Of a stretch of DNA of 64,000 bases, positions 1 to 64,000 are shown piece after piece. Under the pieces are notes generated by a model that had not been told where the DNA came from, searched no databases, and saw only the letters and a program-made list of their open reading frames with translations. Position numbers and translations under genes: made by a program. This DNA is from Eremomyces bilateralis CBS 781.70 (Eukaryota). Location: assembly GCA_010015585.1 (NCBI GenBank), contig ML975151.1; one strand, written 5' to 3'. Positions within the stretch are counted from its first letter, which is position 1, and every line of letters starts with the position of its first letter.

Positions 1-123
1 TTTCTTGCTCAGGTTTAAGCTTTTAAACTTTTATGTCGTTTCATATCATTTCGAAGAGTCTTGGTTGCCTCCCAACATGCTGGCGAATACTCTGCAGAGA
101 GTCCCGCTCACCCCTTGAAATAG

Positions 124-2142
124 TGCAATGGCGATAAAAATGGATGCGCGAACTGTGTCCAAAGACAAATTACCTGCACCTACCGATATCACGAGGGAAA
201 GCGGCTATCAATCTCCCAGAAGGAGTTCGAACGTGTGCAATCCAAAGTCAACAATCTCGAGGCCTTGGTGGACATCCTTAAAACCGCCTCCTACGAAGAA
301 GCATTACAACAACTTCAGGAGCTGCGTCGTGACACAACATCCGCCTCTGACCCTATCTCGACATCGATGGACTTGCCGATAGGTGTCTCCCTCCAGTCAT
401 ACACGGATTCTGGAATCCATAATCTGGAAGCCAAGTCTTCCTCGTCAATTAGCTCTACTGACCTGGAAACATCTTTGTTCGAGTTGGAGTTGTACAGTAT
501 TGAGAATCTTCCACCTCGATCTGTCATCGAGACCTCTATTGCCGGGTTCTATAGTAGTCTTTCCTCACTTTTCTATGTCATGGAGGAGCGAACCTGCCAG
601 GCGATGATTGAGTATGTATTCGACGCAGGCTCGCCGATCTTCATTGCTGACCTGGGCGAGATCTGTGGGTTGGCTGCTCTGGGGGGAGGCTATGTGCCAG
701 AACCGTTACCGCTAGTCATTCGGGAGAAGTTGATTCGCACGGCTCGGGTTCATAAAGACCAGAGCATCGAATCACACCCGATCCGTGGAATGCGAGCGTT
801 CGCCCTGCAGGCACTCTACAACTTCTCGGAGAAGCGACTGGGTGTCCGCATGGATATCCAGTCAGGCTTAGCGTTGGCAAGATGGGTTGGCTGTGCGAAT
901 GTGCATGGTCAAGCCACCGACAAGCTCAGTCCTGTCGAATATGCGGAGTATACACAGCTCTACTGCAGTCTCATTTGCCTCGAATCCTGGTTTTCTTCCA
1001 CTGTTGGTTATCCCTCCGAACTGACTCGGCACGAGATAGCCAGTGTTGATGTCGACTCCTGCGTGACAACCAGAGCAACCAATTTTCACGCGCAAATGGC
1101 CAGCATCGGGGTTTTGACTGCTGATGTGTACCGAGCTATGTATGTTGAAGAGCAGCCGAGATTCAGTGCGGTACAAGAACTTTATCGTCGCCTCGATGAA
1201 TGGCCCTCGTCCCTTCCGGAGACCAAAAGACTCGGCAACATGATCCATACACGGGATCCGGAAAACCCGGAGCAGGAAGATGTTACCCTCCTTTTCGTTC
1301 ATATGCTCTATCTCTCCAGCATGATTCTCGTTCATAAGCCGCTTCTTGTCGCTTTAGCTGACCGATCACCCCATTCCCGCGCGTCTCCCGTTAGTCCCGG
1401 CTCAGAGGCCTTCGGCGAATGCAGTGCCATCACCAGTCCTCGCCTCGATTTGACAGCCATGGACCAAACCGTTCTCAACGAAGCATACAACCGCGCGATC
1501 CTTGGTGCCCACCAGCTCGTCCGCGTAAACAATCTCTTGGCTTGGCAACGAACCCCTTTTCGCCACTTCTGGCTTTGCATGAGCCAAACATACTCTGCCT
1601 GCACCGTCCTGTTGCACGAAGCAGCGCAGACCATGTTGATCCTCGTCTCTTACAGCTCGGCGTCGAGCAATCTGTATGGCTTCGCAGCAGGGAAGTGGAA
1701 CCCAATCCTCGGGGACGTCACTTTAAATGTACAGGAGAAGTCCCGCTCCATTGACACGACCGATGTTACTAGTGGCATGACGGACGGCGTTCTCGCGCGT
1801 AACGCCCCAGACCAAAGAATCGATGATGCCCTCGAGCGTGCATTCGCATGTATCCAGGCGCTTGGTGAAGCGCGCGAGTCGGATCCGGGCCACGTAGCGG
1901 GATGCTACGTCGATTACGCGAAGCCGTTGCACGCAGAGCTTGTGCTGCTATGGCGCGACATCAAGCCTCCCACTAGAAATGGTGGTGGTGCAGAACAGAG
2001 GGTGTTGGATTTGGGAACGGTGGCAGCGCGAGTTGTCGAGCTGTTGAGGAAGCCGTTCGGACATCCGGGCACGTTGGAAGATGCAGATGAAGAGGGCTCT
2101 AGCTGTGGCTTCATGGCCTGTAAGGGCAAGCTGTGGACTTGA
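124..2142 (+). CDS. Zn(II)2Cys6 fungal transcription factor with middle homology region (5'-partial; first exon not identified)
   Basis: After the acceptor-like GCTCAC...TAG (121-123), the frame reads CNGDKNGCANCVQRQITCTY (last four Cys of a binuclear cluster) and is in frame with ORF 235..2142. That ORF has a coiled-coil-like segment and a fungal-TF-like helical region. The first CxxC is presumably in an upstream exon. Confidence 0.8.
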   Translation, partial: CNGDKNGCANCVQRQITCTYRYHEGKRLSISQKEFERVQSKVNNLEALVDILKTASYEEALQQLQELRRDTTSASDPISTSMDLPIGVSLQSYTDSGIHNLEAKSSSSISSTDLETSLFELELYSIENLPPRSVIETSIAGFYSSLSSLFYVMEERTCQAMIEYVFDAGSPIFIADLGEICGLAALGGGYVPEPLPLVIREKLIRTARVHKDQSIESHPIRGMRAFALQALYNFSEKRLGVRMDIQSGLALARWVGCANVHGQATDKLSPVEYAEYTQLYCSLICLESWFSSTVGYPSELTRHEIASVDVDSCVTTRATNFHAQMASIGVLTADVYRAMYVEEQPRFSAVQELYRRLDEWPSSLPETKRLGNMIHTRDPENPEQEDVTLLFVHMLYLSSMILVHKPLLVALADRSPHSRASPVSPGSEAFGECSAITSPRLDLTAMDQTVLNEAYNRAILGAHQLVRVNNLLAWQRTPFRHFWLCMSQTYSACTVLLHEAAQTMLILVSYSSASSNLYGFAAGKWNPILGDVTLNVQEKSRSIDTTDVTSGMTDGVLARNAPDQRIDDALERAFACIQALGEARESDPGHVAGCYVDYAKPLHAELVLLWRDIKPPTRNGGGAEQRVLDLGTVAARVVELLRKPFGHPGTLEDADEEGSSCGFMACKGKLWT

Positions 2143-2460
2143 AATGACGTTTCCGCTGCAATTGCTACTCTGCAGATCTTCCTCTATATAATGTCGGTGT
2201 TATTTTGGATGCTTCACTGTGGAAAGTATCGGGGAATTCTCTTTGTGAGTCCAAGAAATTAGGAGTAACCGGTGGGGCAAAGCATGGTAACGTTAACAAC
2301 GATCATCACGATTTCAATTTTGGTCATCAGGTCTGCAATCCGACTTCGCTCGGAAAATCACAGGGGAAATACAAGAATGATAAAAGTATGTGCTGGCGCT
2401 AGGATGCGATTCGAATGAAATCAAACCACGATGCACTAAATCTTTGTTGGCTAACAATTC

Positions 2461-4609
2461 TTACACATGAGGGTCATCGACAGCCACGGGCGCCGCAGCG
2501 GAGATAGTCTCGTCCCCCTCACTGCTTACCGTGTCCTTGCTCTGCGGTCGGTCATCGCTACTCGATGTTGGTTTTGGTGGCTCTGCGACGATGCCGGCAG
2601 GGACGCCGGGGTGGCCGAAAGGAACTCCATCATCATCAGCGTCGAGTTGCATGAGATAAGTCTCCCATATCTCGATCAACTAGAACGATGTCAGCGGAGG
2701 CACATTGGCATTGGGTGATTAGTAACCAGCGGGATTGACTGGAGGGAAAGAAGGGGCAGGGGGATTTTGTGCCTACCTCTTTCTGGGCCTCCACCGCGCT
2801 TTCCAAATATGTCTCTACTCCGCTCTTGAAATCCTCCACCTTCTCCCGCTCAAACTTCTCTAACTCTGCCCGCATCAGCCGGCCCATGTCCTCGAACAGC
2901 AGCCGCGCTTGGTGCACCTTCCGCTCGACGTCCGCCACTTCCGCCTGCAACTGCGTGATCTTGTCCTGCTGACTCCGCCCCTGCCTCAGCAATTTCTCTT
3001 GGCTCTGCCGCCGCTTTTGCAGCTCGCTCTCCGCCGCGTGCCATGTGTGGTACGCCTTTTGCCGCTGTCCGAATGCCATCTTCACACTACCGATCAGACG
3101 GATGTACTCGTCAATTACGATTCCGAGCGTCAGCATATCCTGCTGCGCTTGTCGGTCGCAGAGTTCGCGGATGCGCATTTGCACGTCGGAAAGGGCGGCC
3201 AATGGGCCCGAGAGAGACGGGGATAGCTCGACCGCAGAGAGGGAGGAGAGGGAGGTGGAAAATTCGAGGCAGGCTTCGGCGAGGGTCCGGCGTTGGCCAA
3301 CAACGATATCAGTGGTTTTCTGAAGAGCACGGAGTTGGTTTTCGAGAGCATCGAGGTAGACTTTGCGGTCGTGGAACCACTAAGGAAACAAATCAGTATT
3401 GTTGTACGGTTCGGAATCAGACGGTGGGCGAGAGAGGGCATACATCGTCATGTTCAATGAACTTGCTGCCACTGCCAACAGAGAAACCAATCGATGCCAT
3501 GACACCTTTGCTTTCGCCAAGACCAGGGTCTTTTCGCTCCTTGTGTTTGATGTCGACAGTAAAAGACTCGCTTTCAAGGAACAGCTTGAGGTCCCCATCG
3601 TGCTGCAAGATCGGATGTGCAGCAATCTTGTTCAGCATTCGCTCCAACGCCTGTCGCCTGGATTCAACGAAATTGACGTCGAAACGATTCAATGCTTGCT
3701 TCTCCGGTGGCGGAGGCACAACGATACCTGGGCTGTTGTTATGTAATTGGGTGTAGAGCCATAGAAAGTCTCGGTATCGTCGTGAGACTTCGAATTCCGG
3801 GTTACGGTAGGCCTTTGAGGTCGTCTGCCGCATTGTTAGCTTTCTCCCGTTTGTCACAGATTTCATACACGATCCATACTTTCGTCCGGACTTGATACAC
3901 AGTATGCGAGCTCGTAAGATCCCCTACTTTGTGCGGATCTCCTACTATGATGTAGAAACTTGGCTTCGCCGCCTCCGAGACACTCACGCTCGGCTGAACC
4001 TGTCGCCTTAGGCCGGTAGTAGCCTCTGCCGGTTGCACCGGCGGGGGTATTCTCGCTCCAGCTCTAGAGGATATGTCTTCTTCAACCTCGTCATCCAGAT
4101 TGACGGACTCCATCATTCCGCGGACAGATGATGTCGCCGAAGAGCTCGGGACGGTTGCTTTAGGGGCAGGGCGCACCGGAGTGGCTGCACTGGATTGTTC
4201 TTTGAGAGGCGGCGCGGGAGGGCCCTCAGCTTCAGGCGCGACGAAACTGTCACCTAATGGGCCAAGCGGATCTGAAGCATCATCAATAGCTTCTAAGCGT
4301 GTTGGTTGTGTTCCGAATCGCTTGACGGGTCGATGACCACGGCTTCTGCCTGAGCGAGGGGCAGCATCGTCGGTAGATGTGGTGGTTGCGGTGGATGATT
4401 CTGGGACGGATTAACGATCCATTATATAGTAGTCGGAGTCTCCGGAATTGGTTACCAAGGCTTTGAGTGCTATCTTCGCTAGTCTTGGGGATACTCTGAC
4501 TTGAAGTTGATCGAGGAGGCTCATCTGCTACTGGTTTAGTGGAGGTTGATGGAAAGCCGAAAAGGGATCTCCTACCGCCCCAAGGAGAATCATCATGCCC
4601 AAGATCCAT
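2461..4609 (-). CDS. VPS5: Sorting nexin Vps5 (PX + BAR), retromer component; multi-exon
   Basis: N-terminus MDLGHDDSPWG, a DPLGPLGD motif, PX domain (VGDPHKVGDLTSSHTVY, RRYRDFLWL, VVPPPPEKQ) and BAR C-terminus (FEREKVEDFKSGVETYLES...IEIWETYLMQLD). The ORF pieces are joined by GT-AG introns. Confidence 0.93.
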
Positions 4610-4804
4610 GTTTGTAATTCTGCCGAGGAAACTGATAATAATCTAGAGGAGTGGGTGTAGGCCCGATGTCCAGACGTGATGTCACCGCGATTGTGTATCG
4701 GGGAGCTTACAGCTACAATAATGTGCTGTCAGTAAGTCGATGTTATGGAATGACCTGTTCCAACTTCCATGTCCAAACCGATGGTCCGTGCGCCGATTCG
4801 CATT

Positions 4805-4860
4805 GCTAGACAGCTAGAGTGAGACAGCTAGACTGCTAGAATGCTAGCAAGATAGCTAAG
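4805..4860. repeat. Cluster of GCTAG(A) short repeats upstream of VPS5
   Basis: GCTAG occurs five times, plus one GCTAAG, within 56 bp. Confidence 0.6.
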
Positions 4861-5097
4861 AGAACTGAACGGAATTGCAATTGTCTGCCTTGCACACAAT
4901 TTATTCTAACGCATAACTTATTCATTATGGCCATCTCTTCAGCAAGGTATCCGAATAGTATATCTTCTTGTATCTATCACCCCCATCTGGCAACCCCCGC
5001 TTGGATAAGCCGCTATCTATTCCAGATACGCCATGTATACATCTCTATTCAGCGCCATCTAGACTGATATCCAGATTCCAGAGCCTCTTCCACCCAT

Positions 5098-5722
5098 TTA
5101 CAAACTCGGCTTCGGCCGAATAACTCGTGCCTTTCCATGCTCGCATGTATAGCAGACAAGCCCGTTATCCTTCCGCCTCATAACTCCACGGATCATCCCC
5201 ATCGACTTCCCAAGATGGACGATATCGCTCTCGACAAGCAGGACAGTCCCTTCCGGTGCTGGTCGTATGTACGTGCAGTTCAACGTCCGTGAGACGTGAC
5301 CAGTGTCCCAGAAGTCATCCTTCGCGACCGGCGCGACCGTGACCGAGGTACTTGACTTGATCAGCCTGCTGTTCCCCATATGCGCCTATGCGCTAATACC
5401 GAGATACTCACCACATGTCGAACGCAAGTGCCACCGCTCCTCCGTGCAGGTTTCCAGTCGCATTGCATAATGACTTATCGCAGGTCAATTCGAACACGCT
5501 TTTCGCGAGGGTCGGATCGTTGGAGTCGATATCGACGGAGATCAGTTTGAGGTGTCCGCGCAGGTTGCCGTCAAAAAACTAGTTCCGAGCCATATCAATA
5601 AGTGATTGAAAATCTGCACAGGTCTCGTTTTTGCCTACTGGATAATTGGTGTCCTTCATATCGATCAAGAAGAGGCCAGCACGGGAGTTGGGCTCCGATT
5701 TGAGATCTAACCAGCGGACCAT
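5098..5722 (-). CDS. PaaI/4HBT-type hotdog-fold thioesterase; multi-exon
   Basis: The spliced reading gives FFDGNL...CNATGNLHGGAVALAFDM...GHVSRTLNCTYIRPAP...VHLGKSMGMIRG...CEHGK. Start ATG at 5722 is inferred. Confidence 0.85.
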
Positions 5723-6714
5723 GGTGATGGTGTAAACGCGAAATCCAAATAGGTAGGTATGGGGCGTACAAGCGCGAAGTCTCAATGGAGTGGATACGCG
5801 TCACACATTAGCAGAATATTGTAAAGGACCAAAAAGCATGCGCCGTGGATATCGAGCTTCAATATGTTGTCGTGAACATTTTATTCTATGCCCGACTGAT
5901 AGATATCGGATCTCGTTGGGTCCAACATTGGTCGTTTTGGGGACAGCCGAGGCTTTGCGCTAGGCTCTGTCGGCACTGGCAATCAGGTGGAATTGATCTC
6001 ACGCCAGAATGCCAAAAGCAGTATTCGTACTCCGTATCTCAATTTGCCATGAGGATTGCACCATCATTTTGCGCCAGCAGATAGTTTCTCCTGGTGGGGA
6101 ATATATGAGGGTGGTGATGCCCAGGGAGGATACACCTAGCCTGGTGCGGTAATTAAGGGAAACTAAGAGGAGATACCAGTATGAATGCACAGGGCACCAA
6201 GGGGAATATTCTTGATGTTACTGCCTTTTTCAGTTTATACGACACCGGGAGAGTATGGATTGTACTCGTAAGATACGACACAATAATAATAAGACATCCA
6301 ACCCTAAATAGCCTTCATTGTGGTTGTCACATGTTCCTGACCACCAAGGTCACTAAGGGAGTCACCGAAGGGTACGCAATTGACATATTTGCCATAACAT
6401 TGGCTCATTTGTACTATGTACAAGACATGCGACGTGAAAGTCGACATGGGAACAAAGCAATACCATATAGTCTTAGAGCGATTGACAGAGCGTCGTACAC
6501 TGCCAACCGTCAAGACTCCAACTCCACCGATGCCGTGACTGAGCCGACAGTCACAAGGGGTATCAAGAAATCCCTCACACGAAGCCCGCTGTTCCCTGGA
6601 AATGTATTCCAATGCTCATTAATTAAACCTTTTTGCCATCATGAAACCGTCAGAAATTCCTAGCCAGAGGAGGTCAACGCCCATTGTCGGAGTGAGAAAA
6701 GGAAGTGGATATCC

Positions 6715-8735
6715 TTAAACTGCATGCGGCTGTGAGGGGTCTCGAGGACCTGCTGACACATGGGCGGAGTATCCGTATCCCCTACGCGGACCCGTTTGCC
6801 GTCGCGCCTCCGGGGGCGGCGTAGGGAAACCTATCGCATTCACCGACTGGCCACCGACTTGGCTGGGGTACCAGCTGCGCGAGCCATTCGGTGAAGTCGC
6901 TCGGAAGTCCGGATCGTACGGTTGCATGAGATGTGCTTGGGACAAATAGCTCGCAGCATCATGATGCATGCCGCAGCAGGCACACGGAGAGCCGGAATCC
7001 TCGCGGATGACAGACAGGGAGGGTTGGAGCCGTTCTTCCTCTTCGGAGGAGTCGCCAGTCTCCAAAAATGTCGGGGCGGTGATGAAAGCCATTTGGCCAG
7101 CGGCAGCATTGGGGCAGCTCAATCCGGGATCGCCCAGTTGGCCAGTGGTGTTGGTGGTGGTCGGGTATATGTTCAAATCTGCAGGATTCGGAGGTCGCGA
7201 GTGCTGCCTGCTGTGGTAGCTGCTCTTCGACGTCTTGCGGGATAATGTGGAATCGAGGCGCATGGAGGGAAGGCTGACACCACCGTTGGTCGTACGAGAT
7301 TGCTGTGATGTTATCTCCGTTACGTCGGAGTGCATCCGAAACTTGTTGAAAGGATTGAAGCCGCCTTTACTTCCAATGGTATTATTGCTACCGTCGCCTA
7401 AAGCATCGTGAGAGCGCTTGCGGCCACCAGCCGACCAGGAAGCTGCGGATGACAGCTTCGAGCCGGTAGGGCGAGACAGCTTGTTCATGGTGTTTCGAAA
7501 GAAGTTCGCGAACAAGGCGCGGAGACTGGGTGCACTAGCGCATATCAGCGCCAAGTGGACCTCCACGTTGGCAGTATGGAAAAGGTTGTACGCAATCCCT
7601 GCGAAATAAGATGGAATGTCAGTGATGACTCGATAGATTAAACTGTATTGCGAGGGGCCAACTTCATGCAGGGCGCCCTGGCTGGTCACATGGAGATCGA
7701 AGCAGGGGAGCTTGCAAATTCAGGCCGAACCCAATAGCCCAAAGTACGAAACAGGCTGGGAACTCACAGGACAGGTCAAGTTTGCCAGCGGCTAGTTCAT
7801 TGATGAACACCGTTCGAGCAATTCCAGCCCCAACCACGCTGTCGAATCCGTCAGTGTCCGCGGGTGGCGATGAGCAGGGTTACACTCACAGCAGACCAAC
7901 AGCGAAGATCATATAGAGTGCGATTTTCTGTCGCAATGGGACTTGAAGATCGGAGAGCATGACCCATGGGATCAAAACCGCGATGAAGTCTCCAAAGGTG
8001 CTGAAGGCGCCGGAAGCTGGTGCAGAAATTTTGAAGTTCATGCAGGTGTATTTCCCAGTAAATGAGGGATCATAGCGCTGCCAATACGTGCCGAATGGGA
8101 CGCATGACAGGAAAGCGATGATAATGAAGACGACGGCATATAGAGCCGTGTATGCCAGCGCGGCCCAGACCGGATACATGTTCTTGCTACTGTAGCTACC
8201 AGAGCCGAGTCTGCGGTAGAAAAGCAAGATGGAGAACTTGGTGGCACTGGTGGTAATCATGTAGAACAGCTCGAGAAGCCATCCCCACTAGGTATTGTGA
8301 GCGACTTGGATCTAGTCAGGAGAATATGGGACGCACCATGCCTGATTTAGCCCAGATAGTATACGGGCTCTCCCAAATATGTCTGTCAAATCCAAGGTCG
8401 GCGGTCGCTGATCAGAGTCAGTAATGTTGACATTTGAAAGACGCTTCTCGAACTGACTATAGATAGCGCCAACAGTAAATACGATGCCAAACACCTACGC
8501 AAGGTTAGCAAGACTGCGATACAGAATATCTCAAAACACTGACCCATCCAACAGCGATGAACGCATCGTCCATTCCCAAAGCGCTGCCTTTCCTGGAATA
8601 ACGAATCCATAATCGCAATCCAACGATCCACGTACTTAGTAACATCAAGAGTGTCCCAGTCACGACCATGGCGATCTTACGATCGGTCCAATTGTCGAGA
8701 CTGGGAAGCTGGGCGACTGAAGGCGTGGTAGCCAT
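6715..8735 (-). CDS. Pth11-like integral membrane protein (fungal rhodopsin-like domain, no CFEM) with a long S/P-rich cytoplasmic tail
   Basis: Family motifs VGLRLWIR...LGMDDAFI, GFDRHIW, TKFSILLFYRRL, LQVPLRQKIAL and VEVHLALICASAPSLR, spread over several exons. Confidence 0.88.
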
Positions 8736-10199
8736 TCTGTCATGAACGCGCAGATTGCGCTCAGAAGGCGGCCTTAATCACTACAGCTCAATCAGTCGAC
8801 AACGAGAATGGATGGTATAGTGGAGGAAATCATAAGAGGGCTAAAGAAGAATCACTAAAGACATGGTTTGAGGGCTTGCGATGGCTTAGCAGCCGATGTT
8901 ATAGGAGAGAGGTTGGATCAAAGGGCCGATCAAAGCAGACTTCCTCTCTTTAGCTCTTGGAGCGTGCATAAAGTGTTCGGAAATCTGTTGCAACAGAAAC
9001 GCTTCATCATGGCGTAAAACAATAGTGACCGGACAGGCAGACATAGTGTCGGAGCGCGGACGAATAAGCGCCGTCGAAGTTCCCTATTTGCGTTGGCGAG
9101 AAAGTATAATTCTAAACACGTACCTTGACTTGGCGATGGGGGGGAAGACGCGAAACTGAGACGAGGATTAGTCGGCTCGGTTTCGGATATCGGATCCCAT
9201 CTGACTTGAACATAGAAACCTCGTGGGAAAATGCAATCGAAAGACACTTGCAGACTGTAATACTGGGGAACTGAGTTGATTAAAGGAGGGACTGATACAC
9301 AAAATCCCTTCTCCAACAATCCTCAGTTCATTGCGTGGCGTTACCAAATCCAAGGAATCACTTAAGGTCCGTGGGAGTTAGAACGATTGCTGAGGCGATA
9401 GCGTCACAGCGTCCAGGGTGGAGAGGAACTTTCTCATTTTTGGCATGTTTGCCGTTTACCTTCGTTCGGTGAGTTCGGCCTTCAGGAGATCAGGTGGCTG
9501 CATGGAAAATTGCGAATATGAATGGCGGGAAGAAAGAGTGTCGCCGCCAAGCCCATACTCATGGCTGGGGACTTTTCACTTTGGCCTTTGGCCTTTGAGA
9601 GATAGCGCCTGGTAGGCGACGAACAGGCGGTCTATGCCGCCACCAGTGACCCACCACCAGGCTCCTTTAGGAGTTGAAATGAAAGACGATCAATATTGGA
9701 TACAGGGGAGAAGAGGAAATCGGGAGTGGCAAAGTGACAAGCCACCTGGTTTGCTAGCGTCTATCTTCGGAGTTTATGTACAACTTACGAGCAAGATCGT
9801 TGTCGACCTGGGGCTCATAATTCCTTTGACCGTCTCTTATTCGTTAACTTCAAAGTTTCTAACTCCTTTCGAGAATCATTCCGGGAGTGCGGGCCTGCAA
9901 AAGTGCAAAAGGGCACGTGGTTCGTTCAAACATGGAGGAATAAGAAATCTGGACCTTTCCCCGCACTCTATCAACTCACTGAAGCGCATCACCTGCAGCA
10001 AAGTGCAATCTGCATTGCCACAATAATCGACAAACCAGGACGTTTGGCAGGCTTAAAACAAGGAACATCGAAGTTCTGCAGCCCGGAAGGACGGCAAGTA
10101 CTACTCCTGAGCAGTATCGTCGTCTCTCGGAGTATTTGTCAACAAATATCATTAAATGAGGGACAACAGGGGAACTGGAATCCCCAATCAGCTCTGCAT

Positions 10200-10238
10200 C
10201 GTTCATGCGTTCATGCGTTCATGGTTTCATGCGTTCAT
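10200..10238. repeat. 8-bp minisatellite (CGTTCATG)n, about 5 imperfect copies
   Basis: cgttcatgcgttcatgcgttcatggtttcatgcgttcat. Confidence 0.8.
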
Positions 10239-12554
10239 CCAGAGTTCAGTTCAAGACAATTAGGTCTTCTACATCCTTGCTAACTCAAAGCACCTAGTTC
10301 CGACCGGTATTCCTGTTCCTTCCGCGCGAGTGTTTTGTCATGCGAGGTCAAGCGTTTCGGGTTCGTCATGCGAGAGGCCGAGAGCATACAGATCATTTTC
10401 AACCTGCCGAATGGAGAGACCCTGGGAGGCTGGGCTAACAAACCTGATCCACACCAGGTCGCCCAGTAAGGTACGGTAAGAAATAAAAACGTAATTAAGC
10501 CTTCAGGCGACCGCTGGATGAGCCTGGATCTCGAGTCGATTTCCTTGCCGGAATCGCCTAGAGATCACGCTAGCTTTCCCTGCCAAAAGAGAGGCATTCT
10601 AGAAGTCACGAATCGTTGAAGAATTTCTTTTCTATGCAAAGTCAAATCGGCTATACAAAGACGAGGTGGGTAATGACTAATGAGTATTCTCCCCAGGACG
10701 AGATTTGCTCCTCCCGAAGAGCAGCCATCAGAGAATAATGCTGGAAGAACCCCTTCGTTGGTTCAGACCTCAGCACCTTTTATCACCCTCCTATTGGCTG
10801 ACGCAAACGCTCCTCCCGCCCTCATCCGTGGTAGGAACTTAGAAAGTTGGAAACGAAGCTATCGGTAATCGGCCAGGTCCAAACTGGGGTGGCTGGAGGT
10901 GGGCTTTTGTAGGACATGTACGGCCCGCAGAGCCGATAGTGGTGTCTAGTGAAGAGCAAGGAAGCACCATGATCCCAGATGTCCTCGTGGTAGTCGGCTG
11001 TGTGCCTGTGTCCATTGGATGAAGAGGAGATCGACACCACATCACGCTTTTGTAACGCCTCTTTCCCCTGTCTCTCTGACCGTGCTCAAGTGGCTTTCCT
11101 CAGGGTCAAGGGCAAATGCGAATCTCTCGCATTTAGGATCCTCTTTCTGGTTCAAACTCTCACTGATTCCCTAATAATCAGTACTTTTTCAGCTGCTTGC
11201 AGATGGAAAATGGGTGGCGTTCTATCTCATTCTGTCATCCAAGACTTACTTTGCTCGAAGTTTAAATATTCTGGTTCTTTTGTCTGTGCATAAGATCCGA
11301 GATTGTTCCGTTGTTCGACACCTTGCAGACGAGACCCCGAGTACCTGGCTGAACCCGACCCCCCCTGCCAGCAGCTCCCAGGCTCGTATCCATCGTTGTT
11401 TCATCAGGTCTTTATTTCACGCAACCGTCTGTAGGCTTGGCGCTTGTAGCTGTCGCACATGCCGACTCTCGCAATAGTAGGTGAACCTGGTTTTCGAAGA
11501 TTCTGACGCGCACATATTGTGGACCCCAATATGTCTGAAGCACGATCTGACGATTGACGAACGGGGACTACTATGATCAGCAGATCAGCAGATCAATTTT
11601 CCAAATTTCAATGCGCCGCCGCGATTAGGTACATCCTCGACCCTCGTCGCTGTGGTCGGATGTCAAGCGTGAAGCGACCGCCTAACATTGCGCCTCGGCT
11701 TCACAGTTCACGCCTCATATGAGGTGTTGCAAAGATCTACAGGGCAAAAAATACTCCCACATACCCTGTTGCCTGTTGCTTGTTGGTCATGCGAACAATC
11801 AGAAATCAGTGGTCAGCACACGGCAGTGGTGGCCAGGACGCCAGGTCTCCTGAAGGTTTCCACGTTGTTCGATTTCACGCCTCTCCCCCTATCAAGATTT
11901 GAACACCATTCACACTGGTGTGTATCACGATCCGGGATTGGGGTGTTTCTCACCACACGCTTTCCATGTACCGCTACGATATTGGCTGATGTTGAATGAA
12001 TATCTCTCCGATCGAAACAACGTATTCAGCCTTGCAGCTATGGTTCTTCCTGTCCACAATCGCTGGCAGATGCCCGTTGGCAGATTTTCCCTGGGATATA
12101 TATTGATGCAAGCCTCTTCCGCTGTGCCCTGAAGGACAAGAGGCGCTGGCTACGTCTTATCATACTAACATAAGGTATAAGACATGACGCTGGTCCTCGG
12201 AGATTATCTGTTCGTACAAGGCAGAGGCACCTCCCATACGGATCGCATCTCCAATTGGGCATATAACCCTTTGCAAGTTATGTCATTGTTACTTCTCGTG
12301 TTGATATTTAATCCCCAGAGGCTGTCATTATGGGCGTTGTTCGCGTGCTCCTGAAGTCTAGTCTTGACATTAGAAGTCGAGATCTCATTACTCGTAATAT
12401 TCATTCTTGAGATTCCTATGATATAACTTGGCCGGATTTTTGTTTGGGCGTTTAGTTGAGAAAATTGTTGGCTCTCCTCCAGGTTCAAAGCCTCATGCTT
12501 CCGCCAAATCACCCAGGAAGCAAAAGTGCAGCAAGTCCTAGGATCATGTCGCAA

Positions 12555-14444
<1,890 letters not shown>

Positions 14445-16186
14445 AATGGGGGGCCTCTTTGATATCTCGGGTGGATGGGCAATATCGAAGCAGACTTTGT
14501 CATGGGAATTGGTGCGGATCCAGCTATATAAATCGATCCTTACTGTCAATTAGACGCTGTCGACGTCCCCTAGGCGTAAAAATCTGCGCCCAAGTCCTAC
14601 ATGCACTTTCGAAATTCGGGACTTAGCCTCGGGGTCGAAGACTGCTCGTATACTGGACTGTGTGGAGGAGGCGTCTTGATCGTCCAAGAGACCACTTCCC
14701 CGCATGTTACTCCAAGCCGCCTGCAACTTTAGGTCGTTCAACGGCGGAATTAGCAAACCATAGAAGCGCTAGTCTACAGGAATCCTTCGAAACTGAATGA
14801 AGCATGGGCCAATGCCTCGGCGGGAAGCTGCATTGAGGGGGACGTTTGGCATCAAAGCTTCCGAATCGTGTCTAGATGCATGCTTCGTCTCAGATTTGAA
14901 TTATACTTCGATGAAGCGGATAGCCATTCCGGATCACCAACTTCATTGTTTTATCTGTCTATACTGGCAAGAGTTTACCACTGTATGATGTGATGCTGGT
15001 TCCAAAGCATCAGTTTTTTTTCGCTGAACACCTCACTCATCCCTCCACCAGTGCCAGGTGCACTATGAAATGCCTACAAAGATACCGCCGTACCACCTCT
15101 GTATTTTGCGGCTTCAAATTCGGTTCATCCAATCGGATAACAGAGCGAGAAATTGTTTCGGTGCTTGCATTTACCCAGAGGAGATCCTGTCAGCCAGGTG
15201 GAATTCAAGCGCCTCTCCTTGAGGCAATCTCGATGATTCAAATCCAGGTACCTCACGGAGTACTCTGTAAATATATTTGCCATTTGGTGTCCGTATTATG
15301 CGATCGGATGTTTAAACGAATACGAGAATCTAGTACCCGAACATTGGTGGTTGATAAGACTTACTATGGTACGGAATACTATGTACGATCCGCTTCCGCC
15401 CCGACTCCACGCCACTCCAAGATCATTAATGCCCTTGGCAACCCCGCGCGCCATCTCGCACTAATATTAAATTACTACTTCGGGTCGTATCTTCATCACA
15501 AACAGGACGCTAGGCATACTTGCTACATCCACAAGACGTAATAATAATATTACCGGATACTCCGTTAGTTACCCCGTCCTCGAAGTATACATAAAGAGAA
15601 TGAAGAAGCCTTTATAGAATCCGGAAGTAGTCCTCATCGATTCTGTTTCCTGCTCGACCACTCTTCGATCCACACCGATTAGTGCTGGATAAGTCGCCTT
15701 TACCATATTCCGTACAGCCTTCGATTCTGTGATTACTTATGGCATATATGATACAATGACCCATATTATGAACTCCACGTCTGCCAACGTTCTTTGTTGA
15801 TTGTTCCTCGTTTCCTAGCTTGTGCGCTTGTGTGCTTGCGCGCTTGCCCCACCTCGGCTCTAGTTACCTCCCAGCGTGTCTGAACGGTTCTCACGTCCTC
15901 TGCGAACGTTACACACGTAGTCCTTCAACATGATTGTTTTGTGAGGAATTGGGCATAAATTTTGCTCATCCATTCAGATCGTGAAGCTAATAATGGATCC
16001 TCCCTCCAAATATGATCAAGTTTGGGGAGATCTCACGTAAGCAAGGTACCTAAGCTTAGATATGTCCTAATTAGGTGATGATTGCGAGCGGGCCGATATG
16101 GATTAAGGGTGAACCATTCATAATGCCACCCAGTCCCCTGAATACGGACCAGTTCCGTCTTTATATTTTCGTTCAAACGTTTAGCG

Positions 16187-18060
16187 ATGCTCTCGAGAAA
16201 CAGTGATCAGGTATATGACTTGATAGTCATTGGAGCAGGTAGGCGTTTTGACGAGAGTATCCAAATGAATGGAGTTGACTTGTGCCTTTAGGGTTTTCTG
16301 GAATTGAAACTGCTCGATTCTACCTCGAAGCACATTCGAAGTGTCGACCATTGATAGTTGACAAGTATGAGTATCCAGGGGGTGTCTGGTCGAAGAGTAT
16401 GCACCGTCCTTTGCCTATAGTAACAAATAGCTGGACTGAACAGAAGTAGGTCATGTATACTCAGGATTCTGGTCGCAGACAGGTGAACGAATGGTCGGCT
16501 TCTCCGATCGTCCCTTCGAATTGCCTATAGATGCGCCACGAATTCACATCGACTTGTTCGAAGCCAAATATATGGCGGAATATTTCGACGAGTACATGGA
16601 CAGCCATAGTTATGAAGGCCAGACGTTGAAAGATAGAACGATGTTCAACTTCTCCGTGGAGCGTGTTCAAAAGGTAAAGGATCTCTGGACAGTGAGCGGC
16701 GTCCAGAACGGCGCCAATTTCGATTTTCGGTCCACGAGGCTCACTGTCGCAACTGGTGCCTTTTCAAGGCCATATTATCCAATTATGCAAGGCAGAGACG
16801 ACTTCAAAGGGCCGGTCATACACAGCAAGGAATTTGGGCAGTCCAACGCACAATCAGATCCAAGTATCAAGAAAATAATTGTCCTTGGAGCTTCCAAGTC
16901 CGCCGCGGATTATTGTATATACGCTCGCAAAGGCTGACAAAGAGGTAGCCTGGGTTATCCGAAAGAGTGGCCAGGGACCCGGTCTCTTCCTTGATCCAGC
17001 TGTGCCTGGACCGTATAGAAATTCGATTGAGGTGGCACACGTCAAACTATTCTCCATCCTATTTCCGAGCCCCTGGGGATCTTTCTCGTGGTGGAGGCAT
17101 GTCTTACATAGTACCAACTTCGGAAAACGCCTTACTCGAGGATTCATGTCGGCAGCAATGTCAGTGGCCATGAAAGCAGCAAATTACCGCAACCGACCCG
17201 GAGCACGAGACGGATTTCAAAATTTGGAGCCAACCTTAGAGTGAGTTTGTCTTGTGATAACTGGTATCTTCTCTCTAACATATACCGGTCCTTATTTTGG
17301 TACAGGCCCTCTTGGACTCCTCCACCACTCAGATTTCTGGGACGTAATATCTCAAAGGGTTGTCGTAGTCAGGGAAGATGTTTCATGTCTTGACAATAGA
17401 GGAATGGTATTGGCAGACGGCTCTTCTGTCGCCACGGACGCGATTGTCCTTGCGACTGGGTTCCTCGATTCGCACACCTACTTTGACACGGAGCAAAAGA
17501 TTCAGCTTGGCCTACCTCATCTCAAGTCCGATGGTTCTTCATCGGAGGCAGCCTTGTGGAAAAAGCTTGAAGATGCAGCAGAACCCACCATCCTCCAGTG
17601 TTATCCTGCGTTTGCGGACCCCCCTAAAGATATCTACGTGGCACCTTGTCGGTCTTCAAGGACGGCATTCCGGCTATACAAGCACATCACGCCAATTCAC
17701 GACCACTCCATCGCCTTTCCTGGCGAACCACAAGTCGCCAACGCGTTTCGAAACGGGGAGCTGCGGGGGATCTGGATTACCGCGCTCTTTGATGGGGCAC
17801 TGAAGCTACCCACCGAGGAGAAGATGCGGGAGAGCATTGCATATGCCAACGTGTTCAGCCGACTGAATGCACCGACAGCAGGACTGCAAGGTGAGTGGAT
17901 AACTCCAGCCGGGGGGATGAGATACTTCGAGGCATTGCTGCAGGAAGTGGACTTGAAGTCGCATAAGAAGTCGTGGCTACTCGACCTGGTTACGCCATAC
18001 ATTATGAGCGATTACAAAGGACTGAAATAGGAGTATTTAAGTAGGTACTGCAGTCGATAA
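16187..18060 (+). pseudogene. Flavin-containing monooxygenase (FMO-like), disabled
   Basis: Motifs YDLIVIGAG, GGVW, VATG, FKGPVIHSKEF, LGASKSAAD and VLATGF. Lesions: +1 frameshift at ~16911, probable loss of the AG acceptor at 17287-17288, and a TAG at 18028 before an in-frame EYLSRY tail. Confidence 0.8.
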
Positions 18061-18217
18061 AGTAATTGCTACAATACTCGTTCGTATGAATGATTTGCCA
18101 GTTACGCGTAGGAGACCGCAAAGATGCCTTCATCCTAGCGCCTAAGCAGGTAAATTCCGATGCAGAGTATCGATCGTGAGAGCGTTCCCTACCCTCCCAG
18201 TAGAAGCTTGCCCAATG

Positions 18218-19889
18218 TCAGTCCTTCAATGTGTACTTGAGCCTAACTGGTGTTCGGGGCTTATGAGCTGCATGTTCGTTCCTATCCGTTTCAGGCCATG
18301 CCATCTTGGGGTATCCTTGCTCATCCACCAGCTGAAAGTCAAACGTTGCCACGAAAAAGGCGATGATGATAAAGGTCTCCAGCTTCGCAAATCGCATTCC
18401 ATGGCAAGGATGTCGACCAGTGCCCCAGCCGAGATATCCATTCTGAACCTTTTTGTCCTCCGCGCGATGTGGCAGATATCTGGATGGGTCCCATGTCTGA
18501 GGGTCGGTGTAGATTTCAGGGTCAAAGTGGATATCGTCCACAGCATATACCTGGAATGGGGGTTAGTACATTTGACAGCAGTGCGGAAAAACTTACAAGA
18601 TATGCGTCCTTGGGGATAATCTCCTTTCCCAGAATCATGTCCTTTCCACTGACATTTCTGCGGAACGCAGTTCCGGTCAGGTGAAACCGAATAGATTCGC
18701 GAAGGCAAAGATCAATGTTCGGAAACTCGGTTTCCCAGTCCCCAAGAGCGAAACTAGTGAGAATATCACCTTTCGACTGCGCAGAATTCGTTCGATGCTT
18801 GTCAATGGCTGCATCAACTTCTTGGCGTACGACATCCATCCAGTGCGAGTCAGTGGAAAGATAGACGAGAATCCAAGCGGCGTTGATACCGGTGTTGAGT
18901 ACACCGGCATACAGTGAACCGATGACGAACTTTTCAAATGTTTTAATTTCTTTGGATGAGTTTAAGCAATCTTGGGTAACGTACTGATATTATCTGTGCG
19001 ATACTGTCGCCCTGATCCACCAAGAACTGAAGCGCATCTTCACCCCTTACCCCGGCACTTTTCCTTGCCTCTACAATGTTCTGTACCATCCTGTACAGTC
19101 TCGCGCCAGCAACCATTCTCTTAACGGAAGCTGGAGTAGGCAGCCAGGGGAAGATAACAGTGGAAGGTGTCGTACTGGCGTCAATAGTTTCGAAAGCCTT
19201 CAACGACCGGGAAAGTAAGTCTGGGTTATCGGCAATATCATTGCAGGCCACCGTCCGGACAGTCAATCGGTAAACGATCCGATAAATATCATCGAATGGA
19301 TCCAGAATATTGCTCTCCGCCTTCGCCAACTGACTCAGCGCTTGCCTCGTATCATTGACGAGGAGATGCAGGTTCCGAACGAATCTGCCTTTCTTCATCA
19401 GACGCGTAATGCGACGATTGAAATAGGTATCAAATCCACCCTCTACTCCGGAAGTCTCGACGCCGTCCTCATTCTTGACACTGAATCTCGGAGCATTACC
19501 GAATAGCACGGCGTAGCTGCAACTGCGTTATATGCGAGGCCCATGTGATAGGATGGGGTGGACTGTTACCCTTCAGAGAAGCTCAACTCTTTGCTTTCGA
19601 AAAATGTCTTTCTTCCTTCGACTCCACTGACACTGACGACAGGCAGTTTGCCTACATAAAAGCTGAAGCGACCGGTCTTGCTCTGTGCGGTCCCATGGCG
19701 CCAGAAATCGATTCGACGGCTGAAGAAACTCCATGCTCCCACGACTGGATACTCGTCAACCAGCACAGGGGACCCCTTGGGGAAAAGTGGACGCCGGAAC
19801 AAGAGGCGTAGCCAGTAGATGGATGCTAGGGCGAGAGAGAGGAGGATGAAGGTAACGGATGGTCTTTGCAGGTCGAGGATCGGACCCAT
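18218..19889 (-). CDS. Cytochrome P450 (CYP51/CYP7-like group IV appearance); multi-exon
   Basis: N-terminal TM anchor, I-helix GSLYAGVLNTG, K-helix ESIR, DPSRY and heme motif WGTGRHPCHG. Confidence 0.9.
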
Positions 19890-20890
19890 CTTGTCGAGTC
19901 TGAGGCCGGGTTCAGCCTAGGAGATCCTAAGTAGTGTTGCTGAAGGACAACCTGTAATAGGGAGCAGTGGGCAGGTGCAGGTTAGTACGTAGTGATACAA
20001 CTGAAGGAGAGATTGATCAACGATCTGATAACTGTACGGTCCTCGGGAGGAAGAATATAACGGTAGTAGACAGTGAAACTTCTCTTCTCAGTTGCCGCTT
20101 CCTATTGCCGTATCTGCTGGTAAGTTCGTTGAATTCAGAGTTTTTGGCTACCAGTCCACATCCTACGATAGAATTCCACTCAGCCAGTTTGGTTTCAATG
20201 GAGACAGTTTACTGGGGCCCGTTAACATAATAAAAGCCTACAGTGCAGGTTCTCCGATGTGAAATCGGGATGAGGCTGTTGGCTTGAGATTAATTAGAGT
20301 TTGACTATTTGGTCGCAGAAGGAGCTCCACGGGCACAGGTGAATGATAAAGTACTATCCGATGTTCCCAGCAAGCATCAAGGCTGGTCTTCAGTACTGCA
20401 AAATAATTTTTCTTATCCCGCGTCAGACGCATCAGGTGTGCCATACTATATACTGGCTAGTCAGGCGCCGTGACACTAAAATGACTGTCGTTGTCCCGCC
20501 TGTTCATAGAGACTTAGTCTTATGGTAGTCGGCTGACACGTGCGAGATCTATTGAAAGAATCGTTCTGTTGCTGTTAATGTCAGGTCAAGGTCCCGATCG
20601 ATTGTATTTGCTTTTCTGAACCACCAAGAATTTATTAAGTTTCATTACTCTACCTGCCAAGGCGGTTGAGATTTAGCCACGGAATTTCTAGATCTCCTGC
20701 TCAATGTCGTGATGTGAACTGGCGAATCATTGGTTAAGACATGCTCACTGCCAAGTCGCTGTGATATCCATACATCGTAACACCCGAGAGAATCTATAAG
20801 TATTCCAAGTCTGCCTTGCAGAGAGGGGTATTCTGCTGGAAAAGTTGCGATGCCGTTTTCTCGGTTGTATGGTGACTTCTGCTCTTGACC

Positions 20891-22658
20891 ATGGCGCTAC
20901 AATCGCTCGTCAACACGTTCCATTCCTTACGTGATTCGACAAAGGATCACGACGATTCCACCGTCTCCGCGTACCAAGCAAACAAGTCCCCTCTGTTGTG
21001 GCGACTTGGCGATGTCTTTCTACGAACTTGGGATTTAGGGTTCACCGCCTTCGGGGGACCGCCGGTACATTTTCAAATCCTCCATCGACGGTTCGTAGAA
21101 GGGCATGGCGGGAAAGCAAAATGGGTCGATGAGCAGACTGTAAGCCATCAGAATCCAAATCGAATTCCGACCGAAAGGCGCATGTACTGGAAAAATAGGA
21201 GCTGATTCTGCTCTTATACAGTATCAGGAAATCTTCGCAGTATGTCAGGGTCTGCCTGGCCCAGCTAGCACCAAGATGGCATTCTCCCTAGCCCAGATCC
21301 ACGCCGGATTCATTCCCGCTCTGTTTGTGTTCTTTCTCTGGAGTCTGCCAGGCGCAGTTGGCATGTTTGTGCTGTCTCTTGGTGTTCAGCGTATCGGCGA
21401 TGTCCTTCCTGGCCCAGTCTACGCGCTTCTCTCTGGTCTGAACGCTTCGACGGTGGGCATCATTGCCCTTGCCGCTGTCCAGCTCGCCGAGAAGGCTATC
21501 ACTGACCCATTAACGCGCATTCTTGTCATCGGTGCCGGTTGTGCGGGATTGTGCTACAACGCCTTGTGGTACTTTCCTGTAATCATGGTAGTAGGTGGCA
21601 CTATGACGGTTGTCTGGGACATCTGGCTCCGACAGCAAGTGGAAAAGTTCAGAGCGAGCATACAACGCAAGCGAAAAAGTCAGCAAGAGTTGAGTCCCGA
21701 AGCTGCCACACCTGAAGCAAATATACCGTCGGGGCTGCAGACGGCCCAACCAGAAGGGTTGCACAAACGGACTGCTGGAAACGGATTGAAGGGAAAGTTC
21801 AGAGAAGATATGACAACGCCGTCGACCGATCCGAAATTCGTGATCGAGTCAGAATCGCCGAGAGAGGCAGCTTCGGACCAGGGAAACCCCATGACTGATA
21901 CCCAGTCTCACAGAATCTCCATCAAGGTTGGCATTGCGATAATCATCGGGTTTTTGGGTACGTACCCCATCGATGCCCTTGACTGCATATTGACGTTTCC
22001 AGCTTCCTTGATCGCCATTCTTATTACAAGAGGTGTCCTGAAACGACCTCCGCTTCCTTTGTCCCTGTTCTCAAATATGTATCTCGCCGGAACGATCATC
22101 TTCGGCGGAGGACCCGTGGTCATCCCGCTGCTACGGGAATATGTTGTCCAACCCGGCTGGGTTTCCTCTAGAGACTTCCTCCTTGGACTTGCTATCATCC
22201 AGGCATTCCCCGGCCCCAATTTCAACTTTTCCGTGTACCTGGGGGCGCTTGTGATGACCGCGCCTACATATCTCGGAGAGCCGTACAAGCAAACGTATCC
22301 CACGTTTCTCGGAGCATTATTGGGATTCATCGGCATATTTGTCCCCGGCCTTGCTCTGGTGGTTGCGGCGCAGTCATTCTGGCGGGTACTGAGGCGCAAA
22401 CCTGTGGTCACCAGTGCGCTCCGTGGTCTCAATGCGGCGGCCGTGGGCCTTGTCTTCACAGCTGTCTACCGACTGTGGGAAATCGGCTACCTAACGAAAG
22501 ATAACAGTCAGGGTCAGAGTTTGGCCCGGGAACCTTGGTGGGTGGTTGTTGCGGCAGTGTCTTATTCGGCAAGTGCCTGGTATAAGGTCCCTGTTGCCGG
22601 TGCGATTATTATGGGTGGCATTCTTGGAACAGCATGGTGGGGAACTGTAGGGAGGTAA
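20891..22658 (+). CDS. Chromate ion transporter (CHR family, long-chain bidomain)
   Basis: LGFTAFGGPPVH, CQGLPGPASTK, GTIIFGGGPVVIPLL and QAFPGPNFNF. Introns at ~21139-21221 and 21958-22002. Confidence 0.92.
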
Positions 22659-23432
22659 ATGCTGCGTTCCGTTCGTCCGGCTCATTGAAGGTTCCCAAAA
22701 AACGAAATCACTATTAGGTTTGTACGCTTTCGAGAGGACTACTGGTTCCGACTGTAATGACGCTCTTCAAGCCGGTCCAACATGAAGAGAAATATAAAGC
22801 TCCAATCTACACATGGTTTCTGATATGTACTTGGAACATGTAATATATGGCCTTCGCTCCACTGCCGCTAACGGATGAAGGAATAGAGAAACATTGATAT
22901 AACAAGGACATTACAGTGAACAGAACATCGAAGAATACCTCTAGTGTTATTATGCTGCATAGCTTCGCAGATATTGCTCCTCAGTGCCATCAGTTGTGCT
23001 ATCACCCCTGCTGTCTTCCTCGGATCTCGCAAGTACGTCCTTATGATTTGTCTCCTCTTCCAAACAAGTGGCGTCAGAGGCGGTCCCAGGTGAATACCGA
23101 ATTATCTAGAATGTGTCGGTGCGCAAGGACCGATGTGAGCTTCAAGATGCGGACACCCCTCCAGGAGGATGTCGACGTGAAATGAAGCAGCAGGGTCCAA
23201 TTCTTCAGGATCCAAGAGATATACATTGTAGCCATTCAGAAACGACGCTCTCAAGACTATCACCAAATTAATTTCCAGTACCGTAAGCAAACATGCCTTA
23301 GGCGCAAGATAAACCGAGCCATATAACGTGCCTGCGGCATTTCATAGTGTCATCCCAACGTCTCCCTAACACCTTTCCGGGTCAAACGCCATCGGATCGA
23401 GTTGTGATTCCACACCGGTGGCATTGGCCAGT

Positions 23433-25066
23433 TCACTCCTCCATCTTCAACGGGCCGCCCGCATCAGCTCCCTCTCGGACCTCCTTGTCACCCCAATGCT
23501 TCAACAAGAAGCTCTTTTTGAAATAGTCATTCGGATGTACGATCGTTTCCTTCAGTCCCGGGATCTCCTGGCCCGGCTTGCCATCCAGCTCCGCCTTGTG
23601 CTGATACTCAAAGACGCGGTTGCAGGCAATGTGGTAGCGCTGGCGACCGACGTCCTCGCGGATGGTTTTGAGGACCTCGCGGTCATGCACGCCCATGCTG
23701 CGGAGCGATTCGAGGAGATTGTCGATGCTGAACGTGCGGTAGGGGCAGCCGTGAGCTTGGCCAGCGCTCGGCAGCGGCTCTGTCAGGATCTTCTGGCAGC
23801 TGTAGGCGCTGTATCCCTTTCCGCGGCGATTGGAGTCGCCGCCGACGTCGCCGTATACGTGTCGGATGTTGTACTTGTATTCTTTCTCGAACTTCTCGTC
23901 GGTCATGAGCGAGAAGGATCGGCGCCAGAAGACGATGCAGTCCTGCAGCGATAGGCCAATTCCTTTCAAGAAAAGGGTATATTGCAGTCGCGCGAAGTGT
24001 TTGAGATGGTGGTCTCGAGCAAGTCGCGTTTGTAATTGGCCCATGCATGCCGGGAAATGTTGTGCGAGTTGAGGGATGTTGTTCGCGTGGGGCTGTAGCG
24101 TCCCGGGAAGCGCAGAGTTGCTGTCGTAGGTGCTGGCAGGTGAGATAAAGGAGGCGGACAGATGCTTCAAGATCGGCGTCAATCTGTCGTCCTCGTCAAG
24201 ACGTGGTAGGGCTCGGGCAGTGAGCTACATGCTGTTAGCACGGACTTACGAAGACGGGGGAAGAATACTAACCTCCATTGCTGCATCTAGTCGCCGTGTG
24301 AATTCCGCCATGACAAGACTCATCTGCTCTCGAGCAGGAACGTACGCGACCCCTCTCTTCAGCAACACCCTTCTGCTCTCCACGAGCTCCGGAACTTGTT
24401 CCCATTCAACTTTGAACCAGCCATCGTCATCGCTTTGCCTCGTCTTATACGTCACGGCCGCAAGTTCGCTTGCCAATTCCCTTTTCTCCTCATCCCCTAC
24501 TTTCTCCCACCTTAAGTCTAGGCTATCCACGAACTCCCTTCGCTCTCTTGCATCATCCTCCTTCCATCGGAGACGGAAAAGCATGCTTTCTAATCGGGAG
24601 AAACGCCGGCGGAGGTCTTCGGTAGAGGAAAAGGCAAGTCGTAGGATGAAGTGAGAGTAGTGGTCCTGTTTCCGCTCCTCCTGTAGCATGGATGATCGGG
24701 ATGAGTTCGAGTGAAGAGCGAGGTATTTAGAGAGGATAGGAGCCATATATGAGGCCGTCTCGTCCGGCGTGCGATTTCGGAACGTACATGATTCGAGTTC
24801 GGAGAGCACTGGGTTGTTAGTCCAACTTCCCTTCGCAGCTTTTAGGGTAGATTATGGTAGAAATCGCCGTGCTTACCCTTCAACCGGTTTATCGCCCACT
24901 CCTCGAACTCTTCCAGCGTTATCTCTGCAGTAGGCGGTAGAACGTAGAAGTTGAGGCGATGTTGGTAGTCATGATGCTGAAAGGCCGGTTGGGCGAACTG
25001 CTTCTTCTTTGGATCGAGATTCGACCGCCTTTTGGCATCGATGCGATTGAAGTCTTGTCGAATCAT
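23433..25066 (-). CDS. PRI2: DNA primase large subunit; 3 exons
   Basis: LNFYVLPPTAEITLEEFEEWAINRL, DHYSHFILRLAF and HHLKHFARLQYTLFLKGIG. Four Fe-S cysteines lie in FPACM, YSCQKI, HGCPY and IACNRVF. Confidence 0.96.
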
Positions 25067-25219
25067 CTTGGACGGTGCTGTCGAGAATGGATCATGTACG
25101 ATGGAATTTGTCGAGCATCTTCAAGCATCCGGACCAGATAAATCGTTTATCGTACCTGGGACAACAAACATCCTGATCTGACGTACAGAGATATGTGGGG
25201 AGCTACAGAAAGTCCAGGA

Positions 25220-25267
25220 ACGCGTCGTTGACGCGAGACCGCGTTTTGGCGCGTCACTGCCACGCGT
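25220..25267. promoter_or_regulatory. Cluster of MCB (MluI cell-cycle box)-like elements upstream of PRI2
   Basis: ACGCGT at 25220 and 25262, ACGCGA at 25231, CCGCGT at 25239 and GCGCGT at 25249, all about 155-200 bp upstream of the PRI2 ATG. Confidence 0.75.
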
Positions 25268-25597
25268 TGTGCCTTGCACTTTCCCAGATCCGATGTGGCT
25301 GGTGCGCCGCTGTGTGATCACTGTTACACTGTAGCTTCACCTCCTTGCTGTGTGCTGCGTTCTGTTGCAGGGAGCTTCCATTTAATAATCGATATCTCAA
25401 GTGCACAAATTTATAGCGAGCGTCAAAATCTTGGTACTCACCGCTGGGAGCGTGGTTGCAATGTGTCCGACGTGCATACATCTCGGATCGATCCATCACG
25501 ACTCTATTATGATCACAGTCCCTTTTGATGACTCTCTGCTATCGCCTTGTCTATGTCCTCCGTCTGAATGCTGAAACACAATGACAGCTCGTCTTGA

Positions 25598-26802
25598 TCA
25601 ACCCAATAAATCCCCCAACATATCCACATATGCCGTCGGAACGATCTCCTTCCCCTCCCCTAGAAACTCCTCCTTCTTCGACACCCCCGTCAACACCGCC
25701 AACGTCCCCCCAAGCCCCCCCTCAATCCCAAACTGAATATCCGTATTCAACCGATCTCCCACCATGCATGTCCGTGTCCGATCCACGTGAAACTTCCCCT
25801 CTACCGCATCCATCATCGCCTGACTCGGCTTCCCCAACGCCAGCGGCTCCGCCCCCCACGCCCGCACGATCCCCGCCCCCGTCGCCCCCGCCCCCGGGAA
25901 CAGCGTCCCGTGGCTCGGCAGCGTGCTGTCGCCGTTCGTCGCGAGGAACCGCGCCCCCGCCCGCAGATACGCCAGCGCGAGGCTCATCTTCAGGTAGTTG
26001 ATGTGGAAATCCAGGCCGATCAGCACGACGCCCACGGCCGGGTCGAGCGCGGCGCCCGAGGCGATGGAGGTGTAGTCGTCGGGCGTCATGTCGCGGCGGA
26101 GGGACGGGTCGGTGCCGCCGATGAAGGGGATGGAGCAGGACGCGAGCTCGTGCTCGATGCCGGCTTCGCCGAGGACGAAGACTTTGTTGCGCGGGGGCGA
26201 GAGTTTGAGGATCCGGGAGATGTAGATGGCGGCGCTGTAGGACGAACCGAAGACATCTTCCTGGGACGGTTTAGTAGAGGGGACGACGAAGGACGTTGAG
26301 TAGACGGGACGGATCTACCTCGTTGCATGGAATGCCTTTGGCGTCGAACTTCTGCTTGTAGGCTGCTCGGCTCTTGGTGCTGTTGTTCGTAACGAAAACA
26401 AGTCGCTTGCCTACGCTCGTTGGTAAGCCCCATTTCGCCTGCGAATTGTTGGGACCCTCACCTTTGTCTTTCAACATCTGAATCGTTTCGACGGTCTTGG
26501 GGTAGACCTGTTCTCCGGACCATAAGACGCCTATTTTCCGTACGTCAATCCCACTGCTCTTTAACTTTGAAACCGATGACGATAACAGAACAGCCGGGTC
26601 GTCCCGTCATTGCCGTCACGCTTTGGAGGAAACTTTTGAAAAGGTATGCAATAAGACATGCTCACCATCGCAATCAAACAAGAATGTCTTTTGTCCAATT
26701 AGTATTCTGTATAGTGCTGCCATTGGATATACGTACATCGAATCTGTCTATGAACTCATCTATGGCCGGCTTATCGCCGGTGAGGTACTTGGGAGTGACC
26801 AT
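25598..26802 (-). CDS. PHO13: 4-nitrophenylphosphatase / HAD-IIA phosphatase; 5 exons
   Basis: MVTPKYLTGD...FD/TFLFDCDG/VLW, FVTNNSTKSR, FLATNGD, LGKPSQ, MVGDRLNTDI and TLAVLTGV. Confidence 0.93.
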
Positions 26803-26912
26803 GCTAACTGTGCCGCCTTTACTAATACTCCTGGTGCCCAAGAAGATCTAGAGAGAAAGGGTATGGAAAAGACTGGAACTTGCAACTAACACGCGGAAGT
26901 AAGTAGTTACTA

Positions 26913-26959
26913 ACGTAATCCACCAGCGAGTCGCCCAAACCACCGAGTCGCCCACCTCA
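26913..26959 (+). repeat. Left TIR of the pogo/Fot1 element
   Basis: ACGTAATCCACCAGCGAGTCGCCCAAACCACCGAGTCGCCCACCTCA, which contains the direct repeat CGAGTCGCCCA twice. Confidence 0.95.
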
Positions 26960-27012
26960 ACCGTGGCCCACTACCGTAACCTGAATATCTCAACAACTAC
27001 TGAAGCAATTTA

Positions 27013-28677
27013 TTAATTAGGAAGTAGGCTAGGATCTACGTTTTCTGGTATAGCTAACTGAGGCATTGAACAGGTCTCAACTCGATGTCCTGGCTCGCGA
27101 CAGCGTCCGCAACGTCGCTGGCGCCTTCCAGGAGCGTCACTAGAAGCACCATTTTGACTGATTATATCTTGATCCCGACGTTGTTCAACTAATTGAAGCC
27201 CATCAGTAATTGAGCGCGTGTCAGCGCCCTTAAGCACTTTTTTTTTTCGTTGTTTGCGCTTTGATAGCGTCTCGTTTGCCTTCCGAAGCTTTCCTATCTC
27301 AACCTCCATGATTGAAGCTCCGTGCGCGATCATTTGAACACCCTTCTCAAGGCTTGTAAAGCTTTCTAAAAGCGATGTTGGGGAGGTATTTTGATGTCTT
27401 TGAAGGCGCTGTCGTATGTACTCCGTTTGGGATCCTATTTCAGCGACATTGCGTGGTGTTTGCGACACCCATTGAGGGATCTCTGGTAATGGCGTCGGGG
27501 TCCGTAATCGGACATCAAGCTTTGAAATAACAGCTTCTGGATCGAAAGGCACTAATCCTGCGCCTCTGAAGGCGCCCTGGATATTCTCCGTAGCAATTGC
27601 TTTTTCGAAGGCGGTCTTGAAAGCAGGTAAAAAGTCCTCTTCCGTGATGTGGTTGATGCGGCACCGGATAAAGTCCTCAATCTCCTTGCTATACGCGCGC
27701 TTCAATGGCCCAAAACAGCCAACGTCGAGGGGTTGTAGCAAATGTGATGAATGCGAAGGCATGCAGAGAGTAATGATCTTCTGGTCCTTGCAGAAATCCT
27801 GGAATTGGATAGTGTCATGGCTATTATGGCCATCCATAATCAAAAGCCGATAGGCGCCAGTCGTACGGTCTTCTGTGAAGCGATTAAAATGCTTTAACCA
27901 CTCAAATCCATGCTCAAGGGACGTCCAGCCCTTCTCGCTAACTGATAGAACCCAATCAGGCCTATCCGCAATCGCCTCGTACGAGGTATTGTAATGTCGA
28001 GCGCCTTTGAAGATGATGAAGGGTGGGACAACCCAACCTTGCGCGCTGGCAGCAATGATCGATGTTACCCATTCTGTATTGCCTGGCTGCAAGGTTTTTG
28101 GAGTCTGACGTCGTTCGGTACCCGTGATGACCATGCGTGTCCCGATTACGCCCATTTGAAAGCCAACTTCATCAAAGTTGTAAGTATCTTCATCCAGGAT
28201 GCCGTATTTTGCCTTCACGTTGCGTACGAGGCGAAACCACGCGCCAATAATCTCTGGATCTTCGTTCAGGGCTCTTTTATAGTCGTACTTTCGATTAACA
28301 CGTGTTTTGAGCTCTGGAACGCGTTGTACGAATCTCGATGGCCAATTGATACCAACGTGAGCCTGACCGCGATCGGTGAGTAGCTTATTGGCTATATCTC
28401 GCAACATATCGTAATTGAGTTGAAATCCGCGCGCATCGACGTCGATGCAATAGTCGATAATCACCCTCTCTTCTGTATTTGAGAGCTTTTTCGAATTCGG
28501 AACGCAATCGCTTCGTGCAGTCATTCCGTTGCGGCGGTCACGTAAGGTACTCCACGGGACGTTGTAAGCTTTTGCAGCTTCTCGAATTGATTGAACTTGG
28601 TCTTGTTCGATAGTCTGGATGGCTAGGTTCATTCTAGCTTCATTTGAAGGTAATTGAGGGCGCTGTTGTTGAGACAT
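27013..28677 (-). CDS. pogo/Fot1 transposase (HTH_psq, CENP-B HTH, DDE_1, C-terminal CCHC knuckle)
   Basis: SIREAAKAYNVPWSTLRDR; catalytic YNFDE / IMDGH / QPLDV with 35 residues between the last two Asp (DD35D); CGRCREPGHRVETC. Confidence 0.96.
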   Translation of the reverse strand: MSQQQRPQLPSNEARMNLAIQTIEQDQVQSIREAAKAYNVPWSTLRDRRNGMTARSDCVPNSKKLSNTEERVIIDYCIDVDARGFQLNYDMLRDIANKLLTDRGQAHVGINWPSRFVQRVPELKTRVNRKYDYKRALNEDPEIIGAWFRLVRNVKAKYGILDEDTYNFDEVGFQMGVIGTRMVITGTERRQTPKTLQPGNTEWVTSIIAASAQGWVVPPFIIFKGARHYNTSYEAIADRPDWVLSVSEKGWTSLEHGFEWLKHFNRFTEDRTTGAYRLLIMDGHNSHDTIQFQDFCKDQKIITLCMPSHSSHLLQPLDVGCFGPLKRAYSKEIEDFIRCRINHITEEDFLPAFKTAFEKAIATENIQGAFRGAGLVPFDPEAVISKLDVRLRTPTPLPEIPQWVSQTPRNVAEIGSQTEYIRQRLQRHQNTSPTSLLESFTSLEKGVQMIAHGASIMEVEIGKLRKANETLSKRKQRKKKVLKGADTRSITDGLQLVEQRRDQDIISQNGASSDAPGRRQRRCGRCREPGHRVETCSMPQLAIPENVDPSLLPN

Positions 28678-28711
28678 TGCGAAAAAACCATGATGATCGC
28701 TGTTATGGAGA

Positions 28712-28758
28712 TGAGGTGGGCGACTCGGTGGTTTGGGCGACTCGCTGGTGGATTACGT
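28712..28758 (-). repeat. Right TIR of the pogo/Fot1 element
   Basis: Exact reverse complement of 26913-26959. Confidence 0.95.
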
Positions 28759-29259
28759 TAAGTTAACTACCTAACTATGTACTTGTTAATGCCCGAGAAT
28801 TCATATTTGGATACAGTCATTCGTCCCTCAGAAGTTGGGGAGTGGGGCACACTAACATGCCTCTGAAGGCGACAACCAAGCCGAATACTGCGTGATGGCA
28901 GTATCTTTTAAGGTGAAGAAAGCAAATCGAGGGCTTACATCAACAGCTATCCTTTTCTATGAATAGCCTTTAACCGTGCTCAGACGGTTGATGAATTGAT
29001 TGGTATTATTGTTGCTTTTGGTTGCTGGTGCTGCGCAGGCCCACAGGGCATGACATGCTGGTCAAATACCGTAACTCCAGTCGAACAAAATGAGAAACTA
29101 AAGCGAGTATCGGACTCCACTGAGGGCAAACAAAGGAATTGAAGATACTGTATGATCTCGGCAACTCCTTATCGGTATATATGCCTTAATTATGTACTTA
29201 TCTTATATGCGATATTCTCCATCTGGTCAAATCATGATCATCTCCGGAGTCCAAACATC

Positions 29260-30891
29260 TCAAAGCACCGAGTCCACCAGCACCTTCGCTTCCAACTCGC
29301 CATAATGTTCAAAGAAGCCCTCGAACAACCGAATAGCATGTCCCACATCATCCGCACCACCACACTCCCGAATGCTATGCATCGACAACTGCGGGTTCCC
29401 CAAATCCAAGGTCCTCGCCCCCATCTTCGCACTGAGCATCGGCCCGATCGTGCTTCCGCACGAGCTGTCATTCCGCACCACGAATAGCTGCAACGGCGTC
29501 TTGGCCCGCTGCGCGACTTCTTGCAAGAGGACGATCCCCGGCGAGTTGGTCGCATACCGCGCGTTCGCGTTGATCTTGATCACCGGGCCCTTGTTCATCT
29601 CCGGGCGGTGCGAGGACTCGTATTTCTGCGGGTAGTTGGGGTGGACGGAGTGAGCCATGTCGGCCGAGACGAGGAAGGACGTCGCCAGTGTCTGCTCGAA
29701 CGTGGTGGACTCATCGTCGACCTTGTCATAGCTGCGGTCGCTGTCATCGTTGGAGCCGGCGAACGCGTCGTGTGGGAGCGCAGAGAGGCGGCGGAGGACG
29801 GCAGGGAGGAGATTAGAGTCGGCGCCTTGCGCGGTCCGGCTGCCGATTTCCTCGTGGTCGAAGAGGGCGATAAGGCGGATGCTCGGGTCGGAGTCGAGGG
29901 TGTCGGGTTTCGAGAGCGATGTGATGAGGCCTTCGACTGCGCAGTAAGACATCACGAGATTGTCGAGGCGCGCGGAGAAGATGAGCTCGTTGTTGAGGCC
30001 GCCGAGACAGGATTTTTGGGTGTCATAGAGGACCAGCTCGAAGTCGAGGATGGCGGAGGGATCTACGGCGGCCTCTTCTGCAATGAGTTCGACGATGCGT
30101 GGGTTATGTCGGTTGGTGACCGTCTGCAACGGCTCAAACGGTGCATCCGACACAGACGTTTTCTTCAATTGCTCGGCAGCTTCGTCTTCACTGGATTTGC
30201 CCTTTCTATTCAATTCCGCAGCAATGAGCCCTGCGATAGGGAGCAGTTGCGTCTCCTTGTTGAAGGAGAAGGTTTCCTGTCGGTCCAGATGTATGGCAAG
30301 CGTCGGAATCCGCAATATGGGTCGATCAATCTTTACCAGCTTCTGGACTATGCCACCCTTGTTGTCTTTCACCATCACCCTTCCCGCGACACTTAAGTCC
30401 CGGTCGAACCATGTGTGCCAGATACCTCCACCGTACGTCTCAACACCAACTTGAATAAAGCCTTCCGCTTGTTTTGTGGAGACAGGCTTGATTCTCAGGC
30501 ATGGAGAATCGGTGTGGGCTCCGACCATTCCAACGGGGTTGCCCGGTTTCCATTTCTTGCCGATGGCGAAGGCGACTATAGAAGAGGAGTTGCGGGTGAG
30601 GTAGTATTTGCCCCCTGGCTTCAGCTTCGAAGCCCAAGGATCCCGTTCCTATCATACGTAAGGCTAATATCCGCGAGAACTGTTGGACACCATATAGGAA
30701 AAATACCTGGATGGGCTTGAAGCCGGCCTTCTCCAGGAGCTCTCGTGCTGATTTAACGGCATGGAAAGCTACGATTGGTTAGTGGACTCGGTGCATAGAG
30801 GCATCTCGTATTTGTTTTGTAGGGACTTACGGGTTGGAGAAGCATTGACGAAGTTCAAGAAGCTTTCTGCATGCTTTGCTTGAGATGCCAT
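29260..30891 (-). CDS. APE4: Aspartyl aminopeptidase (peptidase M18); multi-exon
   Basis: FLNFVNASPTP/FHAV, GAHTDSP, WFDRDL, RLDN, FDHEEIGS, SADMAH, CGSTIGP and SMHSIRE. Confidence 0.94.
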
Positions 30892-31970
30892 TGATGACTA
30901 GGACTAGATGAGATCCAATAAGTGTGCCTGAGAGCCTGACTCCGTTGACTTGACGATCAACTTGAACCGATGGAATGAGATGCTGCTGTTGCTGTTGTTC
31001 TTGTATGCTCGTGCCGTCGTCGTGTTCCACTTGGTTGGTCTGATCGGGATATCTTGCGGATCAGACGCTGGAACATGGAGCTGTGCAGGGAAGATGGGGC
31101 GGGGGAGCACGGGGCAAGTGTGGCCGTACAACCGTTGGAGCCTCGTGGCCAATCAAGCGCGAGTGCCCAACTCACTTCACTTCACCAGTTCTCACCCTGC
31201 GCGGCTTCGCGTAGTGCGTCGTTCAAAACAAGAGAGAACACGTCCTGAATCATCACAACAACCCATCATTATCATCCCTTAATAGCACTCCTCACTCCTT
31301 TCTCTTCCTCTTTACAATTCAGTTGTGCATTATCCCTTCTCTCCCTTTCTAATCCCTCTTTGGTGTGTGGGCTGCTTTTTTGCTGATTTTCTGGACGTGT
31401 GACACGCCCCTTTTGTGCCTCGTGGAAAGTGGAAAGCGGAAAGCGCGTCTTGGTCCCTTGAGGTTGCCAGGGGTCCGGGCGTTGTAAATAAGGCAAAGCT
31501 TCGGAAGTTGCGAAGCTCACATCCCCGTTGCGACTTCCCTACAACAACATCATCACCACATCCTCCGACCAACCGCTCTACCATCTCCTCCTCGACTTCC
31601 TCCCACAGCCACCACGAATTCCTCCCGCACGATCGCTTCACGAAAAATAATCCTACATCCTGCACTTGGCCATGCACTACCCCCACCGAAGACCTTGATT
31701 GGAGGCACATCGCAGCGTGACCTGCCGATTTCCAGGACCCTGGACACTTGGGAACTGACTCCACGGCCGCCATCCACGCAAACATTCACTCCAACCTCTT
31801 GATAGCGTTCCCAAAGGAATCAATTTGCACTTGTGAAGATTCTGGAACTTGCGCACACTCACTCTGGATCGGAAATCCAAGGCGCTTGTGACTGGTACGA
31901 CTCCTGCAGCATCGCTTTATCAGTCTGCACACCTGCGACCCCAGGCCCTCTTTACCCTTTTATCTTGAAC

Positions 31971-34014
31971 ATGCCGCATTCGGACCACAATACAGTCATT
32001 ATTGAAAGCGGAGGAATAGGAGGAAAAGACACATTACAAACGCCGAAACTGCTCTCTCCGCCAGAAACGAAAACACCACCCACTCTCCCTACCAAACGAC
32101 ATCACGACCCCGCGGCGATGAGCGAGCGAAAGCGCGAGTCGGAACCGGTAGATCCGAATGCGCTAAGTAAGGCATTGGAGCAGTTTGAGAATGCCTCTCG
32201 CCCAAGAGACCACACACCAGGCGCAAGTCCAAGTCGCAAGCGGCAACGAGTCTACGGTGATCGGTGAGTGATGACATAGAACATGCTTACCATCATGCTC
32301 TCTCCTGGCGCACTAGACACATACTGATATTCTTAAGATTTATTCCTAATCGATCTGGACAAGATCTCCAAGCGAACTTCAGCTTACTGAACGACGATGG
32401 ATCACCCTCCACTCCCCGATCGCAGCGCAGGCAGCCAAATCACGAGCTGCACTTTCAAAAAAGTACGCCTTCACAGAGTTCGAAGTTTATACATTGTCTC
32501 ACATGTCAACAGCAGAAGAGGCCAACCGTACCTATGCCACCATTCTCCGCGCCGAGATGTTCGATAACTCTATTCCCAAAAACGACAGCTCATCCAGAGC
32601 ACATACACCTCCAAATCAGGCGTCGGCACTCCCGACAAGTAACCTGACACCCTCTACTCCTCACAAAAACCTTTTCAGCTATCTCTCCCCCGCTCGAAAT
32701 TCCTTCGGCCAGTTCACGCCTTCGAGAACACCCCACAAGCATGGACCGAACATAAACCCCAATTCTGAAATCTACAGCCTATCCCCTGTCAAGCAGTCGT
32801 CACAGAAAATGCTCCTCACTCCTCGCCGGCAGCCTCGAGCTGTTAGCAAAGTACCGTACAAAGTTCTGGACGCCCCAGATCTTGCTGATGACTTCTACCT
32901 GAACTTAGTTGACTGGGGAAATACGAACATTCTCGGCGTGGGTCTTGGCAGTTGCGTGTACATGTGGAACAGTCAATCAGGAAAGGTGACCAAGTTGTGC
33001 GAGCTCAATGATGACTCAGTTACCAGTGTAAATTGGATACAGCGGGTATGTTGCCAGCAAGCTCTTTCCATTTGGAGGCCATTCTAACATCACATGCAGG
33101 GCTCACACCTTGCAATCGGCACATCACGCGGGTTTGTCCAAATCTGGGATGCCAATTCACAACGACGCCTCCGAACAATGACTGGTCATACCGGCCGGGT
33201 TGGCGCCCTTGCATGGAACTCGCATATTCTCACCTCGGGTTCCAGGGATCGCAGCATCCTCCACCGCGATGTCCGCTCACCGGATCAGTACCTTACAAAA
33301 CTCACGGGCCATAAACAGGAGGTATGTGGGCTCAAGTGGAATTCCGAGGACAACCAGCTCGCCTCCGGTGGAAACGACAACAAACTGATGGTCTGGGAAA
33401 ATCTCCACACCGAGCCCCTCTACCGATGGTCGGAGCATTCGGCCGCTGTTAAGGCCATCGCATGGTCTCCACACCAACGAGGCCTCCTTGCATCAGGCGG
33501 TGGTACCGCAGACCGGACGATCAAGTTCTGGAACACTCAAATCAGCGCCCAAGGGGCCAGCAACGCTGCCGCCGCGGCCGCCATGTCCATCGGCACGACC
33601 ATCACCGGGACTGATACCGCAACAGCCCACGAAGATTTCAACTTCGGGGCCGCTGCACCGGTCTCTCCACCCGTCGCCCCACCCCCGGCAAACCTGATCA
33701 ACAGCTACGACACGGGTAGCCAAGTGTGTAACCTGGCATGGTCGCGAAACAGCAACGAGATCGTCAGCACGCACGGGTATTCCCAAAACCAGATCATCGT
33801 GTGGAAATACCCGAGTATGAGCCAGGTGGTCAGTTTGACCGGCCACACGTACCGCGTCTTGTACCTTGCTATGAGCCCGGACGGCAGCGTCATCGTCACC
33901 GGAGCGGGCGACGAGACGTTGCGGTTCTGGAACGCCTTCCGAAAACGCGAGCGGAGTGGTTTCGGCGTCGGCGGCAGCGGCCTCGGTGTTGAAGGATGGG
34001 GTACGATCAGATGA
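31971..34014 (+). CDS. CDH1: APC/C activator Cdh1/Fzr (WD40); 4 exons
   Basis: C-box GDR/FIPNR split by an intron, KVPYKVLDAPDLADDFYLNLVDW, WD40 repeats, many S/T-P sites and the C-terminal IR tail (WGTIR). Confidence 0.95.
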
Positions 34015-37000
34015 CGAACGACATCGACGCAGGCGCGAGGATGAACAAAATGGGGCTCTAGATTCATGTTTTTCACATCTCTGGCATACTTAACGACACG
34101 CGGCATGACGGCGGGAATTTGGCGTTTGCGGCTTGTTTCTGGCGAATCCGTGCATTTCGGTCGCCTTTTCGTTGAGCAACCTTTCTCTATATCTCGTTTC
34201 CCGGGGGCTTCCTCCCCACCATTTGCATCCGCATCGGCGTTGCGAAGCATGGTCGGCGAGTTTGACGCGAGGACATCGGTTTTCGGTGCTGGGCGGGGCG
34301 TTTTGAGGCGTCTGTCAATAGATGAATTATGGAGGAATGTGGGGGTGGACGCTAAACGGACGAGGAAACGACAGAGCCATGGATGATGTGACGGTGGGCT
34401 GGTTTTTTTTGCTTGATGCATGTATCTACGTCAGCCGCGGGGGATCCCATTTTCGAATGCTCGCGTGAGGGAGACGCGGCGCTCGCTCAGTAGATAGGGA
34501 TGAAATGGAGATGCTCATCTTGGCTCGACGTCTTTTAGTCAGTGACATTCTGGAGGAGTAGCTCGGAGGGCACAAATTCTGTCGTTCCATCCGTCCGGTG
34601 AATGGGTTTCCAGTCGTCTTGTGAGCTGGTCCCGCGGTTACATCCATATCGGGCATGGAACAGTATGAGTGCGAGATACGATGACACCGCTGGATCTCAA
34701 GAACTGGACACGACAGGAAGAACAAGGGGAAACCAGAGTACGAACCACCACTCATGTCGGCCCGAAAGGGCTTTTCAGATCTCCCATTGACCTGGAAAAT
34801 GCGGACGTTCTAACTTCGAATGGAAAACCCCCGTCGGCAGATGCCAGGTAGGCGTGTTGATGGGTAAATTCAAAATCAAAATTGATATCCCGATTTAGGA
34901 ACATGTCATAGATGAATAGTTTGAATACGGGACGATGGAACGGAATGAGGCTAGCAGGGGACTCAAGGCTACCAGGCGTTGAAGCTTGACGTCGTTTAGA
35001 GTTCAGTCAGATCTGACTTAGGGGTGATATTCCGTATTGCGTGAGATATAACCGTTTTATATGACTCAAATTCGTACGCAGTATGTACTGGAACGAAACG
35101 ACGGCGAACCAGGGCAGGTGGTGTAAATGAAGCAGCTCCATGATATCCATCACACTTGAGCTCCTGTGTCTAAGAATTCAATTTAGCCAGAAGATCCTGA
35201 TGCAAGGACACGAGACATCAGATGCCAGTCTAGGGAAATGGATTCAAATGGTGTCTGGTTCATCGAGGGGCTGCCGGGCTGGTGCGCGCCGACGGGAGAT
35301 CTTCGGGCTAGACCCCGGAAATGTGGCGTCAAAATCTCCGTCCGATCCAACGTAAGAGAATTCCAGAAACTAGAGGACATGGGAATCCGGACCAGGGCAA
35401 TGATGGTTCAGTATGCTCAATGGAAGGATGCAAGCATGAACGTGAAGTTGAAATGGAAGTTGAATTGAGGGTCCAATTTCGGCGCGGAGGACGTTGGTCC
35501 GGGGATCCCAGACAGCCAGACTGGCCACTGGGGAAGCTCGGTCTACTCCCGCTGCTAACGCCTAGTTAACACCAACTATATTCAATCTCCGTGTCTCTGT
35601 TTGAATTTTTTCCTCACCGTTCTCGACGCCATGTCGATTTGGGCAAAGCTGGCAGGCACCTTGTCTTATTGGAGCCGAAAATTGTCGCATCAATGGATAT
35701 ACCTTGGGGAGCCCCCGGAGTCCATGTAAATATGCCACCAGTCATCGTTCCGCATCATCCCCAGCGGGGCCAGCCCTGTGGTTCCGGATATGCATCAAAC
35801 ATCGCTGACACTAGCATGCCTAGACTTCAAGGTTATTATGGACCTAGCGGGACGAGAATCAAAGAGTTGGATTAGGATTCTGAAGATTATCCGTCTAATA
35901 TCGCTCCTTATGAGTTATGCGACGTGATCGCAACACCACCTTCACCTCGGCCCCCGGTTTGACGATCCTACCCAGTCCAGCCAGCCTAACTGTCACTACG
36001 ATTGACTACTTCCATACGCTGAGCAATGAAGGCGGCTGACGATGCCTTTGGGGAAGACTAAGGCCTCGGCCCGTTTCTCCCGCTTCTCCCGCTTCCTCAG
36101 CTTTGAAGAAGCTGGATAGACCTCTGGAAGTCATACCGGCTAAATGGAACCAGCCGTGGCCTGACAGCCATGGCATTGAATTAGCCAAATCGACAGTAGG
36201 ACGTCAAAGCATGGAGGAGGCCGTCAGTTGATAGTGGCGTCCATCAATATGCACAGCATGCACCAGCGGCTCTGTGGGGTTCCAACCGTTGCTCCTACCG
36301 ATTCCGCCAGTCATATAAGCTTTTTGACCACTCTGTTAGTCGGAAAATCATCCTGTTCCCGAAATTGTGCCGGTGTCACATTCGCCTGGCCGGCTCAATA
36401 GCGAGTACTAATTATGTATGGATCATCATACGGCTTGCTTGTTCCACGAGATTGAAGCTATCACAAGCCACAGTGCTCCTCCGTCACGATATTCAACCGT
36501 CCAACTGGGTATGATTGACCCGGATCGTGGACAGTAACCATCACAATCGAATCGCAAGCTTCAGCAAACCCTCATCCATCCCGGGGTCCAGAACTATCCC
36601 GCAGTTGAAGCTAGGGCTGGGAAAATTATGGGTCGATTATACCAGCATTGCCCCTCTTCTCGTGATAGTCTGTGGCCAGGTTGCATCGATGTCGATAGCT
36701 TTACGGCTATTTCAGCGATGAAGCATCGAGCATGGATGTCGAATCCATACCGGACCCTTTAGGCGTTAGGCCATGCGTCCGGGCCAGGGTTGCATACTTC
36801 CTGGAGATTATGGTCTTTCCATATTTGTGTCTCTCATTTGTTCTTATAATCATGGGATTTCCATCCAGGTCCCAAGACGTTCCTCCAACCGGTCTTCATA
36901 AGGGACGAGATCCTGGTGCTGAGTCTTATTGTCTCTCGACGTCCCCTATTTCGGTAGACTTCCATTCAGTCACCGTGTTCTCTGAAACCTTTGTCTATCA

Positions 37001-37042
37001 TAACTCCATTCCGTGGCCCTAAGGTCAGAGCATTGTGCTACT

Positions 37043-38929
37043 ATGTCTGCTGAGAAGGAGATGATCGGCAGTACCGCCGCAGGTCTGTCTGCCGAGAAGG
37101 AGATGGTCGGCGGTACCGCCGCAGCGCGCGGAGATGACCACACAAAGTTTGTCACAGTGCACAATGTTGCTTTGGCAGATGCCATCGAGAAGCAGAAGCC
37201 GTCGCCATGGACCAAGGCCATGTTTCAGGTACTTGATCGGATGCTAGAAAATGGTGGTCATGTTACTAAGGTCGCTGAAGCTCTACTTTTGCCTCTTTGT
37301 TGCAACTCTAAACTCTGGTATCAACGGTTACGATGGATCGCTTATGGGCGCCATCAATGCATATGACCAGTATCGCCTTTACTTTGGGTTCGATCCAGAA
37401 AAAGGAACCCCAGGTACCGGAATCGTATATGCCATCTATACAATCGGCAACATTGTCGGTTCATTCTTCGCCGGTCCTGCCACTGATTTTAGAGGTCGGT
37501 TTACAAGAATCCTAATTCCTTGGAGAAAATACGCCCAACTAACACCCTTTGGCAGGCCGTAGAGTTGGCATGGCGATCGGTGCAACCATCATCGTCATTG
37601 GAACGTGTATACAAGCTACTGCACGCAACCTTGCCCAATTCATGGGCGGTCGTTTCCTGCTCGGATTTGGCGTTGCAATCAGTGCCTCTGCCGGCCCGGC
37701 TTATGCTTCCGAAATCGCTCATCCCTCCTACCGTGGGGTCATGACCGGTATCTACAACTGCTTGTGGTTCATGGGCGGTATCCCTGGAACCTTTGTCCCT
37801 TATGGAACCCATAAAATCACCGGATCCAACAGCTGGCGCATTCCGATCTGGCTCCAGATGGTTTTCTCAGGCCTCGTGCTTTGCTTTGTGTGGTTCATTC
37901 CAGAGACCCCCAGGTGGTTGATTGCCAATGATCGTCACGAGGAGGCGTTGGCTGTCATGGTAAGCTAGGAACCCTAATCCGATCCAGCCCTCAACCCTAA
38001 CAGAACTGATCCCTGAAACGAAGTTTGAAGGATAATACTGACTATTCAATCAGGCCAAATACCACGGTGAGGGAGACCCCAATTCTCCCATCGTCCAGCT
38101 CGAGTATAGGGAGATGCTCGAAGACATCTCAAAGACCGGTTCAGATAAGCGCTGGTGGGACTATCGCGAACTGTTCAATACTCGCGAAACTCGCTATCGG
38201 TCTATGCTGGTTATTCTTATGGCATTCTTCGGCCAATGGAGTGGAAACGGCCCCGTTTCCTACTACTATCCTACGATGCTGAAAGGCGCGGGCGTGACCA
38301 GTAAGGAGACCCAGTTGCTTTACAACGGGATGCAGAACTTGGTCTCTTTTGGCGGCTCGGTATTCGGGGCTATCTTTACTGACAAATGGGGCCGTCGACC
38401 GCAGCTGATGGTCTCTACGGGGATTGCGGCCTGCATCTTCGTCATCATCCTCTCCCTCAATGCGACCAACCTTTATGAGAACAGTGCTGGCGAGTTAGTT
38501 GCGAAACGATCCTCGCAGTCTAATGCGGTCATCGCCTTTATCTTTATCTTCGGCTTCGTCATTTCGGCAGGGTACACGCCACTGCAGGCCCTGTACCCCG
38601 TCGAGTGCCTGCGGTACGAATCGCGAGCCAAGGGTATGGGCATGTACAACTTCTTCGTCAACATTGCGCTCTTCTACAATACATTTGTGACGGAAATTGC
38701 ATTCACGGGGGCGGGCTGGAAGTACTACTTCCTGTTCATCTTCTGGGACACCTTTGAGGTCATAGTCATTTATTTCCTATTCGTGGAGACCAAGAACCGC
38801 ACCCTGGAGGAGTTGTCGGAGATCTTCCAGAGCAAAACGCCGGTCAAGACTAGCATCAGCAAGGTGCAAGTCATCATGCATGGCGATGAGGGCGTCACGG
38901 AGGTTTTGAACAAAGAAAATGTTGCGTGA
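37043..38929 (+). CDS. MFS sugar porter, lactose permease/cellodextrin transporter-like; 4 exons
   Basis: NGYDGSLM, DFRGRR, GRFLLGFG, EIAHPSYRG, PETPRWL, GSDKRWWDY, FGQWSGN, DKWGRR and VETKNRTLEE. Confidence 0.92.
37044..37124 (+). repeat. 42-nt-period tandem duplication at the transporter N-terminus
   Basis: Two 39-nt copies (37044-37082 and 37086-37124) with three transition differences, encoding SAEKEMIGSTAA and SAEKEMVGGTAA. Confidence 0.9.
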
Positions 38930-39212
38930 GATGGCTCTGGATTTGAAGGAATTTGATGGATTCTGTTTAATTGCACGTTGACGAAGCTGTTGAGAGATAT
39001 TTCCCACACATTCATTGTTTGAATATAACAAGTATATCTAGGTAGTCAAGAAAAGATCCTGATTTCAATCTATCTAACCTTTTTCTACCGTATCCTTCTA
39101 ATCGTTCAGGGGTTTAGGTGGTGGGGTTACATGGCCAGACTTCGCTGGCAAAACGGTGTATATCCAAGGTATTGGAAAGCTAGAATCCCACTAATAGCAT
39201 TCCGCCCTTAGA

Positions 39213-41903
39213 TTATCCAACCTTTGTCCCCTTGGTACCGTTCACAATCTTCTCAGCGTTCCCTATACCTGTCTCAACGTGCTCCGCGTCCATCTCACCG
39301 TCCGTGCCGTAGATCACTTCCGCCACATTTCTATACCCGCCCTCCTCTTCTCCTCCACTGCTGCTGAAATCGTCATCCCAGAACACCCGACTCTGGTTCC
39401 GGAGCTCATTGAGGACGGAGTGCTTGGACCCCCGCCGATGATCTGTGACTTCGTCCGATGGCTCGTCGGGGTGGTCCAGGATACTGTTCTCGTGTGCGGA
39501 CGGGTTGCCCCGCAGCTCGAACATGCTCAGCGCCCGATGGTTCCCGGACCGATATAGCCCGGACCTCTTTTCTGCCTTACGGGAAGACGGGTTGAAGATT
39601 GAGGAGAGCCGTTCGGCGAGCGTTGGGCTCTTTTGCCCGCCTCTTGGCTCTTCCGTTTCGGTTTCGGACTCGTTGGTCTGCCCATCCCTGCCGTCTTCTG
39701 GTTCGCTTCCGATGATGTCGTCGATATTGCGGAGGTGAGAAGTCGGTATACGAGAGTTCAAGGGGGATGAAGCTCCCGACTTCATAGTGCCCCTCGCTCT
39801 GCTTCCAGACGCGTGCGCACCGCCAAAATGGAACGCATCCTCATCATCAGTGTTATCACTAGTAACAGCAGCAGGAGCGAGATTGCTCGTCTTGCGGACT
39901 TCCTGGAGGAGCGTCTGCAGGTCCTCTTCGGAGAGCATGCGAGAGGCAGCTAACGGACGGCCATCATTAGGGGAGCCCACGATACGGGTCGCGCGGCGAC
40001 CTTCGTCGATGAGCCGTTCGATTTTCATGCGGTTCTCGATGAACCGGAGTTTCGGCCAGGTGCTGAGCATACCCATGCGGATCATGCGAGCTAGTCGCTG
40101 GGGCGTTGGGTCGCTGAGGATGTAGACGAAGTCTGAAGGCACGCTCTTGGGCCATATGGTGATGGTGCCGCTGAAGAGCTGGAGCCAGATTTCCGACCAG
40201 TCCGTGCCCAGCGGTCGAGGAAGGAGTTCGAGGTGACGGAGGACTTTGAGCCATTTAGTGAGGTCGAGCTTGAGATACTGCTCGAGAGCACTGCCAAGGA
40301 AGCCGCCTCGCCAACCGCGTCCACGACGATGGGTGACGGGGCGTCCGACCGTTCCTCGAGAGGAGAAGAAGAATAGGTTGATGTGAGGATTGACTTGGGA
40401 GACGATGGTGAAATTGACGTTGAAATGAAGGTTGAGAGAGCGGATTGGGATATCGGTGCGGAGCGAGCCATCTTTCCACTTGTGGCCAAAGCTATAGGGA
40501 GTCAACATCTCTTTGCCGTGCTTGTCGCGGGTTTTCTTCATGAGCACGACGGGATTTAGGATTCCAGGGACGGCTGCGGACGCAATAACAGCGGACCAAA
40601 TGACACAGTCGGGGGCTGTAAGGTAATTTGCTAGGATCGCAGGCGAGTGAGGGTCTGAGGGAATGCAAGAGACGTTCAGGATTCGGCCAGTTCGCTCGAA
40701 TGCCTCCTTGAACGTTGTACTGCCCCGAGTGAACCATGAACATCGTTCTGCCCAGTCCACAGCATCGAATCGCGCTCCCGTCCGCCACCAGCGAGTAACC
40801 CATGTTCGAATATCGTCATGGCAGGCAGTGATTTTGTGGGCCAGTGCTGGTACCAAGAGCTTTTTGAGCTCGTCATCCGTCCGAGTCGCCAAAAGGGCTG
40901 CAACGAGAGCTCCTCCAGAGGTTCCTGTTAGGACTTCCGGGAACAGGTTGGCATCTACCAACGCCTTCGCCACTCCAAAATGATAATACGCAAAACTTGC
41001 ACCTCCAGATAAGCACAAGGCGGTCCGACCAAAGTTGACTCGGAGGTGACGGAAGAAGTGTCGCTTCGTGTCCGGATCGATCTGGTTTGATTTGATTATA
41101 AAGGTCAATGATCGTTCTAGTTCATCAAGATACGACTGGACTAGATTTTTCGTTCCATAGTATGACTCGCTGTAAAGCCTCGGGTTCTCCGTCCCAGCAA
41201 AATTGTTCTTAACACAGGCCTCTAATAAGCTCTTTAGTTCGTCGATCGGCCGTGGATCAGGCCCGGATGGTCGAGTTTCATCGGCCTCGGCGTTCTGCCG
41301 GAACTCGATCAGATGGTCCCGTACTCTTTTGACGGTTCGATGATCATAGTATGCGTATTGGTCCCGGCCCTTCCACGCTTCGTTTCCAAGGTGTGCATCG
41401 AGATGCTGTGCAGCAGCCTTCCACCCCGGATATGTTGTAGTGTTCCTCAACTTGTTTCGAAGTCGGCCCCGTTTGCCTCTCCACGCGAATAGTTTCTCGT
41501 ACCCAAAGATATACACTCGGGTGACTAGGTATGCGATGCCGAGCCAAAGCAGCCACCCAAGGACGAATAGCAATAGAGGCCACTTCAGCAAAGTATAGAC
41601 AAACCCTTCTCTTGTCTCGTCGGCCCCACGCCTGTCTGGTCTTCTTCGTTTTCGTACACGCTGTCGGATGGGTCGCCAATCATTTAAGGCGGTGATGAAG
41701 TGAGGATATTGTGTTTTCGATGAGTCTGGGGTATCTTGGAGATCCTCGTATGCTGTCGACGGTTCGGGAGCCACCAGGGCCTTTGCGAACTCCGTTAGTC
41801 CTTCATCATCAATGAGCTTCTTCTCATTGTCGGGCAGGACGGATGGATCGAAGTCGGCCTTGGTGAACATAGACCGGTTCTCCGATTCTCCGTCGTTCTT
41901 CAT
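39213..41903 (-). CDS. Patatin-like phospholipase / Tgl3-4-5-family lipase, intronless
   Basis: FGRTALCLSGGA, nucleophile GTSGG, SAAVPG and KWKDGS, with an N-terminal hydrophobic segment and an acidic disordered C-terminus. Confidence 0.92.
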   Translation of the reverse strand: MKNDGESENRSMFTKADFDPSVLPDNEKKLIDDEGLTEFAKALVAPEPSTAYEDLQDTPDSSKTQYPHFITALNDWRPIRQRVRKRRRPDRRGADETREGFVYTLLKWPLLLFVLGWLLWLGIAYLVTRVYIFGYEKLFAWRGKRGRLRNKLRNTTTYPGWKAAAQHLDAHLGNEAWKGRDQYAYYDHRTVKRVRDHLIEFRQNAEADETRPSGPDPRPIDELKSLLEACVKNNFAGTENPRLYSESYYGTKNLVQSYLDELERSLTFIIKSNQIDPDTKRHFFRHLRVNFGRTALCLSGGASFAYYHFGVAKALVDANLFPEVLTGTSGGALVAALLATRTDDELKKLLVPALAHKITACHDDIRTWVTRWWRTGARFDAVDWAERCSWFTRGSTTFKEAFERTGRILNVSCIPSDPHSPAILANYLTAPDCVIWSAVIASAAVPGILNPVVLMKKTRDKHGKEMLTPYSFGHKWKDGSLRTDIPIRSLNLHFNVNFTIVSQVNPHINLFFFSSRGTVGRPVTHRRGRGWRGGFLGSALEQYLKLDLTKWLKVLRHLELLPRPLGTDWSEIWLQLFSGTITIWPKSVPSDFVYILSDPTPQRLARMIRMGMLSTWPKLRFIENRMKIERLIDEGRRATRIVGSPNDGRPLAASRMLSEEDLQTLLQEVRKTSNLAPAAVTSDNTDDEDAFHFGGAHASGSRARGTMKSGASSPLNSRIPTSHLRNIDDIIGSEPEDGRDGQTNESETETEEPRGGQKSPTLAERLSSIFNPSSRKAEKRSGLYRSGNHRALSMFELRGNPSAHENSILDHPDEPSDEVTDHRRGSKHSVLNELRNQSRVFWDDDFSSSGGEEEGGYRNVAEVIYGTDGEMDAEHVETGIGNAEKIVNGTKGTKVG

Positions 41904-42096
41904 ATCGGTATTCTCCAGGTGAGAGAAACGATCATTTTCAGGCTCGGCTAGGGAGCTGGATCAAGGATATAGGGAATCAGCAGGTCACGCATCATTTCAT
42001 TCAGCATTCACATGCGACGTTATTCTAATACATTCCACATCATCCAATCATGGAGATTGGAGAGTGACTCGCGGAGTGACGTAGCTGAATGCTATT

Positions 42097-42128
42097 TTGT
42101 TGCCTTGTTGCCTTGTTGCCTTGTTGCC
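42097..42128. repeat. (TTGTTGCC)4 tandem repeat
   Basis: Four perfect copies. Confidence 0.9.
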
Positions 42129-42141
42129 GTATTTATGCAGC

Positions 42142-42413
42142 GTGCAGCGTGCGGCATGCAGCAGCATCCGGAGGGGGCGAAATTGAGTTACATCTTTTGG
42201 CATTCCCCCAACCATCACAGGCAGGCCCAATTCGCTCAAAAACAGCATAATACCAAAAAGTATACTCTTTTCCTAACTAAGCAACTACTAGAGGTCTGTT
42301 TTGGTGAATTCTCCGCCGCGTTCTGGTTAAGATCGTGGGAACTGTGCTAAGGGGAATGCCAAGAAAGGTAACTCAATTTCGTCCCCCCCAGAGGCAGCTG
42401 CAGCACGCAGCAC
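42142..42413. mobile_element. Degenerate foldback / MITE-like inverted repeat
   Basis: 42171-42208 matches the reverse complement of 42351-42388 at 33/38 positions, and weaker similarity extends outward to 42142 and 42413. No convincing coding capacity and no clear TSD. Confidence 0.6.
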
Positions 42414-42859
42414 AGACTGGACCTTCCAGCAGACAGCCTTCACCATTCATACAATAAAATAGCCATCACAGGCATCAATACCGGGTGCGCACCCGATGCG
42501 TACCCATCAATACCTACTGACACGTGACCCTACCCGCCTTTTCCAAATCCATGCCCCCGATTTCATCCCTTTTCATTGCTCAATACGGATACGGAGTAGT
42601 ATCACCAGTTATCGAGTGGGTGAAGCCTGCGCCACCATTGATCTTTCGAACTCTTTACTCAGGGATTCCTTGTTTTCCCGGTTAGCAAGTTCGTATTAGA
42701 GAATGAGACTCCTGTTCGTCTGGCCTGATGCGGTTTATTAGCATTCCGTCTCACTCAGCTCAAGTGTCCCTGATGGAAACCTGAACCTTATTGAAACTTC
42801 AACTGGAGACTTGATCACTTATTAGTACCTCGTCTTTTCGGACAGGAAGATCATCGATT

Positions 42860-43360
42860 CCCTTGTTTTATCAATGTTCCTACTGGGTTCTATATCCATG
42901 TTTTCATCCAAAAGTAACACGACAACAACAAGTTCTTCGCCATTCATGTTTCCTCGTGCGACGATGGGGTGCCGTCCAATATCTTTCGGCCCCATGAATG
43001 TGCCAGCAGCCCGAGTCCCAGTCTGCCAGCATCAAACTAATGCAATCGGTCTATAGCCTTGGACGAGAATTTCGGACATTTGCTTCGGCTCTCCGCAGTG
43101 CAGATCACTCGACTTGATTGTACAGTATTCAATGCATGATTGACCTCGAAAAGCGCTGATATGCTGGATCAATGGTTTCTCCGCCTGTGACCCCTGAGAC
43201 TCCTTAATGCAACATCGGTTAGAGTCACTTTTCCGTTCCATAGATCCTCCAAGAAAAACTCCCTTTGCCGATGAATATGTTTATCTCAAAGTCAATTAGA
43301 AGTTGCTTCCATTCACCATTGTGGTTGTCGCCCTTGGCACATGGAGATGTAACCCAATTT
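42860..43360 (-). pseudogene. Possible decayed ankyrin-repeat gene fragment
   Basis: The minus strand reads PKDIGRHP...NGEELVVVVLLLDENMDIE and TSPCAKGDNHNGEWKQLLIDFEINI, both loosely ankyrin-like and interrupted by stops. Confidence 0.25.
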
Positions 43361-44258
43361 GCATTCCAAAACGCCCGCCAAGTACTCTTGCAATTGTCGC
43401 CGCGACGTTTGTCTAGTCTAGCTGGCCTTCTCATTTTGTGTTCTGGCTAGAAATTCATTTTCAAGGAAGAGCGGCCGGCCAAGTTTCCTGATATAATTGT
43501 GTCAACTGTGGAATGTACAGTACTGATTGGATCAGGGTTTCGATAACCAGACACCTGTCAAAGCTATGATCTACACCACCGCCCTACCATTGACAAAAGA
43601 GGTCAACAGATAGTCATCGCTTCTCGTGGATCGATAAACGGCGCATGCCGACAGCCTACCGGTTATAGATCCTACTGAATAGATCTCGTTTATGTTTCTA
43701 TTCATCTCCACTGCCTACTTTGACCGGTACGAGTGGTTTCTCGAACCGCTTCCGTACCGATGTGGACTTGAAAATTTTCCTGCTTTCCACTAATGCCGAG
43801 GGACCTACCGCTCAGCCCCGAATGCTCGCTGCCACCAAATGCGCCGTGTAGCGGCGCGGACTTCGGATAATGAGACTGGGTGGCAATATGCTGAGCCTTG
43901 GGCTTCTCACCACTGTGGTCTCCTCAGTCCTCCCGGATGCACAAGGTAGTCATTTCAAGCTGATCTACCGCATGATTGTTGGAGCCATGTGTCTCCAACG
44001 ACAAGCAACGCATATAGTGGCAGGATGGCGCATTAGACCAGCTATCAGCCGCAGCGTGATTTAAAGCGTATGCCTTGATAGGATCTGATGCCACTGTCGT
44101 CCGGACGAAGTGGTGGTGCGGAAAATAGACCTGGGCTACCCTTTACTTGAAGCGAGGCTCATAAATTCTGAAGTATGCCCTACTTACGCGACGCTCGACT
44201 CGAAGGTATTATCTTTGGAATGATTTTAAATCAGAAATCCAGCTACTGCTGAACCAGG

Positions 44259-46496
44259 ATGCCAATGTTTTGTTTCCGATGTTTAAGTCTTCGTTCTGTT
44301 GATCTTGTCCAGTCGCCCATAGTGTTTCCACCCCTGATTCTCGTGGCTCTCTTCTTTGTCATATATGTGCTGTGGAAACGATCAACTCGCCCAAATCAAA
44401 TTCCGCCAGGTCTCAAACCACTTCCCGGTCCAAAAGGTATGTGCATTCCTTCCATATCACCGTCGAAGCTTTGCCGCCACCTGTGGCGGATCTTCAAATT
44501 CATCGAAGCACGTATGTAACCAGCGACTAACACGGTCTGGAGGTCTTCCTATCATCGGCTCTGTTCATGAAATTCCAGAGAAGTTAGGATGGATCAAATT
44601 TGCGGATTGGGGAAAGGAGTATGGTCCAATATACCAGACTAACCTTGCTGGCAATAACCATGTTTGGATATCGACAGACGAGGTTGCCCGTGACCTCTTG
44701 TCAAAGAAGTCCGCTATTTATTCCAATCGGCCTCACATCCCAGCGCTTATCGATGACAATCGCTCGAGCGCACAGTATCTGCCGCTGCTGACCCGAAACG
44801 GTAAGATCTGGTTCTTGTGATAAAGATCTATCGGCTCACGTTCAAATGCAGATAGTTGGAATCGCCAGCGCAAGTTCGCCAGTCATATCATGCGCGATTC
44901 CGAGAAACACAGCTTCCACCATTACCCGGAGCTAGAATCAATTCGCCTATGTAAAGAGCTTATGGATGATCCGTTGCGGTATAATCATGCGCTGGAATCC
45001 TTCATTTCTCGTGTGACCTGTCGTCTTGCTTGGGGGCATAGCGAAGCGGCAGACGAGCTTAAGCAACGAGCTCGCGAACTACTCATTGGGGTCTCTCCAA
45101 CTGGAGCGCTCGGAAACAAACTCCCCTTCGTTATGGCACTTCCTGACTGGCTTTCTCCCGCCAAAGCTTGGGAGCGACGTCGCGCAAAAACCGAGCGAAA
45201 GTTCTTTCAAATAATGCAGAGCACTGTTCTCCGAGAGATGGACGAGAGGCGCGCTGCCCCATCTTGGACCAAACTGTTCTACGATGACCCAAAGCGACAC
45301 GGATTTACTGGAGAACTTGAGGGAGCGTATGCTGTGGGGATGCATGGTATTGCCGGTGCATTGACGATCGCCGCTCCGATGCAATCATTCCTTCTTGCCA
45401 TGTGCCACTACCCGCAATATCTCCCAATGCTGCAGGAAGAGCTGGATCGCGTTTGTGGAGACCGTCTGCCAACCAACGCTGACAAGCCGAATCTACCATT
45501 TTTAAGGGCTTGTATCCGCGAATCCATTCGGTGGCGCCCTCCAGTGCCAACAGGTATTGTCAAAATGTGCCGTACCCTGGAATTAAATGCTGACAATTGC
45601 ATTAGGTATCCCACACGCTCTTGCTGAAGATGACGAATACAATGGCCACTTCATTCCCAAGGGCTCTGTTATACACCCGCTTGAATGGTAAAGCTCCAAT
45701 CGAAATCAAAGACACCAGAGCTGTATAGCTAATTCACTACAGGTCAATTTGCCGAGACCCTTCCATCTTCCCGGAACCTAACGAGTTCAACCCCTTGCGA
45801 TGGGTGAAACCCGAGTATCCAACCTATAAGGAGCCACTGACTCAGTATCCCATTCTGCTGAACATGACCCAGTTTGGTTACGGTCGACGAATCTGTCAAG
45901 GCCAGACGGTCGCTGAAGCAGACATGTGTGCCGGGATCGCTGCCATGGCCTGGCTCTTCGACATCTCCAAAGCCGATACAGGGCTCAGCACGGATGATTC
46001 TGAAGACCTTACCGGCTCAGAGTCCGAAACGAATGAACAGGCGACGATCAAGCCTGTCAAGGAGCTCCACCCCATGGGAAACAATAAAGCAACTATCTCT
46101 AGTGAAGAGCTGAACACAGGTCTTTCAGCGCACTCCTCGGATGACGAAGACGCAGACGTTTTGTCTATTCGCCAGCGTCTTTCAGTCCCCGGCTCTTTCC
46201 CACATCCAACAGAGCAGGAACTCCGTGACGCCGCACTTGCAACTCGACAGAAGAAGCGCGAGGCTAGGCTCAGGGCCAAAGCGCAAGCAGAGGATCCAAC
46301 GCTCATTTTCACGACCCTCCTCATCGCGAAGCCACTGCCGTTCAAATTCAGCATGAAGATCCGCAGTGAGAAACGCGCGGCATACATCCGGCAACTGTTT
46401 GAGGAGAAGCGGTCAATGGGGGAGTTCGTCCCTGAGGCGGAGTACTGGGGTTCGGACCATGGAAAAGGCCAAGAACTTGGCTGGAACAAGGTCTAG
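44259..46496 (+). CDS. Cytochrome P450 (CYP64-like group I) with atypical I-helix and a C-terminal insertion; multi-exon
   Basis: TM anchor, PLPGPKG/LPIIG, YSNRP, IAGALTI, ESIRWRP, FNPLRW and FGYGRRICQG. The start codon is uncertain. Confidence 0.9.
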
Positions 46497-46858
46497 CCAT
46501 CGTTTTCATACATCTACCTTGTTCGGAATGCCGTGGAGATCGAGAGGATCCAGTGTGCAATATCCTGGGGTTTTTGCTCATACATTGGCTGGCATTTTAT
46601 TATGATTGCGGACTGGATCGATTCTTACTAGGTAGATGTGACTTTAAGGAATCAAATGTGCGTGTCCAAAGAAAGAGAGAGACTTATTCTGCGCCTCTCA
46701 AAACGGAGTGACTATCCAATCCACTCATGCTGAGATACGGGGGATGTCCCCTTTCCCATCCTTTACCAGGACACTATTACAATCACCTAGCCTGGTTCAG
46801 TTCTTAATGCATAAATCGAGGACGAAGTCATACGCCGAACCGCCCTTGACATCGCCGC

Positions 46859-48869
46859 TCATGAGATGAAGCCAAACTTTTCCTCCCCTCTCCTGACAAA
46901 TCGTAATGGGATCTTCCCCTTCCGCAGCTGGATGGTCAATATCGTCTTCATCTCCTTAATAATGAGGTCTTCCCCATGTTCCTTCGCTTTCCACCATACA
47001 TCCCCCAGTTCCTTTCGCCCTTGCTCTCCTCCCGCCAGCATACGCTCCACCTCTGCGTCACTGGCCCACTCGTCCACCGCCAGCTCTACGGAATATTTCT
47101 GGAAAATCACCGCCATTGTCGCGAGGATCTCGACCTGCGCGAAACGACGCCCTAGACAGCTCCGGAATCCTTCGCTGAAGGGGATGTAAGCTCCTCTGGT
47201 GGGACGGAAGAGCGTATTCGCTGTGTCCGGGTTCGTGTTGACACCAAGGTCTTCCGATTCCACCGTGGCGTCGTCATTGTCTTTTATGGGAACTGCGCTC
47301 GGATCCAGGATCCATCTTTCTGGCTTGAATTCCTCCATATCGTTGTCCACGTTGCTCTTCGGATGTGCTGGACGTTTTGGGTTACGTGGAGGGCCATTTG
47401 GCCAGTACTTTGGGTTGCGGTGCGCCGTCGTGGCCGAAAGGACGATGTACAAGTTACGAGGGAGGATGTGCACCTTGCCATTCAGGGTGAGCGGTTGACC
47501 GACATCCTCAAGTACGGTCTTGGGGATACCAATCACTGGTGGGATGAGACGGAGAGTCTCGTTCATGACGGCGCCGACGTATCCGCCAAAGAGTGGGTTC
47601 AGATCGTTATCATAATCCCATTCACTAATGGGTCGGCCTTGGAAGATGTTGTCGAGCTCCTCTTGAAGGTGTTTCTGACACCATGGGTTAAGTGCGAGGA
47701 AGAGGAGGACATGGAAGAGCGTGTTGGCACTTGTTTCATGGCCAGCAAGGGCGAAGACAAAGGCGTTGCCCAGGATCTCAGACTCGCTGAGACCCGCATC
47801 CGCTTTGCCGTAGTTTGGTGTTCCCGGGATAAGACCAGAGCCATCGATCATTGCACCCATGACATCGAGACCCCAGTCGCCTTTTTCCGAGGCAATTCGC
47901 TCCTTTTTCTTCTTCTGATACATCGACTCCAAATATTTGCCCCACTCTGTATACGCAAGTTGGGTCTCGCGGAGATAACCCCATGGGGAATATTCTAAGT
48001 AACCGTCAGCATAAGGTCCTGCAATTTCAGATCCTAAAAGACGAACTCATGAACCAGCTTGGGAACACAATGATGGGGATAATCCGATGAAGCAATATGT
48101 TCATGCTATCCACATAACTCATCTTGTGTCCCTCGGGAACCATGCTCGTGTTCATGGCTCCTTCTGCAATCGCCTTCTCGTCATTGTCATTAACACCCGG
48201 CCAAAGGCATCGGACGTTGAATATCGCTCGGCTAATAACGTGTAGCGTCTGCTTCATGGTATCGGAATGGGCATTCTGTATCGTCTGATTTCCCTTTCCG
48301 TCTTTGCCCACCCAAGACGTTAGCATCGCCGCCGCTTGGTATATGCTCTCTTGCCAAACGAGCCGATTGTTCTTCTCCGTAAACGGCGGGCTCGTTAGTT
48401 TCCGATGCCTCCGCCAGTCGTGTGCCTCGGTCGTGACGACGTTCTTTCCGAAAACATCTAACGCGGTGTATTGTGCTAACGGTTTGGGGAAGTGGGATCG
48501 CCTCGCCGCGATTTGCGTAATGACGGCCGGGTCTGCTGTGATAAGTATCGATCTCCCCGGCGCCGCGAGGATGTAGGTGTCAGATTTGAGTTTCTCATGA
48601 GGAGCAAATCCCTCGAGCCACAGGGAGTCATCGTAAATCATGTCGATCCAGTCGTCGGTCATCGACGTCGGAAGAAGCTTGCGAATGATGGGAAGCCATA
48701 GTCCACAGGTTGCCATCCAGAAGCGCGTGTATGGGTAAAGGGGCAAGGCTATGTAGGGGAATCCAGACGCTTTGGCGAGTTGGCATGACTTTCGCCAGGA
48801 AATCGCCCAAGTCACGACCCAGTAAACGGCGTAAGAAAGGACCGTGATACCTAGCCCGACAAGCTTCAT
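46859..48869 (-). CDS. Cytochrome P450; 2 exons
   Basis: TM anchor MKLVGLGITVLSY, FPKP, WRRHRK, LAGHETSA, ETLR, FKPERW and PFSEGFRSCLG. Intron at ~47996-48047. Confidence 0.92.
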
Positions 48870-49993
48870 TGTGATTGTTGGACCTTCGGAACTGACTAGA
48901 TTGGAAAGGAAGTGTAGAATGATAGTTATCACATTTCGACACACAAACAGGAAATGGGAATAGGGTAACTATGACTGCGGGGATAAGAAATGTCGAGAAG
49001 ATCAAAGGAGACGGAAGGCTGGACAGATTGAGTGAGAGGTGGTGGCGCCTCCCCCCATGATATCGATAAGTACTGGGTTAAGGTATTAAGGACCTGTAGA
49101 CTGCGGTAATGACTGAAGGACTCCGTACAGCTTTGGATCTGATTCATTCAACTACAACCGAATACCGGAGAGCCTGAAAATTGCAAGGTTTCCAAACGCC
49201 ACGAGTCTTGGGTTTGGGTCCTGGGAACACAATCCGACCTTCCCCCCACCTCTCTTAGCGAACAATAGCGAACAATGGCGAAGGTTTGCATATACGGTTA
49301 CTGGAGCTGACCGTGTCATCTAGTACATCCATGATCCGCTTCGGCTGAGCAACGTCGCTCAGGCAGACCTAGTTTCCTTACGGTTACAGGGAAGGGAGGT
49401 TGGCTGGGAAGTCGGCATGCGGCTCGATTCGAGGAGGAATGTCGTCGCTTACATTAAGAAAGTACTGGTTGACATGTCCAAATCATGTTGACCACAAGAG
49501 ATATGCTTCATTGTAGGTGGGGTAGAAGCGAAGTCAACCCACCCAAGGTACAGGTATGAAGTATGTATGTAGTATAAATTTGGAATGTGTATCAACTAAT
49601 ATAAGTTGGACTTTGTTGACTCAATTGTGGTGGTGCTGACGCGTGAATAATATGGACCCCCACCTCAATCATACGATATTGGGTAGGACATGCTGTGCCT
49701 TCATCACCACCCCCAATCACTGACCCGAGAAAGATAATGAGCGCAATGGTGTTCAAGTTTCACAAAGACCTTTCCATTAATTGCATAGATGATAGAATGC
49801 ATGGGGTATTGAGCAAGTGATCATAGGCCGCCCGAGTCCATGCAAGAAACGCATGCCACACTCCGAGTTATCCATCCAACGCACATGCCAATGCTGTCCG
49901 ATACCCCCCATGCTGGCCATGCAGAAGTAGAAGCCAAACGAAACAAAACCTCGCTGAAAATATGCTAATGATCTGTCCTCCTCACCAGCGGCG

Positions 49994-52900
49994 TTATTGT
50001 ACGCTCCCAAACGCCTTCTTCATCCGCTCCTGCCACTCCACGCTCTTCCGCATCGTTTCGCCCAAGGTGTTCCCCTCCCCACTCCTACTCGACCGTCCAT
50101 CCTCCCTCCCCTCGCTACCGCTCCCGAACCGATGCCGCAGAATCTCCTGCACCTGACCCTCCCGCTCCGCTTCCTCCGCCCGCTCCTTGACCAACTCCAC
50201 GCTGCTCTTCTTCGTCCCGCGATCCCACCCCTGCTGCAGCTCGTCCGCCGCTGCCTCCTCGAACCGTTTGCGGACGCCTAGATCCTGCTCGAGCTGCTGA
50301 AAGATGTTGACATCATTGGGGAGGTACGCGGAGAGGAGGCTGGAGACAGCGATCTCGAAGATGAAGACGGCGGTAATGATGAGGATGAGGGAGAGCCACC
50401 AGGATGGGTTGGTGCCGAAGCGGGAGTAGATGCCGCCTTTGACGTTGTAGATCTTGTCGTTGCTGTCCTTGTAGAGAGCGGCGAGGATGATATTCCAGAG
50501 GAACCAGGCGAGGATAGAGAGGAAGAGGCTGATAGCGACGGCGATGGATTTGTTATGCATTTCGATGACCCTGACGAGGGTGTTAGTCGAGACTTGCCGC
50601 GTGGAAACGGTTGGATGAGATGGTACTTACTGCATCTTCAATGAGATGATAATCACCACTGCAGTGAAGGTCATGTCACCCAGCGCCCAAAGCCCCTGAT
50701 CCTTCGTGAACACCGCTTGGCCATATAGCCCCAACATGCAGAAATACACCACCATCGCCTCGCACGACGCCATAAACGTCCACCACAAGTAGACCTTGAA
50801 GTTGAACCCTCGATTCTGCTGCCCAATATTGTACAACTCGGGCACCGCCAGAAGCGTCGAGGCCGCCAGATCCTTTTCAAAAATGCCCATGAAAATGACG
50901 GGTAGCGAGGTGAACAGCGTATTGAACATGCTCAAGCTCCACGGCTCGTAGAGACTGGTCCCCGTGTATCCCGCCCAGCGCTGAAACAGCGCTTGCGTGA
51001 GGTAAAAGAGCATTTCTTTCCAAAATGTCCCGACGGTGTATTTGCACGTCCGCACGTAGTTCCACCGTCCGTGGACGAGCAACAGCTTGGTCAAGAACCG
51101 GAACTGCGCGATAGAGTAATCCGACGTCCGTGCCGCCTGCAAGCCTTCTTTTCCGGTAATGCCGATTCCGACGTGCGCTTCTTGGATCATGGCGATGTCA
51201 TTCGCGCCGTCGCCGATCGCGAGGGTGATGGACTTCTTGACACGTTTCCGGATCGCTTTGACCAGGCTGGCTTTCTGGCTCGGGCTGGCGCGGCAACAGA
51301 CGACCGAGTCGGCGAGGATGGCGAGGTCGAAGAATAGCGCGCGGATGGGCGCGTCGGCCTCGATCGTGGCGAGAGTTTGCCCGTCGACGACTACGACGGA
51401 GTGCGCGACGCTGCCGTCGTTGATCCCTAGGATCGCCGCCGCAATGTGCTGCTCGACCTCGCCTGCCTCCTGGTCGAGAACCGTGACGATGGAATAGTCC
51501 TTAATAAGGCGACATGAATGGCCAATATTGATCGCCGTTTCTCGTTTGTCGCCCGTCAACATCCACATCTTGATGTTCGCACGTCGCAGCTTGTCAATTG
51601 CCTCGGGGACGCCCTTTTGTAGCTTATCCTCGATGGCGGTTGCACCGGCGAGTTCGAGGTCGGTTTCGATGAGCTCGCCGGCTTGCTCGATCATGTTCTG
51701 GCGGTCCACGAGACTGGTAGTTGCGTCGAGGTAGACCTTCTTCCAGGTACTGTATTCGTCTGCCGTCAAGAACCGGAACCCGTAGAGTAGCGTCCGCAGT
51801 CCCTCGGTCGCGAAGTCATTGATATGCTGGAAACATCGTTCGAACACGGCCGCCTCGTCCGCGACCATGGCCTCCTCCACGAGATCGTCCATCTCGTCCA
51901 ATTGCATGGAACTCCGCGCCTCCGACCCCACCATCGACGGCCGCCCCAACTGCGCCGACGGCCGCGGCGAGTAATACGGCGCATGGCTCTCCAAATTCGA
52001 CGCATCCACATCCGTTTCCCGCTCCGTCAACCAATCGTCCAACGTATCGCGAATCGGCCGTAGCCGCCCCCCGCTCATGCTCGGCCGACTCAGCCCGCCG
52101 AAACTTGGCCGCCCCACGTTGAGACTCATGCTCGGCCGACTCAGTCCCCCGACGCTGGGCCGCCCTAAGCTCAGACTCAAGCTCGGCCGCGTAACGCTCA
52201 CCTCGCGCGCGAGCTGCTCGCTCCGCCGCTGGATGGCGAACTGCGCCTCCAGGCTCTTCCGGCGGTTTGCGCGCCCCTCGATCTCCACGACCTTCTGGTT
52301 CGCAAGCGCCGCGTTCTTCAGCAGCTGCATGACAACCGAGTCGGCGCCCTTGCAGAGCACGCAGACGCGGCCGTCGGGGAAACGGACGACAGCAGACATG
52401 CGCTTGCGGCGGGAGGAGAACTCGATGATATCGAGGATGTCGTAGCGTTGGGTGATGGGGGTGGGGCTGCCGTCGGGGTGAGGGTGGGTAAGGGTGAGGG
52501 TGTAGGCGTCGCGGTTGATGGCGAGGTAGCCGAGCTCCTGTGCAGCGCGGATGAGAGCGATCTCATCGGGGGAGGACGCTTGGAAGTCGACGGTGCCGTC
52601 GGGTTGTTTCTCGGGGAGACAGGTGTGGCAGAGGGCGATGGAGAGGAGGAACATGCGTGCCTTGCGCGCGAATAAGGTGTTGGGGCGCCGTTGAATATAT
52701 CGAATGAGCTCTCGCGTACGGAGCTCCGGTTGTGATTTGGCTGGTCGAGCGCTGGATTTCCAGGCGGAGGACTCGGGTGGGACGTCGGCGTCGACGATGG
52801 CGTCGGTACCGGATTTGTCGGCGGGTAGGCGTTTTCCGCTCTCCGACAAGCGTGATTTCTGCTCCGCCCGCAGGCTTTTGCCTTTGCGCTTCTTGTGCAT

Positions 52901-55129
52901 CAGCTTCTTCTTCCCGCACTCCCCCTCGACGAGGTCCACGTCGTGTAGCCACGCAGTTCCGGCCACCGATATCTTGCGAAACTTCATGGAATTGTCCGTC
53001 AGGGTGCCAGTCTTGTCCGAGAAGATGTAGCTGACTTGGCCGAGCTCTTCGTTGATCGTCGAGGTTCGGGGCTCGCACGGGGTGTTGGAGACCTCGTCGT
53101 ACATATCGATATCGTTCAAGAAATACATCTGGGCCAACTTGATGATCTCCAAGCTGACGTAGAGCGACAGGGGAATTAGCGTGTTGAACATAATGATGAA
53201 CGACGCGAGGATGGGAAAGAATGCGACGCGCGCGTTCTCGAGGTACCATGACCGGCTCTCGTGGCGGTTTTTCCAAATCTGATAGGCCACGGTATTAAAG
53301 AGGGCGAGCAAGATCACGAAGACCACCACGACGATGACGATCTTGTTCACGATCGCCTGCAGCTGCGGCGCCTTGATACGCGGGTTTTTGTTCGCGTTCA
53401 TCCGGATCTTGCACTCCTCGCCCGAGTAGATGACCATCCCGATGGCTTCAGGGGTATTCCGGAGGATGCTGCCACGGTACACGATCTCATTATTGGTCAA
53501 CGGCGCCGTCTCGTCGTCCACGGTGACGCGGCCCTCGAAGTTGTAGAGGTCGAGGTTGGGGTCCTCGACGACGAATTTGGCGCGACATGCCGCAATCGCC
53601 TCCAAATCCGTGCATGATTTCGCGACCGATGGCGCGGCCTGTTTGGTTTTCAGGTTCGTCTCGCCGTCCAGCGCCATGGTCTCAATGTATGCGATGTTGT
53701 TCGGTCCGTCCGAATGCAGCAGCGCCAGATCGGCCGGGGCCGCGTCGTCTCGCTCCAGCCGAACGATATCGCCGACCTTCAGGTCCCGCCACTTCGTCGC
53801 CGCCCACACCAACGGGCCATGGCTCGGCGACTTCGGTGGACCGTCCGGCACCTGCGCGGACGTCGGCTCATACGCATGCAACACCTGTGCATCGCGATTG
53901 TTCTCCCCCTTATCCAAGCGATACCTCCGCAGATCGTCGTACCCCTCCTTCGCCATGGCGAGCATGACGAACACTAGCAGCGGCACGATGGTCGTATACG
54001 TCCCCGTGGTGCTCAGCCCGGGAATCATCTGTAAGATCGACACGCTCAGGAAATAGAAGTTCGCCAGCTTCGAAAACTGCGCGAACAGCTGCCGCGGCAC
54101 GAAGTTCCACGCCGTGTACCGCGTCGACCGGATCGTGTTCCCCACGTACTCTCGCCCCGTCCGCTCGTCCACCCGCGCCCGCTTCCGGAACGCGTCCAGC
54201 TCCACATGCCGCCCGTCCGCGCTCGCCGGGATCTCCTGGATGCGCAGCACGAACCGTCGTGCCCGCCGGTACAGCGTGCGTATCCGCTTCGTCACCTCGT
54301 TCCGCCCGTGCCGCCGCTTCTGCACCCAGTTCGCGTAGTTTGGCAGCGCCGACACCCCGTGCTCGGCTTTCATCGCCTGTAGCCGACTCAGCGCATCCCC
54401 GCCTACCCCCGCACCGGTGGACGACACCGGCACGATGCTCTCGATCGATTTCCTGCTCTTAACCCCGTTCCCCGGCTCGTTCCCTGCTGACGGCCCCGCC
54501 GGCTCCACCAGCTCGATCACCGTCGCCGCCTTCGACTGGTGCGTGTCCACGTTCCGCTGAAACAGCGTCCTCCGCAACGAATACCCACGACTCCGCCCTG
54601 CCGGCGCCACCGGCGACGTGGACCGCTCCCGCGGCGCGTCCTCGCCGCTCGCCCCGCTGCGTGACCGTCCTTGCTCTAAGATCGTCGACACCGGCACCGC
54701 GTCGTCCGGCGCGTCGAGTTCACTCCCTAGCCCCGCGCCGGGGGTTTGCTCTCCAGGATTGTCGACCTCTGGCCTCCGTAGGCTTCTAGGAGTGGTCGGT
54801 TCGCTCGCACCGCGTCCGCCTGTTGACGCGACCTCCGGACCGGGAGTTTCTATCTCCATTGAGAACCGCACGCGCGGGGTAGGTTCTACAGCGGAGGAGG
54901 CGGATGCGACGGGGTGCAGCTGGTCGGGGCGATCGGTTCCAGTTCCATTTCCGTTGCCGTGTTCGTGTCCTTGTCGGGGTGTCGTGGGGTGCGGGGAATC
55001 GGCATGTGTGTCCTCGCTTGAGGTTCGAGATAAGACTGTTCCGGCATCGATGTCGTGGCGGTGCAAGGAACGGCGGCGGACGCCGCTTGAGCGATTCGAG
55101 TCGGGGGGAGGGGGGTCGTCGTCTGCCAT
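49994..55129 (-). CDS. DNF3: P4-type ATPase phospholipid flippase, Dnf3/DnfC-like; 2 exons
   Basis: QFSKLANFYF, LDGETNLK, IPLSLYV, SDKTGTLT, SSPDE, TGDKRET and GDGANDI. The subfamily call rests on overall resemblance. Confidence 0.88.
52074..52189 (-). repeat. 51-nt tandem repeat (~2.3 copies) within the flippase cytoplasmic insert
   Basis: CTCATGCTCGGCCG recurs at 52074 and 52125, and as the variant CTCAAGCTCGGCCG at 52176. It encodes RPSLSLSLGRPSVGGLSRPSMSLNVGRPSFGGLSRPSMS. Confidence 0.85.
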
Positions 55130-56671
55130 TGTTGGACCGGGAGGTGGCGATCTAGAAGACCGGCGACGAAGGCATTAGCATAGTGTATCTATCTAATACT
55201 TCAAATATTTGCAATGGGAATGAATGCACTCATCGACGCCGCCGATCAGCGGATGTGCACGGCTTCTCGAACATGGCCGAAGTGGGCGAAAGAGGACTTA
55301 CCAGTCGCCAAAGCTGGCAAATCAGACCCTCTCCAAAGCGGGACTCGACCACATCCTCTCATTGATTTGTAAATCCAGGAAGAATGAGGGTAATGTAGCA
55401 AGCCATGTTTCAAAATGTATAGAAGTGTAGAAAGACGGAAAGTTGGCAGGATGAGGCTGAAAAGGTTCACAGACAGGTTGGTTGCCGGCGGCAGGTTGCC
55501 GGTCGATGGTGGTGTCCCTTGTCTGAATGGGGAGTGGTGTGGTCACTATTGTTAATAATCCAGTTGCCCACAATAGTGTCCGGTCGTGGAACGGGCGAGT
55601 TCCGCAAGTCTATCGCCCCCATTCTAGGTGGATACTAAATAATACAGATCCTCTCATAAACTAAGAGAAAATCCCTTAGAGATTAAGATTGGTGTTCTTG
55701 AGGACTGAGGAGCCACAAGATATCCGCTGCTATTATGGCTCCTAAGGAAAAGTCACTTAATGGGCAGGAAATATCACCTACCACCACCTGAAGGGTAGGT
55801 ATATAGCACAGCATATAACACCACACAAACTAGCACAGCGTGAAATCACATCCTTCATTCGTTTCGGCTAGAATACATCTCCCCAATCCCGATGCCGTTC
55901 CAGTTCGTCCATCCACGAACAGACTTTCATGTGCGTTGGCCCGGTCATCCATCCCAGGGCCCCGTCCATATAAAATGGAAAAGTCCACTGAACCCGCACG
56001 ACGCCAAATCATTAGAATGCCCTTTTGCGAAAGAGGAAAAACACACATAAAGCGCCATGCCCTGTTTCGTTCCCTGGGATGGAGTGATCGTTCATCGGGG
56101 GAGTATCGGTGTTTTTTTGGGTGGGATAACAATGAAAAGCCGGTATCAATAAGTTTGGAGCGCGTCGGATTCCCACTCATGTGAGACGCGCCCGGTTTTT
56201 GAGGTTTCGCCGGATTGGAAAAAAAAAACGCCGTGGGAGGCACCCGACCACCCTGTGGATTCGTCCGTCTCTATCGCCAATACCCGTGTCCCTCGGTCGT
56301 CGAACCTCATTAACTCCGTTTCGTTCAATTGGGGAATCAAGTCGCTCTCTCGTTCGTTTGCTTGTTGCTTGCTTGCTTGCTTGCTCATTCATTCGGTCGC
56401 GTTTTTCGTGTTCCGGGCGCGACGAATGTAAAGAATACCGCATCCCCTACCATGTCGCTGGAGGTGAGGTAGGCTGGGGAGGAAAGAACCGCAGTGAAAG
56501 CCATCAAAAGCCATCATCCGAACCGCTCACAATGCAATACGCTATGCTGAATTGCAGAATCAACCATCGAAAACCATGGAATGGCCCGCCTGCCGCTGAC
56601 CCCTCTTGAATCCTCTACATTTCCTCCAAAGTTCATCGATCCTGCTTTTGACCGTCCGTATTTTTTTGCGC

Positions 56672-58570
56672 TCATTGCTGCGCCTGCTCGCACCAATGCC
56701 GATGATACACCCACGCGCTCTTCTGGCACTCCTTGCTGCAGTACTTGGTGCGCCGACAGCGCCGGCACTTGGCGAACTGGCGCGCGTACTCCTCCCAGCG
56801 CCCGCACTGGTAGTACGCGCACTGCCGGATGCCGCCGCGCGAGTCGTCCTTGCGGCAGAGGTTCCGCATCACCACGCCTGCCCAGTACTGCATCTCCTGC
56901 CCGTGGTGCTTCACGGTGAACTTCTCGACCACCGGGAAAATGTTGAAGTCGTCGGGGAGGAGGTATTCGTCGTCGGGATCGCACTCGTCTGCGGTGGTGG
57001 GGGATTGCGCGGTCTTGGAGGATGAGGAAGTGGTGGGGTCGGAGGAGGATGCGGTTGCGGACGAGCTAGGGTCGGATGGCAGGTCGTCGAGGAACGAGAG
57101 ATCCTTGGCGATCTTGAGGCGGGGGACGAGGTGCGATTTCTGGAAGTAGGATCGCAGATTGCAGTACTTGGACACGTAGGCGAGGAGTTGCAACGACATG
57201 AGCACGTCGTCGTCCCGGGGCATCGTGGCCAGGAGACTGGCAGTGAGATTCCGATCTTGCGCGAAGCGTGGGAACCACCCGGTCGTGAGCGGTTGGGTGC
57301 TTGGGTTCACCATGCCATTGAGCACGGTTTGGCCGGGAGCGAACCCGATCCCAGCAGCGGGTTGGTTGGCAATCGGGTTGATGAGACTACCGTCGATGGC
57401 GGAGGGGTGGTTGATATCGAAGGTTTCATTCTCGGTGTTCTCCGAGGCAGGCGGGGTGAGTCGGACCGGAGTGGCGCCGGCATCCAACATTTCCTCGTTT
57501 TCAATGTCTTGCATGTGGATGTCATTTTGCAAGGTGACGGTCGGGTCGGTTTGACCAGGACCGGTCGAATCCACCGGCATGATGTCGTCACTTGGGATAT
57601 CGTCGCTAACACCGGACATGGAGAGTTGATGTCGGATGGAAGGTCGTCGAGGAGTACGGTCGGGATCTTCTTGTGTGACGGAACTGATGGATTGAAGCTG
57701 GGCGGGGGCGCTTGGAGTGGTGGGAGATCCAGGCTGGGAAGTCAGTTCCGCCTGGAGGGAGGGGAGCATCGAAGGGAGGCGGTCCGAATCGCGGACCGGT
57801 CGGAGGTTCATGTTTTCGGGTGGCTGCGTCATTGTCGGGCCTGCAGTCACCAGCGGTTGAGGGATGAGAGGCCGTCCACTTCGACTTGCGAAGGTTGTTC
57901 TCTCATCGATGCTTGGGGTCTGCTGGTGTGTACGTCCCGTCCGTGGGCCGGTGAAGGTGGTTCGCTCAGGCGGGGAGCTGAGTGAGAAGGGAGGAGGCAC
58001 AGGATCGTTGTCGAGTCGACCTTCGGTGCTGTACGGAGCGGGAATCTCGATGGGGGGGGGTGCATGTCGACGATGCCTGTCAGATCGATGGGTCGACAAT
58101 GATGCGAGGTCACTGCCACGAGACAGATGTCTTGAACCGAGACGTGCAGCACCACGCTTGAGGTCGGCCTCGGCACGCTCTCGACACTTATCCATGACCC
58201 GAATATAGTTGTCCAGCAGTGTAGCGATGACGGGGACGATGTCTGCCTCGACGACCCTGGTCCGTACACTTTCGGATCCTCGCACGCCGATATTGACCAC
58301 GCATTGGAAGGCTAGGTTCCATTTCCACACTTCCATCAGATCGCCGGCTTTGCCATCTTTGAGGATGGACACCAAGCGCTCAACTCCGCCATCGACGGTT
58401 AGAATGTCCCGTATCCGTGGAGATGATGTCGTAAGGTATGCCAGATGATTTAGTGAATTGATAAGAGGAAGGGTAGAGGTGCAGTCAAGGGCTCGTCGGT
58501 CGTACAGAGCGGTGGTGATGCCCACCGACGCCTTGTTGGAGTTCGGGATGCTGAAGTTGACTTCCCTCAT
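56672..58570 (-). CDS. samB: MYND-type zinc finger protein SamB/Mub1, intronless
   Basis: N-terminal MREVNFSIP...ITTALYDRRALDCT, YWAGVVMRNLCRKD and the MYND finger CAYYQC...CRRC...YCSKECQKSAW..HRHWC. Confidence 0.93.
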   Translation of the reverse strand: MREVNFSIPNSNKASVGITTALYDRRALDCTSTLPLINSLNHLAYLTTSSPRIRDILTVDGGVERLVSILKDGKAGDLMEVWKWNLAFQCVVNIGVRGSESVRTRVVEADIVPVIATLLDNYIRVMDKCRERAEADLKRGAARLGSRHLSRGSDLASLSTHRSDRHRRHAPPPIEIPAPYSTEGRLDNDPVPPPFSLSSPPERTTFTGPRTGRTHQQTPSIDERTTFASRSGRPLIPQPLVTAGPTMTQPPENMNLRPVRDSDRLPSMLPSLQAELTSQPGSPTTPSAPAQLQSISSVTQEDPDRTPRRPSIRHQLSMSGVSDDIPSDDIMPVDSTGPGQTDPTVTLQNDIHMQDIENEEMLDAGATPVRLTPPASENTENETFDINHPSAIDGSLINPIANQPAAGIGFAPGQTVLNGMVNPSTQPLTTGWFPRFAQDRNLTASLLATMPRDDDVLMSLQLLAYVSKYCNLRSYFQKSHLVPRLKIAKDLSFLDDLPSDPSSSATASSSDPTTSSSSKTAQSPTTADECDPDDEYLLPDDFNIFPVVEKFTVKHHGQEMQYWAGVVMRNLCRKDDSRGGIRQCAYYQCGRWEEYARQFAKCRRCRRTKYCSKECQKSAWVYHRHWCEQAQQ

Positions 58571-59149
58571 GGTGATGGGTGAGGTCAGTGACTTTAGCTA
58601 ATCGAGCTCGGTTGAGGTAGGACGACGATGGAACCAGATCGTGGCAGAGTGCGAATGTTTGTAATGCACTCTCAACACCGGCTTGGCCACCACGGAGATT
58701 GCTAATGGCGTGAAGCTATCGACCAGCGGCAAATGGCGATAACGTTGCTGCTCAAGATGCAGGCAGTTTGACAGCACCACAGGTTGATGAAGCATGCACT
58801 GATTCGAAGCCCAGTCAAGGGTTAATCAATGAGCTGCCTCGATGTTGCCGTCCGAATTTCCCGATGGACTTGGCCGTTGTAATGTCGGATGTTGGCAGTA
58901 CGGTGATCTGAGGTCCCAAAGATGGAACGACACACGGCTGCGGATGACTGCACAATGATGCACAATCTGATGATGGATCGAAGGCAATAAAGGATCCGGA
59001 GTCGAGGATGAGGATCAACGGCTGCGAGGAGAGGCAGCGGATGAGTGGTCCGGGATGGGAAGAGGACAGGAAGAGGTGCTTCGGTGGTGACGATTTCGCA
59101 GTCCGTGAGGGAGATCCCAACGGTGCTGAGTGAGGGATGGGCCACAGCC

Positions 59150-59420
59150 AAGCAACAGCAAGGAGTACGGTAAGGAAGGGTTGGTAGGGCCACGGAATAA
59201 AAGGGCACAGAAGAGAAGGAAGTGGTGGAAGGAAGGGATTGGGATGGAAGGGAAAGAAAGATAGATGGAGGGAGTGGATGGTATGGGGAGGGAGTGAATG
59301 GAAGTGAAGAGGAGAAGGGGGATGGTTGGTGAAGGGTGGATGGTTTCAGTGAGAAAGTGAGGAGTGGTGTGTGGAAGGGGAGGGTCCAGTGGTGTGTGTT
59401 GGCTGTTGGAGGGGGTGTTA
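59150..59420 (-). promoter_or_regulatory. Long CT-rich tract upstream of samB (probable TSS / 5' leader region)
   Basis: About 270 bp that is strongly purine-rich on + and pyrimidine-rich on the samB sense strand. CT boxes commonly mark TSS regions in filamentous fungi. Confidence 0.5.
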
Positions 59421-61058
59421 GTGAGTATCGGAGTGGGCGGGAGTGATGGGGGCACCGGACATGGGCGGTCCAGAGCCCCCAGAGACAGGCAAATCCGCAA
59501 AACTCCGCAAGAAAAAGGCCCCTAAATACAGTGTACTCCCGTAGCTGGAGGGCGAGGCGATGGCGAGGCGACGATGTGGCTGGTCGGTGATTGGCTGGAA
59601 TTTGCGCCTCCTCTGCAACCCTCAAACGCGACACCGCCACACACCGACAGTCCTGCTAATCTCTGTGCTTGTTCTTCTAACTATCTGCAAACATTAGGGG
59701 CACAGTTCCAGTTGATACTAGTATATTTATTCTAATCTTCAAATTATCTACAATCTCATTAAACCACTCTATAGAATCCGATTACCAAAGTCAATCTCTT
59801 CGGCTGTCGACTGAGTCACACGTGAGTGATGTGAGTGATGCGTCGCAGACGAAGGAGAATCGATCAATTCACATGTGCCACCACCACGTGAGCAGCCAGC
59901 CCTATGGGTGCGGCTTGGGCCGGTAGTTACGCCACTATCAGCCCCATCTGTTATGATCTGGATCGATCATGAATTCATGATGTCTTGTCACTCCACATCG
60001 GCGACTCAGTTCCATCTAAATCAACTTCTCTGCGTCTAGTTTCATGTCTTTCATAGCCATCGGGTTGTCTGACAGGGCCGAGCCGTGTCGCGTCTTCGCA
60101 GGGCGTCCGAAAGGATGAGGAGAAAGGGCCATCCCGTACGGAGAGACGAGGTCAAGTCTGCCTGTGGCGTGGTGTGGGTAGTGGGTACCTGACTGTTAGA
60201 TCCATCTAAAGCATATCGACTCTTGTCACTTGCGCAACCAAAGAGCAACTTCACGATAGGCTGTTACAGTCCTAGTAGTATTTAGAGGAATTAACCAACG
60301 GAATGGCAGAGTAGTAGCGATAGGTTGGATTAATAATAACCAATCCCCTTGACATTGGGTGTGTGGATGGTGAGGGACCTTTCCTGGGAATGTTTTTATG
60401 ACGCAAGGGACGAATCAGGGAGTGGAGAGCCTAAATTTAGGCGGTTGACAGCCAATCAGCAGGCGCTGGGCACTGAACCACGAAACGACCAGGGTCCCGT
60501 CCTATTCATCCCGCGGTGCAGTGCGCTGGACATCAACAACTGGACAACACCAACAAAACATCCTCCCTGGCCCCAAACAATGTCCTTCTTCCCCCCCATT
60601 TCTGGCCGCTTAGATCTCCAAAATCCCCCCGACCTTGCACCATGGCAAGCCTGAGCTAGATCCGACGTGAAGTGCCGCTGTTGAGTTCAATTGTAGAGCA
60701 ATTGCTCCTGGTAGCTCGGCGGGCGGCGGTCAAGGAAGGAGTGCAATCCCATCCAGCTATTGATACTACCGGTATGTGAGGTTTAAGCCTTTTCTGCTCA
60801 GGAGTTCGGACGATGTCTTCTTCAGGCTCGGGTTGAGCTCCAAAAGTCTCAGATCTCCCTGTTTCTTCTGCCGAGTCCTTTGCTGACCGAGTGTGATAGG
60901 TCGCAAAGATCGTAAAACGGAACGAAAATATCGACCGCGCATTCCAACCCTCTTCCACTTAACAGGGCACTATTCCACGGACTTCTTTCCATCTTTACAG
61001 CCTGAACACTGTGATTCTAGAGTCTTCAACTGGCGCATCACCGCCTGCCTATACCAAC

Positions 61059-63431
61059 ATGGCGAGCGGAGACTTCCTTGCTGGAAGTGTGGATCCTGAA
61101 ACCCTCTACACAAAGCAGTCATGTATTGGAGGTGGCAGTTTTGGGAAGGTGTACAAAGGGTCAGTGAGATTTCTACAATTTATAGGCCATTCAACTGAGG
61201 ATTATCTAGGGTAGACAAGAGAACAGGACAGGCCGTCGCCATCAAGGTCATTGATGTCGAAAACGCTGAAGATGAGGTTGAGGATATCATCCAAGAGATC
61301 GCCATCCTGTCTGAGTTGCATTCTCCTTATGTGACCAAGTACTATGGGTCCTACCTGAAGGGATCGGACCTGTGGATTATCATGGAGTTCTGTTCGGGTG
61401 GCAGCTGCCAGGACCTAATGAAACCAGGGCTCATTTCTGAAGAGTATATCACCATTATTATCAGAGAGCTCTTGATGGGACTCGAGTACCTACATGGGGA
61501 CAACAAATTACATCGGGATATAAAAGGTGAGGGTTCCTGATTCCTTCCTCTCAACCAAACCGCTCATGAATGCCACAGCTGCCAATATCCTCCTTGGAGC
61601 GAATGGCCAAGTCAAGCTCGCTGATTTCGGTGTTTCCGGCCAACTCTCCGCAACGATGACGAAGAAGAACACATTTGTAGGCACGCCTTTCTGGATGGCC
61701 CCGGAAGTCATCAAGCAGTCAGGCTATGATCACAAGGCGGACATCTGGTCCCTTGGTATTACCGCCCTCGAACTCGCCAATGGCGAACCTCCGTATGCGG
61801 ATATCCACCCCATGAAGGTCCTATTCCTCATCCCGAAAAATCCACCGCCGCAGCTCCATGGTACCTTCTCCCGCGCCTTCAAAGACTTCGTCGAGCTGTG
61901 CCTCAAGAAGGAACCTCGCGAACGTCCATCCGCCAAAGACCTGCTGAAACATTCCTTCGTCCGCCGCGCCAAGAAGACAACTTATTTGACGGAGCTAATC
62001 GAACGCCGTGAGCGCTACGTCGCGCAGAAAGGCGGAAAAGACTCCGATGACGAAACGGAAGACGATTCCTCCACCGACGGCGATGCCTCGCGCTTGTCTA
62101 ACGAAGACCTGTGGGACTTCGGCACCGTCAAACCCGTCAACAACCGCGCGGCCGCCCTCCAAGACCTCAACGACGCCGCCGCCAACGCCCGCACGACGCA
62201 CCACTCTCCCGCCCCCTCCCCGACCAAAATCGATCGATTCGACTTCGCCAACCCCCTCCCCAAGCGGTCCGGCTCCGGTGAGGAGAACCGTGCCCCGGGC
62301 GAGCCGCAGCGGCAGCCACGCGTCCCGTCGGCAAGCACGCTCCGCATCCGGGCACCGCCAGCGCCTCTACCTGCATCGCCGAAGCGCCAGAGCGGTATCG
62401 ATGGAACGGTCGTGCAGGAATCGCCAACCCGTGCGGCGAAGATCCCGTTGCCGCCGTCGCCGGAGAAAGGGCGACTGGAGAAGACGTTCGTGCCGCTGAC
62501 ACCGTCAAAACAGATACGGGATGAGATGCTGCTGGGAGAAGAACGGAGAGTCACGCAAGAGGCGTCGCGATTGGATGGGTTCTTGCAGCGGGGAATGGCC
62601 GGGTTGAACATCCATTCCGGACCGCAGAGGAGCCCGGTGGTAGTTTCGCAGCAGTCACCGTCTCACCGTCCCTCGACTCCAAAGCGGCACGATGAAATCC
62701 CGCTGCCATCGTTCGAAGTGCCACGGGCTCGACCGTACCGAACCGTGCAAGAGCAGGCCCCTCCCCCGAAGCTTTCCACGCCGATCACCCTGCCTCCTAT
62801 CCCGCCATTCAAAGGCAACCCTCCCCGCCCATCCCACGACCTCCCATCCCACTCCTCCCTCAACCCACAAAAGCCCCTCCCCTCCTTCTCCCCTCCACCC
62901 CAACCATTCACCCCACCCCACCCCCACCCCTCCCCCTCCCACCACCCGTCCCCACTCTTCCCCTCACCCCACCTCTCCACTCCCTCTCAAAACCAACCCC
63001 CCCCCGGCTCCCTCCCCATCCCCACTCCCACCCCCCTTTCCAACATATCCACCCCACCCTCAACCCACCCCCCTCCACCTCCCCTCCACCCCCAACAAAC
63101 CCCCGACATCACCGCCCTCACCTCCGTCGTCCTCCCCGCCCTCGAAGAAGCCCTCCGCCGCCGCAGCGCCTCCGTGCACCACGCGCAAACCGCCTCCCGC
63201 CGCGCCGAGACCCACACCGACGCGTCCCGCGCGCATGCCGACGCGCTCCGCACCCAGCGCGAGGCGCACGAGCAGATCCGTCGGCTGGTGGGGAAGGCGG
63301 CGCGGGTGTTTCGGGAGATCGATGCGTGGGATGCGGCCGGGCCGGTTGAGATGGGTGGGGGAGTGGTGAGTTTTTTGGAGGGGATGTTGGAGGAGGTGTT
63401 GGTTAGGGTGGAGGTGGGGGATGAGGAATAG
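61059..63431 (+). CDS. mst1: Ste20-like germinal-centre kinase (GCK-III, MST3/STK24-like); 3 exons
   Basis: [24 protein letters not shown] and the STE20 signature GTPFWMAPE, followed by WDFGTV, a Pro-rich region and a helical C-terminus. Confidence 0.88.
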
Positions 63432-63525
63432 GAGTGAGGAGTGAGGAGTGAGGAATGAGTGGAGGGATGATGATGGTCATGGCTGATGCTTTATGATGGA
63501 TGATGGATGATGGATGAGTGATGGG
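63431..63525. repeat. Short tandem repeats (GGAGTGA)n and (GATGGAT)n after the kinase stop
   Basis: ggagtgaggagtgaggagtgagg and gatggatgatggatgatggatga. Confidence 0.7.
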
Positions 63526-63850
63526 TAGGGCGGACTGGCGGGATGGACGATTGATCGATGCGATACGGATGACATCGGCGCTGCTGAAGTGAGCCTTTTC
63601 TGTTTTTGTGCGGCTCGCTGGGCGTGGCTTGTGGTATTTTTTCTACGGACGACAACGGCGTTTCAGGGGCAGTGATGGGCCCGAGTAGCAAGTCATACAA
63701 TCGATGCACGTTTGGCGAAGCGGATTTTATTGCTGTGGTTTACTTCGAACTATAGGCGGTGGGTAAGAACAATAGCAGCTATTCTGATGTGGAATTCTCA
63801 TAATGGGTGATAGGTGAATGGTATTTGACTAAGTATTATCAACATGAATT

Positions 63851-63896
63851 TCATTCAACTAGGGGTCGGCGGTATAGCAGAACCCGATTGACTATC
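63851..63896 (-). CDS. Possible terminal exon of a gene extending beyond the window
   Basis: On the minus strand a GCTAAC branch site (63913-63918) and a CTAG acceptor (63897-63900) precede IVNRVLLYRRPLVE-stop. Confidence 0.3.
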
Positions 63897-64000
63897 CTAG
63901 CCATGCGTCCAGTTAGCCCTGTGCCAGAACCCCGTTGTTAACTCATCAATAACGCAAGTGTAAGAGTGGTCTGGTTTCCCGATGCTTTCAAGTTCTTTGT

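Follow-up and report, generated by a model that had tools for sequence, protein, structure and literature searches.

Switches from C-rich to G-rich sequence inside genes of Eremomyces bilateralis are anchored to stop codons and resemble fungal intragenic GC skew

We identified repeated switches from C-rich to G-rich sequence inside the genes of a 64,000-nucleotide window (the whole stretch of DNA analysed, from contig ML975151.1 of assembly GCA_010015585.1) of the fungus Eremomyces bilateralis CBS 781.70. Read on the sense strand, these flips are anchored to stop codons, mostly lying ~300 nt (about 100 codons) upstream. They are present at 4-fold degenerate sites and in 3' UTRs, and their blocks have an amplitude particular to this lineage. 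On balance, and with moderate confidence, we regard the switches as the form that fungal intragenic GC skew takes in this genome, with a transcription-tied bias as the mechanism that we infer. The flippase and kinase genes also carry internal flips, which are unusual and which the gene-end pattern does not explain.

Results

Skew jumps across the window

The change in GC skew was measured with 400-bp flanks and a jump threshold of 0.4, with 200-bp flanks serving as a second scale. The C-rich-to-G-rich switches noted in an earlier sequence-only reading are real, with a positive change at all 11 listed points (0.25 to 1.27 with 400-bp flanks) and a local maximum of at least 0.4 within 100 bp of nine; the exceptions, 33800 (0.29) and 62330 (0.25), both fall below 0.4. 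At or above 0.4, another five C-to-G maxima, absent from that list, lie at 1683, 23611, 24595, 32827 and 59051. Over the window, 14 C-to-G and 16 G-to-C jumps reached the threshold with 400-bp flanks, compared with means of 0.19 and 0.30 (maxima 2 and 3) in 100 shuffles within 2-kb segments, which excludes chance as their source.

An excess of C-to-G switches, which that reading implied, was not found. The two polarities matched in frequency and sharpness at both flank sizes, with C-to-G against G-to-C counts of 14 and 16 at 0.4, 9 and 7 at 0.5, and 4 and 2 at 0.6 for 400-bp flanks, and of 36 and 35, 20 and 16, and 7 and 10 at the same thresholds for 200-bp flanks. Equally sharp and frequent G-to-C switches, which the reading had itself named as evidence against its interpretation, are thus what the window contains.

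Blocks called by HMM were 76-1129 bp long, with edges 10-75 nt wide and sharp outer boundaries beyond which the skew returned to neutral. Their description as C(+A)-rich did not hold, AT skew being positive in only 6 of the 13 HMM C blocks. Base content is not mirror-symmetric between sense-G blocks (A.12, C.14, T.06) and sense-C blocks (A.14, G.17, T.13), and this non-mirror depletion counts against the explanation that we prefer. Strong blocks are confined to GC-rich genes. The proposed absence of the pattern from the 5-23 kb accessory block and the transposon stood for most of that DNA and failed for the chromate-transporter gene, which has a weak flip in total skew: the HMM placed no block within 3036-23974, no jump of at least 0.4 occurred between 4753 and 23611, and the transposase showed no flip.

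Gene direction and anchoring to stop codons

That C-rich blocks precede G-rich blocks on the + strand whichever way the gene points is uninformative, since a C-then-G pair is its own reverse complement and this order arises automatically for either gene orientation. On the sense strand, every flip is C-rich upstream and G-rich downstream, which is most simply read as the work of a process that follows gene direction. A stop codon follows 100-500 nt downstream of eight of the 14 C-to-G jumps (expected 1.2; binomial 6e-6) and of none of the 16 G-to-C jumps, and 13 of 14 C-to-G jumps fall inside listed coding sequences (CDS) compared with 6 of 16 in the reverse polarity. G-to-C changes are partly intergenic, five of them lying 70-221 nt past a stop.

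Sense-strand skew pooled over the 13 non-transposon genes was -0.21, -0.25, -0.19 and -0.25 in the four bins from -700 to -400 relative to the stop, and rose through +0.07, +0.26 and +0.40 over the last 300 nt. The last 100 nt had positive skew in all 13 genes (transposase, -0.08). The suggested spill into 3' UTRs was also borne out, with a pooled skew of +0.21 in the first 100 nt past the stop (11 genes positive, one zero and one negative, n=13) and G-richness persisting for about 100-200 nt; for the suggested spill into introns, the introns open to comparison, those backed by unstranded RNA contigs, numbered nine, all short. The sense-strand C bias is strongest next to the flip, on its upstream side, rather than at the 5' end, where the pooled bias is weak (-0.15 to -0.19, from only four genes with a secure ATG). 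Pooled GC content reaches 0.63 in the -300 bin, and in 11 of 13 genes the GC maximum falls between -600 and -200. That GC should peak at the flip itself is explained no less well by a locally centred process than by one set by transcription phase.

Genes with flips at or near the 3' end

Several minus-strand genes carry HMM blocks of this kind. A PHO13-like HAD hydrolase (25599-26312) is sense G-rich over 25599-25992, its last ~130 codons, and C-rich over 25993-26312, with the flip at 25895, 297 nt before the stop; 4-fold C/G counts are 2/60 over codons 41-163, and the last exon has A6 C14 G72 T3. An APE4-like M18 aminopeptidase (29251-30118) is sense G-rich over 29251-29602 and C-rich over 29603-30118, flipping at 29602, 342 nt before its stop. 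The second P450 gene has a 3' sense-G block at 46969-47089 and a flip at 47173, 314 nt before the stop at 46859, and the 3' end of a patatin-like gene is sense G-rich across its stop at 39213 (39187-39393). The MYND-finger (samB-like) gene (56672-58062) is sense C-rich from 58062 to 56934 and G-rich over its last ~230 nt, with the flip at 56902. Upstream of it, 430-900 nt from the ATG, the HMM and the sequence itself reveal a minus-strand pyrimidine (C/T) tract (58998-59468; + strand skew +0.65), which is covered by an RNA contig and represents promoter or 5'-UTR C bias. On the + strand, the 3' end of CDH1/Fizzy (33600-34014) has a weak flip, with a jump of 0.29 at 33800 and a skew of +0.29 in the last 100 nt.

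The C-terminal exon of VPS5 (minus strand) contains a sense-G block at 2772-3035. The likely stop, near 2462 and past an intron at about 2681-2775, comes ~700 nt after the flip at 3166, and this distance counts against a stop-anchored model.

The flippase and kinase genes

The flippase gene (minus strand) alternates several times. Its 3' end (49828-50290, HMM) is sense G-rich (+ strand C-rich, skew -0.43) and runs past the stop at 49994 into ~165 nt of 3' UTR; the flip, at 50271, is 277 nt before that stop. The preceding block (50291-50623), comprising the 5' part of the last exon and the intron 50571-50630, which is backed by an RNA contig joint, is sense C-rich, and 4-fold C/G counts within that exon shift from 32/1 over codons 1-80 to 3/21 over codons 121-188. 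An internal HMM pair (51850-52829) is sense C-rich from 52829 to 52373 and G-rich from 52372 to 51850, with 4-fold counts of 66/6 over codons 761-920 and 9/51 over codons 961-1080. Towards the 5' end, a further HMM pair (54140-55147) is sense C-rich from 55147 to 54876, with a G-rich run from ~54740 that reaches about codon 480 at 4-fold sites; the counts are 27/4 over codons 1-80 and 8/101 over codons 161-360. The internal flips coincide with GC peaks of 0.63-0.70.

In the kinase gene (+ strand), an internal C block at 62123-62389 is followed by a G block at 62390-62646 (HMM), with 4-fold C/G counts of 18/4 over codons 201-240 and 7/41 over codons 281-400; this flip, at ~62389, is far from any stop codon. 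A second HMM C block (62647-63260; GC 0.69, skew -0.63) encodes a proline-rich linker and conserved tail, and gives way to a 3' G block (63261-63679; HMM; skew +0.58) that comprises the last ~57 codons and ~250 nt past the stop at 63431. The flip between them, at ~63255 and 176 nt before the stop, is the largest jump (1.31), and 4-fold counts change across it from 70/3 (codons 441-560) to 1/11 (codons 601-634).

The C-to-G flips at 52372, 54786 and ~62389 thus lie deep inside genes, where a simple 5'/3' gradient does not predict them, and strong G-to-C flips at 62756, 50671 and 52807 are likewise gene-internal and at odds with a gradient.

Four-fold sites and protein composition

The skew persists at 4-fold sites, and the bias at synonymous sites proved stronger than had been stated, reaching ~90% C or ~90% G at those of the flippase. 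Across genes, 4-fold counts are C135/G219 in the last 80 codons and C525/G280 in codons -280 to -100 (Fisher 1.6e-17), and successive 40-codon bins, counted backwards from the stop, have 4-fold skews of +0.32, +0.17, 0.00 and -0.35. GC4 is highest, at 0.76-0.78, around the flip, in the codons 41-160 before the stop. The 4-fold C/G state has an autocorrelation of ~0.3 that is flat to 50 codons and ~0 by 120-160 codons, and neighbouring bases have no effect on it (597/588 after C, 299/298 before C); the bias is regional and independent of adjacent bases. As had been argued beforehand, uniform codon bias cannot account for flips in which 4-fold sites switch state within genes, and neither can amino-acid composition.

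Skew at codon positions 1+2 correlates with 4-fold skew over 168 windows (r=0.36). Within the flippase, the skew at 4-fold sites correlates with that at positions 1+2 of the same gene (r=0.41) and not with that of its relatives (r=-0.02): the bias drives protein change and not the reverse.

Comparison with other fungal flippase loci

The last 300 nt are G-skewed in 88-93% of 41 non-redundant fungal flippase loci, whose GC also peaks at -300. The flippase of this window is far blockier than its relatives: X2/df is 6.71, whereas 57 relatives' loci with at least 20 bins, near-identical ones kept, have a median of 1.43 and reach no more than 2.76. The closest relative has ~72% amino-acid identity. 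Internal block positions are barely common to orthologues, with a mean per-relative r of 0.13 and a pairwise value of 0.07 among relatives.

Discussion

The + strand polarity of the jumps is the same as at bacterial oriC and in mammalian skew domains, the latter reportedly described at replication origins by Touchon in 2005. The flips here differ from both in their scale and amplitude, in being anchored to gene ends, in having reverse jumps that are equally sharp, and in sparing the accessory DNA. Human gene 3' ends are said, in work by Ginno in 2013, to have a G-rich skew linked to R-loops and termination, and share with the present genes a sense strand that is G-rich around the gene end; the human skew, however, reportedly lies downstream of the poly(A) site and is G-rich at the 5' end, whereas the G block of the present genes begins within the CDS, ~300 nt from its end, and their 5' ends are C-rich.

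The closest published likeness comes from fungi themselves, in which the coding strand has a C-biased 5' end and a G-biased 3' end (McLean & Tirosh 2011, BMC Genomics 12:638, PMC3315797). In that data set, which includes filamentous fungi such as Aspergillus and Neurospora, 4-fold sites are affected, amino-acid usage is shifted, promoters and 3' UTRs are included and AT skew is flat. The gene-end flip pattern itself is therefore already known, and our window repeats it in the C-rich then G-rich sense strand, the involvement of 4-fold sites and the extension into 3' UTRs. While the published pattern consists of genome-wide averages and gradients, single genes here have silent sites in almost pure, sharp-edged runs of C or G, with GC4 peaking at the flip and with several alternations within one gene, and the flippase is far blockier than the relatives' loci. 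The ~90% purity within one gene, set against a modest average gradient, counts against our preferred explanation.

Related skews have been described around transcription start sites (TSS). C exceeds G there in plants and fungi (Fujimori 2005, PMC555766), and in a filamentous fungus promoters have a C skew with its peak at -50 (Bourras 2012, PMC3411245); the samB-like upstream tract and the C-richness of flippase codons 1-80 may be compared with these. Those studies deal with promoters and 5' ends only, the stop-proximal flip and internal blocks being outside their scope. In yeast, Rev1/Pol zeta insert C opposite abasic sites; the resulting T>G, A>C and C>G changes depend on transcription, and R-loop accumulation raises T>G specifically on the non-transcribed strand (Owiti 2018, PMC6063437). 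This process, as presented there, is strand-asymmetric, GC-raising and transcription-dependent and turns the exposed strand towards G, as the blocks require; it is known from S. cerevisiae reporter genes, and the change of sign along the gene is a feature of the blocks described here.

Other origins of the blocks were weighed against these data. The sequence-only reading was partly upheld, in that a regional, strand-asymmetric effect at synonymous sites does coincide with local GC peaks. Its proposal of bidirectional replication origins, with a skew flip between leading and lagging strands, has a negligible probability and agrees with the data in the formal + strand polarity alone. It fails on block size, edge sharpness, reverse jumps and stop anchoring, given 14 flips in 64 kb, blocks as short as those described, G-to-C jumps as sharp and frequent, 13 of 14 flips in CDS at GC peaks with 8 of 14 tied to stops, and none in 19 kb of accessory DNA. 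The 4-fold skew, up to +/-0.9, is moreover far above eukaryotic replication skews, which amount to a few percent. Amino-acid composition, in the form of proline-rich or glycine/glutamate-rich low-complexity segments, is a very improbable cause, even though the top jump at 63255 separates a 120-codon proline-rich stretch from a Gly/Glu/Val-rich tail and the position-1+2 and 4-fold skews correlate. The 4-fold effect exceeds that at positions 1+2, occurs in the conserved HAD domain of PHO13 and the flippase core, and carries on into 3' UTRs, and the conserved composition of relatives fails to predict the blocks; as the sole cause, composition is refuted by the 4-fold counts and the relatives' composition.

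Recombination would be an unlikely source. A double-strand break (DSB) or gene-conversion hotspot would push GC up and act unequally on the two flanks of the break, with the skew flipping at the hotspot centre. The coincidence of GC and GC4 maxima with the flip, internal flippase flips included, is consistent with such dyads, as is the adjoining of HMM blocks as C-then-G seven times (eight with a pair 136 bp apart) against three times as G-then-C. This 8 v 3 split falls short of significance (one-sided binomial 0.11), however, the polarities are equal by jump size, classical biased gene conversion is strand-symmetric, and anchoring to stops in 8 of 14 flips and in many fungi would need hotspots placed at gene ends in all. 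Antisense transcripts from gene 3' ends, and from internal sites in long genes, that are C-biased near their own start seem improbable to us, although they would fit a G block covering the 3' UTR and the last ~300 nt of CDS on a scale resembling the sense 5' C zones (flippase codons 1-80, samB upstream tract), and could account for internal blocks too; they leave unexplained why sense C bias peaks next to the flip and not at the 5' end. We put at a similarly low level the probability of selection, whether for C avoidance near transcript 3' ends (as proposed in PMC3315797), for G-rich ends aiding R-loops or termination, or for G/C separation limiting mRNA folding. The reach of the pattern into 3' UTRs, its commonness across fungi and the restriction of strong blocks to GC-rich genes speak for selection, while orthologues barely share internal block positions, amino-acid-determining positions drift along with the blocks in this lineage only, and RNA folding predictions point both ways, with a z of -4.1 against shuffles for the kinase C/G pair (better folding) and of +2.05 for the flippase 3' pair (worse).

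Under the fungal intragenic GC skew that we prefer, the sense strand would be C-rich in promoters, 5' UTRs and the gene body, and G-rich from ~300 nt before the stop through the early 3' UTR. A strand-asymmetric, GC-raising substitution bias coupled to transcription may produce this arrangement, its sign being set by position in the transcription unit, and would act at every codon position within the limits of protein constraint. A candidate enzyme route is the bypass of abasic sites by Rev1/Pol zeta on the exposed non-transcribed strand, where insertion of C opposite the lesion would convert T, C or A to G, and which R-loops may enhance. More generally, to judge from orthologous flippase loci, the 3' G-rich pattern appears to be widespread in fungi, and the amplitude of its blocks is specific to the lineage.

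Skew jumps and gene content

We confirmed the recurrent switches from C-rich to G-rich sequence described in the sequence-only reading, but not their origin-like interpretation. At all 11 of the points it had listed, the change in GC skew between 400-bp flanks is positive (0.25 to 1.27), and nine of them have a local maximum of 0.4 or more within 100 bp, the weak points being 33800 and 62330. Across the window, jumps of at least 0.4 number 14 in the C-to-G direction and 16 in the G-to-C direction, compared with means of 0.19 and 0.30 (maxima 2 and 3) in 100 shuffles of 2-kb segments. A three-state HMM assigns 13 blocks to C and 12 to G, with lengths of 76-1129 bp and neutral sequence on their flanks, and places none between 3036 and 23974, in agreement with the claim that the accessory block (about 5-23 kb) is free of the pattern.

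The window is filamentous-fungus-like DNA with short GT..AG introns, and Pfam matches bear out the gene labels of the sequence-only reading. The families identified are a Vps5 C-terminal domain, DNA primase large subunit, HAD hydrolase (PHO13-like), Tc5/pogo-type DDE transposase, M18 aminopeptidase, CDC20/Fizzy WD40 protein, sugar transporter, patatin-like lipase, two cytochrome P450 genes, a P4-type flippase, a MYND-finger protein (samB-like) and a protein kinase. Several ORFs of 160-320 aa in the 6-20 kb region, and one of 635 aa at 235-2142 (+), have no Pfam match.

Bias at synonymous sites

The proposal that the bias affects synonymous sites is upheld by counts at 4-fold degenerate sites in the flippase, kinase and PHO13-like genes. 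In the flippase (- strand), 4-fold C/G counts are 27/4 in codons 1-80 and 8/101 in codons 161-360, 66/6 in codons 761-920 and 9/51 in codons 961-1080, and 32/1 followed by 3/21 in the last exon; in the kinase (+ strand) they pass from 70/3 to 1/11, and the last exon of the PHO13-like gene (- strand) has a 4-fold composition of A6 C14 G72 T3. Read as a string of letters, the 4-fold sites form near-pure runs with edges 3-15 sites wide, and the autocorrelation of their C/G state stays near 0.3 over distances up to 50 codons and has fallen to roughly 0 by 120-160 codons. Nearest-neighbour context was rejected, as the choice between C and G at these sites is independent of the adjacent bases. The 4-fold blocks, their autocorrelation and this neighbour independence exclude amino-acid composition, uniform codon bias and dinucleotide context as sole causes.

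On the strand of the gene, C-rich (sense-C) and G-rich (sense-G) blocks are not mirror images in base depletion. Their 4-fold sites are 56% C and 68% G, respectively, and T is the most depleted base at those of sense-G blocks (0.06 vs 0.17 in neutral sequence). RNA structure was rejected as an account of the pattern because folding is inconsistent between block pairs, that of the kinase folding better than 20 shuffles (z -4.08) and that at the flippase 3' end worse than shuffles (z +2.05). The kinase pair also contains weak inverted repeats, 70-78% complementary, which are low-complexity C-runs facing G-runs. The kinase 3' UTR (63432-63520, +) starts with short tandem units, GAGTGAG-like and then GATGGAT-like, and is nearly free of C, prolonging the G block beyond the stop codon.

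The run X3, a set of unstranded contigs presumed to be RNA, yielded nine GT..AG or CT..AC joints and therefore contains spliced transcripts. The skews of the nine introns so supported (50-150 nt) show no consistent match to those of their flanking exons. One X3 joint defines a 150-nt intron at 55152-55301 (-), which, lying just upstream of the flippase ATG, is a 5'-UTR intron. The same contig continues past the 5' region of the flippase as far as 57456, within the 3' part of the samB-like gene, so that the two genes are linked by continuous transcribed sequence.

Anchoring to gene ends

When 13 non-transposon genes were aligned at their stop codons and sense-strand skew was pooled in 100-nt bins, the four bins from -700 to -400 gave -0.21, -0.25, -0.19 and -0.25, and the final 300 nt gave +0.07, +0.26 and +0.40. 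The last 100 nt are G-skewed in every one of the 13 genes, compared with -0.08 in the transposase, and the first 100 nt of the 3' UTR have a pooled skew of +0.21, positive in 11 of 13. The same change is seen at 4-fold sites, where the last 80 codons hold C135/G219 vs C525/G280 in codons -280 to -100 (Fisher 1.6e-17), the skew in 40-codon steps back from the stop being +0.32, +0.17, 0.00, -0.35 and -0.31. GC at 4-fold sites (GC4) peaks at 0.76-0.78 in codons 41-160 before the stop, exactly at the sign change, against 0.58-0.67 upstream, and total GC reaches its maximum of 0.63 in the -300 bin. Pooled AT skew ranges from -0.03 to +0.12 across -1500 to 0, without a flip.

The individual jumps follow this arrangement. 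A listed stop follows at a distance of 100-500 nt for eight of the 14 C-to-G jumps (1.2 expected; binomial 6e-6) and for none of the 16 G-to-C jumps, and 13 of 14 C-to-G jumps fall inside a listed CDS vs 6 of 16 in the opposite direction. Five G-to-C jumps fall 70-221 nt after a stop. An exception is VPS5, where the flip is about 700 nt from the likely stop codon. The strongest sense-strand C bias immediately precedes the flip instead of lying at the 5' end, and when the four genes with a secure ATG are pooled the 5' C bias is weak. A C/T tract of about 470 nt upstream of the samB-like ATG is the usual fungal promoter or 5'-UTR bias.

The two P450 genes are arranged tail to tail at 44356-48944, one on the + strand from about 44.3 to 46.5 kb and one on the - strand from 46.86 to 48.94 kb, with four RNA-supported introns, and the intergenic G-to-C jump at 46747 is the meeting point of their 3' G blocks. 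The 635-aa ORF has a 3' flip at its 4-fold sites (C9/G13 vs C47/G14), evidence in favour of a genuine gene that has long been resident. An intact 554-aa Tc5/pogo-type transposase ORF at 27013-28677 (-), with DDE_1, HTH_psq and Tc5 HTH domains, has an even 4-fold composition (A72 C66 G41 T73) and, unlike every surrounding host gene, lacks a 3' skew flip, which fits a recent arrival.

Flippase relatives

A single metagenome scan with the flippase returned 69 fungal loci. In the non-redundant set, 41 loci had a stop that could be identified; the three final 100-nt bins show G skew in 88%, 93% and 93% of these, and the GC peak at -300 is also present. Positions of internal blocks are weakly shared: the window flippase correlates with the mean of its relatives at r=0.40, with individual relatives at a mean r of 0.13 (28 of 37 positive), and the relatives correlate pairwise among themselves at 0.07. 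Ancient introns at internal block edges were rejected as an explanation, as most relatives align in one or two pieces (95 pieces in 69 loci). Within one G block, at 52000-52260 (-, codons about 970-1020), the flippase carries a lineage-specific insertion that includes tandem copies of a peptide of the form SL..GRPS.GGLSRPSM; the bin that contains it is spanned by only 14 of 42 non-redundant relatives' alignments.

The window flippase is extreme in composition and in blockiness. At 0.83, its GC4 exceeds that of every other locus, and against silent-site GC of 0.42 to 0.80 in fungal relatives this marks a lineage-specific increase in GC3 at the locus; most relatives are C-biased at 4-fold sites, and the window gene is slightly G-biased overall (G fraction 0.55). 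The standard deviation of bin skew is 0.60 vs a maximum of 0.49 in relatives, and heterogeneity of 4-fold C/G bins (X2/df) is 6.71, whereas the 57 comparison loci (those with at least 20 bins, near-identical ones kept) have a median of 1.43 and reach at most 2.76. Among relatives, block strength is uncorrelated with GC4 (r=-0.01). The 4-fold skew of the window flippase correlates with its own skew at codon positions 1+2 (r=0.41), but not with the relatives' conserved position-1+2 skew (r=-0.02), so that a regional bias of this lineage pulls amino-acid positions along. Seeding of the blocks by conserved amino-acid composition was rejected on the latter value and because the relatives' own 4-fold and position-1+2 skews are uncorrelated (mean r -0.01, 34 of 63 positive).

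Interpretation of the skew flips

The sequence-only reading had stressed that the switches keep one polarity in genes of either orientation, which holds for any sense-strand feature that is C-rich upstream and G-rich downstream. Since the reverse complement of C-then-G is again C-then-G, constant polarity is no sign of a process that ignores transcription. The proposal of replication origins is not supported, as the blocks are short, with no replicon-scale persistence of one sign, and the flips sit in coding GC peaks near stops, in positions that depend on gene structure. Moreover, C-to-G jumps are neither sharper nor commoner than G-to-C jumps: with 400-bp flanks they number 9 vs 7 at a threshold of 0.5 and 4 vs 2 at 0.6, and with 200-bp flanks 36 vs 35, 20 vs 16 and 7 vs 10 at increasing thresholds, a balance that the sequence-only reading had itself set in advance as counting against its proposal. 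Recombination hotspots at the flips are possible, given the GC peak centred on the flip and the tendency of strong HMM blocks to adjoin as C-then-G (7-8 times vs 3 as G-then-C), but this excess is not significant (p 0.11). Classical biased gene conversion, which shares the silent-site GC peak with these data, is strand-symmetric, and the gain of G and C in sense-G and sense-C blocks is not. Antisense transcription from gene 3' ends, also proposed in the sequence-only reading, would be a further candidate.

Some flips lie deep inside genes, at 52372 and 54786 in the flippase and about 62389 in the kinase, and equally sharp reverse flips occur at 62756, 50671 and 52807. We consider it improbable that flips represent discrete block pairs of about 0.8-1 kb, produced by a strand-asymmetric, GC-raising process centred on the silent-site GC peak. 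On that reading, one such pair would stand about 300 nt before nearly every stop codon, and further pairs would recur about every 2.1-2.4 kb in the long flippase (50271, 52372 and 54786). If the centres of such pairs were real sites of antisense or internal initiation, R-loops or break repair, silent-site skew alone would map them, and with the exceptional purity of its blocks (X2/df 6.7 vs 2.8 or less in the 57 loci) this genome would act as a natural amplifier in the search for what causes the 5'-C/3'-G skew of fungal genes.

The phenomenon is a known fungal pattern of intragenic skew, present here in unusually strong form. McLean & Tirosh 2011 (PMC3315797) found that 4-fold sites and amino-acid usage are affected while AT skew is flat, and offered mutational and adaptive hypotheses alone for the opposite skews of gene ends. 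All five features of their pattern occur here, namely a coding strand whose C bias in the body of the gene gives way to G bias at the 3' end, bias at four-fold degenerate sites, a reach into the 3' UTR and promoters (the latter as the samB-like tract, and weak in the four-gene pool), a roughly flat AT skew along the gene, and occurrence in other fungi, as seen in the flippase relatives (one gene only). Promoter C skew has likewise been published (PMC555766; PMC3411245). Full-text word searches of open-access papers returned none on fungal genes with several internal C/G blocks at silent sites.

We propose a transcription-linked, strand-asymmetric, GC-raising substitution bias, the sign of which would be set by where in the transcription unit a site lies. 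One concrete candidate may be the bypass of abasic sites by Rev1/Pol zeta. A study in yeast describes the insertion of C opposite abasic sites by these polymerases, transcription-dependent T>G, A>C and C>G changes arising from such bypass, and R-loops that raise T>G specifically on the non-transcribed strand (PMC6063437). The T depletion of sense-G blocks loosely fits this route, but sense-G and sense-C blocks do not mirror each other. G-rich transcripts stabilise R-loops, such that the process could reinforce itself and give rise to sharp, near-pure blocks.

In practical terms, such flips should not be mistaken for origins or hotspots, and the skew of silent sites could be of use in finding the 3' ends of fungal genes. 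What is unusual is the amplitude, with near-pure silent sites, sharp edges, a GC peak on the flip and amino-acid positions drifting with the blocks. Together they speak for a substitution bias rather than selection at the protein level, and suggest that the genome of Eremomyces bilateralis would be a good place for strand-resolved mutation spectra.
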